DNA from: an uncultured Actinomycetes bacterium
GTDB lineage: Bacteria; Actinomycetota; Thermoleophilia; UBA2241
Assembly: GCA_963725665.1 (NCBI GenBank)
Contig: CAVRZA010000011.1
Location: forward strand, 192,001 to 256,000
DNA: 64,000 nucleotides
Direction: 5' to 3'
The notes below the pieces were generated by a model. That model saw nothing but the letters and a program-made list of their open reading frames with translations, was not told where the DNA came from and did no database searches. Positions 1 through 64,000 of this stretch are shown in pieces; position 1 is the stretch's first letter, and every line of letters begins with the position of its first letter. The translations under genes and the position numbers were made by a program.

Positions 1-313
1 CGAGCAGCCGCTGGCGCAGCGCCTGATCGAGGGGCTCGAGGCGATCGCCGGCGTCACCGTCTACGGGCCTCCGGCGGGACATGCCCGCACCTCGACGGTG
101 TCGTTCACGGTCGGGGGACGGAACGCGCAGCATGTCGCTCGGCTCCTCGGTCGGAAGGGCCTGTTCGTCTGGGACGGCGACTTCTACGCCATGCGCCTCG
201 TAGAGCTCCTGGGGCTCGGCGACCGCAGCGGGCTCGTACGCGTCGGCCTCGCGCCCTACAACACGGCCGACGAGGTCGAGCGCGTCCTCGCCGCGGTCGC
301 CGAGCTCGCCTAG
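1..313 (+). CDS. C-terminal part of cysteine desulfurase-like class V PLP enzyme (5' truncated by window)
   Basis: RTSTVSF...WDGDFYA...GLVRVGLAPYNTADEV C-terminal motif of SufS/VC1184-type proteins. Confidence 0.8.
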   Translation, partial: EQPLAQRLIEGLEAIAGVTVYGPPAGHARTSTVSFTVGGRNAQHVARLLGRKGLFVWDGDFYAMRLVELLGLGDRSGLVRVGLAPYNTADEVERVLAAVAELA

Positions 314-322
314 AGCGCCCCG

Positions 323-1222
323 CTACCCGAGCCGCACCAGGTTGCGCCCGCCGGCTTTGCTCTCGTAGAGGAGCCCGTCAGCGCGCGCGACAATCGACTC
401 CACCGTGTCCGAGGGCACGCCCAGCGTCGCGCCGACCGAGATCGTCACCTGGAGAGGCTGCGCCTGCTGAGGGTAGCCGGACTTTTCCACCAAGGCGCGC
501 AGGCGCTCGCCGATCTCGTGCAGAAGACCCGCGCCGACGTTGGGGCAGACGACGACGAACTCCTCGCCGCCGTAGCGAGCCACCTCGTCGAAGGAGCGCA
601 CGTTGGCCTTCAGGGTGGCCGCCACCAGGCGCAGCATGCGGTCTCCTATCGCGTGCCCATGGTCGTCGTTCACCTCTTTGAAGTGGTCGACGTCGACGAA
701 CAGCAGGCCGCAGGACCAGCCGTAGCGACGCAGCTCGTCGAGGCGCGCCCTGACGGCCGCCTCGGCGTAGCGACGGTTCCCGACCCCGGTGAGAGGGTCG
801 ACCATGATGAGGTCTTCGAGCTCGCGCAGACGCTCGAGGGCGGCGACCTGCGGTGAGTCGTCCGAGAAGGTCTCCGCGGCGCCGATGATCTCGCCGTCAT
901 CCGCCAGCAGCGGCGAGACGCGCACGTGCACCGGCACGCGGTGCCCCTCGCGGTGGCGCACGAAAAGGTCGGCCTCGCGCGGCTCGCCGTCTTGGGCGCT
1001 GCACGCCGCCGGGCAGCCGCTGTCGCAGAGGCTGCAGCCCTGGGCATCGACGTGCATGAGGATGTCGTCGGAGCAGCGCGAGCCTACGACCTCGCCGGAG
1101 GTGTAGCCGGTGATCCGCTCGGCGCCCTTGTTCCAATAGGTGATGCGCCGGTCTCGGTCGAGGAAGTAGACGCCGTCGTGGAGGTCGTCGAGGATTCGCT
1201 TAAACTGGTCGCCGTCGTTCAC
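323..1222 (-). CDS. PAS-GGDEF diguanylate cyclase
   Basis: N-terminal PAS (WNKGAERITGY), DPLTGVGNRR, DVDHFKEVND, RYGGEEF. Confidence 0.92.
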   Translation of the reverse strand: MNDGDQFKRILDDLHDGVYFLDRDRRITYWNKGAERITGYTSGEVVGSRCSDDILMHVDAQGCSLCDSGCPAACSAQDGEPREADLFVRHREGHRVPVHVRVSPLLADDGEIIGAAETFSDDSPQVAALERLRELEDLIMVDPLTGVGNRRYAEAAVRARLDELRRYGWSCGLLFVDVDHFKEVNDDHGHAIGDRMLRLVAATLKANVRSFDEVARYGGEEFVVVCPNVGAGLLHEIGERLRALVEKSGYPQQAQPLQVTISVGATLGVPSDTVESIVARADGLLYESKAGGRNLVRLG

Positions 1223-1318
1223 GCTGCCGTCCTTGCTGGAGGCGCAGGGGCCACTGCGCCGGCGTCACCGGCAGTACTATGCCCCATTGGGAGCACCAGT
1301 CGTGCATGATGACTGCCT

Positions 1319-1347
1319 GTTTCGGCGGGAGACGTGACCATCTTGAG
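1319..1347 (-). promoter_or_regulatory. Putative FliA/sigma28-like promoter of the diguanylate cyclase
   Basis: Minus strand CTCA-N17-GCCGAAAC about 95 nt upstream of the start. Confidence 0.4.
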
Positions 1348-1430
1348 CGAGGTCGTCACGGCTCAAGGACCGGCACCGGGTCTGTCGCCGCGTACGACAG
1401 GAGAAGGATCGAGTCGATCTGGAGGACGCG

Positions 1431-2459
1431 ATGGCAGCGGTCGCACACCACGTGAAGGTCAAGCTTTGCCTGCTTGGCTTCGGCAACGTCGGACGCGGCT
1501 TCTGCGAGCTCGTCGCCGCCCAGGAAGACGAGCTCGCACGCGAGTTCGGCCTGCATTTCGTGGTGACTGCGATCGGCACACGACACGGCTCGCTGCTCGA
1601 GCCCGAGGGCCTGCGGGCGGGCGAGGCGCTGGCCCGCACGAAGGCGGGCCTGCCCTCGCCCGCCCGGCCGGCCGACGAGCTGATAGCCGCCTCGGGCGCC
1701 GGCGTGCTCGTCGAGGCGACGGTGATGGAGCACGCCGGCGCCCCCACCGCCACCAGGCACGTCGAGTCGGCTTTCCGCTGCGGCCTCGACGTGGTCACCG
1801 TCAACAAAGGCCCGGTGGCCTACAACTACCGCCGCCTACAGGACATGGCGCAGTCGCTCGGACGCCGCTGGCGCTTCGAGGGCACGGTGATGGATGGTCT
1901 GCCGGTCTTCAACCTGCTCGAGTTCGCCCTCCCCGGCACGCGGCTGCTCGGCTTCGACGCCGTCTTCAACGGGACGACCAACTTCATCATCGACGCCATG
2001 GCCGCAGGGCGCAGCCTCGACGACGCGCTCGCCGAGACTCAGGCCGACGGCTACGCGGAGGCCGATCCCTCCAACGACATCGACGGCTGGGACGCCGCCG
2101 CCAAGGCAGCGGCGCTGGCGAACGTCGCCATGGACGCACGCCTCACCCCCGACGGCGTCGAGAAGCAGAGCCTGCGCGACGTGCCTCTCGAGCGCATCCT
2201 CGACGCGCGGCGCGGGGGCAAGCGCTTGCGCATGCTCACGAGCGCAGCGCGCGCCGAGGGAGGGGCCGTCGCGGCGCGCGTGCGTGCGGTCGAGCTACCG
2301 CTCGACCACCCGCTGGCGCCGGTCGGCGGCCCCTCCCTCGGCGCCGTCCTGCACACCGACCTTATGGGGGATATCGTCGTCGCCGAGCTGGGCGCGCTGG
2401 TGCCACAGACGGCCTACTCGGTGCTCTCCGACCTGTTGACGCTGCACCTGCGTCGATAA
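1431..2459 (+). CDS. hom: Homoserine dehydrogenase (short, ACT-less type)
   Basis: GFGNVG, VVTVNKGP, FEGTVMDGLP, NGTTNFI, GYAEADPSNDIDGWDAAAK. Confidence 0.88.
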   Translation: MAAVAHHVKVKLCLLGFGNVGRGFCELVAAQEDELAREFGLHFVVTAIGTRHGSLLEPEGLRAGEALARTKAGLPSPARPADELIAASGAGVLVEATVMEHAGAPTATRHVESAFRCGLDVVTVNKGPVAYNYRRLQDMAQSLGRRWRFEGTVMDGLPVFNLLEFALPGTRLLGFDAVFNGTTNFIIDAMAAGRSLDDALAETQADGYAEADPSNDIDGWDAAAKAAALANVAMDARLTPDGVEKQSLRDVPLERILDARRGGKRLRMLTSAARAEGGAVAARVRAVELPLDHPLAPVGGPSLGAVLHTDLMGDIVVAELGALVPQTAYSVLSDLLTLHLRR

Positions 2460-2531
2460 GCGCAAGCGCCCGGCACGGTCCCCCGCGCGCTTGCCTCATC
2501 CCCGTCGCGCCACTCGAGGCGGCCCGCAGTG

Positions 2532-2948
2532 TCACGGGCCGGTCGCCGTCTCGGCCACCCGCCAGCGTCCCGACGCGTCGCGCACGAGCAGCATGAAGTT
2601 GGGCCACTTGGGGTTGCCGGCCATGGGCGGCGGGTCGCGCGTCAGGTCGGTCTGCAGCATGACCGCGTCGGGACCCTCGACGCTGATCGGCTTGACGCTC
2701 TCGAGGCGGATAGAACGGATCGCCTTCATATCGTCGAGGCCCCAGAAGTGATCGGGGTCGACCATCAGGGAGCGCGCGAGCGTGAAGTCGTCGTCGACGG
2801 CCGCGATGAGCTGCTCGACGACACGCTTCGCCGCAGCCACGTCGGACGCCGAGACCGTGGACGAGGCCGTGGCTGCCGGAGACGAGGCCGCGGCGGCCGC
2901 AGCGATGAGCCGCAGCGTCAATTCCCTGGCCACGTGCCGACCGATCAT
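2532..2948 (-). CDS. Hypothetical protein (possible NTF2/DUF4829-like exported protein; start uncertain)
   Basis: ORF with Ala/Ser-rich linker and C-terminal [14 protein letters not shown]. Confidence 0.4.
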
Positions 2949-3176
2949 GGCATCCCCCCTCTCCGTGCGCGCGCCTCAGGTCCGAGCAGCCGTGTCACCT
3001 TGACCGGCCGGAGCGAGACAGGCTTCTCGCCGCACTGTCTCACCGCCGCCGAACCAGCGCCAACCCGCCAAGCACATGCGCGACCGCTTTCGCCGTCTGG
3101 CAAAGAATCGGTCGGCCACTGTACTGTAGGGTGCCGCGCAACGCACGGTCGAGGGCCGACACGAAAGGCACGCAGA

Positions 3177-4382
3177 ATGAGCAGCGAACCTTCGCACATC
3201 GCCCCCTTCCACCCGCCCGAACGGACCCTGATGGGCCCCGGGCCCTCCGACGTCCCCGAGCGCGTGCTCGCCGCCATGGCGCGACCGACGATCGGCCATC
3301 TCGATCCAGCGTTCGTGGTCATGATGGAGGAGCTCAAGGAGCTCTTGCGCTACGCGTTCCAGACGCGCAACGAAGTCACGTTTCCCGTGTCCGCACCGGG
3401 GTCGGTGGGCATGGAGACATGCTTCGTCAACCTGGTTGAGCGGGGCGACACGGTGATCGTTTGCCGCAACGGCGTCTTCGGCGGACGGATGGTCGAGAAC
3501 GTCGAGCGTTGCGGCGGCACTGCGGTCGTGGTCGACGACCAGTGGGGACGACCCGTGACGCCGGAGAAGCTCCAGGCGGCGCTGCACGCCCACCCGGCCG
3601 CCCGCCTCGTCGCCTTCGTCCAGGCCGAGACATCGACCGGCGTGCTGACCGACCCCCGCCCGCTCGTGTCACTGGCCCACGAGCACGGGTGCCTCGCCAT
3701 CGTCGACACGGTGACGGCCCTCGGGGGGTGCGCCGTCGCGGTCGACGAGTGGGGCATCGACGCCGTCTATTCCGGCTCGCAGAAGTGCCTCTCCGTGCCT
3801 CCGGGGCTCTCGCCGGTCAGCTTCAACGAAGCCGCCCTGGCCAAGGTGCGCGCCCGCACGACGCGCTGCCAGAGCTGGTTCATGGACCTCGACCTCGTCC
3901 TCGCCTACTGGGGGTCGTCGACGCGCACCTACCACCACACCGCGCCCGTCAACGCACTCTACGGCCTTCACGAGGGGCTGCTCATGCTCGCCGAAGAGGG
4001 CCTCGAGGAGGCGTGGGGCCGCCACCAACGCCACCACGACGCCCTCGTCGCCGGCTTCGAGGCCATGGGTCTGGGCCTGCCCGTCGAGAAGCCACATCGC
4101 CTGCCGCAGCTCAACCTCATCCTAGTGCCAGTGGGGATCGACGAGGCGACGGTGCGCGCTCGGCTCCTGCAGGAGTTCGACCTCGAGGTCGGCGCCGGAC
4201 TGGGCCCGCTGGCGGGCAGGGTCTGGCGTGTAGGGCTGATGGGCCACGCAAGCCGGCCCGAGAACGTGCTGCTGTGCCTGCGCGGCTTCGAGGACGTGCT
4301 GCGCGACCTGGGGTTCGCGGCGCCCGCGGGCGAAGCCGAGCGGGCGGCGCGAAGCCTGCTCGACGCCGGGTCGCCGGGATGA
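3177..4382 (+). CDS. Alanine-glyoxylate/serine-pyruvate aminotransferase (class V)
   Basis: [37 protein letters not shown]; ATG at 3177 within track ORF 2529..4382. Confidence 0.92.
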
Positions 4383-4435
4383 CGAGCCATCCGGGCGACG
4401 TTTCGTCCAGCCGACACCTTGGCCGGTGAGGCGGA

Positions 4436-4478
4436 GGAGAGGGGCGGGCGGTGCATGCCGCACCGCCCGCCCCTCTCC
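4436..4478. terminator. Bidirectional hairpin terminator
   Basis: Perfect 19-bp inverted repeat with 5-nt loop between convergent genes. Confidence 0.75.
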
Positions 4479-4480
4479 CG

Positions 4481-5206
4481 TTACAGCTGCAGGAGCCGCC
4501 CGAACCCGAGCACCGGCTCACCGATGCCGGCGAGCCGCAACGCCTCCCAGAACGACGCCTGGTTGGCCGAGACGACCGGCTTGGCGAGGTCCTCCTCGAG
4601 CTCCTGGAGGATCGCCGCCGTGCGCAGGTTCGTGCAACTGATGAAGACGGCGTCGGCGTCGGGACGGTCGAGGTCGCGCGCCTGCGCGTAGACGCGCTCG
4701 GGCGAGGTGCGACCGATGTCGTGGTCGTCAGCGAAGCCGAGGCTGCTCGTGGCGAGCACCTCGAAGCCCTGCTCGGCGAAGTACGCGGCGCCGCGCGCGG
4801 TGACCTCCTCGAGATACGGGGTGGCGAGCACGATGCGCTGCGCCCCAACGGCGCGCAGGCCGTTCGCCGCAGCGCTGGCCGTTGTGGTCACCGGCAGCCC
4901 GCCGGTGGCCGCGCGCATCGTCTCGATGATGCGCTCGTCGTAGCTCTTGCCCTCGACGAAACTGCCGCTGGTGCATCCGAAGACCATGCTGTGCAAGGGA
5001 GCCATGGCGAGCACCCGCGCCGCCTCGGCCGTGCGCTCGGCGAGCTTGCGCAACTCCTCCACGGTGACGCGCGCAAGCTCGACGCGTGTCGTGTGGATAG
5101 ACACGCCCTCGGGCGTCATTGCGTAGCACTCCGGCTCCATGACGGTGCTGGTCGAGGTGTAGATGAGCCCTATCCGGGCCCGGTAGCCGTACAGGTCAGG
5201 CTGCAT
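4481..5206 (-). CDS. Maleate cis-trans isomerase / arylmalonate decarboxylase (Asp/Glu racemase superfamily) protein
   Basis: RIGLIY...MEPE, FGCTSGS and ISCTNL catalytic Cys pair, PVVSANQA. Confidence 0.88.
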   Translation of the reverse strand: MQPDLYGYRARIGLIYTSTSTVMEPECYAMTPEGVSIHTTRVELARVTVEELRKLAERTAEAARVLAMAPLHSMVFGCTSGSFVEGKSYDERIIETMRAATGGLPVTTTASAAANGLRAVGAQRIVLATPYLEEVTARGAAYFAEQGFEVLATSSLGFADDHDIGRTSPERVYAQARDLDRPDADAVFISCTNLRTAAILQELEEDLAKPVVSANQASFWEALRLAGIGEPVLGFGRLLQL

Positions 5207-5402
5207 CAGTCCCCTCCACGAAGCGGTTGTACGGAGCTAGCTTCTGCGCCTCACGGCGAGCACGTCAAGCGCACGCGATCCCCCGGCCGCATCGCCTGTC
5301 AACTTGGTCCCGAGGGCGGTTAGGCGGTACCGTGATAGAAGAGACGCCGCGTCGGTGGAACTGCGGGGCACAACGACAACGACATCGAAGACCGAGGGAG
5401 AG

Positions 5403-6464
5403 ATGCAGGAGATCGTTCGCGAGACGCAGGCCCTACTGGGAGAGAGCGAGCCCTTTGCCCTGGTGACCCTCATCGCCGAGGAAGGGTCGACGCCGCGCGC
5501 CGCCGGCGCCGAGATGCTCGTGCGCGTGGACGGCTCGATCGCGGGGACCGTCGGAGGGGGACTGCTCGAGGCGACGGCGATGCAGCAGGCCCGCGTGGCG
5601 ATCGAGACGAGGCGCTCGACGGCGATCACCGTCGAGCTGACCGGCCAGAACGTCCAGGACGCGGCGATGCTCTGCGGGGGCCGGGCCCAGCTGCTCGTCT
5701 CATTCGTGCCCGCGGGTGACCGCGAGCTGTCGCGGATCTGCTCCGCTCTTGCGGCTGCTCTGGAGGCGGGTCGGCCGGCCCACTTGGTCACTGTGTTCGG
5801 CCCCGCCGGCTGCGGAGGAGGGTGCTTGGTCGCTCGTTCCCTGGTGGAGGACGGCGGTGTAGTGGCCGGCGCGTCGCTCGAACCCGCCATCCTGGCCGTG
5901 TCCCTCTCCGAGGGCTCCGGTGTGCACAACCGCGAGCTGCCCGACGGCCGCGAGCTTCATGCGGAGACCATCGAGCCGGTGCCGGTGGTGGTGATCTGCG
6001 GCGCCGGCCATGTGGGACAGGCGCTCGCTCCGGCGGCGGCCGCAGTGGGGTTCGACATCGTAGTCATCGACGATCGCCCCGAGTTCGCCTCCCGCGAGCG
6101 TTTCCCCATCAGTGCACGGCTCGTCGTCCCGCCCGATTTCGAGCGCGCCTTCGAGTCGGTCGAGCTAGGGACGCGCACCTACGTCGTGGTCGCGACGCGC
6201 GGCCACACGCACGATTTCACGGTCCTCGAGCAGGCACTGCGCACTGAGGCCGCCTACATCGGCCTCATGGCGAGCTCGCGCAAGCGCAGACGCTTCTTCG
6301 AGACGCTGCTCGAACGGGGGCGCACGGAGCAGGACCTGGAGCGCATCCACAGCCCCGTCGGCCTGGCGATCGACGCCGAGACGCCGGCCGAACTGGCCGT
6401 GAGCATCGTCGCCGAGCTGATCAAGGTGCGGGCGGAGTTGCGACAGGCGGCCTTGAGACGATGA
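5403..6464 (+). CDS. xdhC: XdhC/CoxI molybdoenzyme accessory protein
   Basis: GSTPR, GTVGGG, CGG, GAGHVG, TRGHTHD, YIGLMASS, SPVGLAIDAETPAELAVSI. Confidence 0.92.
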   Translation: MQEIVRETQALLGESEPFALVTLIAEEGSTPRAAGAEMLVRVDGSIAGTVGGGLLEATAMQQARVAIETRRSTAITVELTGQNVQDAAMLCGGRAQLLVSFVPAGDRELSRICSALAAALEAGRPAHLVTVFGPAGCGGGCLVARSLVEDGGVVAGASLEPAILAVSLSEGSGVHNRELPDGRELHAETIEPVPVVVICGAGHVGQALAPAAAAVGFDIVVIDDRPEFASRERFPISARLVVPPDFERAFESVELGTRTYVVVATRGHTHDFTVLEQALRTEAAYIGLMASSRKRRRFFETLLERGRTEQDLERIHSPVGLAIDAETPAELAVSIVAELIKVRAELRQAALRR

Positions 6465-6491
6465 CATCGCTGCAACGGGCGGCGCCACAGC

Positions 6492-7712
6492 ATGGTAGCG
6501 CCGCGACGGTCGGAGCGTAAGGCGGGTCCGGTGAGCGGTCCGCGCTTTGCGGCCGTCGTGCTGGCCGGCGGGCGCTCGTCACGCTTGCCACCGCTCAAGC
6601 CCCTCCTGCCCGTCGACGGCGTCCCGGCCGTCGTGCGCACAGCGAGTACCTTCGGCGACGTAGGAGTCGAGCCGCTCGTCGTGGTCGGCTTCGCAGCCGC
6701 TGAGCTCGTTCCCGTACTGGAGGCCGCCGCCCTGCACTACGCCGTCAACGAGGACTACGACCGTGGCATGTACTCGTCGCTCGTGACCGGAGTGCGGGCG
6801 CTCGGCGAAGCCGGCGGTGGAACATGCGACTGGCTCTTCGTCCAGCCTGCCGACTGCCCGCTGGTACGCGGCGAGACGATCGGCCGCCTGATGCGCGCGG
6901 CCAGAGGCGCGGGGCGCGGGGCGGCGCGCCCTGAGGGCGCGCCGCCCCGCGCCCTCATCCCGACTGCTCATGGACGGCGCGGGCACCCGCCACTGCTGTC
7001 GGCCGGGCTGCTGCCGGCCGTCCTGAAGCGTGAACCACCTGGCGGTCTGCGTACGCTGCTCGACGACCTCGGCGACGAAATCGGGGAGGTGCCGGTCGAC
7101 GATGAAGGCGTGCTTCTCGACATGGACGACGCCGAAGGCTACGCACGTGTCGAGAGACACGCCGTGCTCGAGAGGCTGCCCGACACAGACGCCTGCGAGG
7201 CGCTCCTGCGACGTCGCGCTACGCCGCCGGCGGTGGTCGCCCACTCGCGGGCCGTGCGCGACGTCGCCCTGCGCCTCGCGCGCGCGGCCAACGCCCAGGG
7301 CCTCGGCATCGATCTCCACCTGCTGGAAGCCGCGGCGCTCACCCACGACGTCGCTCGTGAGCGACCCGACCACGCCGCGGCGGCCGCGGCCGTGCTCGAG
7401 GCCGAGGGCTACCCGCGCGTGGCATGCGTCGCGCGTCACCACATGAGCCTCCCCGGACTACCTTCGGACCCGCCGGGCGAGAGGGAGCTCCTCTACCTTG
7501 CCGACAAGCTGGTGCGCGACGAGACGGTCGTGACGCTAGACGAGCGCAAACGAGAGGCTGCGGCGCGTTTCAGCGCTCCGGAGGCTCAGGCTGCGGCGGC
7601 TGCTAGGCTGCAGGCGGCCGGCGTCGTAGCACGCTCTCTCGAGCGCGCGACCGGCCGCCCGCTGGCGGACCTACTGGCCGAGCCGCCGCCCAACCCCGGC
7701 GGTCGCCCATGA
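6492..7712 (+). CDS. MocA-like molybdenum cofactor cytidylyltransferase fused to HD domain
   Basis: VLAGGRSSR, GMYSS, DCPLV, GHPPL, DMDD followed by HS...HD...HH...ADK HD motifs. Confidence 0.82.
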   Translation: MVAPRRSERKAGPVSGPRFAAVVLAGGRSSRLPPLKPLLPVDGVPAVVRTASTFGDVGVEPLVVVGFAAAELVPVLEAAALHYAVNEDYDRGMYSSLVTGVRALGEAGGGTCDWLFVQPADCPLVRGETIGRLMRAARGAGRGAARPEGAPPRALIPTAHGRRGHPPLLSAGLLPAVLKREPPGGLRTLLDDLGDEIGEVPVDDEGVLLDMDDAEGYARVERHAVLERLPDTDACEALLRRRATPPAVVAHSRAVRDVALRLARAANAQGLGIDLHLLEAAALTHDVARERPDHAAAAAAVLEAEGYPRVACVARHHMSLPGLPSDPPGERELLYLADKLVRDETVVTLDERKREAAARFSAPEAQAAAAARLQAAGVVARSLERATGRPLADLLAEPPPNPGGRP

Positions 7713-8455
7713 GCGCCCGCCTCCCGGAGCTGCTTGCCTGTGACCTCGACGGCACCCTCATCGACGAGGCCGGCCGGCCGCATGCCGGGGTCCCCGAGGC
7801 GCTCGCCTCACTGGTGGCCGTCGGCGTGCCCCTGGCCGTCTGCAGTGGGCGCCCGCTGTACGCGGCGCAGCACCGAAGCGAGCGTCTGGGGGCGGTCCCG
7901 CGTGCGTTCATCTGCTACCACGGGGCGCTCGTCGTCGACACGGCCACGGACGCGTGGCTGCAGCACCTGACGGTGCCGCAGCCACGCGTCCTCGCCGTCA
8001 CTGCCGACGCGCTGGAGGCCGGGCTCTCGGTGACCCTCTACATCGGTGATGAGCGCGTCGAGCTCCCCGCCGAGCCCAAGCGGATCCCCGCCTTGCCCGG
8101 CCCGGTGACTCGGATCATCCTCACGGGCGAGCCGGCCGTGCTCGACGACGCCTTACCCTCACTCAGGAGACGCTGGGGTGAAGGCCTGCGCGTAGAGCGC
8201 GCACACCCGTCGGTGATCGACGTGCTCGACGGACGCGCCGACAAGGGAGCGGCGCTCGCCTTGCTTGCCGCGCACCTTCAGATCTCCCTTGCAGGCGTCG
8301 TCGCGTGCGGCGACTCGCGCAGCGACGTCTCGTTGTTGCGGGCCGCCGGCAACGCGGTCGCGGTCGGCGACGCACCCGACCAGCTGCGGCGCGTCGCCAA
8401 GACAGTCGTCGCGCCCGACCACCTGGCGGCCTTCCTCCTCTCCCTGCTCCGGTAG
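7709..8455 (+). CDS. HAD superfamily (Cof-like) hydrolase
   Basis: DLDGTL, SGR, DKG, GDSRSD. Confidence 0.88.
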   Translation: MSARLPELLACDLDGTLIDEAGRPHAGVPEALASLVAVGVPLAVCSGRPLYAAQHRSERLGAVPRAFICYHGALVVDTATDAWLQHLTVPQPRVLAVTADALEAGLSVTLYIGDERVELPAEPKRIPALPGPVTRIILTGEPAVLDDALPSLRRRWGEGLRVERAHPSVIDVLDGRADKGAALALLAAHLQISLAGVVACGDSRSDVSLLRAAGNAVAVGDAPDQLRRVAKTVVAPDHLAAFLLSLLR

Positions 8456-8609
8456 CCTCTGACGGGGGCATGCCGAACGGAAGCCGGTCATCGCCGCATC
8501 CCGCACTCTGCCGTCGATCCCCGGCCTCCCGCCTCGCTCCACACTCGCCGTCGACCGCCGGCCTTGGCGCCGGGGGGCACTCGCCGCTTCGACCAAGCCA
8601 CCGGCCGGG

Positions 8610-8654
8610 TGTGCAGCTGCCCACGACCCCCCGGCAGAAGTGTGCATTCACCCA
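8610..8654 (+). promoter_or_regulatory. Putative PucR-family operator site A
   Basis: TGTGCAGCTGCCCA near-palindrome plus second TGTGCA 31 bp later; 27/36 identical to the site at 15142. Confidence 0.6.
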
Positions 8655-8834
8655 GGTCCGGGCCCCCGACCTCTTGTGTTTCATGGTCGCAAGAAGCGCG
8701 GCATCGCGACGCGAGCCCGGGACGCACGATGGCCGTCCTGGGCGTGAGGCGGCGGTGACGCGATTTGAGCTCAAGGGGCCGCGCCAGTCTGCGCCCCGTC
8801 ACCGTCGGCCCTTCGCACGTGCAAGGAGCAACTG

Positions 8835-9452
8835 ATGAAGACAGAGACCAGCGTGGACGCCCGCGAACGCATCGTCGTGCCTGCCCGCGAAGGCAGAGGG
8901 GTGCGCATCGCAAAGGGCCAGTCGTTCCGCATCGTCGACCTCGAGGGCTCCCAGGTCGGCGATCTGTTCGCCTTCAACGCCGACGATGTACGCGAGTACC
9001 ACAGCGCCCACCACACGCGCGCCGTCGTCGATCGGCTGTTCCCCGTACCCGGAGAGCGGTTCCAGAGCAACCTGCGCCGGCCGATCATGACCTTCGTCGC
9101 CGACGACAGCCCCGGCATCCACGACATGCTCATCGCCCCCTGCGACCCCGCGCGCTTCGAGCAGCTGGGGGTGCAAAGCTGGCACGCTTCGTGTCAGGAG
9201 AACCTGCAGATGGTGATGGCCGGCTTCGGCTTTCCCGACGTCGTCGTGCCGCAGTCGATCAACCTCTTCATGAACATCCCGGTGCGACCCGATGGGACGA
9301 TCGACTGGCTCCCTGCGCCCACGAAGGCGGGCGACTCCGTCACCATGCGCGCTGAGATGGACTGCTACATCGTGCTCTCGGCCTGTCCCCAGGACATCAT
9401 CGTGATCAACGACAAGGCGCCGTCGCCGATGGCGATCGACGTGCTCGACTGA
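8835..9452 (+). CDS. DUF1989 / urea carboxylase-associated (carboxyguanidine deiminase-like) protein
   Basis: IVDLEGSQVGD, HDMLIAPC, SCQENL, NLFMNIPV, SACPQD. Confidence 0.85.
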   Translation: MKTETSVDARERIVVPAREGRGVRIAKGQSFRIVDLEGSQVGDLFAFNADDVREYHSAHHTRAVVDRLFPVPGERFQSNLRRPIMTFVADDSPGIHDMLIAPCDPARFEQLGVQSWHASCQENLQMVMAGFGFPDVVVPQSINLFMNIPVRPDGTIDWLPAPTKAGDSVTMRAEMDCYIVLSACPQDIIVINDKAPSPMAIDVLD

Positions 9453-9489
9453 CCGCCCATCGAGAAGAGGGACCTTCGAGGAGGCGCAG

Positions 9490-10863
9490 ATGAGGAAGAG
9501 GTTCGAGTACCTGAGACCCGCCACGGTCGAGGAGGCCTGCGACTTCAAGTCGCGCTATGGAGCGGGCGCTCGCTTCCTCGCCGGTGGGACCGACCTGATC
9601 CACGACTGGCGTCGCGAGCAGGTCTCGTTCGACTACTGCATCGACCTGACCTTCATCCCCGGTCTCGACTCCTTCGAGTGGAACGGGGAGCACCTGCGCG
9701 TCGGGTCCCTGGCCAAGCTGTCAACGATCGCCGCGGCGGCGGCGGAACCCGGCCTGCCGGGCTTCTTGGCCTCCGGCGCGCGCCGCATGGGCACGCCCCA
9801 GATCCGCAATCTGGCGACTGTGGGCGGCAACATCTGCCACGCCTCGCCCTGCGCCGACATGGCCGTCATGTTGACGGCACTCGACGGCGAGGCACAGCTG
9901 CAGTCGAGCCGCGGCAGCAGGTCGCTGCCGTTGCGCGAGTTCTTCAAGGGTGTCAACGAGACCGGCGTGGCGGACGATGAGCTGCTCACGGAGGTCCTCG
10001 TGCCGATCCCAGCGGCCCGTACCGAGGCCTCCTACCAGCGCGCCACGCGCACAAGCGTCGACCTCGCCCAGGCCAGCGCGGCGGTCTGCCTGAGCACGGA
10101 CGACGGCACGACCGTGAGCCGGGCGCGCATCGCGATAGGCGCCTGCGCGCCGGTCCCTGTGCGCTCCGATGCCGCCGAGGAGATCCTCGTCGGCCTCGAC
10201 CTGAACGACCGCGACCGCGAGACCATCGAGCTGGCGGCCTCGCGGGCGGAGTGGGAGACGAGCCCGATCTGCGATATCCGCGGCTCCGACGAGTACCGGC
10301 GCGAGGTGAGCAGGGTCCTCGTGCGACGCGCCGTCGAAGACTGTCTGGCGAGAGCTGGTCGGCGTCCCGGCGTCGGTCTAGGAGGGAGTGCACCCATGGC
10401 GACGCTACACGTGAACGGATCGGTGCACGAGCTCGACATCGAGCCGCACGAGACCCTCTCCGAGGTCTTGCGCGAGAAACTCGGCCTGCGCGGGGTGAGG
10501 GTCTCGTGCGGCGAAGGCGAGTGCGGCTCGTGCACCGTGCTCCTCGACGGCCGCCCCGTCACCTCATGCCTGATGCTGGCGCTGCAGGCCGAGGGCAAGG
10601 AGGTCACGACTATCGAGGGCCTAGGCACCGAAGACGATCTGCACCCGATACAGCAGGCGTTCATCGACGAGCAAGGCTTTCAGTGTGGGTTCTGCACGCC
10701 CGGGGTGATCCTGAGCACGAAAGCCTTCCTCGAGACCAATCCCGACCCCACCCCTGCCGAAGCGGCTGCGGCCCTCACCGGTCACATCTGCCGCTGTGGG
10801 GCCTACCCGCACATCGTGCGCTCTGTGATCCACGCGGCGCATCAGAACGGAGGCCCCTCATGA
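9490..10863 (+). CDS. XDH/CODH-family FAD subunit read in frame into the 2Fe-2S subunit (internal ATG at 10396)
   Basis: AGGTDL, QIRNLATVGGN, DIRGS..YR; then CGEGECGSCTV, QCGFCTPG, CRCG. Confidence 0.9.
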   Translation: MRKRFEYLRPATVEEACDFKSRYGAGARFLAGGTDLIHDWRREQVSFDYCIDLTFIPGLDSFEWNGEHLRVGSLAKLSTIAAAAAEPGLPGFLASGARRMGTPQIRNLATVGGNICHASPCADMAVMLTALDGEAQLQSSRGSRSLPLREFFKGVNETGVADDELLTEVLVPIPAARTEASYQRATRTSVDLAQASAAVCLSTDDGTTVSRARIAIGACAPVPVRSDAAEEILVGLDLNDRDRETIELAASRAEWETSPICDIRGSDEYRREVSRVLVRRAVEDCLARAGRRPGVGLGGSAPMATLHVNGSVHELDIEPHETLSEVLREKLGLRGVRVSCGEGECGSCTVLLDGRPVTSCLMLALQAEGKEVTTIEGLGTEDDLHPIQQAFIDEQGFQCGFCTPGVILSTKAFLETNPDPTPAEAAAALTGHICRCGAYPHIVRSVIHAAHQNGGPS

Positions 10864-13307
10864 CTCCCAAGCGCGACTTCACCGTCGTCGGCAAGGCGAT
10901 CCCCGTCAAGGATGCCAGGGAGAAGGTCTGCGGCACGCTCAAGTATCCCGTCGACTTCGCCCTGCCCGGCATGGCCTACGGCAAGATCGTGCGCAGCACG
11001 CAGCCACACGCCCGCATCCTGGGGATCGACGCTGCGCAAGCAGAGGCCCTGCCGGGCTACCTCGGCATCGTCACCCACGAGGACGCCCCCGACCTCGACT
11101 GGCACGGCGTCTGGCTCAACTACATCGGCCACATCTTCGACGGCGTCGCCCGCTTCGCCGGCGACGAGATCGCCGCCGTCGCCGCGACGTCGATGGAGGT
11201 GGCCGAACAGGCAGCCGCGCTGGTCGAGGTCGAGTACGAGCCACTGCCGGCCGTCTTCGACCCCGACGAGGCGCTGCTGCCCGACGCGCCTCAGGTGCAG
11301 GCCGCCGGCAACGCGCGCGAGCCCAACGTGTACGAGTGGGGCGATCTCGAAGCGGGCAAGAGAGCGGCCGACTTCACCGTCGCCGCCGACGTCTCCTTCG
11401 GCAGCCAGCAGATGGCGCCCATCGGGCGCAACGCCGCCATAGCCGAGTGGAACGGCGGCAAGGTGACTCTCTACGCCGGCTCGCAGTCGCCCTCGGAGCT
11501 GCGCGACGGGCTCGCGCAGGCGTTCGGCATCCCGCAGAGCAAGACGCGCGTCGTCGCGCTGCCCCTGGGCGCCTCGTTCGGCGAGTTCTGGAGCAACAAC
11601 TTCATGATGGTCGCGCCTCTACTGGCAAAGAAGATCCGCCGGCCGGTGAAGATCGAGCTCACCAACGAGGAGTGCATGGCCTTCGTCAAGCGGCGCCACA
11701 AGGAGCACTGCCGAGCCAGCATGGGCTGCATGAGGGATGGCGAGATCACCTTCATCGACGTCTACCACATCATGGACAACGGCGCCTACGGCTTCAAAGT
11801 CGAGGTCGGCTACTTCAACATCGACAACTGGGGCGCTCGCGCAAGGAGCGGCCGCTACGAGTGCCAGGGGGTCTCGACGAACCTCGTGACCGGCGGCTGC
11901 ATGCGCGGCGTGGGCGACGTCACCATGGGCTCGATCGTCGAGCGGCTGGCCGACCAGCTCGCCGAGAAGATCGGTATGGACCCTGTCGAGTTCCGCATCC
12001 GCAACCAGATCAAGCCGGGCGATCCGCTGCGCCAGACATGGGCGAAGACCCTCATGCGTCACGACGAGGAGGGCTACCGCAAGCTGGTGCGGGAGTCGGC
12101 GCGTGAGGCGCCGCCCGAGCTGCTCGAAAGTTGGCCCAAGCTCTTCCACCTCTCCTCGGGATGCAGTGAGGGCATTCTGCGCAAGGGCGCCGAAGCCTTC
12201 GGCTGGAAGGACAAGTTCGTCGGCTGGGCCAAGCCCTACTACGCAGAGGGACCCAAGCGGCGCGCCGTCGGTGTCGGCACCGGGATCCACCTCTGCGGCG
12301 AAGAGATGGAGGGCAACACCGACGCCGTGGTGCGCCTCATGAAGGACGGCAGCGCCAAGGTCTGCTGCTCCATCGGACGCCACGGCACCTGCGCCGACAC
12401 TACGCAGGCGCAGATCGCCGCCGAGACCCTGGGCATCCCCATCGACAAGGTCGAGGTCGAGACCGGGGACACCGACGCCTGCCCGTGGAGTCGAGGCTCC
12501 CTGGCCAGCACGACACTCTTCCGCACGGGCTTCAAGGTCTGGGCGGCCTGCCTCGACGCCAAACGTCAGCTCCTCGAGCTGGCGGCGCGCGAGTTCTTCG
12601 ACAACGAGCCGTCGCGTCTGGAGATCAGAGAAGGCTACATCCAGTACGTCGACCGCAGCGGCCCCCACGCCGGACGCTGCACCACTTGCAGCACCGGCGT
12701 GAGCAGCATCTCGATCCCCGACGTGATGATGCACTTCCGCTCCGACGCCCTGGGCCCGACCGACAGCATCACGGGGCGGCCGGCCTTCCCCATGCCCCCG
12801 TCGACGGCCTTCTCGCGCCACTTTGCGGCGCAGTTCGCCGAAGTCGAGGTCGACGTCGAGACGGGCGAGGTCAAGCTGCTGGACTACCTCGTGGCGCAGG
12901 ACAGCGGCACCATCATCAATCCCAAGGTCTTCGAGGGGCAGATCATCGGCGGGGCGACGCTCGGCGCGGGCTTCGCGCTGTCCGAGATGCTGGCCTTCGA
13001 CGACGAGGGGCGCATTCTGAACGCCAACCTGACCGACTACAAGGTCCCGCGCATGACCGACTTCCCGGTGTGGACGAAGACGCTCTGGGAAGAAGACTAC
13101 GACCCGGTGGGGCCGTTCGGGGCGCGTTCGGCCGGCGAGGCGCCGATCGCCGCCGCACCCGCAGCGATCGCGCAGGCCGTTCACAACGCCACCGGCGTCT
13201 GGGTGAACCTCCCCATGACGCCCGAGCGCGTCCTCGACGCCCTGCGGGAGCACAAGAAGGCCGAGGAGAGGCGGCCGCGGACTCCGGTCCCGGCGCCGGC
13301 CCGCTGA
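10860..13307 (+). CDS. Xanthine dehydrogenase family molybdopterin-binding large subunit
   Basis: PHARI, DNGAY, MRGVG, MDPVEFR, QIAAETLG, EVEVDVETG, INP..EGQ..GG, DY, GPFGARSAGE. Confidence 0.92.
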   Translation: MTPKRDFTVVGKAIPVKDAREKVCGTLKYPVDFALPGMAYGKIVRSTQPHARILGIDAAQAEALPGYLGIVTHEDAPDLDWHGVWLNYIGHIFDGVARFAGDEIAAVAATSMEVAEQAAALVEVEYEPLPAVFDPDEALLPDAPQVQAAGNAREPNVYEWGDLEAGKRAADFTVAADVSFGSQQMAPIGRNAAIAEWNGGKVTLYAGSQSPSELRDGLAQAFGIPQSKTRVVALPLGASFGEFWSNNFMMVAPLLAKKIRRPVKIELTNEECMAFVKRRHKEHCRASMGCMRDGEITFIDVYHIMDNGAYGFKVEVGYFNIDNWGARARSGRYECQGVSTNLVTGGCMRGVGDVTMGSIVERLADQLAEKIGMDPVEFRIRNQIKPGDPLRQTWAKTLMRHDEEGYRKLVRESAREAPPELLESWPKLFHLSSGCSEGILRKGAEAFGWKDKFVGWAKPYYAEGPKRRAVGVGTGIHLCGEEMEGNTDAVVRLMKDGSAKVCCSIGRHGTCADTTQAQIAAETLGIPIDKVEVETGDTDACPWSRGSLASTTLFRTGFKVWAACLDAKRQLLELAAREFFDNEPSRLEIREGYIQYVDRSGPHAGRCTTCSTGVSSISIPDVMMHFRSDALGPTDSITGRPAFPMPPSTAFSRHFAAQFAEVEVDVETGEVKLLDYLVAQDSGTIINPKVFEGQIIGGATLGAGFALSEMLAFDDEGRILNANLTDYKVPRMTDFPVWTKTLWEEDYDPVGPFGARSAGEAPIAAAPAAIAQAVHNATGVWVNLPMTPERVLDALREHKKAEERRPRTPVPAPAR

Positions 13308-13375
13308 GGCGGGACGCGCCGGGACGATGGCGGCCGCCTCGCAGGCGGCCGGGCGGCAGACCCCCTCCTTCGTAA

Positions 13376-13407
13376 GGCGGGGCGAGGCCCTCGGGCCTCG
13401 CCCCGCC
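13376..13407 (+). terminator. Hairpin after the Mo-hydroxylase operon
   Basis: Perfect 15-bp inverted repeat. Confidence 0.65.
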
Positions 13408-13475
13408 ACCGCCCTGTTCTCTCCCGGGCGAAGGTTGTAGCCTGCCCTCTGCAGCGCATCCCCCTGACGATCGAC

Positions 13476-15140
13476 GTGTTCGGAGGCGTGGTGCCGCAGG
13501 GCGACTACCTGACCGTCGGCGAGCTCGTGACCGAGACCGGCCTCGAGCTCCACCTCCTCACGGGCGAGGTAGGGCTGGAGCGGGCCGTGCAGGGCATCCA
13601 CCTAGCCGACTACGATGATCCCACTCCGTGGATGGCGACCGGCACCGTGCTCATCACCACGGGCGCTCCGTTCGCCGACTCGCCCGAGAAGGCGGTGCGC
13701 TTCCTCGACAGGATCGCCGAGAAAGACACCGTGGCGCTGGGTGTCGGCACGGGGCATAACCTCGATCACGTTTGCCTCGAGATGGTCGAACACGCCCGCC
13801 GCTTGCGCATCGCGGTCTTCGAGATCCCGCCCAGTGTGCCGTTCCGCACAATCTTCGCCTACGTCTACAACGCCCTTGCCTCGAGCGACATGCACCGCCT
13901 CCGTCGTACCTTGGCCGTGCAGGGACAGCTCCTCGACCTCCTCATTGACGAGAAGGGCATCGGCGAGGTCCTCTCCCGTCTTGCGCGCATCCTCGAGATG
14001 CGGGTGGTGCTCTTCGACAGCAGCGGCGCGGTAGTGGCGCGGGCCGGCAGCGAACCCCCAGACGAGGCCACGATCGAGCGTATCTGGAACACTTACACCT
14101 CGACCCAGGACCTGGGACCGCTGGGCATCCTCGAGGTCGAGCACGGCCGCTTCCACATCCGGCGCGTGCTCGTGCATGGCGTCGTTGAGCGCGTGCTGGC
14201 CGCCGTGGTGGAGCAGCCGGCGGCCTCGTCGGAGTTCGCCGAGCTCGCCCTCTCGTACGCGCAGCGTCTCATCGCGCTCGACCTGCAGCGCGAACGCGAG
14301 CAGCACACCCTGAGGCGACGCATGCGGGCCATCCTCCTCGACGACCTGCTCTCGCGGGACGAGGTCGACCGCGACCTGTCGCAGCGGTTGCTAGACCACG
14401 GGATCGACCTCGACCACGCCTGGCGCGTCGTCGTCTGCTGGGTCGACCACTTCGCCCTCGCACCCGGAGAGGAGCAGCCCGGCGAGCGCGAGTCCTATCG
14501 CCTCAAGACCGAGTTGCAGGCGGCCCTCGAGGCGTCTCTCACCGCGCACCGCATCCCCTGCATCAGCATGGTGAAGGGCGAGGCCGTCGTCGCACTCTGC
14601 GTCTTCGACGGTCTCGAGGCGCTCGAGGTGCACGACAGGCTGGTCGAGCTGCGGCAGGCGATCAGCGATCGCCTGCCGCAGCTCGTCACCAGCCTCGGCG
14701 CCTCGTCCTCGGCACGCGGCCAGCTCGGGCCGGCGGCGGCCTTCCGTCAGGCGCGTGAGGCAGTGCGCGCCGCCGGGCAGGGGATCGCCGTCCTCCAGCG
14801 GGTCGTGCTCTTCGAGATGGCCGGAGGGCGGTTCCGCCTGCTCAAGGGCCAGAGCGACGAGTCACTGCGCTCCCTGTGCGAACGCCTCGTCGTCCCCCTC
14901 GTGGAGCACGACCGCCAGCACCACACCTCGCTGATGCCGACACTGCGCACGTTCTTCGACAACCGGCTCTCGGTGCACCAGACGGCCGACGCCCTCTTCA
15001 TCCACCGCAACACGCTGGGCAAGCGGCTGCACCGCATCGAGGAGCTACTCGACGTCGACCTGGCACAGATCGACGACGTCTTCGAGCTCTACCTCGCCCT
15101 GCGCGCCGCCGAGTTGCTCGAGAGCGTCAACACGCTCTGA
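13476..15140 (+). CDS. PucR/CdaR family transcriptional regulator
   Basis: N-terminal PucR ligand domain (DPTPWMATGTVLITTG), C-terminal TADALFIHRNTL..RL.RI HTH. Confidence 0.92.
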   Translation: MFGGVVPQGDYLTVGELVTETGLELHLLTGEVGLERAVQGIHLADYDDPTPWMATGTVLITTGAPFADSPEKAVRFLDRIAEKDTVALGVGTGHNLDHVCLEMVEHARRLRIAVFEIPPSVPFRTIFAYVYNALASSDMHRLRRTLAVQGQLLDLLIDEKGIGEVLSRLARILEMRVVLFDSSGAVVARAGSEPPDEATIERIWNTYTSTQDLGPLGILEVEHGRFHIRRVLVHGVVERVLAAVVEQPAASSEFAELALSYAQRLIALDLQREREQHTLRRRMRAILLDDLLSRDEVDRDLSQRLLDHGIDLDHAWRVVVCWVDHFALAPGEEQPGERESYRLKTELQAALEASLTAHRIPCISMVKGEAVVALCVFDGLEALEVHDRLVELRQAISDRLPQLVTSLGASSSARGQLGPAAAFRQAREAVRAAGQGIAVLQRVVLFEMAGGRFRLLKGQSDESLRSLCERLVVPLVEHDRQHHTSLMPTLRTFFDNRLSVHQTADALFIHRNTLGKRLHRIEELLDVDLAQIDDVFELYLALRAAELLESVNTL

Positions 15141-15141
15141 T

Positions 15142-15216
15142 TGTGCATCTGCCCACCACCTGGCGCGAAGAGTGTGCTCCTGCTGTGCGGTTCGCCACGG
15201 CCCTCGGCCCTAGATT
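15142..15216 (+). promoter_or_regulatory. Putative PucR operator site B with -10 box TAGATT
   Basis: TGTGCATCTGCCCA, TGTGC at +31, TAGATT 38 bp after the second half-site. Confidence 0.6.
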
Positions 15217-15349
15217 GCGGACGACGACACGAGTGGCGGTGCGCGACGCCACGGCCGCGACGCAGCGCGACGACTGAGGCGCAGGCGAGCGGGCCGGTGG
15301 CCGGCACGGACGGACCGTGCGCGCGGGCCGCTGGGGAGGTAGGTGGTCG

Positions 15350-16054
15350 ATGAGCGCAAGCGGATCGGACGGCCGCGCGGCCGTGGTCACCGGTGCCACG
15401 GGGGTGATCGGCGGTGCGGTCGTCGCTCGCCTGCAGGCCGAGGGCTTCACCGTTGCCGGTCTGGACCTGGGACACGGCGGCGGCGACCTGTCGCTCGTGG
15501 TCGACGTGACCGACCGCGAGGCGATGAGAGCCGCCGCCGAACGAGTCACACGGGAGCTGGGCACCATCGAGGTGCTCGTCACCGCACACGGCTACCACGC
15601 CGCCGCCGCCTTCGGTGAGATGAGCCGCGACGACTGGCGGCGGCTGCTCGACACGCACCTGGGAGGCACGGTCAACGCCTGCGCCGCGGTCGTCCCCGGC
15701 ATGGTCGCCGCGGGACTGGGCACGGTCGTGACGACGTCCTCGTGGATCGCCCTCGCCGGCGTGCCGGGCGAGGCCTACTACGCGGCCGCGACCGGCGCCA
15801 TCCTCGCCTTCACCAAGAGCTTCTCGCTCGAGGTGGCGCCCAAGGGGGTACGCGTGAACTGCATCGCCATCGGGCCGGTCGAGACAGGCACGGGAGCGAA
15901 GAGCTTCAGCCCCGGCCAGCCGGCGCCGGCGGAGCTGCCGCTGCGGCGGTACGTCACGCCTGAGGAGATCGCCGACACGGTCTCCTTCCTCATCAGGGAC
16001 GGCGACTTCATGGTCGGCCAGGTCTTCACGCCGGCCGCCGGGGCGGTGGTCTGA
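15350..16054 (+). CDS. SDR family oxidoreductase (atypical YxxxT)
   Basis: TGATGVIG, YYAAAT in place of YxxxK, VRVNCIA. Confidence 0.85.
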   Translation: MSASGSDGRAAVVTGATGVIGGAVVARLQAEGFTVAGLDLGHGGGDLSLVVDVTDREAMRAAAERVTRELGTIEVLVTAHGYHAAAAFGEMSRDDWRRLLDTHLGGTVNACAAVVPGMVAAGLGTVVTTSSWIALAGVPGEAYYAAATGAILAFTKSFSLEVAPKGVRVNCIAIGPVETGTGAKSFSPGQPAPAELPLRRYVTPEEIADTVSFLIRDGDFMVGQVFTPAAGAVV

Positions 16055-16055
16055 C

Positions 16056-16817
16056 ATGGGCGTGCTCGAAGACACCGTCTGCCTGGTCACCGGCGCCGCG
16101 CAGGGCATCGGCAAGGGCATCGTGATCCGCATGGCCCAGGAGGGCGCCCGTGTCGCGGTGAACGCGCGCCTCGACGACGCCCGGCTCACGGCCGTTGTCG
16201 ACGAGATGGGCGGTTACCCGGCGCCCTTCGACATCGCCGACCCCGACGCCAACAGGGCCATGGTCGCGGACGTGGAGGCCAGTCTGGGTCCCATCGAGGT
16301 GCTCGTCTGCAACGCGGCGCGCATGACCATGATGCCCTTCCTGGAGCAGCCGCCGGAGCAGTGGTGGGAGCAGATCCGCGTCAACCTCACGGGGCACATG
16401 GACCTCATCACCAAGGTCCTCCCCGGCATGCGCAAGCTGGGCCGTGGCAGGATCGTCCTCATCAGCTCGCTCTGGGGACCGATCGGCTGGGAGAACGCCA
16501 CCGGCTACGCCTCGACCAAGTCGGCGCTGATCGCGCTCGGGCGCTCGCTCGGAAAGGAGCTCGCGCCCGAGCACATCTACGTGACCGTCGTGGCACCGGG
16601 GATCATCGACACCCCCCAGCTCCAGGTCGACGCCGACGACGCCGGCGTCACGCTCCAGGAGATGCACGCCATCTACGCCAAGAACATCCCCGCGGGTCGC
16701 ATCGGCACGCCCGACGACGTGGCGCGCGCGGTCGTCTTTCTCTCGACCGAGACCGCCGGCGCCTACGTGGGGCAGACCCTCCATCCGAACGGTGGTGAGA
16801 TCAGATGCTCGATGTGA
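16056..16817 (+). CDS. SDR family oxidoreductase
   Basis: TGAAQGIG, CNAA, YASTK, PGIIDT. Confidence 0.9.
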   Translation: MGVLEDTVCLVTGAAQGIGKGIVIRMAQEGARVAVNARLDDARLTAVVDEMGGYPAPFDIADPDANRAMVADVEASLGPIEVLVCNAARMTMMPFLEQPPEQWWEQIRVNLTGHMDLITKVLPGMRKLGRGRIVLISSLWGPIGWENATGYASTKSALIALGRSLGKELAPEHIYVTVVAPGIIDTPQLQVDADDAGVTLQEMHAIYAKNIPAGRIGTPDDVARAVVFLSTETAGAYVGQTLHPNGGEIRCSM

Positions 16818-17857
16818 ACGCCACGTGGCGCTACGCGCCGGTGCAGGCCTGGAAGGGCGACGCGGCGGCGCTCGCGATCCTCAGCTTCGACGTCGACGCC
16901 GAGACGCCGCTGCTCGCCGCGGGGGAGAAGTACACGCAGCACCTCTCGACGATGTCGCACCAGGCCTACGGGCCGACAATCGGCGTGCCGCGCATCATCA
17001 GGATGCTGGCGCGGCACGGCAAGCCAGCGACGTTCTTCGTCCCCGGCTGGACGGCCGAGCACTACCCGCGCTGCATGGAGGCGATCCTCGAGTCGGGGCA
17101 CGAGATCGCCCTGCACGGCTACACGCATCGCCCACCCTGCTACAACACCGCCGACGAGCAGCGCGCCGAGATCGAGAAGGGGCTCGCCGCCTTCGAGAAG
17201 TTCGGCGTCAAGCCCTTCGGCTACCGCGCCCCGATGTGGCAGACGTCGAAGCACACGCTGGAGATGCTGGGTGAGTACGGCATGCGCTACGACTCCTCCC
17301 TGATGGACGACGACCGGCCCTACCTGCTCGACACACCCTCTGGGCGGATCGCCGAGATGTGCCCCCAGTGGTACCTCGACGACTGGGAGCAGTACGTCTA
17401 TGTGCCCGATCCCGACATGGGGGCGACCATCAACCGACCCAGCGTCGTCGCCCAATTATGGATCGAGGAGCTCGAAGGCGAGCGCGAGACGGGCTCGCTG
17501 CTCATGCTCACCTGCCACCCCTTCGCCAGCGGCCGGCCGGGACGCATCAAGGCCATCGAGAAGCTGATCGACTTCGCCGACGAGTGCGGGGACGTGGCCT
17601 TCACGCGCGCCGACGAGCTGGCGCGCAAGCTGCTGGCGGTACCCGACGCCGCAGCTCAGCGACGAGCGGCCGGAGTGAACCGCCGACTTGCGGCGACGAG
17701 CGGTGTGCAGGAGCTGAGCGTCCTGCAGGAAGTGTGGGCACCTGCACCTCGCCACGATGGAGTCCCGAGCCATATGCTCACGGCGAATAGGTACAAACGG
17801 TGGCCGAAGCGGGTATCTTGTCGAGCGTTGTCCCGCCTCTCGGAGGAGGTGCCGTAA
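16805..17857 (+). CDS. Polysaccharide deacetylase family (PuuE/HpPgdA-like) hydrolase; true C-terminus probably near 17677
   Basis: SFDVDAE, ATFFVPG, HEIALHGYTH, GYRAP, YDSSLM, DDW, HPF; last ~60 aa look non-coding and overlap operator site C. Confidence 0.85.
   Translation: MLDVNATWRYAPVQAWKGDAAALAILSFDVDAETPLLAAGEKYTQHLSTMSHQAYGPTIGVPRIIRMLARHGKPATFFVPGWTAEHYPRCMEAILESGHEIALHGYTHRPPCYNTADEQRAEIEKGLAAFEKFGVKPFGYRAPMWQTSKHTLEMLGEYGMRYDSSLMDDDRPYLLDTPSGRIAEMCPQWYLDDWEQYVYVPDPDMGATINRPSVVAQLWIEELEGERETGSLLMLTCHPFASGRPGRIKAIEKLIDFADECGDVAFTRADELARKLLAVPDAAAQRRAAGVNRRLAATSGVQELSVLQEVWAPAPRHDGVPSHMLTANRYKRWPKRVSCRALSRLSEEVP
17704..17778 (+). promoter_or_regulatory. Putative PucR operator site C with -10 box TATGCT, upstream of the permease operon
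   Basis: TGTGCA at 17704, TGGGCACCTGCACC at +31, TATGCT 38 bp after the second half-site. Confidence 0.55.
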
Positions 17858-17949
17858 GCGATGCGCTTGACATCGTCTCGCAAGGCTACCGACCACCCGG
17901 CGCCGCCGGCGCCGGATCTTACGTCGCAATCCAGACAAGGGGGACTGCA

Positions 17950-19482
17950 TTGAGTGACATCACGGCCCCGCCGCGGGGCAACTCAGGCGAGGCGGAGGCT
18001 CAGAGACTAGGCTACAAGCAGGAGCTGAGGCGCGAGTTCGGCTTCTTCCACGCGTTCGCCATCAGTTTCGCCGACACGTCGCTGATCGTCGCCTTCTACG
18101 GCTCCTTCGCGCTGGCACTGGGGGCGGCAGGCCCCACCTTCTTCTGGGGCATGATCGCCGTCCTGCATCTTCCAGATCCTGGTCGTCCTCGTCCTCGGCG
18201 AGGTGTCCAGCCGCTACCCGCTCGAGGGCGGCATCTACCAGTGGACACTCGAACAGACGGGGGCCACCTCCGGGTGGTTCTCGGCCTGGGCGTACTGGTG
18301 GACGATGGTCTTCACCATGACGAGCTGCGCCTATGCGTCGGCGAGCTTCCTGCTGCCCGGCCTCGGCTTCGACACCGCGGACGAAGGGCTGGTTCATCGC
18401 CGTCGCGGCCGTCATCGTGCTCTTCGGCCTCGCCATCAACAGCATCGCACAGTGTGATCCTCAAGGTATTCGTGACCATCCTGCTCATCGCGGAGGTGAC
18501 GACCACCATCGGCCTCTCCTTGGTGTTCTTCTTCGGCTACCGGGAACACGGCTTCAGCACCTTGTTTCACTCCTTCAACACCGCCGGCAACAGTACGTTC
18601 AACTGGGTCTGGATCGGCTTCTTCGGCGCCATCGCCTTCATGGGCTGGACGTTCCTAGGCTTCGAGGCGGCAGGCTCCATCGCCGAGGAGGTACACGAGC
18701 CGGCCAAGAACGTGCCGCGGGCGATGATCGCGGTGTGCGTCGGCATCGGCATCATCACGCTGTTCGTCACGGTCGCCTTCATCCTCGCCATCCCCAACAT
18801 CAGCGACGCCATGACGGGCAACATCGCCGACCCCGTGATACAGACGCATCACCTTCCACCTCGGCACCGGCTATCGAGAAGCCGCTGCTCGATCATGATC
18901 TCGCTCGGCTTCATGGGCAGCATGGTGGCCTTGCACATGGCGGGCTCGCGCACTCTGTACTCATTCGGGCGCGACAAGATGATCCCCGGCTCGAGCTATG
19001 CCACCATCCTGAGCAAGAACCGCAAGCTCCCGTGGGTGGCCCTCAGCTTCACCTCGGCCATCTCGATCGTCATCCTGCTCGTCAACATCGGCGCGGAGCG
19101 GGTGTTCACGACGCTGTTGCAGATCTCGGCCGCCGGCTTCTTCATCTCGTACGGCTTCGTCGTCATCTCGCAGTTGGTGACGCATATCAACAAGCGTCAC
19201 TCGCACGGGCCGTTCAGTCTGGGCAGGTGGAGCTACCCCATCACGTGGATCGCCTCGGTCTGGATCGTCTTCGAGATCATCAACCTGATGTGGCCGCGCA
19301 GCGCCGTCGCTCCCCTGGTACCAGAACTGGGGCGTGATCACGATCACGGCTGTCCTGACCGTCGCCGGCGCTATCGTGTTCCTCGTCGTGCCGAAGGAAG
19401 GGGGACACGTCGGGCGAGCCGCCCAAGGAGGAGATCGCCGAAGGCGCGGCCTTCGCCGATCATCCGGCCGATTGACGCCTGA
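17950..19482 (+). CDS. APC family amino acid/amine permease (several apparent frameshifts)
   Basis: LGYKQELRR, SRYPLEGGIYQW, GFEAAGSIAEE, SRTLYSFGRD, GPFSLGRW distributed over frames. Confidence 0.85.
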   Translation: MSDITAPPRGNSGEAEAQRLGYKQELRREFGFFHAFAISFADTSLIVAFYGSFALALGAAGPTFFWGMIAVLHLPDPGRPRPRRGVQPLPARGRHLPVDTRTDGGHLRVVLGLGVLVDDGLHHDELRLCVGELPAARPRLRHRGRRAGSSPSRPSSCSSASPSTASHSVILKVFVTILLIAEVTTTIGLSLVFFFGYREHGFSTLFHSFNTAGNSTFNWVWIGFFGAIAFMGWTFLGFEAAGSIAEEVHEPAKNVPRAMIAVCVGIGIITLFVTVAFILAIPNISDAMTGNIADPVIQTHHLPPRHRLSRSRCSIMISLGFMGSMVALHMAGSRTLYSFGRDKMIPGSSYATILSKNRKLPWVALSFTSAISIVILLVNIGAERVFTTLLQISAAGFFISYGFVVISQLVTHINKRHSHGPFSLGRWSYPITWIASVWIVFEIINLMWPRSAVAPLVPELGRDHDHGCPDRRRRYRVPRRAEGRGTRRASRPRRRSPKARPSPIIRPIDA

Positions 19483-19515
19483 CACGCACACGACCTAGAC
19501 AAGCGACGAGACGCA

Positions 19516-19553
19516 GGGCGTGCGGGCGAGCCGGGAGGCTCGCCCGCACGCCC
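19516..19553. terminator. Perfect 17-bp hairpin with GGGA loop
   Basis: gggcgtgcgggcgagcc-ggga-ggctcgcccgcacgccc. Confidence 0.65.
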
Positions 19554-19586
19554 CCTCGTGCCACAACGAGCGGCACGACGTGAACA

Positions 19587-19637
19587 GGAGTCGCCGGCGC
19601 CGGGTGGCCTTCAAGGCCACCCGGCGCCGGCGACTCC
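19587..19637. repeat. Perfect 25-bp inverted repeat
   Basis: ggagtcgccggcgccgggtggcctt-c-aaggccacccggcgccggcgactcc. Confidence 0.9.
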
Positions 19638-19657
19638 CTCCAGCGAAAGGAGCGCGA

Positions 19658-20413
19658 ATGGCAGAAGGCAGACTGGCAGGCCGCGTGGCTCTCATCACCG
19701 GCGGCAGCCGCGGCATCGGTGCCGCGATCGCGAAGGCATTCGCTCGCGAGGGGGCCAGGGTCGCATTCACCTACCACAAGCGCGCAGACGCGGCGCGCGA
19801 GGTCGTCGCGGTGATCGAGGCCGCCGGAGACGAGGCGCTCGCCATCCAGGCCGACGCCTCGCAGGTCGACGACGCCAGGCGCGCCGTCGACGAGACGGTG
19901 CATCGCTTCGGCCACATCAACATCCTCGTCAACAACGCCGGCGCCATCGGCGCCGAGTACACGGTGCAGGACATGCCCGTCGAGGAGTGGGATCGGCTTA
20001 TCGGCACGGACCTGCGCGGTGTCTTCCTGGCGACGAAGTTCGCCTTGCCGCACATGAAGACCGACCCGGTCGGCAAGATCATCAACATCAGCTCAGAGCT
20101 GTCGATCAAGGGTCGCCCGACGCAGGCCCACTACTGCGCGGCGAAGGGCGGCATCAACGGCTTCACGCGCGCCCTCCAGTGGGAGGTGGGGCCGGGCATC
20201 TGCGTGAACAGCCTGGCGCCCGGCCCGATAGCGACCGACCTCATCCTCGCCGACATGACGCCGGAGTGGATCGAGAAGGAGAAGGACATCCTCGCCGGCC
20301 GGCTCGGTGAGGTCGAGGAAATCGCGGAGCCGGCGGTCATGCTGGCCTCCGACGAAGGCAACTTCTTCATGGGTCAGTTCATCAGTCCCAACGGCGGCGC
20401 CGTCTTCACGTGA
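19658..20413 (+). CDS. SDR family oxidoreductase (FabG-like)
   Basis: TGGSRGIG, NNAG, HYCAAK, PGPIAT. Confidence 0.9.
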   Translation: MAEGRLAGRVALITGGSRGIGAAIAKAFAREGARVAFTYHKRADAAREVVAVIEAAGDEALAIQADASQVDDARRAVDETVHRFGHINILVNNAGAIGAEYTVQDMPVEEWDRLIGTDLRGVFLATKFALPHMKTDPVGKIINISSELSIKGRPTQAHYCAAKGGINGFTRALQWEVGPGICVNSLAPGPIATDLILADMTPEWIEKEKDILAGRLGEVEEIAEPAVMLASDEGNFFMGQFISPNGGAVFT

Positions 20414-20513
20414 GCCGCGAGGGACCGCGACCCAGAAAAGGCAGTGAACACCAGCACGCAGGGTGCCCTGTGACCGATGTGCACGCGCCTCTGGCGCCCG
20501 AAAGGGGTTGACG

Positions 20514-21571
20514 ATGATCACTGAAGGGCTCAAGGGACGCGACTTCATCACCCTGCGCGACTTCACCAGGGCCGAGATCGAGACCATGCTCGACGTGGGC
20601 CTCAAGCTCAAGGCGGACAGCGCGATGCGCGTCCGCCACCAGGACGTGCTGCCCGGACGCACGCTGCTGCATGATGTTCTTCAACCCCTCTCTGCGCACA
20701 CGCAACAGCTTCGAGGCCGGCATCTTCCAGCTCGGCGGGCACGCGCACTTCCTCGAGCCCTCCGCCACGCGCCTGCCCACCCTCGAGGGTGAGGACGTGC
20801 CCTATCAGTCGGAGCGCATCGCCGACGTCGCACGCGTGCTCTCGCGCATGGGCGACGCCATCGCCATCCGCATCCTGGGCGGCGCCGTCGACTGGCAGTA
20901 CGAGAAGTCGCTGCGCATCATCGAGGAGTTCGCCACGTACTCGAAGGTGCCGGTCATCAACATGGAGGACAACAAGTACCACCCCAACCAGGGCATGGCC
21001 GACGCGATGACGCTCTGGGAGCACCTCGGGCGCGACCTGCGCGGGCGCAAGCTGGGCGTCTCCTGGACCTACTCGCCCTCCACCAAGAAGCCCATCGCCC
21101 CGCATCACGACTTCATGTACGCGGCCAGCTTCTTCGGGCCCGACATCGTCTTCGCCCACCCGCCCGAGCTGCGCATCGACCCCGACGTCGGAGCAGGCGA
21201 TCAAGACCAACCTCGAGGCCAACGGCGGCTCCTACGAGGTCGTCGACGATATGGACGCCGCCTGCGAGGACGCCGACGTGGTCTACGCCAAGAACTACGT
21301 GGCGCTTGACCTGCTGCCTCCCGTGACGGCCGAGCCGCAGCACGACGAGATGGCACGCCTTTTCGAGAAGTACCGCGGTTGGATCGCCGACGAGCGGCGC
21401 ATGAGGCTCGCCAAGAAGACCGCCTTCTACATGCACTGCCTGCCCTGCGAACGTGGCTACGAGGTCGCCGATGCGGTGCTCGACGACCCGCAGTGGGGTA
21501 CGCCCTGCTACGACGAGGCCGAGAACCGGCTGCACGCGCAGAAGGGCGTCATGGCCTGCATCATCCCCTGA
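20514..21571 (+). CDS. Carbamoyltransferase 1, AOTCase/YgeW (knotted) type; frameshifts near 20668 and 21190
   Basis: [53 protein letters not shown]. Confidence 0.85.
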
Positions 21572-21681
21572 AGGAGCCGGCCGGCTCGCGAGCGCGCCGC
21601 GCTCGATGTCCGCTGCAGGGCGGCGAGAGCCGACGCCATTGAAGACCCCGCAAGAGGAGACCACCGAGGAGGGTGTCAAGC

Positions 21682-22729
21682 ATGCAGACGACCTCACTGA
21701 AGGGCCGTGACTTCATCGCCATCTCCGACTTCACCAGAGAGGAGATCGAGACGATCCTCGACACGGCCTTCGAGCTCAAGCTCGAGCGGGCCCGCGGTGT
21801 GCGCCACCATCTGCTCGAGGACGCCACGCTCTACATGATGTTCTACAACAAGAGCCTGCGCACTCGGAACAGCTTCGAGACCGGCATCCACCAGCTCGGC
21901 GGCCACGCCATCTACCTCGACTCCAACGCCGTCTACACACCGGCCGTCGAGGGCAAGGAGCAGGCCTTCGTGACCGAGCGTCTCGACGACGTCGCCAAGG
22001 TGCTCTCGCGCTACGGCGAGGCGATCGCCATCCGCATCTTCGGCGACCCCGTAGGCTGGCTGCACGGCGAGGCCAATGCCTACATGCGCGCCTTCGCCGA
22101 GGCCGCCGACATCCCCGTCATCAACATGGAAGACGACATGTACCACCCCTGCCAGGGCATCGCCGACCTGATGACGATGAAGGAGAAGCTGGGCAGCCTC
22201 GAGAGACGCAAGGTCGTCGTGAGCTGGGCCTACTCGCCCTCGCGCAAGAAGCCCGTCAGCGTGCCGCACTCGATGATGCAGGTGAGCTCGCTCTTCGGGG
22301 CCGACGTGGTCTTCGCCCGCCCGCACGGTTTCGAGCTCGATCCGGCGCAGATCGCGAAGGCCAAGGACAACGTCTCGCGCTACGGCGGCTCGTTCGAGGA
22401 GACCGACGACATGCGCGCCGCCTTCGAGGGCGCCGACGTGGTCTATCCCAAGTGCTGGCCGGCCATCCAGTTCATGGCCGGGCCCGGCAAGGAGGCCGAC
22501 TGGGAGGCCCAGGATGAGCTCTTCGAGGCCAACCGAGGCTGGATCGCCGACGAGGAGATCATGAAGCTCACGAAGCGCGACTGTCTCTACATGCACTGCC
22601 TGCCCTGCGACCGCGGCTATGAGGTGACCGACGCCGGTCATCGACGGTCCTCACTCCGTGGTCTACGACCAGGCCGAGAACCGCATGCACGGCCAGAAGG
22701 CCGTCATGGCGCTCACCATGAGGGGATGA
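21682..22729 (+). CDS. Carbamoyltransferase 2, AOTCase/YgeW (knotted) type; frameshift near 22637
   Basis: [58 protein letters not shown]. Confidence 0.87.
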
Positions 22730-22738
22730 GGCTCCACC

Positions 22739-23621
22739 ATGGCTGACGAGACGAGGACGCGCGGCGAAGAGCTGCGCCAGTACAACGCCTGCGGACCGCG
22801 TGCGCAAGCTCCTGCTCTGCCCGCCCGACCTACTACCGCGAGCTCGAGATCTCGGAGATCGCCCACCGCACGGTCCAGGGCGGCGAGGTCGTCGACCTGC
22901 GTGTCGCCGAACCCGATGCACGAGGGTCTGGCGCGGGCCCTCGAGGAGGCCGGCATCGAGCTCGCCTGGGAGGAGCCGCACCCCGACCACGCCTGGCAGG
23001 TCTACACGCGCGACTTCGGCGTCAACACGCCGGCCGGGGTGCTGATCGGCAAGTACCGCTACGAGCCGCGCTGGGGCGACGAGGAGTTCGCCATCGCGGC
23101 CCTGACGAAGCTCGGCGTCGACATCGCCGGTCGCGTGTCTCGGGGCGCCGTCGAGGGCGGCGACTGCTGGCTGCTCGACGAGTCGACGCTCGTCATCGGC
23201 GCCGGCAACCGCTCCAACCTCGAGGGCATCGAGAACGCCGCCGAGATCCTGCAAGCCGCACGGCATCGACGTGGTGCCAGTGGAGTTCGACCCCACGTGG
23301 AACCACCTCGACATGATCTTCCGCGTGCTCGCAGAGAAGCTCGCTATGTACGGCGAGGCCGGTCTGCCGGCGAGCTACGTGCGCTTCCTCAAGGACTGCG
23401 GCTGGCGGCTCATCCCCCTGCCCGAGGAGCAGGTCATGAAGACGGGCTGCAACGTACTCGCGCTCGGTGAGGGACGCATCCTCTCCTTCGCCGAGAACGA
23501 GGCCGTCAACGAGCTGCTCGTGGCCGAGGGCTTCGCGCTCGTGGCGCCGCCGCTGCGCGAGTTCACCAAGATGGGCGGCGGGCCGCACTGCCTGACCTTC
23601 GAGGTGCAGCGCGACCGGTAG
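22739..23621 (+). CDS. Amidinotransferase / dimethylargininase / deiminase (pentein) family protein; frameshifted
   Basis: LLCPP, YTRD, EGGD, HLD, GCNVLAL, GGGPHCLT. Confidence 0.85.
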
Positions 23622-23718
23622 ACGAGAGCTTGGCAGATCCGCGGGGGCGCGCGGCGCAACCCGAAGGGACACGCCGCCCGCCCCTTGAGCCTTTCGAGAC
23701 GAACGGGAGTCAGCAACT

Positions 23719-24156
23719 ATGAGCACGACGGCGCTCATCGTGATGGCGGTCGCATTCTACGTCGTGTTCGCCGTCTCGAACTCGCAGGCGGGAGGCCATA
23801 TCGACGCCAGCCTGAGCTCCGTCATCTTCAACGGCCTCGGAGCGCTGCTTCCTCTCGCCTTCTACCTGGCCACCCGCGTCGGGCGCCCCGAACGGCTCGT
23901 CCCGACGCGACCCTCGGGCCTTGCCTACTCTGTCGTGGCCGGCGTCGCCGTCGCGGCCTTCTCCGTCGTCCTGATCACGATCTACGGGCGCGGCGGCTCC
24001 CTCTCCTACGTCTTCCCCACCGTCTACGGGGCAGCGGTAGCGCTCACCGCGGTGGTCGGCTGGCTGGTGCTCCGCGAGGCGTTCTCGCCGCTGCACGCGC
24101 TCGGAGTCATGGCCATCGTCGGCGGCATCGTCCTCCTCGCCTTGCCGGCCAAGTAG
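23719..24156 (+). CDS. Small DMT/EamA-like membrane protein
   Basis: About 5 hydrophobic segments, C-terminal LREAF...LGV..IVGG. Confidence 0.7.
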   Translation: MSTTALIVMAVAFYVVFAVSNSQAGGHIDASLSSVIFNGLGALLPLAFYLATRVGRPERLVPTRPSGLAYSVVAGVAVAAFSVVLITIYGRGGSLSYVFPTVYGAAVALTAVVGWLVLREAFSPLHALGVMAIVGGIVLLALPAK

Positions 24157-24210
24157 CACTCCGGCCGCCAATCGGAGGTGGCGCATCGGCGCCTCCAGAG
24201 AGTCGGCAGA

Positions 24211-25044
24211 TCAGGCCAGCCCGAGCGCTGTGACGGCGGCGATCGTCAGCGCGACGCCGGCGAGCTGGTGAGCCGCCGGCCGCTCACGAAAGACCACGAG
24301 CCCCAGAATCACGGCGAAGGTGGCGAACTGCGCGATCATGACGGAGGCCACGGCGACAGAGCCTGACGTCAGCGCCGTCGCCGAGAGGATGAGGCCGAAG
24401 GCTTCGCACAGGCCCGGCAGCGGCGCCAGCCGGCGCAGGCCCGGCTGGGGAAGAAGGGCCCCACGCCGCACCAGCAGCAGCGGCAGCACGACGGCCAGCG
24501 CGACGACGCGCGAGACCGCCACGGCGCTCACCGGGGCGATGGCGTCGGCGTGTGCGTAGAGCAGGAAGGTGACGCCGAAGACGGCCGCCGCGAACAGCGC
24601 CCACGGCGCCCCGGCTGCCGTCCTGCGCCCCCTTTCGCTGGCGGCGAGCACGCCGCCGGCGACTGCCGCCGCTAGAGCGACGGCCGTCGCCGGCGCGAGC
24701 CGCTCGCCGAGACCGAACGAGATCGCTGCCGCGAAGGCTCCCTCGAGCGCCGTCAGGGGAGCCACGATCGACAGGCTGCCGCGCTCGAGGCCCCTGAGCA
24801 GCGAGCCGAAGGCGATCACGTAGAGCGCACCGGCCACGGCCGCCGAGCCGATCGCCCGCCACTCCGCAGCGGCGTGCGGCAGACCGTCGGTCAGCAGAGC
24901 CGGCGGCAGTGCGACGACGACGCCGACGGCCAGGATCCAGAACAGCACGGAGAGCACCGGGGCGCGCCTGACGACACGCGCCGCGGAGAAGTCGCCGAAG
25001 GCGAAGACGACGGCCGCCAGGAGGCCAAGGGCGACGGTGAGCAC
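24211..25044 (-). CDS. DMT/EamA family transporter
   Basis: GSLSIVAPL, GERL, FRERP; about 10 TM segments. Confidence 0.85.
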   Translation of the reverse strand: MLTVALGLLAAVVFAFGDFSAARVVRRAPVLSVLFWILAVGVVVALPPALLTDGLPHAAAEWRAIGSAAVAGALYVIAFGSLLRGLERGSLSIVAPLTALEGAFAAAISFGLGERLAPATAVALAAAVAGGVLAASERGRRTAAGAPWALFAAAVFGVTFLLYAHADAIAPVSAVAVSRVVALAVVLPLLLVRRGALLPQPGLRRLAPLPGLCEAFGLILSATALTSGSVAVASVMIAQFATFAVILGLVVFRERPAAHQLAGVALTIAAVTALGLA

Positions 25045-25056
25045 AGCGCCGCCGCC

Positions 25057-25908
25057 CTACGCGACGGCGGCTAGGATCGTCACGGCGACGAGCGTCAGCG
25101 CGATGCCGAGCAACTGAGTGCGCGCCGGTCGCTCGCGCAGCAAGACCATGCCGAGGACGACGGCCATAGTGCCCGTCTGCGCCACGACGATGCCGACGAC
25201 CGAGAGCGGACCCAGCGAGGTCGCGGTGGCGAACGTGAGGATCGCTACCGTGTCGAGGAGGCCGCAAGCGACCACGCGGCGGCGGAACGGACGCGCCACC
25301 TTCCAGGTGCCGCGCAGGATGGCCAGCGGCAGAAGCAACACGACCGTCGCCAAGCCGGCGAACAGGGCCACGCCGACCGGCGGCAGCGCCGAGGCCTCGC
25401 CGAAACAGATGGTGACGAGCCCGAACGCGGCCGCCGCCGCCACGGCCCAGCCGGTCCCGGCGGCGGCTGACCGCGGCCGTCCGCCGTCGGCGTCCGGCTC
25501 GAGCGAGGTCAGCGCACTGCCGACGAGCGCCAGCGGCAGGCCGATCCACACGGCGCGCGCGACCGGCTGCCCGATCAGGAGCACGAAGACCACGGTGAAG
25601 GCGCTCGAGAGCGAGCCCAGGGGGGAGAGCACTGACAGCTTGCCGCGGCTGAGCGCCGTGAGCCAGGCGGTGAAGGCGGCGACCTCGAGCGTGCCGCCCA
25701 GGGCGGCCAGACCGGCGGCACGCCATTGGTCGCCGCCTGAGGGCAGGCTCCCGACGGCCAGGAAGATGACGACCAGACCCGCCAGGGCGACGACCCGGAT
25801 CCAGAGGACTCCCGCGATCGCCGCGGTCGCGCGCGCCACGGGCATGAGAAGGAAGTCCTGCAGCGCGTAGTTGAACGCGGTCGTGAGCCCGAGCAGAACG
25901 GTCAGCAT
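25057..25908 (-). CDS. DMT/EamA family transporter
   Basis: GKLSVLSPL, LRERP; paralog of the neighbour. Confidence 0.85.
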   Translation of the reverse strand: MLTVLLGLTTAFNYALQDFLLMPVARATAAIAGVLWIRVVALAGLVVIFLAVGSLPSGGDQWRAAGLAALGGTLEVAAFTAWLTALSRGKLSVLSPLGSLSSAFTVVFVLLIGQPVARAVWIGLPLALVGSALTSLEPDADGGRPRSAAAGTGWAVAAAAAFGLVTICFGEASALPPVGVALFAGLATVVLLLPLAILRGTWKVARPFRRRVVACGLLDTVAILTFATATSLGPLSVVGIVVAQTGTMAVVLGMVLLRERPARTQLLGIALTLVAVTILAAVA

Positions 25909-25954
25909 CGCATTCTCACGCTCACGGCCGGTGGTCGAGGATCGGGTGGGTGGA

Positions 25955-26000
25955 GGGCGCGGGCCTAGGGTCCGCGTCCGCGGACCCTAGGCCCGCGCCC
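25955..26000. terminator. Perfect 22-bp hairpin overlapping the fprA stop
   Basis: gggcgcgggcctagggtccgcg-tc-cgcggaccctaggcccgcgccc. Confidence 0.7.
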
Positions 26001-27168
26001 CGAAGAGCTCCCCGTGTTTGGCCGCGATGCCCTCGGCCAAACGATCAAGCGCCGCGTAGTCCTCCGTGCGCGGCAAGCCCTTGCACATCACCGGCTCGAA
26101 GAACTCGGCCTTCACGTGGGGCATCAGCCCGGCGAGCTGGTCGACCGTCTTGCCTCCCCAGCCGTACGAGCCGACGATGGCAGCGTACTTCATCTTCGGC
26201 TTCAACGCGTTGGTCAGAAACGCCGCCGTAGCGGCCGCAGGATGCGGGCCGCCGAGCACCGTCGGTGTGCCGATGACCACGGTGGCCGCATCGACCAGAG
26301 CGGTGGCGAGCTTGCCCGTGTCGACCGACGCGAGATCGAAGCGCTCGACGCCGACGCCACGTGCAGCGAGCCCGTCGACGAGGCGGTCGACCATGTGCCG
26401 CGTGCTGTCGTGCATCGACACGTAGACGATCACGGCGAGGTTCTTGGGCTCGTCCGACACCCAGTCCCGGTAGGCGTCGATGATGAACGCCGGCTTGTCG
26501 TAGACGGGCCCATGCGAGGGAGCGATGAACTTGATCTTGTAGCCGTCGAGCTTGTCGAGGTTCTTCTGGATGATGTTGCGGAAGGGCATCATGATCTCGG
26601 CGAAGTAACGCTTCGCCGGTTCGTAGACGCGGCGCTCCTCGGCGAAGAGGTCGGTGGTGGCGAGGTGGGAGCCGAAGAAGTCGCAACTGAGAAGGAGCTT
26701 CTCCTGCTGCACGTAGGTCGACATGGTCTCCGGCCAATGCACCCATGGGGTGTACAGGAACTTCAGCGTCAGATCGCCGAGCGAAAGGCTCTCGCCGTCG
26801 GCCACCGGCGAGAAGCGCTCGTCGGGCAGGTGAAGCAGATCGATGAGCATCCCCTTGCAGCGCTCCGAGCAGACGATCTTCGCCTTTGGATAGCGCTCGA
26901 GCACCGCGGCCAGTGAGCCGGAGTGGTCCTGCTCGGCGTGGTTGGCCACGATGTAGTCGACCCTGTCGATGCCCTCGAGCTGCTCGAGCAGCACCCCGGT
27001 GAAAGCCGGGTCGACCGTCTCGACGAGCGCCGTCTTGTCGCTGCCGAAGACTAAGTAGGCGTTGTAGCTCGTGCCGTCGGGGATGGGGATGAGCGCGTCA
27101 AAGAGCCGCCGATCCCAATCGACTGCGCCGACGAGCGAGACCCTGTCGGTGATCTTGCGAGCCTTCAT
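25987..27168 (-). CDS. fprA: Flavodiiron protein (FprA, O2/NO reductase)
   Basis: GTSYNAYL, NHAEQDHSG, HWPETM, CDFFG, PSHG, flavodoxin GSYGWGG. Confidence 0.95.
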   Translation of the reverse strand: MKARKITDRVSLVGAVDWDRRLFDALIPIPDGTSYNAYLVFGSDKTALVETVDPAFTGVLLEQLEGIDRVDYIVANHAEQDHSGSLAAVLERYPKAKIVCSERCKGMLIDLLHLPDERFSPVADGESLSLGDLTLKFLYTPWVHWPETMSTYVQQEKLLLSCDFFGSHLATTDLFAEERRVYEPAKRYFAEIMMPFRNIIQKNLDKLDGYKIKFIAPSHGPVYDKPAFIIDAYRDWVSDEPKNLAVIVYVSMHDSTRHMVDRLVDGLAARGVGVERFDLASVDTGKLATALVDAATVVIGTPTVLGGPHPAAATAAFLTNALKPKMKYAAIVGSYGWGGKTVDQLAGLMPHVKAEFFEPVMCKGLPRTEDYAALDRLAEGIAAKHGELFGARA

Positions 27169-27201
27169 GGCACCCCTCTAAGGATCGACTGCGACTGGGG
27201 A

Positions 27202-27864
27202 CTAGGCTATCCGCCACCCGCTGTCGTGTCGAGCACGCCTCCCCAAGGGACGCCGCAGCACCCGCCTCGGTCCTTCCCTGGCCGTTCGGTTTCCGACTTT
27301 CGGTGGCTGCGCCGACGCGCGCCCCGGCACACGCTTCGCCGAGGGTCCCCGCGCTCTTGACCGCGCGCCGTCACTGTCGCCCGCGCACGGTGTAAGCCGC
27401 TGGGCCTCGACCAGGCGCCAGAGGAGCTCGGCAAGCCTCCAACGCTCGTGCGGGCGCCACTCGGCGAGCTTGAGGCTGAGATCGGACGCGCGTGCTTGCC
27501 GGATCTGCCGCAGCGCGTTGAGCCCTTCGACCGTGAGGCGCACGCGCCAAACGCGATGATCTCTGGGGTCACGCGCGGCGTAGATGAGACGATCGCGATG
27601 CAGGCGAGCGAGGTGGCGCGACAACGTCGTCTTGTCGATGCGCAGGTTGCGCGCCAGGTGGGTGGGCGTCGGAGACGTGACGATGTCGATTTCGTTGAGG
27701 ACGGCGTAGCGCACGGGCGTGAGCCGCCACGCCGCGAAGGCCAGCGGCAGGCCGGCGTTGCGCAGCGAAACGATGTAGGGGCGGGGCTTGACGGCGGCGA
27801 AGACCAGGGCCGTCAGCGCCGCCTCGATCATCGCCTCGAGGTTGTCGCGCTCGCGAGGGTGCAC
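27202..27864 (-). CDS. MarR family transcriptional regulator
   Basis: LARNLRIDKTTLSRHLARL...DHR...LTVEG winged HTH. Confidence 0.7.
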   Translation of the reverse strand: MHPRERDNLEAMIEAALTALVFAAVKPRPYIVSLRNAGLPLAFAAWRLTPVRYAVLNEIDIVTSPTPTHLARNLRIDKTTLSRHLARLHRDRLIYAARDPRDHRVWRVRLTVEGLNALRQIRQARASDLSLKLAEWRPHERWRLAELLWRLVEAQRLTPCAGDSDGARSRARGPSAKRVPGRASAQPPKVGNRTAREGPRRVLRRPLGRRARHDSGWRIA

Positions 27865-28062
27865 GCGCTCCAGCGTAGCCGCATGCGGGTTGTTGCGAGA
27901 AGTAGGGGACGGGGTGGGTGTGGTGGCTGTTTCAGGCAGTTGGCATATACAACCACCTGAAACGGCGAATCACCACCACCGGCCGAGCTCGGAGGCGGCG
28001 CCGCAGAAGGGAAGCTGCGTTGGGGCGCGGAAGAAGCGAGCGAGGTCCGCAGCCCTCGAGCC

Positions 28063-29280
28063 CTACAGCTCGTTCACGAGCTGCTCGAGGAAGAGGCCGA
28101 CGTCGGTGACGATGCCGATGGTCTGGAAGCTGCCGCGGTCGGCCAGTTTCGTCACGACCGCGGGGTTGATGTCGACGCAGACGGTGAGCACCGAGGCGGG
28201 CAGCAGGTTGCCCGTGGCGATAGAGTGCAGCATGCTCGAGAGCATGAGGCAGGCGCCGGCGTCCTGGCAGTAGGGGCGCATCGCCTGCTGGGCGCCGACG
28301 ACGTCGCTGATCACTTCCGGGAGCGGACCGTCGTCGCGGATCGACCCGGCGAGCACGAAGGGCGTGCCGGTCGTCACCAACGTGTGCATCAAACCGGTCT
28401 TGAGCACGCCCTGCTCGACCGCCTGCCGGATGCCGCCGCAGCGCCGCACGGTGTTGATGGCGCGCAGGTGATGCTCGTGGCCGCCGGGCGCCGGCGTCCC
28501 CTCGGTGAGCGAGACGCCGAGCGAGGTGCCGAAGAGCGCGGACTCGATGTCGTGGGTCGCCACCGCGTTGCCGCCAAAGAGCACGTCGACGTAGCCCAGC
28601 TTCACGAGGCGCGCGAGGTGGCCGTGCGCGCCGGTGTGCACCACGGCAGGCCCCACGACGGCGATGATCTTGCGTTCCTGTTCCTTGCTGCGTCTCAGCA
28701 GCCGCGCCACCTCGTGGATGATCTGCGCCTTGGGCTTCTCAGAGGACACCGCTGAGGCCATGAACTCGAACGGCTGGCTCTCGCGCGGGCGTTCGAGGGG
28801 CACGACGCGGAGGCCGCGGCGACCGACGACCAGTCGGTCGCCGCGGCGCACGTCGCTCATCGGTATCGTCTCGGCCGTGCGGCCCGCCGCATCGACCTTG
28901 ACGCCGCAGTCCATTTCCGGCCTCTCCACACGCACCCACTGCCCGCCGAGGCGCACGTACGTCTCGAGGTTCGTGGTCGAGTAGAACTCGTCGGGGAACA
29001 CTCCGTCGGTCGGCGCCTCGGCGAGCTCGGCGTCGTGCGGTTCCACAGAGACGGCGCCGTGCTCTTGGATCGCCTCGAGGATCATCTCGAGGTGCGCTTG
29101 GTCGCGCCCGAAAACACGCAGCACGGCGGTCGAGATGTCCGTCTTGGTGCGCCCGACCTCGAACGACAGGATCTCGTACTCCCCCTCGAGATCCATGATG
29201 TCGTCCATGATCCGCGGGACGAGCAGTGAGTCGATCAGGTGGCCCTGGATGCGGACGTCCTCGTAGAGCTTGCGCGGCAT
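28063..29280 (-). CDS. TIGR00300 / LOR-SDH family protein (AgrE/ArgZ C-terminal-like ornithine cyclodeaminase)
   Basis: GHLIDS, FYSTTN, EMDC, FEFM..VSSEKP, GPAVVHTG, LAGSIRDDGPLP, MLHSIATGN, KLADRGS. Confidence 0.9.
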   Translation of the reverse strand: MPRKLYEDVRIQGHLIDSLLVPRIMDDIMDLEGEYEILSFEVGRTKTDISTAVLRVFGRDQAHLEMILEAIQEHGAVSVEPHDAELAEAPTDGVFPDEFYSTTNLETYVRLGGQWVRVERPEMDCGVKVDAAGRTAETIPMSDVRRGDRLVVGRRGLRVVPLERPRESQPFEFMASAVSSEKPKAQIIHEVARLLRRSKEQERKIIAVVGPAVVHTGAHGHLARLVKLGYVDVLFGGNAVATHDIESALFGTSLGVSLTEGTPAPGGHEHHLRAINTVRRCGGIRQAVEQGVLKTGLMHTLVTTGTPFVLAGSIRDDGPLPEVISDVVGAQQAMRPYCQDAGACLMLSSMLHSIATGNLLPASVLTVCVDINPAVVTKLADRGSFQTIGIVTDVGLFLEQLVNEL

Positions 29281-29335
29281 GGGTCGCTCCTCTGTCAGCG
29301 TGCCGGCGTCGAGGTTGGCGCAGGGCCGGTCGACG

Positions 29336-30325
29336 CTAGCCGACCGAGTCTATCGTAGTCCGGCCACCGTCAACGGTGAGGAGTGCGTCCCCCGGCGTCC
29401 CCGGCTCGCGCGTCCCGCGAGTGGGGAGAAGCTCGATGACGAGCACACCGCAGAAGATCAGCGTGGCCCCCGTTATGAGCCGCCAGGTGATCGAGTCCAT
29501 GCCGAATATGATGCCGAAGACGGCGCCGAAGACGCTTTCGAAGCAGAGCAGGACGGCGGCGTGTGTCGAGGTCGTGCGGCGCTGCGCCCACGACTGCACG
29601 AAGAAGGCGTAGATGGTGCCCGAGAGGGCCGTCCAGACGATCGCCGCCCAGGCCTGCCACGGTAGCGCCAGGGTGACGTCGGTGACGAACGGCGTGATGA
29701 CGGCGGCGAACACCGCCGAGGCGGCGATCTGAGTGATGGCGAGGGTCGCCGGCGCCACTTTCGCGGCGAAGAACCCGGTCGTCATGATGTGCAGTCCGTA
29801 GAAGAGAGCACCCAGGAGCGTCAGGCCGTCGCCCCAGCTCATGATGGCCCCGCCGCTGAAGACATCCCGTCTGAGCGAGAGTACGCCGAGCCCGGCGGTG
29901 GCGATGATGGCCCCGGCGATCTGGCTGAGGCCGGGCGAGCGCCGCGCGACGAGCCAGTAGAGGAAAGGAACCATGGCGACGTTGAGGCCTGTGATGAAGC
30001 TCGACTTGCCGGGCGTCGTGTACTGCAGGCCGACCGTCTGCACGACGAGCGCCGTGAGGTAGAAGGCGCCCAGGACGGCGCCCATCACCCAGTCGGGCCT
30101 GCGGCTGCGGGTGAGACTGCGCGGCGCGATGGCCGCGAACATGACGAAGGCCGCGACGTAGCGCAGAAGGACGTAGAGCATCGGGTCGATGCGCCCGATG
30201 GCGTCCTTGATGACGACGAAGTTGAAGCCCCAGACGACGGCTACCGAGAAGAGCGTCAGGTCGGCGACGAGCTGCTCGCGGTGCAGCCGCGCGGGAGCCT
30301 GCATCGCCGCGCGCCGGTCGGCCAT
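29336..30325 (-). CDS. DMT/EamA family transporter
   Basis: WGFNF, GLQYTT, FITGL, QSWAQ, FESVF. Confidence 0.9.
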   Translation of the reverse strand: MADRRAAMQAPARLHREQLVADLTLFSVAVVWGFNFVVIKDAIGRIDPMLYVLLRYVAAFVMFAAIAPRSLTRSRRPDWVMGAVLGAFYLTALVVQTVGLQYTTPGKSSFITGLNVAMVPFLYWLVARRSPGLSQIAGAIIATAGLGVLSLRRDVFSGGAIMSWGDGLTLLGALFYGLHIMTTGFFAAKVAPATLAITQIAASAVFAAVITPFVTDVTLALPWQAWAAIVWTALSGTIYAFFVQSWAQRRTTSTHAAVLLCFESVFGAVFGIIFGMDSITWRLITGATLIFCGVLVIELLPTRGTREPGTPGDALLTVDGGRTTIDSVG

Positions 30326-30346
30326 CGTGCCTCGCTCCCGGCGACG

Positions 30347-31105
30347 TCAGGCCGTGACGCCGCCGTCGACCGACCAGGACACGCCCGTGATCCAGGCCGC
30401 CTCGTCGGAAGCGAGGAAGGCGACGACCGCCGCGATCTCCTCGGGGCGGCCGGCGCGCCCCAGCGGGTAGGGGTCGGCCTGTACGGCCGCGTAGGCCGCC
30501 GGATCGGGCGCGTCGGCGATCGCCTTCTCGAGCATCGGCGTGTCGACGACGCCGGGCGAGACGCAGACGAGGCGGATGCCGTCGGGGCCGTGGTCGATGG
30601 CGAGGGAGCGGGTGAGCATGATGAGGCCGGCCTTGGCGGCCGAATAGACACCCGCTCCCGGTTCGCCGTGGAGACCCGAGTCGCTGGCGATGTTGATGAT
30701 GACGCCCTTCTTGCGCGTGACCATGTGCGCGAGGACGGCCTTCATGGTGAAGAAGGCACCCTTGAGGTTGGTGTCGATGCAGAGATCCCAGTCAACCTCG
30801 CTCGTCTCGAGGATCGGCCTCTCCAGCCACACGCCGGCCGAGTTCACGAGGATGTCGAGGCGCCCGTGACGCTCGAGCGTCTCGGCGACGATGCGCGCGC
30901 AGTCGGAGACGCGCGTGATGTCGCCGAGCACGTAGGAGGCGCGATCGTCGTCTGAGAGGCTGGCCGCCACGGCGCGCGTGCGCGCCGCGCCGCGTCCCAC
31001 CACGACGACGATCGCGCCCTCGTCGCAGAGCCGCCGCGCGCATGCCTCGCCGATGCCCGAGGAGCCACCCGTGACCAGCGCCACCTTGTCCTTCAACCCG
31101 AGCAC
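30347..31105 (-). CDS. SDR family oxidoreductase
   Basis: TGGSSGIG, NSAG, YSAAK, PGVVDT. Confidence 0.9.
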   Translation of the reverse strand: MLGLKDKVALVTGGSSGIGEACARRLCDEGAIVVVVGRGAARTRAVAASLSDDDRASYVLGDITRVSDCARIVAETLERHGRLDILVNSAGVWLERPILETSEVDWDLCIDTNLKGAFFTMKAVLAHMVTRKKGVIINIASDSGLHGEPGAGVYSAAKAGLIMLTRSLAIDHGPDGIRLVCVSPGVVDTPMLEKAIADAPDPAAYAAVQADPYPLGRAGRPEEIAAVVAFLASDEAAWITGVSWSVDGGVTA

Positions 31106-31133
31106 GCGAGCCTCCTTGTCGGCGGTTTTGGCC

Positions 31134-32441
31134 TCAGCCAGCGCGGCCGCACCAGCGCATGGCGGTGAGCGCGACGATGGCGCAGTAGTCGACGAGCTCG
31201 TCGACCGACACGCACTCGTTCACGGCGTGGGCGGTGTTCATGCCGCGGGGACCGAACGAGAACGTGGGCGTGTCGCCGAAGAGCGTGAACGTGGCCGCGT
31301 CGTGCCACGAGTTGAGGCCGCCGAGGCGGCCGGGCCGGCCGAGCTCGGCGGCCGTCTCGAGCGCGAGCCGCACAAGGGGGTGGTCCCCCGGTATCTCGGC
31401 CGGCGGCACATCGTACTCCCACTCCCAGGTGAGCGGGTGGGCGGCGATCCAGTCGTCGGCCTCGGCGGCGGCATCGATGCGCACGCGCATCTCCTCCTTG
31501 ATCGAGGCGCCGCTCAGGCCGTGCACGGGGAGGTAGTGCGCATCGAGCGTCAGGTGGCAGAAGGCGGGGATGGTCACGTCCCAGGTGCCGCCGTCGACGA
31601 GCACGGGCACGATGTCGCCGGGAGCCAGGAGCGGGTGCCGCATGTCCGGCCGTGCCTGCCAGTCGGCGTTGAGTCGCCGGATCTCGCTGAGGATCGGGAC
31701 CAGCTTCTCGATGGCGTTCACGGCGCCGCCTTCGCGCCAGTCGGGCTGCGGTTCCTGCGAGTGGCCGGCGCGCCCCTCGATCGTGATGCGCGGCTTGAGG
31801 ATCCCCCGGCAGGCGACCCACGCCTCGAACTCGGTGGGCTCGCCGCACAGCCCGGCGTCGGCGCGATAGCCGCGCCGCACGACCTCGCGCCCCCCGGCGC
31901 CAGAGGACTCCTCGTCGGTCACGGTGGCCACGAGGAGGTCGCCGGCCAAGCGGATGCCGAGGCGGTGGAGGAGCTCGACGGCCAGGACCAGCGCGGCGAT
32001 CGGGCCCTTCATGTCGTTGGCGCCCCGCCCGTGGAGCAACCCGTCGCGCACCTCCGCGCGGAAGGGGTCGCTCAGCCACCGCTCGCGCGGCTCGACGTCG
32101 ACGGCGTCGATGTGACCGCAAAGGAGGAGGGAGCGGCCGGACGGGGCGCCCGCGAAGCGAGCGACGAGCTGCGGCCGCCCCACGAAATCGAGGCCGGCCG
32201 GGCCGTAGGGGTCGCCGGCCTCCGTGGTCTCGGCCTCCCAGAGGTCGATCTCGCCCCCGGCCGCGGCGAGACGGCGCGCGACGGCGGCCTGCAGCGCGGC
32301 TTCGTCGCGCGGCGGCTGGCCGCCGTCGCGCGCCGTCGTGTCGTACGCGACGAGCTCCGCGGCGAAGCCGACGAGCTCGTCGCGCGCCGCGCGCGCCGCC
32401 TCGATCACCTCGAGCTCGAGCTCGTCGAAGGGGCCGCTCAC
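31134..32441 (-). CDS. ArgE/DapE family M20 deacylase
   Basis: GHIDAV, GRGANDMKG, DEE, GEPT, FGP, AHAVNE. Confidence 0.9.
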   Translation of the reverse strand: MSGPFDELELEVIEAARAARDELVGFAAELVAYDTTARDGGQPPRDEAALQAAVARRLAAAGGEIDLWEAETTEAGDPYGPAGLDFVGRPQLVARFAGAPSGRSLLLCGHIDAVDVEPRERWLSDPFRAEVRDGLLHGRGANDMKGPIAALVLAVELLHRLGIRLAGDLLVATVTDEESSGAGGREVVRRGYRADAGLCGEPTEFEAWVACRGILKPRITIEGRAGHSQEPQPDWREGGAVNAIEKLVPILSEIRRLNADWQARPDMRHPLLAPGDIVPVLVDGGTWDVTIPAFCHLTLDAHYLPVHGLSGASIKEEMRVRIDAAAEADDWIAAHPLTWEWEYDVPPAEIPGDHPLVRLALETAAELGRPGRLGGLNSWHDAATFTLFGDTPTFSFGPRGMNTAHAVNECVSVDELVDYCAIVALTAMRWCGRAG

Positions 32442-32549
32442 CTGTCTCCATCGCCTTGGGGTTGGATTCGTGGGAAGATTCTACAGGAGCACCCAGTGGG
32501 CGAACGCCCGCCAGCCATCGGCCGGCGCAACGAGCGAACGGAGGTCACG

Positions 32550-32900
32550 ATGAGCACCGACGTCAGCACCGCGATCAGGGTCGTGAAGCCGAGCGACGTG
32601 ACCTGGAGCGAGGCCTATCGCGGCCCCGAGGAGAAGGAACCGCCGGGCGTGCAATTCACCGCCTTCGAGGCGGGTCCCTTCAGCACCGGCTTCTGGCAGC
32701 GCGACGAGCAGGCGCGTCCCTTCGAACGCCCTTACCACGAGATCGCCTACATCATCGAGGGCGAGGTCGAGGTGACGATCGAGGATGGGACGGTCATCCA
32801 CGCCGGTCCGGGCGACATCATGGTCACCCCCAAGGGGAGCAAAGGGTACTGGAAGAACCTGTCGCCCGTGCGCAAGTTCTGGGCCATCTTCGAGGAGTGA
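32550..32900 (+). CDS. Cupin (EutQ/DUF861-like) protein
   Basis: RBS ggagg; GFW, EIAYIIEGEV, GPGD, PKG, VRKFW. Confidence 0.85.
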   Translation: MSTDVSTAIRVVKPSDVTWSEAYRGPEEKEPPGVQFTAFEAGPFSTGFWQRDEQARPFERPYHEIAYIIEGEVEVTIEDGTVIHAGPGDIMVTPKGSKGYWKNLSPVRKFWAIFEE

Positions 32901-32980
32901 TCACGCCGACGATCTTCGTCGGTCGGCGCGCCTGACGGCTGGCCGGACCTCGGGCGCTGCCCGCGGCGCATCTTTCGCTT

Positions 32981-34552
32981 CTAGCGCACGGTCACGCGGA
33001 GGCGGTCGACGCCCTTGCCGCCGTGGCTGTCGACGACGGTCACCGTCACCGTGTAGGTGCGACCGCGGGTGCGCGGGAAGGCGTGGCGAAGCGTGAAGCG
33101 CTTGCCGCTCAGAGCCAGGTGGCGCTTTCCTGAGCCGTCGCCCCAGGTCACGCACGCCTTGTAGGTCTCGATACCCGGGTCGGTGAAGCTCCCGCGCCGC
33201 GCGAAGACGACGCCGGCGCGAATGCTGGCGTTCGCGCCGGCGTAGACGCGCGGCGCCCGGTTGACCACGGTGATCACCGCGCGAGCCGTGCCGTGACCGC
33301 CGTTGTCGCCACTGACCGTCACGACCACCACGTGTCGCCCGGCGCGGCGATAGCGATGCAACAGTGAGAACGTCTGGTCGGCCGCCAGGGCGAGAGGCTG
33401 GGCGCCTGCGCCGCCGCCGTAGTCGACGCTGCCGGTCCAGCTCGTCGCCCCGACCGTCTCGTCCTTGAACCAACCGGCCGGCGAGTATGTCCCTCCCTCG
33501 AGCACGCGGACGTCCGCCAGGCCACCCACTGTGAGCGCCCCGGGACGCGGCAGCGACGAGGTGTCCACGACCTCGAAGTCGGTCCCCTTCACCTGGCTCA
33601 GGGCGTGCAAGGCGTCGTCGTCCCACCTCGAGTCGGGGGCACCAGACAGGTACCAACTGCTGCCGTTGTCGGCCACCAGCATGCCGTAGGTCTTCAGCGC
33701 CTGCAGGATCACCTGGTCACAGGCCGGAAAGCCCGAGATATCGAAGCCGGCCTTGAGACGCAGACGAAGACCCATGGGCGGCAGATCGGGGTCGCTGCTG
33801 CTGCTGGCGAAGTGGGTCGCGGGGTAGACGTAGGCGCGCTGCGTCGCGTTGACGGTGAAGCGCAGGGCGTGGTCGATGACTCCTTCCTGCACCTCGTCGT
33901 AGCGCACGAGGCCGGGGAGCATCGGCAGGCCGGCGGCGTCGGCCGAGGTCCAGCCGTCGGGGCGCAGGGCGTTGGAGCCCAGGTCGAACACGGCGCCCGA
34001 GCCGGCCGTCCAGCCCTGGCCGCTGGGGTGCGCGTCGAAGAGCTCGTAGAGCAGGAGGTTGTCGGCGTCGAGGACCAGCACGTGGCGGTCGCCGCTCGCG
34101 TTTGGGCCGCCCTCGATGGGCGCGTCGGGCGGTATCGGGTAGGGGCCGGGATCGCTCTCGTCGGCGTAGTAGAAGGAGACGGGGACCTTGGGCTGCGCGG
34201 CGCCCACGACGACGTAGGGGATGCCGTTCGGAGCGCCGTTCCACACAGTGCCGAAGTCGGGATGCAGGCCGCCGGAGGATCCAATGCGGGCGATGTAGTC
34301 GGCGGAGTTGGGATCGACCGGCAGGGTATCGACGGGCGTGTTCCAGGCGTTGTCGGCGGGGAACAGGGAGAAGGGGATGGGCGCCCCGGGGCCGTACGAG
34401 GCGGCGCTCGCGGCGGCGGGCAGCGCCAGCAGCGCCGCCGCCGCGAGCGCCGCCGGCAGCAGGCGTCGCAGCCTCGCGGCCGCAGTGATCGCCGAACACC
34501 AGTGCCGTCTTCTCACACCATCCCTATCGGCGCGCCGGACCTCCCGCTTCAT
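32981..34552 (-). CDS. Secreted protein with conserved uncharacterised N-terminal domain and two PKD-like domains (start uncertain)
   Basis: Ala-rich signal ending AASA; GDRHV, WTSADAAGLP, IDHALR, YGMLVADNG; VDYGGG...HRY and TWGDGS...HAF PKD motifs. Confidence 0.75.
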   Translation of the reverse strand: MKREVRRADRDGVRRRHWCSAITAAARLRRLLPAALAAAALLALPAAASAASYGPGAPIPFSLFPADNAWNTPVDTLPVDPNSADYIARIGSSGGLHPDFGTVWNGAPNGIPYVVVGAAQPKVPVSFYYADESDPGPYPIPPDAPIEGGPNASGDRHVLVLDADNLLLYELFDAHPSGQGWTAGSGAVFDLGSNALRPDGWTSADAAGLPMLPGLVRYDEVQEGVIDHALRFTVNATQRAYVYPATHFASSSSDPDLPPMGLRLRLKAGFDISGFPACDQVILQALKTYGMLVADNGSSWYLSGAPDSRWDDDALHALSQVKGTDFEVVDTSSLPRPGALTVGGLADVRVLEGGTYSPAGWFKDETVGATSWTGSVDYGGGAGAQPLALAADQTFSLLHRYRRAGRHVVVVTVSGDNGGHGTARAVITVVNRAPRVYAGANASIRAGVVFARRGSFTDPGIETYKACVTWGDGSGKRHLALSGKRFTLRHAFPRTRGRTYTVTVTVVDSHGGKGVDRLRVTVR

Positions 34553-34612
34553 CGCAACGCGTCGCCGGGGCTGGTCACAGCTCGGCGGAAGCAGGGGTAC
34601 GATACGGCGAAC

Positions 34613-35854
34613 GTGAGCGAGAACACCCGCCTTCCCATGCGCCGCTTCGCGCGCCTGCGCTCGCTCGACCGCAACGTGACGGCCCTCGGCATCGTGAGCC
34701 TGGTCGCCGACCTGAGCTCGGAGATGGTCTATCCGCTGTTCCCGGTGTTCGTCACGACGGTGCTCGGCGCGCCGGTCGCCGTGCTCGGCCTCATCGAGGG
34801 CATCGCCGAGGCGACGGCGAGCCTCACGCGCTATCCCTTCGGGCGCGCCTCCGACGAGCTCGGCCGCCGGCGTGTCTTCGTCGTCTCCGGCTACGGCCTG
34901 AGCGCCCTCGGCAAGCTGGTGCTCGCGCTCGCGGCCGGCTGGCCGGTCGCCCTCGCCGGGCGCTTCGTCGACCGCGTCGGCAAGGGCGTACGCACCGCGC
35001 CGCGCGACGCACTGCTCGCCGCCGGCGTCCCCGACGCCGACCGTGGCCTCGCCTTCGGGCTGCACCGCTCGCTCGACACACTGGGCGCGGTGCTCGGGCC
35101 GCTTGCCGCCCTGGTCCTCGTCGACCTCGGTCTGTCGATACGCAGCGTGCTGCTCGTGGCCGTCGTGCCCGGCGTCGTGAGCGTGCTGGTGATCCTCGTC
35201 GCCGTGCGCGAGCGGGCGCCGCAGGCGCCCGCTCGCGCACGGCGACGTCTGCACCTGCCGGCCTCGCCGGCCTTCCGCTGGCTGCTGGCCGCCTCGCTCG
35301 TCTTCGCCGCCGGCAACTCCAGCAACGTCTTCATCCTGCTCAGGGCCAAGACGCTGGGCTACGGAGTGACCGCGGTGATCCTCCTCTACGTGCTCTACAA
35401 CGTCACCTACGCCGGCGGCTCACTGCCGCTCGGCGGCCTCTCGGACCGCGTCGGTCAGCTCCCGGTCGTCACCGCCGGCTTCCTCGTGTTCGCCGCCGTC
35501 TATCTCGGCTTCGCCGTCGCCCAGGGCGGCTGGGCTCTGGCGCTCCTTTTCGCCGTGTACGGCCTCTACATCGCCGCCACGGAGGGGACGACCAAGGCCC
35601 TGCTCAGCCGCGCCGCTCCCGACGAAGAACGCGGCTCTGCCATGGGCCTCTACGACACCCTGGTCGGCATCGCCGGCTTCGCGGCGAGCGCGCTGGGCGG
35701 CGTCCTGTGGTCGGCCGTCGGACCCTGGGCGACCTTCGCCTACGGCGCCGCGTGCGCGCTCGCCGCCGCAGTGCTGCTTGACGGCCGGCTGGCGACGCCT
35801 CCGCGGCGGCGTCGCTTGAGGAGTCGGTGCGGCGCATCTATCATTCGAGCGTAA
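34613..35854 (+). CDS. MFS transporter
   Basis: SEMVYP, GLIEG, SDELGRRR, DRVGKG.RTAPRDA, GLHRSLD. Confidence 0.9.
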   Translation: MSENTRLPMRRFARLRSLDRNVTALGIVSLVADLSSEMVYPLFPVFVTTVLGAPVAVLGLIEGIAEATASLTRYPFGRASDELGRRRVFVVSGYGLSALGKLVLALAAGWPVALAGRFVDRVGKGVRTAPRDALLAAGVPDADRGLAFGLHRSLDTLGAVLGPLAALVLVDLGLSIRSVLLVAVVPGVVSVLVILVAVRERAPQAPARARRRLHLPASPAFRWLLAASLVFAAGNSSNVFILLRAKTLGYGVTAVILLYVLYNVTYAGGSLPLGGLSDRVGQLPVVTAGFLVFAAVYLGFAVAQGGWALALLFAVYGLYIAATEGTTKALLSRAAPDEERGSAMGLYDTLVGIAGFAASALGGVLWSAVGPWATFAYGAACALAAAVLLDGRLATPPRRRRLRSRCGASIIRA

Positions 35855-36082
35855 CTCAGTGACGACCAGGGTGGCCGCGATGGTCAGCTCATCTATCTCG
35901 CGCGCGCCGGCGCCCGGCTCCGCCCGGGGCGCCTTCGACACCTGGCGTCCTCACTGCCACGCCTGGACGAGCGAGCCGATCTTCCACACCTAAGACCCGC
36001 GCGTCCCCCCTTCCGCCCCTCACCGGATCAACCATCGGCCGCCGCTGACGGGCGGTGAGCGCGCACTCTCGTCGCCCCCGCA

Positions 36083-38143
36083 GTGCCGCTGGTGTTTTGG
36101 CCACTTTCTGACGACAAGGAGACCGTGGAGCTCGATCCATTCATCGATGTCGACCTGACCACCGGCGCGGTGACGAGACGCCCCGTCGATCCCGACCAGG
36201 CGCGCCTCGTGCTCGGCGGCCGCGGGCTGGTCGCGCTCGGACTGCTCGACCAGCCCGCGGCCGACCCGTTCTCGCCCGACAACCCCTTGTTGGTCTTCGC
36301 GGGGCTGCTCACCGGCACCGCCGTGCCCGCCTCGTCGCGCGTGCACATCGGTGCACGCTCGCCGTTGACCAGCCTCTCGGGCAGTTCCAACGTCGGCGGC
36401 AGGGTGGGACGGGCGCTGCGGCGCGTCGGCGCGAGCGGCATCGTCGTGCGCGGCGCGGCGCAGCGCCCGTCGTACCTCCTGCTCTCCGAGGACGAGCTGG
36501 AGATCCTGCCGGCCGGCGAGCTCTGGGGGCTCGATACGGCGAGCGCCGGTGAGCGGCTGGCCGGCTCACACCCGCGCTCTTCGGCGCTGCTGATCGGCCC
36601 GGCCGGCGAACGCCGCGCGCGCCTCGCCTGCGTGGTGACCGAGCACGGGCATGCGGCGGGGCGCACGGGCATGGGCGCCGTCATGGGGTCGAAGTTGCTC
36701 AAGGCCATCGTCGTCGTCCCGCCGCGGGCGGCCGCGGCGACCTACGGCCGCAGGAGACCTGCCGCCGTCGAGAGCGACGACGGACGAGCCAGCGCGCGAG
36801 TCTCCGGAGGAAGCGACGAAACACGGACCCGCGCGCACGGGGCCGCACAACGCTATCTCGCCAGCATCATGGCCGCACCGTCGTTCGCCGAATGGGCCAC
36901 ATGGGGCGCGACCGCCTCAGTCAAGTGGTGCAACGACGAGGGGATCCTCGCCACGCGCAACTTCGCCACCGCCGTCTTCGACGGCGCGGCCGCCACCGAC
37001 GGCACGGCTCTCGCCCCATGGCTCGCCGGCAGCCACGGCTGTCCCGGCTGTCCTGTGCGCTGCAAGGCCGAACTGCGCCTCGCCGGACGGCTCGTGGAGC
37101 GCCCCGACTTCGAGCCCCTCGTCGCCTGGGGCGCCAAGGTGGGCGTCGACGACCCCGAGGCAGTCGTGCTGCTGCACGAGCGCTGCGACCGTCTCGGCCT
37201 CGACTCCGTTTCCGCCGGTGCGGCCTGCGCCTTCGCCCTTGACCTCTTCGAGCGCGGCATCATCGACGAGTCCGACACCGGCGGCCTGGCCCTCCACTGG
37301 GGCGCGGTCGAACCCCTGGCACGGCTTGTCGAGCAGATGGGATCGGGCGAGGGGTTCGGCGGCCTTCTCGGCGACGGCGCGCTGCGCGCCGCGGCCGCCA
37401 TCGGCCGCGGCGCGGAGCGCTACGCCTACCACGTCAAGGGTCTCGAGCTGACCGCCTACGATCCCCGCGGTGCGTTTGCCACCGCCCTGGGCTACGCGGT
37501 CTCCAACCGGGGGGCGGACTTCGCCAACGTATACGCGCGGCACGAGTTCGACGTGACGCCGCAGGTGGCCGTGCGGCTCTACGGCGACGAACGCGCCGCC
37601 GAGGCGACGGTCACCGACGGCAAGGCCGAGATGGTGCAGCGCAGCATGATCGTGAGCGCCGTGCTCGATGCGCTCGGCATCTGCAAGGTCCCGGCCCTCA
37701 GCCTCATCAACGACTACGAGCTCGAGGCAGAGGCCGAGCTCGTGCGCGAGGCAGCCGGACTCGAGGTCTCGGCCGACGACCTGTGGCTCGTGGGCGAGCG
37801 CATCGTCGCCGCCGAGCGACTCTTCAACCTCGCCTGCGGGGCCGGCGCGGCCGACGACCGACTGCCGCGCCTGTTCGGCTCGCAGCCGCTCGCGGACGGA
37901 CCCGCGCGCGGCGTGACCGTCCCCATCGCCGGGATGCGCCGCGAGTTCTACCGGCGCATGGGCTGGTCGAGCGACGGCCGTCCGACCAGGGCCACGCTGC
38001 AGCGTCTGGGACTGCTGTCGCGGGCCGGTGCTACGAGTCCGCCACTGCGACGCCGCACCGGCCCACGACCCCGAGCCCAGGAGGCCGCGAAGAGGGTACC
38101 TTCCGCGCACTTCACTGACACCGTCCCCAGGAGCACGCCGTGA
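36083..38143 (+). CDS. Aldehyde:ferredoxin oxidoreductase (W/Mo) family
   Basis: GGRG, RSPLT, IGPAGE, AAGRTGMGAVMGSK, CPGCPVRC, GLDSVS, VKGLE..YDPR, RGAD, LGIC, DDRLP. Confidence 0.92.
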   Translation: MPLVFWPLSDDKETVELDPFIDVDLTTGAVTRRPVDPDQARLVLGGRGLVALGLLDQPAADPFSPDNPLLVFAGLLTGTAVPASSRVHIGARSPLTSLSGSSNVGGRVGRALRRVGASGIVVRGAAQRPSYLLLSEDELEILPAGELWGLDTASAGERLAGSHPRSSALLIGPAGERRARLACVVTEHGHAAGRTGMGAVMGSKLLKAIVVVPPRAAAATYGRRRPAAVESDDGRASARVSGGSDETRTRAHGAAQRYLASIMAAPSFAEWATWGATASVKWCNDEGILATRNFATAVFDGAAATDGTALAPWLAGSHGCPGCPVRCKAELRLAGRLVERPDFEPLVAWGAKVGVDDPEAVVLLHERCDRLGLDSVSAGAACAFALDLFERGIIDESDTGGLALHWGAVEPLARLVEQMGSGEGFGGLLGDGALRAAAAIGRGAERYAYHVKGLELTAYDPRGAFATALGYAVSNRGADFANVYARHEFDVTPQVAVRLYGDERAAEATVTDGKAEMVQRSMIVSAVLDALGICKVPALSLINDYELEAEAELVREAAGLEVSADDLWLVGERIVAAERLFNLACGAGAADDRLPRLFGSQPLADGPARGVTVPIAGMRREFYRRMGWSSDGRPTRATLQRLGLLSRAGATSPPLRRRTGPRPRAQEAAKRVPSAHFTDTVPRSTP

Positions 38144-39591
38144 CCGCATCAACCCCGCCCTCGGCCGTCGGCCGCCTCACCTTCCTCTCCGACGACGCAC
38201 GCCAGGCGATCTTCGACACCGCCGTCGACATCATCGGACGCGTTGGCATGCGTGTCCTACACCCCGAGGCGCTGGCGCTGCTGCGCGACGCCGGCGCCGA
38301 GGTCGCCGGCGCCGACCTCGCCCGCCTTCCGCGGCAGCTCGTCACCGACGCGCTCGCCGCCGTGCCGCACTCCTTCCCCGTCTACGACCGCGCTGGTGAG
38401 CCCGCCTTCGTGCTGGGTGGCTTCACGAGCGTCTTTGGCACCGGCAGCGACCTCATGCGTCTCTTCGACCTCGAGACCGGGCAGCGGCGTACCAGCGAGC
38501 TCGCCGACGTCGGGCGCGCGGCGCGGCTGTGCGACGCGCTCGACAACATCGACTTCGTCATGTCGAGCGCCTATCCGCACGAGGTCGACGCCCACCGCGC
38601 CTACGTCGAGAGCTTCCGCCAGATGGTCGCCAACACGGTCAAGCCAATCGTGGTGACGGCCGAGAACGGCGCCGACCTGCGCGTGATGTGGAAGATCGCG
38701 GCGGCGCTGCGCGGCGGCGAGGAGGAGCTGCGCGCCAAGCCCTACTTCATCATGTACGGACAGCCGTCGAGCCCCCTCGAGCACCCCTTCGACAGCCTCG
38801 AGAAGCTGCTCCTGTGCGCCGACACGGGCGTCCCGACGATCTACTCGCCGGCCCCTCTCGCCGGCGCGACGGCCCCCCTCACCGTGGCTGGCCACGTGGC
38901 GCAGGGCGTGGCCGAGTCGCTGTACGGCTTGGTGATCCACCAGCTACGCCGGCCGGGGGCGCCGTTCATTACCGGCATCGGCCCCGCCGTGCTCGACATG
39001 GCGACGGCGCAGTCCTCCTACAACGCCCCCGAGTACCTGCTGGCCTACATGGGCGCGGTCGAGATGGCGAAGTGGCTCGACATCCCCAACTGGGGCTACG
39101 CAGGGACGACCGACTCGCAACTCCTCGATGCACAAGCCGGCATGGAGATCGCCGAGCTGACGCTCCTGGCGCTGCAAGCGGGCTCCAACCTGAACCACGA
39201 CGTGGGCTATCTCGACTTCGGCATGACCGGCTCGTTCGAGCAGATCGTGCTCTCCGACGAGCTGATCGCCTTCAGCCGCCGTCTTCTGGCCGGCATCACG
39301 GTCGACGCCGATACCCTCGCCGCCGACGTGATCGCCGCGGTCGGTCCCGGAGGCCACTTCATGGGGACCAAGCACACGCGACGGCACCTGCGCGACGGCC
39401 AGTGGCGACCGACGGTGCTCAACCGCAAGGGCTACGACGCCTGGCTGGAGGAGGGCGGGCTCGACGCTCGCGAGCGCGCTCGGCGCAGGGCGCTCGAGCT
39501 GCTCGCGACCCACGAGCCCGCCCCGCTGCCCGACGGCATGCCCGCCGAGATCGACCGGCTCATCGCGGAGTTCGCCGCCGGACGAGACTAG
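38140..39591 (+). CDS. Trimethylamine methyltransferase (MttB) superfamily protein, non-pyrrolysine
   Basis: SSPL, GATAP.T.AG, PGAP, LDMAT, TDSQLLDAQAG.E, HDVGYL, VGPGGHF..KHT; no internal TAG. Confidence 0.9.
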   Translation: MTASTPPSAVGRLTFLSDDARQAIFDTAVDIIGRVGMRVLHPEALALLRDAGAEVAGADLARLPRQLVTDALAAVPHSFPVYDRAGEPAFVLGGFTSVFGTGSDLMRLFDLETGQRRTSELADVGRAARLCDALDNIDFVMSSAYPHEVDAHRAYVESFRQMVANTVKPIVVTAENGADLRVMWKIAAALRGGEEELRAKPYFIMYGQPSSPLEHPFDSLEKLLLCADTGVPTIYSPAPLAGATAPLTVAGHVAQGVAESLYGLVIHQLRRPGAPFITGIGPAVLDMATAQSSYNAPEYLLAYMGAVEMAKWLDIPNWGYAGTTDSQLLDAQAGMEIAELTLLALQAGSNLNHDVGYLDFGMTGSFEQIVLSDELIAFSRRLLAGITVDADTLAADVIAAVGPGGHFMGTKHTRRHLRDGQWRPTVLNRKGYDAWLEEGGLDARERARRRALELLATHEPAPLPDGMPAEIDRLIAEFAAGRD

Positions 39592-39914
39592 TCGGGACGG
39601 AGCCTCCACGCGCAGCAGGCGCGTAGACCGCAGACCCGGACTCCGGCCGGATCTCACGCCAGACCGCACGGCAGCCGGTCTCCCGACGTGCACGCAGCGA
39701 GGGACTCGGGGAAGAATCCTCCTATGACCTTCGCTGAGCGATCCGGACAGCGTGCGGCCCGACAGACAGCACCTCGTGCCGGGCCGTTGGCTCGCGGGAC
39801 GGGTGATGTGACCGTGACCAGCGCGCCCAGCACTGTCGAGATGGGCGAGCCCATCTTGCCGCCCGTCTGCCAGCTCGCCACGGCGCACCCCACCGCCGGC
39901 GCAGGCGGCCAGTT

Positions 39915-41381
39915 GTGAGCGTCGTCCTTGACGGCCTGAGCCTCACGATCGAAGACGTCGCGCGCGTCGCGCGGCACGGCGAGGCCGTATCGCCGGCGCC
40001 GCGCGCCCTCGCGCGCATGCGGCGCGCTCGCGATCTCGTGGAGGAGGCTTTACAGGAGGGGAGGTCCGTGTACGGGCTGACGACCGGGGTCGGCGCCCTC
40101 AAGCGGGCGCACATCGATCCGGCTGACGAGGTAGCCTTCAACCGCCGTCTCATCGGCACGCACCTCGTGGGCCAGGGCGCGCACGCGCCGCACGACGTCG
40201 TGCGCGCCCAGGCCCTGCGACTGGCCAACTTCTTCCTTTCCGGCGACCCCGGCGTCCGCCCCGAGCTCGCCGAGCGCCTCATCAGGCTCCTGAACGACGA
40301 CTTCCTGCCCGACGTGCACACGCTGGGCTCTCTCGGCCAGTCAGACCTCGCGCCCAACGCGGATCTCGCGCGCAGCCTGTTCGAGGGCTTCGACCCCGCC
40401 GCAGGTGAGACCCTCGCCACGCTCAACAACAACGCCTTCGCGACGGGATGGGCGGCTCTCGCCCTGGACGATGCGCGCCGCCTCGTCGACGCCGTCGAGG
40501 CCGGCGGCGCGCTAGCCCTGGAGGCCTTCGCCGCCAACCTCACCATGCTCCACCGCGCGATCGCCCGCCGGCGGCCCTACCACGGCTTGCAGACATCGCT
40601 TGATCGCCTGCGCACCCTCCTCGAGGGCAGCTTCCTGTGGCAGGAGGGGGCGGCCCGCAACCTGCAGGACCCGCTCACCTTCCGCAACCTCGTGCAGCTC
40701 CAGGGCGCCGCGCGCGACGCGCTCGACCACGCTCTGGACCAACTCGCCGTGGAGCTCAACGCCGCCCAGGGGAATCCGCTCGTCGTGCTCCGCGAGGAAC
40801 CGCACGCCGAGGCGAACGACGAGATGATCGGCCCCATCTCGGTCGGCGCCTACGACGTTCTCCCCCTGGCCGCCGCCCTCGACTACGTGCGCCTCGCCTT
40901 CGCCTCGATGCTCACCAGCGCCCACGAGCGCAGCCTCAAGCTCCTTGACACGCCCTGGTCGGGGCTGCCCACCGGCCTCGTGCCCGAGTCCGGCCCGCCC
41001 GAGAGCGGTCTCAGCCACTACGCCATCGCCGGCGAGGCGCTGGTCGCCGAAGCACGGCTGCTCGGCCACCCTGTATCGTTCGAGCTCGCCAGCTCGGCCG
41101 GCGCCGAGGGCATCGAGGACCGTGCCACGATGGCTCCACTGGCGGCGCGTCAGCTCGCCCAGCAGGTCGAACTCGGGGAGCGCGTCGCCGCCATCGGGCT
41201 CCTGGTCGCGGCGCAGGCCGTCGAGCTGCGCGGCATGACGCCGCTCGGCCGAGGCACGGTCCGCCTACTCGAGCTGGTGCGCGAGCAGGTGCCCTTCATG
41301 AGGGCCGGCGATCCCATGCCGAGCGACGTCGAGCCGCTCTTCCAGCTCGTACGCTCAGGGGCTCTCTCGGCCCTACCCTAG
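39915..41381 (+). CDS. Histidine ammonia-lyase superfamily enzyme lacking the ASG MIO triad (ergothionase-like)
   Basis: VYGLTTGVGALK, GSLGQSDLAP instead of GSVGASGDLAP, LQDPLTFR, ELNA..NP, SGLP, ED. Confidence 0.85.
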   Translation: MSVVLDGLSLTIEDVARVARHGEAVSPAPRALARMRRARDLVEEALQEGRSVYGLTTGVGALKRAHIDPADEVAFNRRLIGTHLVGQGAHAPHDVVRAQALRLANFFLSGDPGVRPELAERLIRLLNDDFLPDVHTLGSLGQSDLAPNADLARSLFEGFDPAAGETLATLNNNAFATGWAALALDDARRLVDAVEAGGALALEAFAANLTMLHRAIARRRPYHGLQTSLDRLRTLLEGSFLWQEGAARNLQDPLTFRNLVQLQGAARDALDHALDQLAVELNAAQGNPLVVLREEPHAEANDEMIGPISVGAYDVLPLAAALDYVRLAFASMLTSAHERSLKLLDTPWSGLPTGLVPESGPPESGLSHYAIAGEALVAEARLLGHPVSFELASSAGAEGIEDRATMAPLAARQLAQQVELGERVAAIGLLVAAQAVELRGMTPLGRGTVRLLELVREQVPFMRAGDPMPSDVEPLFQLVRSGALSALP

Positions 41382-41389
41382 CCAGCTCG

Positions 41390-41872
41390 GCGCCGGCCAG
41401 GGTCGGGACACCCTCTACTTCGCCGGCAGTGGGCTCCAGGTCGAGGCGCTCGACTACGCTGAGAGCGCGGTCGCGGCCGTGCGCGTCAAGGCGCGAACGG
41501 CCGGTCTTCAAGCGAACATCACGTCGCTGCAGCACGACGCGCGCGCCCTTGCCCTTCGGCGACGGGAGCTTCGACGCCTGCTACGCCCACATGCTCTTCT
41601 GCATGGCGTTCACGACCCGCGAGATCGAGGCCATCGCCGGCGAGGTCCGTCGTGTGCTGCGCCCACGCGGGCTCGTCCTCTATACAGCGCGCACCACGGC
41701 CGATCCCGACTTTGGCCGCAGCGTCGCAAGAGGCGAGGACATGTACGAGGTCGGCGGCTTCATCGTGCATTTCTTCAGTCTGGCTCAGGGATTCGAGCTC
41801 GTCGACGTGGTCGAGTTTGAAGAGGGGCCTCTCCCGCGGCGCCTGTTCAGAGTGACGATGCGCAAGGCGTAG
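41390..41872 (+). pseudogene. Class I SAM-dependent methyltransferase, N-terminally truncated/frameshifted
   Basis: LPFGDGSFDACYAHMLFCMA, RVLRPRG, DPDFG; motif I missing. Confidence 0.6.
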
Positions 41873-41890
41873 AAATGGACGCGCCGGCCT

Positions 41891-42463
41891 TCAGTGCGCC
41901 GGATAAGGGAAGAACTCATCCTTTTCCCCTGCCTCCCAGCGCCGGCGCATCTCCGGGTCCGAGAGGTCCCAGTCAGGACGGATGCGGCGTGAGATCGCCC
42001 GGAAGTCCTGCCGCAGCTCCTCTGGCGTAGGGCGCCCCCAATACCAGTAACCGTTGTAGATCCTGTACACCACGAGGCCCGGCTCCAGCATGACCGTGTA
42101 CGGCACGATCGGCTCGTGGTGCGGGTCGGTGTACTCGACGATGTCGAGCTCACGCTGCACGACCTTGCGCAGGTCCGAGAGGAACGGCCAGTGCGCGCCC
42201 AGGCTCTGTTTCCACTCCAGACAGCCGAGCACGCTGTCGGTCGACGAGATCGTGACGATCTTCGAGTAGGCCACGTCGATCTCGGGCTCCATCGCTGCCA
42301 GCAACACGTGCTGGCGGTGGTCTTTCGGTCAGTAGCTCCCTCGCGAGAGGACGAGGCACAAGGGGTCGTTTCCCTGGATCTCCGAGAGGCGATGCCTGTT
42401 GCCCGTCTCATCGGGCAGCTCGAAGTCGGGGAACGCGGAACCGGGCACGATGTCGGGGCGCAT
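41891..42463 (-). CDS. Selenocysteine-containing redoxin (AhpC/TSA, peroxiredoxin-like)
   Basis: RBS aggagg; FPDFELPD...LSRGSY-UGA-PKDHRQH...WPFLSD; UGA at 42329-42331 joins two track ORFs in frame. Confidence 0.85.
42297..42315 (-). promoter_or_regulatory. SECIS-like hairpin
   Basis: gccagca-cgtgt-tgctggc beginning 13 nt after the UGA, G in the loop. Confidence 0.6.
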
Positions 42464-42580
42464 CGATCCTCCTGTTCGGACCGGGCCTCGCCCAGGGCAA
42501 GGCCTCCTTCGATAGACGAGTACCTCGCCGATGGCGGCTTCGAAACCGGCAGCGCCCTTGACCACGCACCGCTACCCCAT

Positions 42581-42609
42581 CTCATCGTTCGCCGTCCTCA
42601 GGCCGATAC
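42581..42609 (+). promoter_or_regulatory. Putative FliA/sigma28-like promoter
   Basis: CTCA-N17-GCCGATAC 60 nt upstream of ORF 42670. Confidence 0.35.
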
Positions 42610-42669
42610 GTATGACACCGGCAGCGTTCACACCCGACACGGCTGGAAGAGAGGTCGCAGACGCAGACG

Positions 42670-43053
42670 ATGAAGCCAGGGGATGCGCGAGAACACGCTG
42701 ATCGCCGCGGCCCGCAACCAGATCGAGACGCCGTGAGCGGCACGCCACGCGATCGAGTGCTCTTCTGGCTTCTGCTCGGCCTCTGGGCCTTCAACGCCAC
42801 CGACCTGCTGCTCACGCGGCGCGCCATCGCCCTCGGCCGGGCGCAAGAGGCCAACGGGGTGATGAGGGTGCTGTTGCAGGCCGGCAGCCTACCGGCGTAC
42901 ACCTTCAAGATCGGCTTCGTGACCCTCGGCGTAGTCCTGCTCTGGCGGCTGCGGTCGCATCACGCCGTGCTGCTTGCCGCCACACTCCTCGCCGCATCCT
43001 TCGCCGTTGTAGTCAGCTACGAGGCTCTCTGGGTCTGGAGCCTCATGCGCTAG
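42670..43053 (+). CDS. DUF5658-like small membrane protein
   Basis: N..D..LT...G..EAN.M...K pattern with 3 TM segments. Confidence 0.65.
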   Translation: MKPGDAREHADRRGPQPDRDAVSGTPRDRVLFWLLLGLWAFNATDLLLTRRAIALGRAQEANGVMRVLLQAGSLPAYTFKIGFVTLGVVLLWRLRSHHAVLLAATLLAASFAVVVSYEALWVWSLMR

Positions 43054-43141
43054 GATCGCGAACCTGCTTCGCACGTGCGGCCGCGCGACCGTCGTCCATC
43101 GTCCGAGCCGGCGTTGCCCCACGCCTCGTTGTGTGGCGCCG

Positions 43142-43218
43142 CCTCACCCCAGCGCTGTCTCACCCCTCAGCGCCGTCTCACCCCTCAGCGCTGCCCCACC
43201 CCTCAGCGCTGCCCCACC
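43142..43218. repeat. About 4 copies of an 18-bp tandem repeat overlapping the ABC ATPase stop
   Basis: (t/c)cacccctcagcgc(t/c)g(t/c)c units; encodes GWGSAE repeats. Confidence 0.85.
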
Positions 43219-45382
43219 CGGCGCGCTGCAGCTCGCGCAACTCGTCGGGAGGGATGTGGCAGAGGTACCGATGGCCGCCGCCTGCATCACGCCACGGCGG
43301 CATCACGTTCACACAGATGTCGCCCAGGAAGCGGTGGCAACGCGTGTGGAAGCGGCATCCACTGGGCGGCTCAGCCAGGCTCGGCACCGGCCCGCCGAGC
43401 GGGATGCGCTCGTGGGGATGCTCAAAGTCGAGCGTGGGAATGGCCGACATGAGCGCCTCGGTATAAGGGTGCTGCGGCGGGGTGAACACATCTTCGGCCG
43501 ACCCGATCTCCATGAGCTTGGCGAGATACATGACGGCGATCCGGTCGGACAGATAGCGCACTACTGCCAGATCGTGCGAGATGAAGATGTAGGAGACACC
43601 CTCTGTCGCCTGCAGCTCCGCGAGCAGATTGAGGATGCTGGCCTGCACCGAGACGTCGAGGGCCGACGCCGGCTCGTCGCAAACGACCAGCGTCGGCCGG
43701 CCGGCGAACGCGCGCGCGATGGCGATGCGCTGCTTTTGGCCGCCCGACAGCTCGGTCGGCTTCGCCTCGAGGTGCTGCCTCTCTACCCGGACACGCTCGG
43801 CGAGCTCCTCGACGCGCTTGCGGCGCTCGTTCCCGCTCAGACCGCCGAGCCGACCGACGGCCCGGCTCAGGATCCCACCCGCCGACCACGCGGGGTTGAG
43901 CGTGGCATCGGGGTTCTGGAAGACCATCTGGATGGCGCGCAGCGTGTCGAAGCCACGCTTCGACACGCTGTCGGCCAACAGATGGTCGCGGAAGCGCAGC
44001 TCGCCGCTATCGGGAGAAAGGAGCCCGGTGACGCAGTTGGCGAGGGTGGTCTTGCCGCTGCCGGACTCGCCGACCAGACCCAGGATCTCGCCGGCGCCGA
44101 CCTCGATGCTGACGTCGTCGACCGCACCGACGCGTCGACGGCCGTCCTTGAAGACCTTCGAAAGGCCGCCGACGACCAGGGTGCTGCCGCCGGACGGCGG
44201 TCCCGCCACTGGCCCGGCGGCTGCGGCAGGCACTGCCGTTTCGGCCGACGCGCCGGCTGCCGCCGGCCGCACAGGTGCCGCCGGTCGGGCGGCCGCCGCT
44301 CTCATACTCGGCACCAGCTCCGAGAAGTAGCAGCGCGCGCGTCGCGCTGACACGTCGGTCGCACTGCTCCCGGGATCGAGCGCCGGTCCAGGCCACGCGA
44401 ACAGATCGGGCTCGCGCGCGCGGCACTCCGGCTGCACGAGCTCGCAGCGCGGCGCGAAGACGCAGCCCGGCAGCTCGCTGCCGAGCCGCGGCAGGAACCC
44501 TGGGATGGGCACCAGTGTCGACTGGTCCTTGCGCGCGCCGAAGCGCGGCACGCAGCGCAGCAGGCCCATCGTGTAGGGGTGGCGCGGGTCGGTGAACAGG
44601 TCGCGGGCCGGCCCACCTTCGACGATCCGGCCCGCGTACATCACACCGACCCGCTCGCACAGTCGCGCCACGAGGCCGAGGTTGTGGCTGATCAGAAGGA
44701 TCGCCGCGTCGATACGCTTGCGCAGCTCCTCGATGAGGTCGAGCACCTCGGCCTCGACCGTGGCGTCGAGTCCGGTCGTGGGTTCGTCGAGCACGAGCAG
44801 GCGCGGGTCGCCGGCCAGCGCCATAGCGATCACCACCCGTTGCTGCTGGCCGCCCGAGAGCTGGAACGGGTAGCGCCGTAAGACCACGCCGGGGTCGGGC
44901 ATGGCGACGCGCTCGAGCGCGCCGCGGGCGCGCTCGAGCGCGTCGCGCTTGGACAGCCCGAAGTGGAAGCGGTAGACCTCGGCGACCTGGTCGCCGACGC
45001 GGATCGACGGGTTGAGCGCGGTGGCGGGGTCCTGGTAGACCATGCCGAGCTTGGTCCCACGAAGCTCGCGCAGCCGTTCCGCGGGCAAGCTCAACATGTC
45101 GTCGCCATCGAAGGTGATACGCCCCCGGTCGACGCGCCCGTTCAGCGGCAGATAGCGCATCAGCGCCAGGGCCGTCGTCGTCTTGCCGCAACCCGACTCG
45201 CCGACCAGACCGTAGGCCTCGCCGGCACCGATCTCGAGCGACACGCCCGTCACGACCGGCAGCTCGCGGTCGCGGCGCACGAAGGTCACGTGCAGGTCGT
45301 CGATCTCGAGGACCGGGACGCCGGCCCGCCGCACGGGATCAGGAACGTCGCGCATGTGCGTCATGGCGCCGTCCCCTGTCAT
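43178..45382 (-). CDS. Dipeptide/oligopeptide ABC transporter ATPase, fused DppD-DppF type (start approximate)
   Basis: Two Walker A motifs (GESGCGKT, GESGSGKT), two LSGGQ, HPYT, C-terminal Cys motifs. Confidence 0.92.
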   Translation of the reverse strand: MTGDGAMTHMRDVPDPVRRAGVPVLEIDDLHVTFVRRDRELPVVTGVSLEIGAGEAYGLVGESGCGKTTTALALMRYLPLNGRVDRGRITFDGDDMLSLPAERLRELRGTKLGMVYQDPATALNPSIRVGDQVAEVYRFHFGLSKRDALERARGALERVAMPDPGVVLRRYPFQLSGGQQQRVVIAMALAGDPRLLVLDEPTTGLDATVEAEVLDLIEELRKRIDAAILLISHNLGLVARLCERVGVMYAGRIVEGGPARDLFTDPRHPYTMGLLRCVPRFGARKDQSTLVPIPGFLPRLGSELPGCVFAPRCELVQPECRAREPDLFAWPGPALDPGSSATDVSARRARCYFSELVPSMRAAAARPAAPVRPAAAGASAETAVPAAAAGPVAGPPSGGSTLVVGGLSKVFKDGRRRVGAVDDVSIEVGAGEILGLVGESGSGKTTLANCVTGLLSPDSGELRFRDHLLADSVSKRGFDTLRAIQMVFQNPDATLNPAWSAGGILSRAVGRLGGLSGNERRKRVEELAERVRVERQHLEAKPTELSGGQKQRIAIARAFAGRPTLVVCDEPASALDVSVQASILNLLAELQATEGVSYIFISHDLAVVRYLSDRIAVMYLAKLMEIGSAEDVFTPPQHPYTEALMSAIPTLDFEHPHERIPLGGPVPSLAEPPSGCRFHTRCHRFLGDICVNVMPPWRDAGGGHRYLCHIPPDELRELQRAGWGSAEGWGSAEG

Positions 45383-46296
45383 TCCGCCAGCGCCTTGCGC
45401 AAGCCGTCGGCCACCAGGTTCGCGCCCACAACGAGGGTGGCGAGAGCGAGTGCGGGAAACGTGACCGCCCACCACGCTACCTGGATCACTTCCTTCTGCT
45501 GCGAGATGGTCAGCCCCCAGTCGGCGGAAGGCGGCTGGACGCCAAACCCGAGGAACGACAGCGTCGCAGCGGTGAAGACCGCGTAGCCGAGTCGCACTGT
45601 GCCTTCGACGATGACCGGCGAGAGGATGTTGGGCACGATCTCCGCGGCCATGATGAAGCCGGCCCGCTCGCCCCGCAGGCGCGCGGCCTGTACGTACTCC
45701 TTCTCGCGCTCCGACACGACGGCCGCGCGGATGGTACGCGCGACCGGGGCCATGAAGAGGATGCCGATCGTCACAGTGATGGCTGCCAGAGAGTGGCCGA
45801 GGGCGGAGACGACGACGATCGCCGCGACAATGATCGGCAGGGCCAGCAGCACGTCGACGCCGCGCATCGTGACCTCGTCCGTGTACCCCTTGTAGAAGCC
45901 GGCGATCAGGCCGAGGGCTCCGCCCATGAGCAGCGCCAGGAGCGTGGCGAGCGGCGCGATGACCAGTACCGTGCGAGCCCCCGCGAGCGTGCGCGAGAGC
46001 ACGTCGCGGCCCAGGTTGTCGGTCCCGAACCAGTGCAGCGAGCTCGGCGGCTTGAGGACGTTGAAGAGGTCGGTCTCGAACGGACCCCAGCGCGTGATGT
46101 AGGTCGAGAACAGCGCCATGAAGATCCAGAAGAGAAGGATCCCGAGACCGATGAGGAACGTGGGGCTGCGCCGCAGAGCGCGAACCACGTAGCGGCGGCG
46201 GAGCTGCCGTTCCGTCGGCTCCGCGGCCAGCTCGATGGCGGCCAGGTCCTCGAAGGGACTGGGCTCGGGCAGTGGCTCGGGGGTTCGGAGGGCCAT
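45379..46296 (-). CDS. Peptide ABC transporter permease (DppC-like)
   Basis: HWFGTDNLGRDVLSR, EYVQAARLRG, PPSADWG. Confidence 0.92.
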   Translation of the reverse strand: MALRTPEPLPEPSPFEDLAAIELAAEPTERQLRRRYVVRALRRSPTFLIGLGILLFWIFMALFSTYITRWGPFETDLFNVLKPPSSLHWFGTDNLGRDVLSRTLAGARTVLVIAPLATLLALLMGGALGLIAGFYKGYTDEVTMRGVDVLLALPIIVAAIVVVSALGHSLAAITVTIGILFMAPVARTIRAAVVSEREKEYVQAARLRGERAGFIMAAEIVPNILSPVIVEGTVRLGYAVFTAATLSFLGFGVQPPSADWGLTISQQKEVIQVAWWAVTFPALALATLVVGANLVADGLRKALAE

Positions 46297-46302
46297 CGGC
46301 CC

Positions 46303-47250
46303 CTACCGCCCGTACCTGACGCGCGGGTCGAGCAGTGCAACGATCAGGTCGGCCGCGAGGTTCGAGAACATGTAGATGGCGGCGATGACGAGCACGGTCG
46401 CCTCGAGGGTCTTGACGTCCTTGAGCGTGGCCGAGTCGATCATGAGCTTGCCGATGCCGGGGTAGCCGAAGAGCGTCTCGACGACGACGAGGCCGCCGAC
46501 CAGCCAGCCGACCTGAGTACCGATGACGGCCACTGTGGGTGCCATGGCGTTGCGCAGCGCGTGGATGAGCACGACGCGGCGTCGTGGCAGCCCCTTGAGC
46601 GTCGCCGTCCTCACGTACGGCATCTCGAGGGCCTCGATCATGCCGTACCGGGCCATCCGCGCGATGTACCCCAGCTCGACGAACATGAGCGGGATGGCGG
46701 GGAGGATCATGTAGTGGATGCGGGTCAGCGGATCGGCGCCCGCCGGCGGCGTCGCCGGGTACGGGAACCAGTGCAGCGCGACGGCGAACAGGACGATCAA
46801 CACGACGCCGCTCACGAACTCGGGCACCACAGTAAGGGACAGGCTCGTCACGGTCACGGTGCGATCGACCACCCCGTCGCGGCGCAGCGCCGCGACCACG
46901 CCTAACACGATCGACAGAGGCACGATGATCACCAGCGCGAGCGCCGCCAGTTGCAGCGAGTTCCAGAGCCGCTGCATGGTGATCGAGAAGATCGGGACCT
47001 GCAGGATGGGCGACTGACCCCAGTGCCCCGTGATGAAGCCGCCGAGCCAGTCGACGTAGCGTTGCAGGAGCGGCTTGTCGGCGCCGAGCTGGTGGTCGAG
47101 CTGGGCGACCGCCTCAGGCGAGGCGTAGGGCCCCAGGATCTCGCGGCCGATGTCGCCCGGCACGATCTCCTCCATGAGGAAGATCAGGATCGAGACGACC
47201 AGCAGCGTCGGGATGATGAACAACAGGCGGCGACCGATGAGACGAGTCAT
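46303..47250 (-). CDS. Peptide ABC transporter permease (DppB-like)
   Basis: PGD, YVRTATLKGL, HALRNA, ETLFGYPGIG. Confidence 0.92.
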   Translation of the reverse strand: MTRLIGRRLLFIIPTLLVVSILIFLMEEIVPGDIGREILGPYASPEAVAQLDHQLGADKPLLQRYVDWLGGFITGHWGQSPILQVPIFSITMQRLWNSLQLAALALVIIVPLSIVLGVVAALRRDGVVDRTVTVTSLSLTVVPEFVSGVVLIVLFAVALHWFPYPATPPAGADPLTRIHYMILPAIPLMFVELGYIARMARYGMIEALEMPYVRTATLKGLPRRRVVLIHALRNAMAPTVAVIGTQVGWLVGGLVVVETLFGYPGIGKLMIDSATLKDVKTLEATVLVIAAIYMFSNLAADLIVALLDPRVRYGR

Positions 47251-47311
47251 GTCGCCACCGTCACTGCCATGTGACGCAGGGTACCACCTATGTCGGTCGG
47301 GCGCGTCCCGG

Positions 47312-48965
47312 CTAGCTGAGGTACGTGGTCGTCAGGTCGAGGAACTCGGCCGGGTCGGAGGTGAGCCCCTGCACGTTCTTCTTCATGGCCCGGTTGACGC
47401 TGATCCAGTACGCGATGATGTACGGCGTCTCGTCGGTGAGGATCGAGGCCGCCTGCTCCGCGTACGTGCGTCGTTTCGCCTCGTCGATCGTGCCGTCGTA
47501 GTTCTTGGCGGCGGCGTCGAACTGCGGGTTCTTGAAGTGAGCCGAGTTCCAGACGCCCTTCGAAGTGCTGGTGGGTAGGAAGTACTGCGTCGGGCACGCC
47601 GCGGAAGGTCCAGTCGGTGATGCCCATGGGCACCTCGAGCCAGGGTTGATTCTTGCCGGAGCCGTACTAGTATGTGACGGTCACCTGGTTGAGGTTGAGC
47701 TTGATGCCGGCCTTGGCCGCCATCTGCTGCAGGAGCTGTGCGTACTGCGGGATCTCTTCGTACTCCTCCACGTTGAGGTTCATGGTGACGCCGTTCGGCA
47801 TGCCGGCGTCGCTCAGGAGCTGCTTGGCCTTGGCGATGTCCTGGGTGCGCTGTGGGATGTTCTTGGGCGCAAGCGGGTAGAGCGGACAGAAGACGTTGTC
47901 GTTGCCCACGATCGCCTTGCCGCTGAACAAGGCGGAGACGAGCGCTGGGCGGTCGATCGTGTAGGCGAGCGCCTGCCGCACGCGCTTGTCGGTGAACGGC
48001 GCCTTGTCGACCTGCATGTGCAAGAAGCGGCTCTGCGTCGAGGGCGTCGTGAGCACCTTGACGTTGGGGTCGGAGAAGAGGGCCTGCGCGCCCTGCACCG
48101 GCGTGACGAGCATCACGTCGACACTGCCGGACTGGAGCGCCAGCGCCTGGGCCTGGGTCTCCTCGGTGAACGTCACGTCGACGCCGTCGAGGTAGGGCCT
48201 GCCGGTCTGCCAGTAGGTGGGGTTCTTGACGAACGTGGCGCTCTGCTTGGCCACGTAGTTCGTCATCTTGAACGGGCCGGTGCCCACGGGGTTCTTCTGC
48301 CAGGTGCCGGCCTTGAAGGTCGAAGGCAGGATGAGGCAGTCGTAGTTGGTCGAGGCGACGAAGTAAGGGAAGTCGGCGAACGCTTGGTCGAGGTGGAAGG
48401 CGACCGTGGCGTCGTCGACCTTCTGCACGCCGCCCTGCGAGAGGACCCCCTGGAACGACGACAGGGCGGCCGACACCGTCTTGGGGTCGAGCAGGATGTT
48501 CATCGTCGACACCACGTCGTCGGCGCCGAACGGCTTGCCGTCCTGGAACGTGACGCCTTGGCGCAGGTTGAACGTCCACACGGTGCCGTCGGCGTTCGGT
48601 GACCATTTCTCGGCTAGCACCGGCCGCAGCGAAAGGTCGTTGTTGACCCAGATGAGGTATTCGGCGACCTGCTGCGCGATGGCGATCGAGCCCGTGTCGT
48701 ACATCGTCGTGGGATCGACGGCCACGATCGGCGACGCCATGGTGATCTTGAGCGTGCCGCCGGCCTTGGGCACCGCGGAGGCACTGGCTGACGCGCTGGT
48801 CTCAGTGGTCCCGCCGCCGCAGGCGGCCAGCAGCCGGCCGATGGCGGTGGCGGACAACCCGACCACCGTAGCCCGCACGAGGAGCTGCCGTCGTGTCATG
48901 CGCCCCTTCACCACCTCTTGAAGAAGGTGGTCGGCGTACTCTTGCTGGAACGGCGTGTCGGTCAT
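47312..48965 (-). CDS. Family 5 solute-binding lipoprotein with Tat signal; in-frame TAG at 47667 and frameshifts near 47590-47560
   Basis: TRRQLL...LAACG, P.LAEKW, LRQGVTFQDG, VGTGPF, PFTDKRVRQA. Confidence 0.85.
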
Positions 48966-49115
48966 GCGTGGCCCCCAGACTGTCCATCGTCCCCGTCGGC
49001 TGCCGTGGGTACCGCACGGCGCTTCGGCGCGGGACGTACCGAACCAGGTGTCCTCGGACGAGCGGAGCAGGGAGCTATCAGGTACCGTCCCGGCGACCGC
49101 CCCTCCGTGGCTCGC

Positions 49116-49144
49116 ATTGTACGCGCGGCCAAACGGTCCTACAA
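49116..49144 (-). promoter_or_regulatory. Sigma70-type promoter of the ABC transporter operon
   Basis: TTGTAG-N17-TACAAT on the minus strand. Confidence 0.55.
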
Positions 49145-49231
49145 CGGAACGCAGGCCTGCGGACGCAGGCTCTGCGGACGCAGGCCGTTGGCGCAACGTT
49201 ACGCGGCGTCTCGCGCGAGCGACCAGCGCCG

Positions 49232-50585
49232 TCACACCGACAGCGCCGCAAGAAGCGCTCGCCTTCCCTTCTTGAACTCGTCCACTTCCGGCCAGTCGAC
49301 GCTGTCGTCGGCGTAGCGAGCCCGCTCGTAGAGCGTGACGAGGCGGGCGACGGCCCCACGCGCGAGGCCGCCGTCGCCCGCCTCCCCCGGCAGCGAGCCC
49401 AGATAGCGCCGCACGCTCCACGACGGCTCGCGCACGTATCCGTTCCTTCGCAGCGACCGTTCGAGCCGACGGTACTCCGCGCGTAGCGCCTCTGTCGGCG
49501 TCCGCGGACGGGCCCCACGCACGAGCCGTGACAGCCGATCGACCAACCTGCGGCCGGCGGCCCGCACCTCGGCCGCCGGCCGCACGAGCTGCTCGCGCTC
49601 CTCCACGGCCGTCTCGTCCTCGGTGTCGCGCTCGATCCTGAACGAGCGCAGCAGGAGACGCAGCGCCAGCATCGCGAGGACGACCAAGAAGACCAGACCG
49701 AGGACCTCGGGCACCGCAGACCGTGGGTGCGCCTGCGGCTGCTTGATGATCCTGAAAGCCGTCGTCGACGGCGGCCGCATCTCCGGCAGGTGCGGGTGCA
49801 GGTTGAAGACGCTGGCGAGGGAGGCAAGCCCGCGTAGGACGAGATAGCCGACGGCGGCGATGACGTAGCCGACAGCGTCCAGCAGCCCGTGAAGCGCCAC
49901 CAGCACGAGCCCGCCCAGCCACGCCAACGGTCCTCCCGCCGGAACGGCCGCGACGAGCGCGGCCAGCGCCAGGGCGAACAGGCCGGCGGCCACGACGCCC
50001 GCGGTCCAGCGCCAGACCGAACGGCCGCCCTCGATGGCGCGCAGTGTCACCAGCGCACGCGCGACAGCGATCAGCGCGAGCCCGGCGAGGACCACGAGAG
50101 CGACGATAATCCCCGACCCGGCCAGAGGCTCCCGGGCGCCGTACGAGACGAGCACAAGGGCGAAGATGAGGACGAAGGCGCGCACCGCGCGCCTGAACGC
50201 CCGCTCGGGATCGATCTCGGCGCGACCGGCGAGCAGGCCGAGCTCCAGCGACACACCAATGAAGACAGTGCTGCGCACGACCACGGCCACTACTTGCCCC
50301 AGCCCCTGCGGCGACGCGACGGCGATCAGGGCGGCGGCGGCGGCAAAGCCCAGGGCGAGCAGCAGCAGGCGGTAGGGCAGCGGCGCGGGCGCGGTGCCCA
50401 CGGCGCCGCCGGCGCCGCGTGCCGCCGCCGCCAGTAGCGCCGCGCCCGCCACGACCGACCAGCAGACCAGGATGACGGGCGCCGGCGGCGCTGCCACGAG
50501 CAGCGCCGCCAGCGCCCCCAACCACAGCGCCTCAAGGAACGTCGCCAGGAACAGGCGGACGAGGTCAGGCCAGCGGGAGCTCATC
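49232..50585 (-). CDS. DUF4129-domain membrane protein
   Basis: Multi-TM N-terminus, C-terminal Y..L...G..R...LYERARY. Confidence 0.75.
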
Positions 50586-51782
50586 CGCCTTCCTCCAGTC
50601 GAGGTCCCTGGCCACGCGCAGGTCGACGAGCTCGGTGTAGGCCGCGGGCGGCTCGCCCACGAAGACGACGTGTGTCGTCGCCTCCCCACGCAGCGCGGCG
50701 ACGACCCGTGCGAGCGCTTCATCGAGCGTCGCCGTGACCACCACGTAGTCGGTCGAGTCGCGCGGGGTCGCTGCCTCGAGAGCGAGCAAGACCTCGAATG
50801 GCGATGGCGGGAAGAGCACCACGCGCGCCAGCGTCTCGAGGATCTCGTCCAGCGCGCCCGGGGCGGGGTCGATGGCGACGCCGCCGGGCGCGTTCGTGAG
50901 GTAGGCGTTCGAGAGCAACCCCACGCCGAAGCCGAGCGCTGAAAGACCCGCGGCGAGCGAGGCGGCGACCGTGCAGAGCAGCTCAATGACCTCGGCGTCG
51001 AACCCCTCGTAGAAATAGCGCACCGTGCGCAGGTTGAGGGCGATCAGCGCCTGCGCCGTCACTGTCGGTTCGAAGCGGTTGCTCACCAACCGCTGCCGGC
51101 GCGCCGTAGCGCGCCAGTTGATGACCCGCAGCGGATCGCCGGGCCGATAGGGACGAGCACCGACGAGCCCCGTCGGATCGCGTGCAAGGGAGACACGGGC
51201 CGGCGCGTCGACCTGAGGTCGGCCCACGAGCAGCGGCAGACCCGGCATCTCCAGGACCTTGGGCAGCACGATGAGCTCATCCACGGCGGGCAGCTCGCAG
51301 TCCACCGCGGCGACGCCGAACGGGTCGCCAGCCTCAGCGAAGGCGGGACCGAACTGATGCACACCGCGCTCGCGACACACGCCGCGACGCCGCCGGCTCA
51401 CCCGTTCCCACCAGCGCACCGAGTAGCTTTGGTCGAGGATCTCGCTCACCTGGTATCCGGAGGGACGCAGCGAGAAACCGAGCGGCTCGACGGCCACCGG
51501 CCAGCGGTCGCGCACCTGCAGCCAGATCACGGGCAGCCACTTGCGGTTCGTCACCTCGAGTCGTACCTCGATCTCGCCGCCCCACCCGATAACGCGCTGA
51601 GGGAACGAGCGCGAGTACACGAGGCGATCGAGGACGTGGGCACGCGCGTACACGACGACGACCCCGAGGAGCAACGCCGCCAGCGAGGCGACCACGAGGG
51701 GACGAGAGCCCACGAGGCCGCCGGCGACCACGCCGGCAAGCGTGAGGAAGAGGACGATGCGCAGCGTCACGGAGTGCGGCAC
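50565..51782 (-). CDS. DUF58 family (MoxR-associated vWA-like) protein
   Basis: RGVHQFGP, DPFG, RPYRPGDPLRVINWRATAR. Confidence 0.9.
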   Translation of the reverse strand: MPHSVTLRIVLFLTLAGVVAGGLVGSRPLVVASLAALLLGVVVVYARAHVLDRLVYSRSFPQRVIGWGGEIEVRLEVTNRKWLPVIWLQVRDRWPVAVEPLGFSLRPSGYQVSEILDQSYSVRWWERVSRRRRGVCRERGVHQFGPAFAEAGDPFGVAAVDCELPAVDELIVLPKVLEMPGLPLLVGRPQVDAPARVSLARDPTGLVGARPYRPGDPLRVINWRATARRQRLVSNRFEPTVTAQALIALNLRTVRYFYEGFDAEVIELLCTVAASLAAGLSALGFGVGLLSNAYLTNAPGGVAIDPAPGALDEILETLARVVLFPPSPFEVLLALEAATPRDSTDYVVVTATLDEALARVVAALRGEATTHVVFVGEPPAAYTELVDLRVARDLDWRKADELPLA

Positions 51783-51803
51783 GGCGGTCGCGACGGCCGG
51801 CGA

Positions 51804-52829
51804 CTAGTCGCCGGCCGTCGCCTCCACGGGCGTGGGCACCTCACCCAGCAGGCGTTCGACGACGCCCTCCGGCTGGCGCCGTGCGACGACGGCATCGCGC
51901 GCGAGCAGCAGCCGGTGCGCCAGCACGCGCACGGCAAGCCCGGTGACGTCGTCCGGAATGACGTAGGGCCGCCCCGCCAGGGCTGCCGACGCCTGGGCGA
52001 CCTTCATGAGGGCCAGCGCCGCGCGGGGGCTCGCGCCCAGCAACAAGTCGCGCGCCGCGCGTGTCGCGCGCACGAGGTCGACGATGTAGCGCTCGACATC
52101 GGCGTTGACGTGCACGGCGCGCGCCGCATCGCGCGCCGCCAGCAGGTCGTCCGCGCCGGCGACGGGCCTGACCCCTGTCAATGGGTCGCCGGCGCGAAAG
52201 CGTGTGAGGATCGCTACCTCCTCCTCCTGCGTCGGGTAGCCCATGCGCAGCTTCATGAGGAAGCGGTCGAGCTGCGCCTCGGGCAGTGGGAAGGTCCCCT
52301 TGAGCTCAACGGGGTTCTGCGTCGCCAGGACGAGGAAGGGGCGGGGCAGGGGATACGAGGTTCCCTCGACCGTCACCTGGCGCTCCTCCATCGCCTCGAG
52401 GAAGCTCGACTGGGTCCGCGGCGTGGCCCGGTTGATCTCGTCGGCCAGCACGAGATTGGCGAAGATGGGGCCCGGCCTGAACTCGAACTCACTCGTGCGT
52501 TGGTCGAAGACCTCGCTGCCGGTGACGTCGCCGGGCAAGAGGTCCGGCGTGCACTGCACGCGAGAGAAGCGCAAGCCGAGCGAGGCGGCGAGGGTGCGCA
52601 CGAGAAGCGTCTTGGCGACGCCGGGGACGTCGTCGATGAGCACGTGGCCCTCGGCGAGCAGCGCCACGAGGAGCAGGCGGATCTGCTCGTGCTTGCCGAC
52701 GATGACCTGCTCGACCGCGCCGGCCACGTCGCGGCCGAGCCGCTCGACACTCTGCACGGCGCCGCTGGTCTGGGCGCGCTCGTCGACAGGGACGGCGTCC
52801 ACGAGTCCTCCTCCGGGAGTGGGGCTCAT
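51804..52829 (-). CDS. MoxR family AAA+ ATPase
   Basis: GHVLIDDVPGVAKT, TPDLLPGD, DEINRA, ATQNP, PLPEAQLDRF, GASPRA. Confidence 0.95.
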   Translation of the reverse strand: MSPTPGGGLVDAVPVDERAQTSGAVQSVERLGRDVAGAVEQVIVGKHEQIRLLLVALLAEGHVLIDDVPGVAKTLLVRTLAASLGLRFSRVQCTPDLLPGDVTGSEVFDQRTSEFEFRPGPIFANLVLADEINRATPRTQSSFLEAMEERQVTVEGTSYPLPRPFLVLATQNPVELKGTFPLPEAQLDRFLMKLRMGYPTQEEEVAILTRFRAGDPLTGVRPVAGADDLLAARDAARAVHVNADVERYIVDLVRATRAARDLLLGASPRAALALMKVAQASAALAGRPYVIPDDVTGLAVRVLAHRLLLARDAVVARRQPEGVVERLLGEVPTPVEATAGD

Positions 52830-52906
52830 GCCCCGGGGCTAATCCTCTTCCATCGCGCTGAGGCCCGCAAACGGAGCCCGTGCGACATCGCACGCTGCCG
52901 GCGGCT

Positions 52907-52972
52907 GCGCGGCCCTCACGAGAAGGCGTGGCGGCAGCGCGGCCCTCACGAGAAGGCGTGGCGGCAGCGCGG
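52907..52972. repeat. 30-bp direct tandem repeat (2+ copies) downstream of tRNA-Asp
   Basis: gcgcggccctcacgagaaggcgtggcggca x2. Confidence 0.9.
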
Positions 52973-53024
52973 GTACCCTCAGGAGCGAGAAGAGCCCGGC
53001 GGGAGGAGACGACCGGTGAGGGTG

Positions 53025-53101
53025 TGGCGGGAGCGACGAGACTCGAACTCGCGACCTCCGGCGTGACAGGCCGGCGTTCTAACCAGCTGAACTACGCCCC
53101 C
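53025..53101 (-). tRNA. tRNA-Asp (GTC)
   Basis: GGGGGCGTAGTTCAGCTGGTTAGAACGCCGGCCT-GTC-ACGCCGGAGGTCGCGAGTTCGAGTCTCGTCGCTCCCGCCA. Confidence 0.97.
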
Positions 53102-53154
53102 GCGTAAAGGAGCCTTCCCGCCGTGCTATCGACAGCGGCGAGAGGCGAGTCGGT

Positions 53155-53163
53155 AGTGTAGCA
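53155..53163 (-). promoter_or_regulatory. Extended -10 promoter of tRNA-Asp
   Basis: TGcTACACT 54 nt upstream of the tRNA. Confidence 0.5.
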
Positions 53164-53286
53164 AATCGGGGCGCGGCCGGGAAAGTAGCGGGCAGCTGTC
53201 ACGGAGCCGGGCGGCGGCGCGCGTCGCTGCGCGACGCGCGCCGCCGCCCCGGGCACAAAGAACACACCGGCGAACAAGGAGCCGCC

Positions 53287-53870
53287 ATGCCCACGTCGCC
53301 AGCCGAGATGATGGCCGCCATCATCCGCAACCTGCCGCAGAAGACCGGCAAAGACATCCAGGAGTGGATGACCATCGCACGCTCCGACGCCGTAGGGCGG
53401 CTTGCGAGCCGGAAGGAGAAGATCGCCTACCTGCAGCGCGAGTACGGTCTCGGGCACGGGCAGGCGCAGACGATCCTCTGGGAAGCCGAGAAGCCCGACG
53501 ACTACGTGCCCCCGGCGACGAGGAGCTGCTTGCCGGGCAGTACGCTGGAGAGAAGCACCAGCTCCTCCCCATAGCCCAGAAGCTTATTGCGACCGCACGG
53601 TCCCTCGGCGACGACGTGTCGGTCGAGATGCGCCAGACCTACGTCTCGTTTGTCCGCCAACGACAGTTCGCCCTCGTGCAGCCGACGACGCGCGCCACCG
53701 TCGACCTCGGGCTCGTGCTGCCCGGTCACGAGCCGGCCGAGCGGCTCCGCCCGGCCGGCTCCTTCGGTAGTGGGCGCACGACGCACAGGGTCACGTTGGG
53801 CTCCCTCGACGAGATCGACGACCAGGTGCGCGAATGGCTGCGCGCTGCCTACGCGGGCGACGCAAGCTAA
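53287..53870 (+). CDS. DUF4287/DUF5655 domain protein (frameshift near 53512)
   Basis: NLPQKTGK..EW...GLGHGQA, then YVSF.R.RQFA...WLRAAY. Confidence 0.78.
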
Positions 53871-54081
53871 GCAAGCGCCGAGCTCGACGAGTCGGTCTCC
53901 GATCTCGCGCGGTGCTCCTCTGCCCACGCCGCGCGCGAGAGGTGACAAGCGACGCGGGCCGAACCGTAGAGTGGACCCGGGGTGTCACCGAACTCGCATC
54001 CGCCCATCGACAGGTCCCGGGCGTGTTGAGCGTCCAACAGGTTTAGGGAGGCGGCACACGGTGGTAAGCCGGTCAAGGGTC

Positions 54082-54933
54082 ATGGGAATCGATTGGCGGC
54101 ATGGTCTTCGACTCGACAGTCGGGTGCGCGCGTACGCGTGGCCCGTTTTCTTCGTCTCCGTGGTGGTCGATCTTGCCCTCGTCGCCCTGTTCCGCGACTA
54201 CACGTCGTCGGTGGGGGCCGCGCAGCTCCTCGAGCCCGCCCTGACCATCGCCGTGCTGGGGGTGGCCCTCTTCGCCGGTCCGCTGTTCGGCCTGACGGCG
54301 GCCCTGTTCCTGGGCACCGTCTTCTACTGCTTCCTCGCGTCGCTCCCGGGAGCGTCTGAGATCGGCTTCACCTTGGGCGCGATCGCCCTCTGGTCGGGCG
54401 CCGCCGTGGCGCTGGGTGTGCTCGCCGACAGGCGGCGGGGGAGGACCGAGGAGATCGAACGTACACTGGGACGCAAGGTGGTCATCCCCTTGCCGGTGAG
54501 CAGCGCCGTCGAACTGCGCGCCGCGCTACGCGCCCTGCTCCGCAGCCACGAGATGGACGAGGGCCAGGGCGAGATGGTGGTCCTGGCCACGCAGGAGGCC
54601 TACAACAATGCCGTCGTCCATCCCCCCGGCGTCGTCGAGGTCTCGGCGCAGGTGTTCGAGCAGGTCGTGGATGTCGAGGTACGCGACAAGGGACCGGGCT
54701 TCGAGCCCGCTGCCGTCGTGACAGCGGCGGAACCGGAGCTGCTCGAAGACCACGGCAGGGGCCTCTTTCTCATACACAGGCTCATGGACCACGTCGACAT
54801 CGACTCCGGCCGTCAGGGCACCACAGTGAGAATGAGCAAGCAGCTCGGCCGCCCGGACGATGGGGTACCGCAATCCGATCGCTCGCGCTTGCGACCGCTC
54901 GGCCGGCTGCTCTCGCGCGAACGCACGGCGTGA
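54082..54933 (+). CDS. Membrane-anchored RsbW-like (HATPase_c_2) anti-sigma/Ser kinase domain protein
   Basis: 4 TM segments, then EAYNNAVVH, DKGPGF, GRGLFLI..LMD, GTTVRM. Confidence 0.8.
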   Translation: MGIDWRHGLRLDSRVRAYAWPVFFVSVVVDLALVALFRDYTSSVGAAQLLEPALTIAVLGVALFAGPLFGLTAALFLGTVFYCFLASLPGASEIGFTLGAIALWSGAAVALGVLADRRRGRTEEIERTLGRKVVIPLPVSSAVELRAALRALLRSHEMDEGQGEMVVLATQEAYNNAVVHPPGVVEVSAQVFEQVVDVEVRDKGPGFEPAAVVTAAEPELLEDHGRGLFLIHRLMDHVDIDSGRQGTTVRMSKQLGRPDDGVPQSDRSRLRPLGRLLSRERTA

Positions 54934-54990
54934 GATACGGGATGGCGAGGGGGACGAGGCGGCCACGCGCGACCGCCGCACATGGGGTCG

Positions 54991-55066
54991 TGGTGGGCGA
55001 TGGTGGATTTGAACCACCGACCCCTTGCTTGTAAGGCAAGTGCTCTTACCCCTGAGCTAATCGCCC
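54991..55066 (-). tRNA. tRNA-Val (TAC)
   Basis: GGGCGATTAGCTCAGGGGTAAGAGCACTTGCCT-TAC-AAGCAAGGGGTCGGTGGTTCAAATCCACCATCGCCCACCA. Confidence 0.97.
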
Positions 55067-55193
55067 TGCAGACCGCGGCGTCGCTGACCCCGGGACCGTG
55101 CGAAGCGGCTCGCCGATCGACGACGGCGCTTGGACCCGGAGCCGATTATACAGGGGGCCAGAGTCGCGGCCGACTCGTTCCGCTGGGTCGAGG

Positions 55194-56045
55194 GTGACCG
55201 CAGAGGCGGTTTACGCGGGGCCTCGAACCAGGGATGCTACAGGCACCGTGGGACAGCCGTCACAGGAGAGCGCCGCGCCGACGCCGACCGTCGCCGAAGG
55301 CAAAGTCGGCGTCGAGAACCTGACCTACATCGCCGCGCGTCCGGGTGAGGCTTCGCGTACTATCCTCAGCGACGTCACCTTCAGCGTGCCCGCGGCGCGC
55401 ATCTTCACCGTCCTCGGCCCCTCGGGCTCCGGCAAGAGCACCCTCCTGCGCTGCGTCAACCGCCTCCTCGAACCGACCTCTGGGCGCGTGCTCCTGGACG
55501 GGCAGCCCGTCGGCGGACTGCCCGTCCAGGAGCTCCGGCGCCGCGTCGGCATGGTCTTCCAGACCGCGGCGCTCTTCGAGGGCACGGTCGCCGACAACGT
55601 CCTCTTCGGTCCGCGCCTGCGCAAGGAGCCGGCGACGACCGATGCCACCTCGGCGCGCGCGCTGGCGTGCGACCTGCTGCAGCGCGTGGGCCTGCCGCAG
55701 GACTTCTACGCCAAGCCCACCGCAGAGCTATCGGGCGGCGAGGCCCAGCGCGTGTCGCTGGCGCGCGCACTCGCCAACCGTCCCGAGGTCCTGCTGCTCG
55801 ACGAGCCCACGGCGTCACTCGACCCCAGCGCCAGCCTGCACGTCGAGCGTCTGCTCCTGCAGCTCGCCGACGAGACCGACCTCACCTTCCTCTTCGTCAC
55901 CCACAACCTCGAGCAGGCCCGTCGCATCGGCGACACGGCTCTCCTGCTCGTGGACGGGCGCGTCGTCGAACAGGGACCCCTGGTGGACCTGATGGGCGAT
56001 CCCGAGAAGGAGACGACGAGACTCTTCATGGAGGGAAAGCTGTGA
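55194..56045 (+). CDS. ABC transporter ATPase (FetA/YbbL-like; start approximate)
   Basis: GPSGSGKS, LSGGEAQR, LLDEPT; coupled to a UPF0014 permease. Confidence 0.88.
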   Translation: MTAEAVYAGPRTRDATGTVGQPSQESAAPTPTVAEGKVGVENLTYIAARPGEASRTILSDVTFSVPAARIFTVLGPSGSGKSTLLRCVNRLLEPTSGRVLLDGQPVGGLPVQELRRRVGMVFQTAALFEGTVADNVLFGPRLRKEPATTDATSARALACDLLQRVGLPQDFYAKPTAELSGGEAQRVSLARALANRPEVLLLDEPTASLDPSASLHVERLLLQLADETDLTFLFVTHNLEQARRIGDTALLLVDGRVVEQGPLVDLMGDPEKETTRLFMEGKL

Positions 56046-56061
56046 ACGCGAAGGAGATGCC

Positions 56062-56874
56062 GTGAACCTGCTCGCCAACGTGGCAGCCGCCACCCCCGGA
56101 AGCACCTCGCACTTCAGCTTTCTCAACGTCGCCACGGCGATCGTCATGGTGGCCGTGGCGGTGGCGCTCTCGCTGTGGCAGGGCCTCGACCTCGAGCGCG
56201 ACATCCTCGTCGCCTCGCTGCGCGCCTTCCTGCAGCTGATGGCGATCGGCTACGTCATCGACTTCATCTTCGGCACGGAGAGCCTCGCTCTCGTGCTCCT
56301 CATGATCGTGGCCATGGTCGTCTTCGCCGGCTTCACGTCGGGGCGCCGGCTGCGCGGCTTGCCGCACAACTACTGGATCGCGACCGGCGTCATCGGCGCG
56401 GCGTCGGCGCTCACGCTGGTCCTTATGGTCGTGCTGGGCATCATCTCGACCGAGGCGCGCTACCTCATCCCCATCGGCGGCATGGTCGTGGGCAACAGCA
56501 TGAACGTGGCGTCGGTGACGGGGGTGCGCCTGCTGGAGGACTCTTCCTCTCAGCGGGCCCTGATCGAGGCGGCGCTTGCCCTCGGCGCGGCTCCGCGTCA
56601 GGCGGCCCACCCGGTGCTGCGGCGCTCGATACGGCTGGCGATGATCCCCATCGTCGACAACACGAAGACGATGGGGATCGTCTTTCTGCCCGGAGCCATG
56701 ACGGGGATGATCATCGCCGGCGCCCAGCCCCTCGACGCCGTGCGCCTGCAGGTGGTGATCATGTACATGCTGCTCGCCGCCGTCGCGGTCACGGCCACTC
56801 TCATCGGGCTCGCCGTCGTCGGCCGCCTCTTCACCGAACACCAGCAGCTGCGGCGTATCGAGAGCGCCGCCTGA
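56062..56874 (+). CDS. fetB: FetB/YbbM (UPF0014) ABC permease
   Basis: RAFLQL..GY, YLIPIGGM..GNSM, LPGAMTGMIIAG..P..AV..Q. Confidence 0.9.
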   Translation: MNLLANVAAATPGSTSHFSFLNVATAIVMVAVAVALSLWQGLDLERDILVASLRAFLQLMAIGYVIDFIFGTESLALVLLMIVAMVVFAGFTSGRRLRGLPHNYWIATGVIGAASALTLVLMVVLGIISTEARYLIPIGGMVVGNSMNVASVTGVRLLEDSSSQRALIEAALALGAAPRQAAHPVLRRSIRLAMIPIVDNTKTMGIVFLPGAMTGMIIAGAQPLDAVRLQVVIMYMLLAAVAVTATLIGLAVVGRLFTEHQQLRRIESAA

Positions 56875-56896
56875 GCAGCGTGGTGGCCAAAGAAGA

Positions 56897-56926
56897 GGGC
56901 GGGCGGCCCCTTCGGGCCGCCCGCCC
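56897..56926. terminator. Bidirectional intrinsic terminator
   Basis: 13-bp stem with cttc loop and T-rich tails on both strands between convergent genes. Confidence 0.75.
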
Positions 56927-56972
56927 CATTTTGCCCGCTCGCGGATCCCGCGGATCAGTCGTCATCCCGCGA

Positions 56973-59565
56973 TCAGTGCAAGGGCAGCTGCTGCCACGAT
57001 CCCGGGACGATCTGCGTGGTGGTGGTTAACGTGGTGATCGCGGTGTTCGTCACCGCGTCGATGATCGACTGCTGATAGGCGACGCTCGCGGCGCCTCTCA
57101 GCCAGATGTCGTACACCGACGGGCTGGTGCCGCTCTTGTAGGGCGTCCCGTTGAACACCGCGCCGCGGACCTGCGGCGTATTCGCGTTGGTGCCGTAGAT
57201 CTCCATGCAGGCCTCCATGACGACCATGAGCCCGTTGAACGTGCCCAGAAAAGGCCTGCTGGTGTCGTAGTCGCCCAGAAGCATTGTGTTCGAGTAGAGC
57301 GAGTCGTTGTCGCACATCATGTAGTAGACCATGGGCTTCGCGTCTGTACCGAAGTCGACCTTGCCGGTGATCTCCGTCTTCTCGGTGGTGGCCAGGAGCG
57401 GGCACATGATCGTGCACGCGGTGCCGGAAGTCGGTCCCGTGACCTGCCACGCCACGTCGCTGGTGCCGGCGTTGCCCGTCAACCACACGTCGCCGTAGAC
57501 GTCGTTGAACGTGCCGCTGCGATCGAGGATCGTGAGCCACATCGGGCCGGGCGCCGCGAGGCCGTTCGTGTAGTCGGTCGTCCGCACCGACGCGGTGCCG
57601 CTCCAGGTGGTAATGGCGGAGTCGCCGCCCGCCCAGATCTTCCCGAACTGGTCGATGACGGCCGAGGTGGCGCCGCTGATCGTGAAGTCACCGAACACGA
57701 CGAGAGCCGTGGCCCTGGCCGTGGTGTTGCCCGTCAGGCTGAGGTTGCCGGCCGCGTAGAGGAGGCCGGTCTGGGTGAGGGTGTTGCTGAACGTCAGGGG
57801 CCCAGCCGCGTAGATTGACGACGCGGCGTTGAGCGTCACGGTGCCCGACACGCTGCTGGCGCCCGTGCCCGCCACATAGAGGAGTCCGTTGATCTGGTCG
57901 GTGACCGCCGAGGTGGCGCCGCTGATGGTGAGGGCCCCGCCCGCGTAGACGAACGTCGCTGTGAGCGCCGTGTTGCCGGTCAGGCTGAGGGCGCCGGTGG
58001 TGTAGAGGGGCGCGGTGGTCGTGGCGGTGTTGCTCAACGTCAGCGCTCCGGCTCGCGTAGATGGACGACGCGACGTTCAGCGTCACGGTGCCCGACACGC
58101 TGCTGGCGCCGGTGCCGGCCACGTAGAGCGACCCGACCTGGTCGGTGACCGCCGAGCTGGCGCCGCTGACCGTCAGAGTCCCGCTGCAGTAGGCGGACCC
58201 GGCGACGGTGACCGCCGAGTTGCCCGATACAGCGAGGTTGCCCTTCACGTACAGCTGCGCGGCCGACGTGGCCGTGTTGCTGAGCGTGAGGGCGCCGTTG
58301 GTGAAGAAGGACGACCCGACGTTGAACGTCACCTTGTTCGCCACGCTGCTGGCGCTGGTGCTGCCCACGTAGACGGCCCCTGAGATCTGGTCCGTGATGG
58401 CCGTGGCCGTGGTGTTGTTGAAGGTGATGGTGCCACCCACGCGCAGGAACCCGGTCACCACGAGTGTTACCGGGCCAGTGACGGAGAGGTTACCCGTGAC
58501 GTAGAGGTCCTTGAAGTAGAGCGTGCGGGCGGTCGCGCGGTTGATGGTGATGTTCGTGGCTGCTGGCGGTCTTCACACTCGTGTTCTGGTAGGTCGTGTA
58601 GGCCGTGGTCGTACTGGAGTTTTGGATGTTGGTGATGTCTGTCGCTGTCAGCGTCGTGGTAGGCGTGGGCGACGGCGTCGACGGCTGCGTCGGCGCCGTC
58701 GGCGCCGTCGGCGCCGCCGGCGCCGCGGCGTGCGACTCGCCCACCTGCGCCTCGTCTCCCAGGTCGGCCTGGGCTGCCTGGTCGAAGTAGTCGCTGAGCA
58801 GGCCGATCCCTCCGATCAGCGTCCCGGCGAACTTGCCCGTCGGTGTGACAGAGCCGTTCACGTCGATGTTGACCGACTGGACGGTGGAGCTCGGCACGGC
58901 CAGGTTCGCCGTCGAGTTGGCCTTGAAGTCCTGGGCGCCGGAAGCGCTGTACTTGCCGCCGCCCGCCATGACGGTGGTCGCCCACGCGCCGCCGTAGTTC
59001 GCGGGCAGGTAGGGCGTGGTGCCATCGTTCTCCACTGCGAACACGTCGCTTGTGCCGTCGAGCTAGATCCCCGTGTCGCTGTACACGATGGCCTTCGGGA
59101 ACGACTTGACCACCGATTCTGTGTCGACTGGCGCACGAGCACGCGCATGCGGGTCGTCCTGCCCTGGTACGTCACCGTGACCTCGACCCAGACGATGCCG
59201 TCGCCGTTCGAGTCCCACCAAATACCGGTGTTGACCGGCGTCAGGTTGTCGTACACCGCGAACCCGGTCAGCGTCGCCCCCGCCGGGAACCCGGCGGCCA
59301 CCAGGGCGGCCTGGACCTCGGACTCCGGCAGCCACTCACCACCCGCGCTGGTCACCGGGATGGTCTTGGTCTTCGCCAGCGTGACGGCGGCGTCCAGCGC
59401 GCCTTCCGCGTAGTACAGCGAGGTCTTGCGCGTCCGCTCCATGGCCGTGGCCCCCTGCTGGTTGCCGATGGCCATGACGAGGGTCGCCGCGATGATCGCC
59501 AGCGTGGCGATGATGCCGAGCAGCAAGATGAGCGCGGCCCCCGTTTCCCTCCCATGCCTCTCCAT
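56973..59565 (-). CDS. Large PilX-like minor pilin with internal ~80-aa Thr/Ser/Gly-rich repeats (several frameshifts, in-frame TAG at 59063)
   Basis: N-terminal ETG-AALILLLGII...YYAEGALD; repeated TISGATSAVTDQ..LYVAGTGASSVSGTVTLN. Confidence 0.72.
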
Positions 59566-59574
59566 TGCTGCCCC

Positions 59575-60294
59575 CTAGTTGCTGTTGCGCAGGCGCACTG
59601 TGGTCGTGAGGTCGACGGCGACAGGCGGCCGTTGCAGGTTGGCGTCTACGATGACCCGCACCTGTACCGCCTCGATGGCGACAAGATCGCCGCCCGTCAC
59701 CGTGTCAGTCCTGGTGAAGCCGGAGGTGGTGAGGTACCAGTAGGTGAAGATGGCCGTGTACGCAGTGGCCGGAGTCACGTGGGTGTTCGCGATGCTGCGG
59801 TTCACGACGTTGGTCCCCAGGACTATCTTGCGGTCCGCGGCGTCGATCGCACCGTTGCCGTTGGTGTCGCGCTGCCAGTACAGCGTCTTCTGCGGCTTGG
59901 ATCCGCTCGTGTCAAGCCAGATCCGGGTCAGCAGCAAAGCTCCCGTACCGCTCCCCTCGTTGGAGACTCCAGGCTGGTTGTACGCCGAGTAGAACAGCGC
60001 CTCCATCGGCTGGGCTGTGACGAACAGTGCCGGGGAGGCGGTGGGAGTGGGCGTCGCGGTAGGCAGGGTCGTGGGCTGGCAGTCGCGCAGCTCACTCGAG
60101 ATGCGGCTTATCGCATCGCGCGCCGTTCCGCGTGCCGAATTCGACGTCAGCGCGTAGACGGAGGACTTCTGCAGGTTGATCCACCCCATGATCAGCATGG
60201 CGGAGACGATCCCCATGATGGTGATCGCGATGAGGAGCTCGACGAGCGTAATGCCCGTCTGGGACGCACGCTTCTCTTCTAGCGAGGGATACAT
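59575..60294 (-). CDS. Prepilin-type (PilW-like) protein
   Basis: G-ITLVELLIAITIMGIV, ARDAISRISSELR, C-terminal VRLRN. Confidence 0.88.
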   Translation of the reverse strand: MYPSLEEKRASQTGITLVELLIAITIMGIVSAMLIMGWINLQKSSVYALTSNSARGTARDAISRISSELRDCQPTTLPTATPTPTASPALFVTAQPMEALFYSAYNQPGVSNEGSGTGALLLTRIWLDTSGSKPQKTLYWQRDTNGNGAIDAADRKIVLGTNVVNRSIANTHVTPATAYTAIFTYWYLTTSGFTRTDTVTGGDLVAIEAVQVRVIVDANLQRPPVAVDLTTTVRLRNSN

Positions 60295-60301
60295 GGCCGC
60301 C

Positions 60302-61108
60302 TCACGATCCGCCGGGGTTGGTGTCGAACTTGAGGCGGGCGCTCTTGAGCAAGTGGAACGGAGGTGACGTGAAGGGGGTGCTACCGCTCTGCCACTTGCT
60401 GCTGTAGCAGGTCACCGTGTACGTGTAGGTTGCTCCTCCGGTCAGCCCTGTGAAGCTCACCGTCTGGCTGCTGCTGGTCGGCCATATGTGGGTCGAGGTG
60501 ACGGTATTGCCAGCGGTGTCTACCCGGGTCCAGTAGACGCCCTTGCTGGCGCTCTGGATGACATCCGCCCAGTTCTTGAACGACACGGTGATCGACAGGT
60601 TGGTGGTCGGCAGGGGACCTGTAGGGCCCCCCGTGTCGACGGAGACGATGCCGGGCGCGGGATCCTTGACGATGGTCTCCATGGTCGTTGTAAAGCCGTG
60701 ATCGGCCGGCGTCACGCTGATCGCGATCTTCTGAGCGTTGACCTGTGGCTGGACAACGTACTGGACCGTGTAGGGCCTCTGGCCCGTCAGGGTGTAGGAG
60801 GTCCCGAAGCGGCCGTCACCGAAGGCGCTCGCCGGACTTGGGGGGTTGTTCAGGTTCGAGTGCGATATGTCCGCGTAGTTCAGCAGGCGCACCTGTTCGA
60901 TGCGGTCTTGCGCGATGAGCTGGGCGTCGTTGCGCCGCGCGTCGCGCGCCGTCGTGCTCAAGGCGTTGACGAAGAACGGCACCATGGCTGCGAAGACGAT
61001 CCCCGCGACGACGAGCGTGATCAGCAATTCGATCAGGCTGAAGCCTGCCGCAAGGGTGTGGCTCAGCGCAGCCTTTGAGTGTGGCGCCCGCATGACCCGT
61101 CCGTCCAT
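60302..61108 (-). CDS. Prepilin-type (PilV-like) protein
   Basis: G-FSLIELLITLVV, A..IAQDRIEQVR. Confidence 0.88.
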   Translation of the reverse strand: MDGRVMRAPHSKAALSHTLAAGFSLIELLITLVVAGIVFAAMVPFFVNALSTTARDARRNDAQLIAQDRIEQVRLLNYADISHSNLNNPPSPASAFGDGRFGTSYTLTGQRPYTVQYVVQPQVNAQKIAISVTPADHGFTTTMETIVKDPAPGIVSVDTGGPTGPLPTTNLSITVSFKNWADVIQSASKGVYWTRVDTAGNTVTSTHIWPTSSSQTVSFTGLTGGATYTYTVTCYSSKWQSGSTPFTSPPFHLLKSARLKFDTNPGGS

Positions 61109-61231
61109 CTCCGCCTCTCTTGCCCCCTGATCGCCCAACACAGGCTCGATCATCTCCGCATCGCCTCCGAGATCGGTGCGCCCTTTCCCAGAAACACTGC
61201 GTCGGCTAAGGGATCGTCCCTGCCAGGATAG

Positions 61232-61367
61232 ATATCGGCCGCTGAGCGCCATATGTTGACGCCCGGCACAGGCTTCTGTAGGCGGTCTTGACGACATGCA
61301 GCGACCGTGCCTCCGATGCAAGGGAGAGTCCCAAAAGAGATATCGGCAGGCGAGTGGCCGACCTGAG
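61232..61367 (-). promoter_or_regulatory. Two tandem FliA/sigma28-like promoters upstream of the pilin cluster
   Basis: GTCA-N17-GCCGATAT (61232-61260) and CTCA-N16-GCCGATAT (61340-61367). Confidence 0.45.
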
Positions 61368-61526
61368 GTGCGGGGTGGAGTTGTGTTGCCTGAAGCGGCG
61401 TCGAGGCACGGCGGCTCGCGGAGCCGCCGAGACGCCGCCTTCAGGCGAGTGGCGGCAGGCTCGGCCTGAGCGCGGCGGCAGCGACTTTCAGGCCGGGCAG
61501 TCGCCGGCCGGCGGTTCGCGCGAACG

Positions 61527-64000
61527 TCAGGGCAGCGAGCGGAGCTGCGAGAGCGTCTGCTGCAGAGCCTTGATCTGGCGCCCGTACTCGGCGAAATCGC
61601 CGGCCTTGATCGCCGTCTGCGCCGCCTCGAACTGCTGGTTCGCCTGCGCGATGAGGGCCTTGAGCTGCGCCGACGGCGTCGTCGTGCCGGGCGTGGTCGT
61701 CTGGCCGGGCGACGGCGACGGAGTGGGTCCGGCGACGCTCGGCGAGGCGCCGAAGATCTCCGTGAGCGCCTCGCCGAGCGTCGGCGCCATGACCACGGCC
61801 TGCGTCTGCCCGTTGGGCAGCGTGCCGCCTTGCGGCGAGCGATAGAAGACGATGACGCGCTTGAGCTGCGGCAGCTGCGTCTGCTGCGATTCCAGGTACA
61901 GCGGCTGCACGTAGAGCAGCGAGTCCGTGATGGGCACGACGAGCAGGTTGCCGAAGATGACCGTCGAGCCCTCTTGGCCCCAGAGGGTGCGCTGCGAGGA
62001 GATCGTGGGGTCCTGGTTGATGGCCGCCTCGACCTGCGCCGGACCGTAGACGTTGAGGCTCGAGGGGAAGCCGAAGCTCACGCCCTTGCCGTAGTTGGGC
62101 GGATCCGATTGGCCACCGAGCCAGGCGATCATGTTGGAGCGCCCGTTGGGCACGAACGGCAGGATGAGCACGAACTCCTCCTTGGTCTGTGCCGGAAGCC
62201 GCATGATCACGTAGTAGGGATCCATCTGCCCGCTGCCTGAGATCGACACGTTGGTCGGGATCTGCCACTGGTTGCCCTTGTTGTAGAGGAGACCGGGCTC
62301 CGTCACGTGGTAGGTCGCGAACAGCTCCGTCTGCAGCTTGAAGTAGTCCTCGGGATAGCGGACGTGCACCAGGAGCGCCGTCGGCATGGCCGTGAACGGC
62401 TTGAACATGCCGGGGAAGATCTTCTCGTAGGTGCGGATGATGGGGTCGCCGGGGCTGAAGTCGTAGAACGTCATCGTGCCGTTGTAGGCGTCGATGACGG
62501 CCTTGACCGAGTTACGCACGTAGTTGATGGAGCCCTGGCGCTCCGAGTACGGGTAGAGGTCGGTGGTCGTGTAGGCGTCGGCGATCCAGTAGAGGCGGCC
62601 GTCGGCGATGACCATGTAGGGGTCGTGGTCGAAGGTCAGGAAGGGCGCCGCCGCCGTGAGCCGCGCCACGATGTTGTTGCGGATGATGATGCGGCTGTCG
62701 GAGTCGATCGACGAGGCGGTCCAGAACTTGATGGTACCGAACCTGATGTTGAAGGCCGTGCGGTTCAGGAATGAGCCGATGGGGATACCGCCGCTGCCGT
62801 CGTAGGAGCGGTAGACGTCCTGGCCACCCGGCCCGGGGTAGTCGAACTCCTGGTCCTTCGTCTTGACCAGCGTGTACTGCGTACCCGTCTCGCCGTAGTA
62901 GATGCGCGGCTGCGTGATCTGCAGCGAGGACGCCGAGCTCGTCACCGGGATGTCCTGCACGAGGAAGTCGGGCGATCCGTCGGAGGCCACCTGGTTCACC
63001 GCCGACAGGGCGACGCCGAAGCCGTGCGTGTAAGTGATGTGCTGGTTGACCCACGTCTGGGCGTTCGCCGGCAGGCCGCCGATGTTCAGCTCGCGCGCGG
63101 AGAGCATCGTCTGCCGGTAGGTCCCGCTCACGTTGTAGCGGTCGACGTCGGCGTCGACGAACGAGTAGTAGGGCCGCAACTCCTGCAACTGCTGGTAGCT
63201 GCGCGTAAGCGTCGCGGGGTCCCAGAGGCGGATGTTGCGCACGGTGGTCTGGTTGGCGACCAGCTTGGCCGAGGTCAGGTCACCCTTCAGCGGGTAGGGT
63301 GTCTCCTTGAGCAGGTCGAGGTTGTAGGCGGCCCGCGTCGCGGCGATGTTGCGCGCGATGTAGGGCGCCTCTTTGGAGCCCTGGTTAGGGGAGACGACGA
63401 GGGCCTGCGTGATGGCCGGCCAGATGCCGAGGAGCACGACGAGCGCCGCGATCCAGACCCCCACGGCGGCGACGGGCAGGATGTTGCGACGCCACCACAC
63501 GTTGGCCAAGAGCGCCGCGGCGATGACCCAGGCCAGCACCATGAGGATGCGCATGGCCCACAGGCGCGCGTGCAGGTCGGTGTAGCCGGCGCCGAAGACG
63601 ACCCCGTTGGTCGAGAACAGTAGCTCCCACGCCCTGAGGATGTAACCGAACCCGGCGACCACGAAGATCGCCGCGAGGAGCACCGAGACGTGCGCGAGCG
63701 CGCCGCGCTCGATGTGGAACCCGGTGACGCGGCGCGCTCGCGGGCCGGCACCCTCGACTCCCGGCTCCTGCTCGATCACGACGCCGCCGAGGATGAGGTG
63801 CACGATCACCGAGATGACCAGGGTCGCAACGAGCGAGCCAAAGAGGAACGAGTAGACGTACTGCCAGAGCGGCAGCCGGAAGACGTAGAAGCCGACGTCG
63901 TGATGGAACACGGGGTCGGTGACGCCGAAGTCGACGCCGTTGAGGGCGCGCAGGAAGGTGAGCCACGAGCCCGCGGAGCCGGCGCCGACGATGATGGCGA
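61527..64000 (-). CDS. UPF0182 family membrane protein (5' truncated)
   Basis: DP.F..DVGFYVF.LP, GAGYTD, NIRLWDP, DVDRY, YTHG.G, PRIYYGE, NYVRNSVK, GNLLV.P, LYVQPLY. Confidence 0.95.
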   Translation of the reverse strand, partial: AIIVGAGSAGSWLTFLRALNGVDFGVTDPVFHHDVGFYVFRLPLWQYVYSFLFGSLVATLVISVIVHLILGGVVIEQEPGVEGAGPRARRVTGFHIERGALAHVSVLLAAIFVVAGFGYILRAWELLFSTNGVVFGAGYTDLHARLWAMRILMVLAWVIAAALLANVWWRRNILPVAAVGVWIAALVVLLGIWPAITQALVVSPNQGSKEAPYIARNIAATRAAYNLDLLKETPYPLKGDLTSAKLVANQTTVRNIRLWDPATLTRSYQQLQELRPYYSFVDADVDRYNVSGTYRQTMLSARELNIGGLPANAQTWVNQHITYTHGFGVALSAVNQVASDGSPDFLVQDIPVTSSASSLQITQPRIYYGETGTQYTLVKTKDQEFDYPGPGGQDVYRSYDGSGGIPIGSFLNRTAFNIRFGTIKFWTASSIDSDSRIIIRNNIVARLTAAAPFLTFDHDPYMVIADGRLYWIADAYTTTDLYPYSERQGSINYVRNSVKAVIDAYNGTMTFYDFSPGDPIIRTYEKIFPGMFKPFTAMPTALLVHVRYPEDYFKLQTELFATYHVTEPGLLYNKGNQWQIPTNVSISGSGQMDPYYVIMRLPAQTKEEFVLILPFVPNGRSNMIAWLGGQSDPPNYGKGVSFGFPSSLNVYGPAQVEAAINQDPTISSQRTLWGQEGSTVIFGNLLVVPITDSLLYVQPLYLESQQTQLPQLKRVIVFYRSPQGGTLPNGQTQAVVMAPTLGEALTEIFGASPSVAGPTPSPSPGQTTTPGTTTPSAQLKALIAQANQQFEAAQTAIKAGDFAEYGRQIKALQQTLSQLRSLP

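Follow-up and report, generated by a model that had tools for sequence, protein, structure and literature searches.

A conserved core operon with pentein and carbamoyltransferase genes, and inserted molybdenum hydroxylase genes, in an uncultured Thermoleophilia bacterium

We analyzed a stretch of about 28 kb (positions 4481–32900) of a 64-kb window, the whole piece of DNA under study, and gene families were assigned by Pfam and NCBIfam profile searches (Table 1). The stretch is made up of three parts: a core operon (8835–9452 plus 15317–24156), a Mo-hydroxylase with a PucR-family regulator and maturation factors, and a convergent block on the minus strand. It does not correspond to a single pathway, but to a conserved core operon, with the Mo-hydroxylase inserted into it, and its neighbors. 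The gene families named in the original prediction, including four SDRs, an APC permease, a TIGR00300 cyclodeaminase, an ArgE-like M20 protein, a racemase-family gene and three EamA/DMT genes, were all confirmed except for a cupin, a family matched by none of the called genes in the Pfam scan. The sole unassigned ORF was rejected as a cupin: it encodes a membrane protein, hydrophobic like its ortholog, that weakly resembles half an EamA transporter.

Table 1. Features of the analyzed stretch (positions in the 64-kb window).
Feature	Position	Strand	Evidence
Amdase/EutA-like racemase-family gene	4481–5206	−	Pfam, NCBIfam
XdhC-family maturation factor for Mo-hydroxylase	5304–6464	+	Pfam XdhC_CoxI + XdhC_C
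MobA-like NTP transferase + HD domain fusion (DVU_1551 family)	6492–7712	+	Pfam NTP_transf_3 + HD
HAD-IIB (Cof-type) phosphatase	7709–8455	+	Pfam Hydrolase_3
DUF1989 protein, stand-alone; opens the conserved core	8835–9452	+	Pfam DUF1989, 2.5e-49
Mo-hydroxylase FAD + [2Fe-2S] subunit	9490–10863	+	Pfam FAD_binding_5, CO_deh_flav_C, Fer2, Fer2_2
Mo-hydroxylase molybdopterin subunit (815 aa)	10860–13307	+	Pfam Ald_Xan_dh_C, MoCoBD_1, MoCoBD_2
Perfect 15+15-nt G+C-rich hairpin	13376–13407	+	Repeat search, 100% complementary
PucR-family regulator	13476–15140	+	Pfam PucR, GGDEF_2, HTH_30
SDR1	15317–16054	+	Pfam adh_short
SDR2	16056–16817	+	Pfam adh_short
CE4-family hydrolase PDA (normally 290 aa)	16805–17678 (end approximate)	+	Pfam Polysacc_deac_1 + DUF2334
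APC-superfamily permease	17923–19480 (ends approximate)	+	Pfam match to C-terminal part only
SDR3	19520–20413	+	Pfam adh_short, from residue 51
Carbamoyltransferase 1 (AOTCase-like)	~20469–21571	+	Pfam OTCace_N and OTCace on separate ORFs
Carbamoyltransferase 2 (AOTCase-like)	~21673–22729	+	Pfam OTCace, ending at profile position 129/157
Small pentein (~291 aa)	~22745–23621	+	Pfam ADI / DDAH_eukar on two ORFs
145-aa membrane protein	23719–24156	+	Pfam EamA, E 9e-4, below cut-off
Convergent block: EamA, EamA, flavodiiron protein, MarR, TIGR00300, EamA, SDR4, M20	24211–32441	−	Pfam, NCBIfam
TIGR00300 ornithine cyclodeaminase	28063–29280	−	540.5 bits (cut-off 410.8)
SDR4	30347–31105	−	Pfam
M20 ArgE/DapE-like	31134–32441	−	Pfam, NCBIfam

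The CE4-family hydrolase, PDA ("polysaccharide deacetylase"), is the anchor of the conserved module, and its homologs (277–315 aa) span about 80% of the window ORF. It had been described as PuuE-like; a distant likeness holds, but PuuE identity does not, the score against the PuuE model TIGR03212 being 66.9 (cut-off 424.6) and the nearest structure 3rxz (E 1.5e-68), whereas the PuuE structure 3cl6 gave an E value of 4e-16. The DUF1989 protein, with 3oru (function unknown) as its nearest structure, is 80% identical to its ortholog in the closest genome, a Thermoleophilia MAG (L001; dN/dS 0.10). SDR3 is 90% identical to its L001 ortholog over 19667–20410 (dN/dS 0.11), and its true start is probably near 19655.

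The region was compared with 80 PDA-anchored genome loci, 13 of which were shorter than 15 kb. The gene order in L001 is DUF1989, SDR1, SDR2, PDA, APC, SDR3, half-EamA, carbamoyltransferase 1, carbamoyltransferase 2 and pentein (DNA identity 79–85%), the half-EamA gene (L001:13347–13829; 53% identity to the 145-aa protein) thus lying between SDR3 and carbamoyltransferase 1. A divergent carbamate kinase is found upstream of the L001 operon (TIGR00746, 414.9; cut-off 358.25); none is present in the entire 64-kb window. The core gene order is conserved in L001 and beyond, and the genes are therefore grouped better than by chance. Literature searches found no published description of this operon and, as had been predicted, no curated NCBIfam equivalog of a known pathway was matched; the core is a conserved, so far undescribed operon.

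This conservation does not extend to the entire 28 kb. The three EamA genes, the flavodiiron protein, MarR, the ornithine cyclodeaminase and SDR4 (at an identity of at least 60%) were found in 0/80 loci; M20 was found in one locus (41% identity), and so was the racemase-family gene (30%). The pentein is the last gene of the operon in L001, with lutABC adjoining it downstream. The block is therefore placed outside the operon, and we judge from these comparisons that its genes and the racemase gene are probably neighbors only, unrelated to the operon. The original prediction had joined positions 4481–32900 in one PucR-controlled pathway in which ring hydroxylation and hydrolytic opening lead to deimination and to two decarbamoylations; deacylation, cyclodeamination and racemization would then complete such a pathway. 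The families it invoked are present, bar the cupin, and a carbamoyltransferase acting on a citrulline-like compound could, in principle, feed the M20 and TIGR00300 enzymes with its products. However, the block is convergent, lacks synteny and is interrupted by the flavodiiron protein and MarR genes, and we consider such a pathway very unlikely.

An SDR1-SDR2-PDA sub-core was present in 14 of the 79 other loci, 11 of them with an APC permease; the cultured Patulibacter defluvii DM4 (L014) is among the carriers of this cluster. In all 14, an agmatinase-family (arginase-family) ureohydrolase replaces the pentein and the carbamoyltransferases; that of locus L004 exceeds the cut-offs of two agmatinase models (NF002564, 325 vs 302; TIGR01230, 247 vs 174.3). 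An SDR1-like gene lay beside PDA in 15/80 loci, and SDR2 was found in 14/80, plus L001, where it is in four frame pieces. Agmatinase and agmatine deiminase are alternative routes for agmatine, and the exchange observed here resembles this pair. The replacement thus suggests that the substrate is a guanidino compound, processed much as the deiminase pathways process agmatine or arginine. The guanidino/ureido catabolic function originally predicted is therefore backed by genome comparison, through the carbamate kinase of the L001 operon and the ureohydrolase of the 14 further loci. A DUF1989 gene was located within 10 kb of PDA in 52/80 loci. However, 43/80 loci combined PDA, DUF1989 and an OYE flavoenzyme with no guanidino enzyme, mostly with an NCS1 permease (near PDA in 36/80 loci), so the PDA/DUF1989 pair is not bound to guanidino chemistry as such. 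PDA had none of these partners in 10/80 loci.

The pentein amidinotransferase of the original prediction is a small pentein that retains a C-terminal GGGPHC motif; the amidinotransferase identity was not upheld. Its nearest structures are ArgZ, ADI and DDAH, and the protein is probably a guanidino-group hydrolase. Residues D90, R109, E137, D140, R156 and H187 are invariant in 40 sequences and C282 is conserved in at least 90%; the subfamily is rare, with 28 representative clusters at E≤1e-30. Both carbamoyltransferases keep SxRTR, HPxQ and HCLP and lack DxxxSMG, all of which we take to be carbamoyltransferase motifs. The homologs of carbamoyltransferase 2 (~348 aa) span 89% of the window ORF. 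An AF2 model of its intact L001 ortholog (pLDDT 93.6) gave AOTCases as best PDB matches (TMq 0.88–0.89, rmsd 1.8–1.9 Å), followed by OTCases (0.75–0.83). The two predicted "knotted-type" carbamoyltransferases are both present, the term fitting the AOTCase-like fold of the model, and two decarbamoylations may be one reason for the two paralogs.

These enzymes could also belong to arginine or N-acyl-arginine metabolism, in which N-acetylcitrulline, made from N-acetylarginine by the pentein, would be split by an AOTCase into N-acetylornithine and carbamoyl phosphate, with PDA or M20 then removing the acetyl group and TIGR00300 forming proline, or to plain arginine biosynthesis. Against the AOTCase model (cut-off 288), the carbamoyltransferase 2 ortholog of L001 reaches 286.5, its structural model is nearest to AOTCase, PDA is of a deacetylase family, the ArgE-like M20 and the cyclodeaminase are nearby, and the invariant arginines of the pentein could bind a carboxylate, as arginines do in DDAH and ADI. 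However, both paralogs fall below that cut-off, and AOTCase Glu92 and Lys302, presumably the specificity determinants, are changed, aligning with Thr98 and Glu314, respectively (phmmer alignment). Furthermore, argB, argC, argD, argG, argH and argJ were not found in the region with Pfam and NCBIfam, the scheme leaves the three SDRs and DUF1989 without a function, and synteny is lacking for M20 and the cyclodeaminase. We regard this interpretation as improbable.

The hydroxylase genes are located inside the operon in this genome: window positions 9449–15378, with the two hydroxylase genes and PucR, correspond to about 145 bases in L001. The FAD/[2Fe-2S] subunit, with domain order FAD to Fe-S, starts 38 bases downstream of DUF1989. 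The Mo subunit, of which homolog P0242 is 91% identical and also 815 aa long, reached no NCBIfam equivalog (best XdhA, 388 vs 780). The hairpin, 69 bases past its stop codon, is a possible terminator; no T-run follows it and a consensus terminator scan did not list it. Of the predicted XdhC and MocA maturases, XdhC was recovered, scoring 344.5 against NF045664, "XdhC family aldehyde oxidoreductase maturation factor" (cut-off 350). The other is a MobA-like NTP transferase of the DVU_1551 family (NF045665, 320.9 vs 315) that falls short of the MocA/YgfJ model TIGR03310 (67.6 vs 186.45), and is probably a pterin-cofactor nucleotidyl transferase. The HAD-IIB gene overlaps it by 4 bases (TIGR00099, 106.8 vs 137). 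PucR control of the whole region found no backing: PucR is only 23–41% identical (local matches) to the PucR proteins of related loci, none is encoded within 20 kb in L001, and no shared operator was found.

The Mo-hydroxylase, XdhC, NTP transferase and HAD genes were absent from all 80 loci, the closest two included. On metagenomic contigs, relatives of PDA and of the Mo subunit occurred on contigs of identical size in seven cases, six from the same source (41949, 68060, 28271, 13543, 7119 and 4628 bases) and one from different sources (11218 bases). Relatives of PDA and carbamoyltransferase 2 likewise shared contig sizes of 45928, 14381 and 5416 bases; a further coincidence, at 1539 bases, is certainly due to chance, since both genes could not fit on so small a contig. 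For ring hydroxylation as a first step, the absence from the 80 loci counts against, while the position inside the operon and, as indirect evidence, the equal contig sizes count in favor.

The joint presence of PucR, a Mo-hydroxylase and a PuuE-related CE4 hydrolase would suit a variant of purine/allantoin catabolism, with xanthine dehydrogenase, a PuuE-type allantoinase, ureidoglycolate dehydrogenase (SDR) and an oxamate-type carbamoyltransferase plus carbamate kinase, under PucR; the carbamate kinase of L001 and the NCS1 (allantoin/uracil-type) permeases adjoining PDA point the same way. However, PDA is far below the PuuE cut-off, and the nearest structures of the Mo subunit are 4-hydroxybenzoyl-CoA reductase, CoxL, PaoC and Qor, whereas true XDH (1jro) gave an E value of only 1.7e-41. 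Uricase, HIU hydrolase, OHCU decarboxylase, allantoicase and AllC/AllE were not seen with Pfam and NCBIfam, and the agmatinase-family partners of the relatives have no place in allantoin breakdown. We hold this variant to be highly improbable.

The interpretation we put forward, with confidence and doubt in about equal measure, is that the core is a catabolic operon for a guanidino compound with a pentein/carbamoyltransferase route, the hydroxylase being its probable oxidative entry. The gene families, the synteny, the replacement pattern, the fold of carbamoyltransferase 2 and the frame breaks are observed, whereas we infer the substrate class and all of the chemistry. The APC permease would import the compound, and the pentein would hydrolyze its guanidino group to a ureido group and ammonia, a step performed in related bacteria by the agmatinase-family ureohydrolase. 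One or both AOTCase-fold carbamoyltransferases would then convert the ureido group and phosphate to carbamoyl phosphate and an amine, and carbamate kinase, where present as in L001, could use carbamoyl phosphate to form ATP. The remainder of the molecule would be processed by the three SDRs, DUF1989 and the CE4 hydrolase, the last acting on an amide or ring bond to open or remove it. In this genome, the Mo-hydroxylase and PucR, inside the operon and with the maturases just upstream, probably add an oxidation through which a heterocyclic precursor would enter, although this link is weaker.

Aligned with L001, the coding sequence of the window shows 16 one-base insertions between 17649 and 23252, which break five genes: PDA (last residues), the APC permease, both carbamoyltransferases and the pentein. 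Third-position GC changes frame repeatedly over 17.6–23.3 kb, the Pfam matches of the broken genes are partial, and intact L001 orthologs map in several frames. These breaks had been overlooked in the original prediction. PDA has an extra base at 17649, about where its frame is lost, and the window ORF continues to 17857, diverging from the 98%-identical P0001 from about residue 281. The permease is in six pieces (its intact 513-aa counterpart in L001 aligns successively in frames 1, 2, 3, 1, 2, 3), with extra bases at 18165, 18380, 18453, 18847, 18872, 18890, 19300 and 19411. Carbamoyltransferase 1 is in three frames (intact 374-aa L001 ORF, frames 3, 1, 2; extra bases 20669 and 21191), and carbamoyltransferase 2 changes frame at 22636, its last 30 residues lying in another frame. 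The pentein has extra bases close together at 22799, 22828 and 22905 and a frame change at 23252, its L001 ortholog mapping in frames 2 then 3.

The insertions reflect either errors in the assembly or decay that began very recently and, with five core genes broken, this organism may lack a working copy of the operon. A decaying pseudogene cluster, with real insertions and nothing functional encoded at 17.6–23.6 kb, would account for their density (16 +1 insertions in 5.6 kb of coding sequence vs one probable break elsewhere in the window, in an SBP gene at 47.6–47.7 kb), for the somewhat higher dN/dS against L001 of the broken genes (0.14–0.33 vs 0.10–0.12 in intact genes), and for the missing carbamate kinase; L001 also has +1 insertions of its own in SDR1 and SDR2. 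However, L001 is itself a MAG, and each of the 16 lesions adds just one base, deletions, longer indels and in-frame stops being absent; such decay is possible, but we think it rather doubtful. The pieces, each in its own frame, are 57–93% identical to the intact ortholog and, together with the insertion-only lesions, this suggests that long-read consensus errors or very recent events fit better than long decay.

Comparison of the window with related loci suggests that it carries a conserved operon for the catabolism of a guanidino-type compound, apparently with hydroxylase and PucR genes inserted into it. This operon is frame-broken in the present sequence. The window has a G+C content of about 70% and the raw ORF lists were crowded, so reading frames were selected by third-position G+C and the resulting genes were then assigned with Pfam and NCBIfam. 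All the gene families named in the original prediction were present by these searches, with the exception of the cupin, for which no match was obtained among the called genes; the 145-aa ORF was found to be hydrophobic and weakly EamA-like instead. The prediction was, therefore, largely right as an observation, but its interpretation of these genes as one pathway holds in part only. The remainder of the window consists of genes unrelated to the operon.

Positions of the genes considered, in window coordinates (~, approximate)
Feature	Position	Strand	Remarks
Amdase/EutA-like gene	4481-5206		Divergent from XdhC
Plus-strand gene run	5304-24156	+	XdhC first, 145-aa ORF last (Pfam/NCBIfam)
XdhC	From 5304	+	First plus-strand gene (Pfam/NCBIfam)
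MobA-like NTP transferase fused to HD domain	After XdhC	+	DVU_1551 family, 320.9 vs cut-off 315
Cof-type HAD phosphatase	After NTP transferase-HD gene	+	Pfam/NCBIfam
DUF1989	8835-9452	+	Between HAD gene and FAD/[2Fe-2S] subunit
FAD/[2Fe-2S] subunit of xanthine-oxidase-family hydroxylase	After DUF1989	+
Mo subunit of the same hydroxylase	10860-13307	+	815 aa
PucR	13476-15140	+	After Mo subunit
SDR1, SDR2, PDA, APC permease, SDR3	After PucR	+	PDA from 16805
Two OTC/AOTC-like carbamoyltransferases	~20469-21571; ~21673-22729	+	After SDR3
Small pentein	~22745-23621	+
145-aa ORF	To 24156	+
Two EamA, flavodiiron protein, MarR, TIGR00300, third EamA, SDR4, ArgE/DapE-like M20	24211-32441	-	Convergent
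Flavodiiron protein and MarR	25987-27864	-	Between DMT genes and TIGR00300 gene
TIGR00300 ornithine cyclodeaminase	28063-29280	-	540.5 vs cut-off 410.8
PKD-domain protein	32981-35254	-
MFS match	33605-35854	+	Residues 362-587
AFOR, MttB-superfamily and histidine-ammonia-lyase-family genes	36083-41381	+
Family-5 solute-binding protein gene	~47313-49000	-	In Opp/Dpp-type ABC operon

An alignment of homologs (A1) of PDA, the CE4-family hydrolase annotated as a polysaccharide deacetylase, gave 80 loci, with one genome per species. The window proteins, the intact proteins of the closest genome locus (L001, contig CAVZSF010000005.1 of an uncultured Thermoleophilia MAG) and four partner proteins were used as tblastn queries, and matches were counted at E ≤ 1e-8 with at least 40% query coverage; 13 of the 80 loci were shorter than 15 kb. 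Within 10 kb of PDA, DUF1989 was found in 52 of the 80 loci, PucR in 44, an OYE flavoenzyme in 43, an NCS1 permease in 36, an arginase-family gene in 21, SDR1 in 15, SDR2 in 14 (the L001 copy being in pieces) and the APC permease in 13; ten loci contained PDA without any partner. None of the 80 loci had the hydroxylase, XdhC, NTP transferase or HAD genes, nor EamA1, EamA2, the flavodiiron protein, MarR, TIGR00300, EamA3 or SDR4, and the M20 and Amdase genes were each matched in a single locus (41% and 30% identity, respectively). As one pathway, then, the neighbourhood is supported for the core operon, which is conserved, but not for the minus-strand block, which lacks synteny (0-1 of 80 loci per gene). 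The gene order in L001 begins with carbamate kinase (minus strand), DUF1989, SDR1, SDR2, PDA, APC and SDR3, and ends with the half-EamA gene, carbamoyltransferases 1 and 2, the pentein and lutABC (minus strand). Sulfatase and transporter genes occupy the place of the XdhC, NTP transferase and HAD genes, and the stretch from 9449 to 15378 of the window, containing the two hydroxylase genes and PucR, has about 145 bases as its counterpart.

Three layouts were recognized. The first, DUF1989-OYE-PDA with PucR and NCS1, was found in 43 of the 80 loci, mainly from Actinomycetes. The second, ureohydrolase-APC-SDR1-SDR2-PDA(-SDR3), was seen in Thermoleophilia, Chloroflexota and Limnocylindria (14 loci); each of these loci has an arginase-family gene, and 11 have an APC permease. 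The third, ureohydrolase-PDA-NCS1-DUF1989, was present in some Solirubrobacteraceae. Among cultured organisms, Amycolatopsis, Nonomuraea, Kribbella and Mycobacterium smegmatis represent the DUF1989-OYE-PDA type, and Patulibacter defluvii DM4 (L014) the SDR-SDR-PDA-ureohydrolase type. The ureohydrolase of one PDA-anchored locus (L004) passes the agmatinase models of NCBIfam. In another (L012, 8687-10861, plus strand), arginase-family and PDA domains lie within one 724-aa ORF, and in a third (L053, 8598-10861) the two genes abut at 10001; whether by true fusion or read-through, the ureohydrolase and the CE4 hydrolase are tightly coupled in both. The SDR-SDR-PDA set was always accompanied by a guanidino-removing enzyme. 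In L001 and the window this is the pentein with two carbamoyltransferases, to which L001 adds a carbamate kinase, and in the other loci it is an agmatinase-type hydrolase. It is because of this constant association that a guanidino substrate and a deiminase-type mechanism are suggested. In the window itself, no tblastn match to carbamate kinase was obtained at E ≤ 1e-5 anywhere in the 64 kb.

The hydroxylase has the domains of the xanthine oxidase family (hammerhead, two MoCo-binding domains, FAD and two [2Fe-2S] domains) and an XdhC-type chaperone (Pfam). It was rejected as xanthine dehydrogenase (XDH) proper (NF043082, 388.2 vs 780; TIGR03196, 330.4 vs 783.65; TIGR02965, 197.4 vs 849.5); the XDH structure 1jro ranked only 14th of the 15 structures matched by the Mo subunit, which is closer to 4-hydroxybenzoyl-CoA reductase, CoxL, PaoC and quinoline oxidoreductase, and which reaches no NCBIfam equivalog cut-off. 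The hydroxylase may belong to the pathway of the operon, since its genes begin 38 bases past DUF1989, within the conserved gene order, and relatives of PDA and of the Mo subunit were found in a large protein collection on contigs of equal length, with matching sources in six cases (41949 bases, with 88% identity for PDA and 76% for the Mo subunit; 68060, 28271, 13543, 7119 and 4628 bases). If the genes are truly on the same contigs, they are necessarily close on those of 4.6-13.5 kb. Relatives of PDA and of carbamoyltransferase 2 also share contig sizes (45928, 14381 and 5416 bases). However, this evidence is indirect: the equality in size may be due to chance, as is certainly so for a PDA/carbamoyltransferase pair at 1539 bases, and the sources differ in a seventh PDA/Mo-subunit case of equal size (11218 bases). 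Furthermore, the hydroxylase was absent from all 80 PDA-anchored genome loci, including the closest two, and the PucR of the window is just 23-41% identical, over local matches, to those of other loci. The link of the hydroxylase to the pathway is weaker than that of the core genes, and we consider the hydroxylase and PucR genes, on this comparison of gene orders, to be a lineage-specific insertion into a conserved operon.

A perfect 15+15 G+C hairpin is located 3' of the Mo subunit, so transcription of the hydroxylase genes may be separate from that of the PucR-SDR genes. No riboswitch or known RNA was detected between 4000 and 33500 of the window, where the only Rfam matches at E ≤ 1 were sub-threshold and at chance level, and in seven related loci two tRNAs alone reached the Rfam gathering score. 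A repeat search identified no motif common to four intergenic regions that could be a shared PucR operator, and the counts from a promoter and terminator consensus scan equalled the shuffled expectation. The label 'PucR-controlled' in the original prediction is still an assumption.

Between 17.6 and 23.3 kb, third-position G+C changes frame many times and the Pfam matches are partial or divided among ORFs. The window copy of PDA diverges from a 98%-identical protein about 10 residues before its end and continues for 60 codons, its homologs being of about 290 aa. L001 has intact versions of the permease (513 aa), of SDR3, of carbamoyltransferases 1 (a 374-aa ORF) and 2 (348 aa), and of the pentein (291 aa); aligned with the window, the L001 permease passes through frames 1,2,3,1,2,3, carbamoyltransferase 1 through 3,1,2, carbamoyltransferase 2 through 1,2 and the pentein through 2,3. 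The DNA alignment with L001 (79-85% identity) revealed 16 single extra bases in window coding sequence, at 17649, 18165, 18380, 18453, 18847, 18872, 18890, 19300, 19411, 20669, 21191, 22636, 22799, 22828, 22905 and 23252, most of them outside homopolymers as judged by reading the aligned contexts. Each in its own frame, the pieces of the broken genes are 57-93% identical to L001, with dN/dS values of 0.14-0.33, and the intact DUF1989, PDA and SDR3 have values of 0.10-0.12. These insertions could be errors of the consensus or the result of very recent decay; as all 16 lesions are insertions, and neither deletions nor larger indels nor in-frame stops occur, we lean towards consensus errors. In L001, SDR1 and SDR2 (8531-10010), which are intact in the window, are split by single extra bases relative to it (8982, 9147, 9477, 9723 and 9919), and the two assemblies therefore both have +1 insertions in the same operon, in different genes. 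The sole probable break found in the window outside the operon is in the solute-binding protein gene, which seems to be frame-broken near 47.6-47.7 kb: its Pfam match runs out together with the ORF, having reached position 324 of a 368-position profile, and a change of third-position G+C frame falls at 47588/47589.

Ornithine carbamoyltransferases (OTCases) carry an ornithine-binding DxxxSMG motif, with STRTR, HPxQ and HCLP. The L001 orthologs of both paralogs retain SLRTR, HPxQ and HCLP and lack DxxxSMG, and they were rejected as OTCases on this absence and on their TIGR00658 scores (203 and 249 vs 280.85). The best NCBIfam model for the carbamoyltransferases was AOTCase (NF003384), below its cut-off of 288: the intact L001 orthologs of paralogs 2 and 1 scored 286.5 (borderline) and 257.7, respectively, and the broken window copy 239.5. 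Housekeeping arginine biosynthesis was also rejected, since both paralogs are under this cut-off, the two AOTCase specificity positions are changed (see below) and the region has no argB, argC, argD, argG, argH or argJ. Further rejected identities were YgeW (TIGR03316, 99.3 and 151.3 vs 500; NF005538, 107.8 and 168.3 vs 453) and putrescine carbamoyltransferase (TIGR04384, 183.4 and 197.6 vs 500). In phmmer alignments with the 3m5c and 3l05 chains (chain index = residue + 20), Glu92 and Lys302 of Xanthomonas AOTCase, which we take to be its specificity determinants, aligned with Thr98 and Glu314, both at least 90% conserved in an alignment of 43 sequences (A2). For paralog 2, the L001 ortholog was modelled with AlphaFold on the 43-sequence alignment (pLDDT 93.6); the model had AOTCases as its top Foldseek matches (TMq 0.88-0.89, rmsd 1.8-1.9 Å), and its predicted fold is thus closest to AOTCase. 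The protein also resembles the Xanthomonas enzyme (3kzc/3kzm) in length and in the region past the 'KxW' stretch, but differs from it in its scores, in Thr/Glu at the two specificity positions and in its context, which is catabolic and not that of arginine biosynthesis. The paralog 2 family is widespread at 55-60% identity and, by source names, occurs in anaerobic lineages.

Penteins are characterized by a C-terminal catalytic Cys together with His and acidic residues. Sequence features place the small protein in this fold class: the L001 ortholog matches the Pfam ADI family (74.2 vs 22.8), a GGGPHC motif is present in the proteins of both L001 and the window, and among 40 sequences H187, D90, D140 and E137 are invariant, C282 is at least 90% conserved and two arginines are conserved. 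The L001 pentein was nevertheless far below the models for ArcA, ArgZ and DDAH (TIGR01078, 47.8 vs 489.1; NF052232, 45.4 vs 450; NF045660, 61.6 vs 340), and its kinship with ArgZ, ADI and DDAH is only distant. The subfamily is rare, with 28 representative clusters at E ≤ 1e-30 among 1.84 billion, 422 at ≤ 1e-10 and 1623 at ≤ 0.001.

The metal motifs of CE4 enzymes are Asp and His-x3-His. PDA belongs to this superfamily (Pfam Polysacc_deac_1, 62.5 vs 23.1), and in 24 sequences D29, D31 and H108 are invariant and H104 is at least 90% conserved; we infer that these four residues are metal ligands. PuuE allantoinase was rejected (TIGR03212, 66.9 vs 424.6; PuuE structure 3cl6, E 4.4e-16 vs 1.5e-68 for 3rxz). 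The closest structure, 3rxz, is annotated merely as a polysaccharide deacetylase, and an ESM Atlas search with PDA returned nothing beyond generic clusters of that name. Loci of the OYE type lack a guanidino enzyme, and the probable target of the PDA/DUF1989 pair is therefore a ring or amide that is supplied by different entry enzymes. The closest structure to DUF1989 is 3oru. The family is represented in CgdAB, described as the carboxyguanidine deiminase of the guanidine carboxylase pathway (PMC11271267), and as a domain of TMAO demethylase (PMC12560246; PDB 9q59), and no other published functions were found for it. The gene studied here was rejected as CgdAB, a UAAP1/UAAP2 pair, because it is single and scores 103.5 vs 284.7 with TIGR03424 and 70.6 vs 205.95 with TIGR03425.

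The operon may work like the agmatine and arginine deiminase routes, by analogy of its components, yet it is a member of neither. Agmatine is likewise handled in two ways, by the agmatinase SpeB or by a deiminase route consisting of AguA, putrescine carbamoyltransferase, carbamate kinase and an agmatine/putrescine antiporter. The operon shares with the latter a pentein deiminase, a phosphorolytic OTC-family carbamoyltransferase, a carbamate kinase (ArcC beside the operon in L001, TIGR00746 414.9 vs 358.25, and not in the window) and an APC-superfamily transporter, and in other lineages an agmatinase-family ureohydrolase stands in for the set. However, its pentein is ADI/DDAH/ArgZ-like, with no agmatine deiminase family among its Pfam matches, there are two carbamoyltransferase paralogs, and three SDRs, the CE4 hydrolase and DUF1989 are additional. 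The arginine deiminase pathway (ArcA, ArcB, ArcC and ArcD) has the same succession of deimination, phosphorolysis to carbamoyl phosphate and ATP formation, but the 291-aa pentein is unlike ArcA by its TIGR01078 score, the ornithine motif of ArcB is missing and the ArcD model TIGR03810 gave 34.9 vs 591. Reductive and oxidative pyrimidine breakdown, PuuE allantoinase and cyclic-imide hydrolases follow a pattern in which a ring is activated by reduction or hydroxylation, opened by a hydrolase and relieved of its ureido group. The DUF1989-OYE-PDA-NCS1-PucR version (43 of 80) agrees with this pattern, as does the hydroxylase-PDA version of the window, although none of the enzymes of those systems is orthologous to those found here. 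The E. coli-type anaerobic urate cluster (ygeW-ygeX-ygeY-hyuA-yqeA/xdhD/ssnA/ygfK), the enzymes of which are described as lacking well-defined substrates (PMC12623156), also brings together a Mo-hydroxylase, an AOTCase-class carbamoyltransferase, an M20 enzyme and, as in L001, a carbamate kinase. It differs in its YgeW (TIGR03316, 99-151 vs 500) and YgeY (86 vs 321.5 and 115 vs 321) models, and no SsnA, HyuA, YgeX or YgfK families were seen with Pfam/NCBIfam, as originally predicted. The resemblance to CgdAB lies in the DUF1989 fold family, acting there on a guanidine derivative; DUF1989 is here single and stand-alone, no carboxylase or allophanate hydrolase adjoins it and no urea/guanidine carboxylase was found among the window genes scanned. 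The operon thus failed the membership tests for the ygeW cluster, PuuE-based allantoin breakdown, CgdAB and arginine biosynthesis, and a literature search found no published description of this cluster.

It is conceivable, although we consider it improbable, that the 3rxz-type CE4 hydrolase and stand-alone DUF1989 form the centre of a modular system degrading cyclic guanidines or ureides, guanidinohydantoin being one candidate, and, as part of the same long shot, that this system is distributed chiefly in Actinomycetota and in some Chloroflexota. The Mo-hydroxylase (window), the OYE reductase (most Actinomycetes loci) or the SDRs would provide the entry step, the CE4 enzyme would open the ring, and the freed guanidino group would be removed by an agmatinase-type enzyme or, with a gain of ATP, by the new pentein, two new AOTCase-fold carbamoyltransferases and carbamate kinase. 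A 2025 review postulates that guanidinohydantoin, a product of 8-oxoguanine oxidation, is opened by allantoinase-like enzymes (PMC12623156), and an operon that combines a hydroxylase and a PuuE-related hydrolase with enzymes removing guanidino and ureido groups would fit this idea. 

If the core operon acts as the comparison with related loci suggests, it would be a third deiminase/carbamoyltransferase/carbamate kinase route gaining ATP from a guanidino group, after those for arginine and agmatine, and one built of subfamilies without an assigned substrate (the rare pentein, the two AOTCase-fold carbamoyltransferases, the 3rxz-type CE4 and stand-alone DUF1989). The CE4 and DUF1989 genes lie near each other in 52 of the 80 loci, from soil Actinomycetota, Thermoleophilia and Chloroflexota; knowledge of their substrate would therefore allow many genomes to be annotated, and would bear on the turnover of guanidino or heterocyclic nitrogen in soil.

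Within the minus-strand block, the TIGR00300 protein scores above its cut-off; this family has been reported (Desguin 2025, as cited in PMC13524815) to be an ornithine cyclodeaminase of the nickel-pincer (NPAD) kind. No LarB, LarC or LarE family was present among the window genes scanned, so the cofactor genes would be located elsewhere if the enzyme is active. Beyond this block, long ORFs overlap on opposite strands (32981-35854), encoding the PKD-domain protein and the MFS match, and the third-position G+C frame changes strand at about 34500. Further downstream, an aldehyde:ferredoxin oxidoreductase (AFOR) gene is directly followed by one for a non-pyrrolysine MttB-superfamily methyltransferase (TIGR02369, 355.7 vs 525), in an open frame with no internal stop, and then by a histidine-ammonia-lyase-family gene (NF006871, 274 vs 524); together these genes could form a unit that acts on a methylated amine or on betaine. 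The flavodiiron protein, with metallo-beta-lactamase-like and flavodoxin domains, and AFOR together hint at an oxygen-sensitive lifestyle. The AFOR/MttB/ammonia-lyase set is unusual in a genome of actinobacterial type with 70% G+C.
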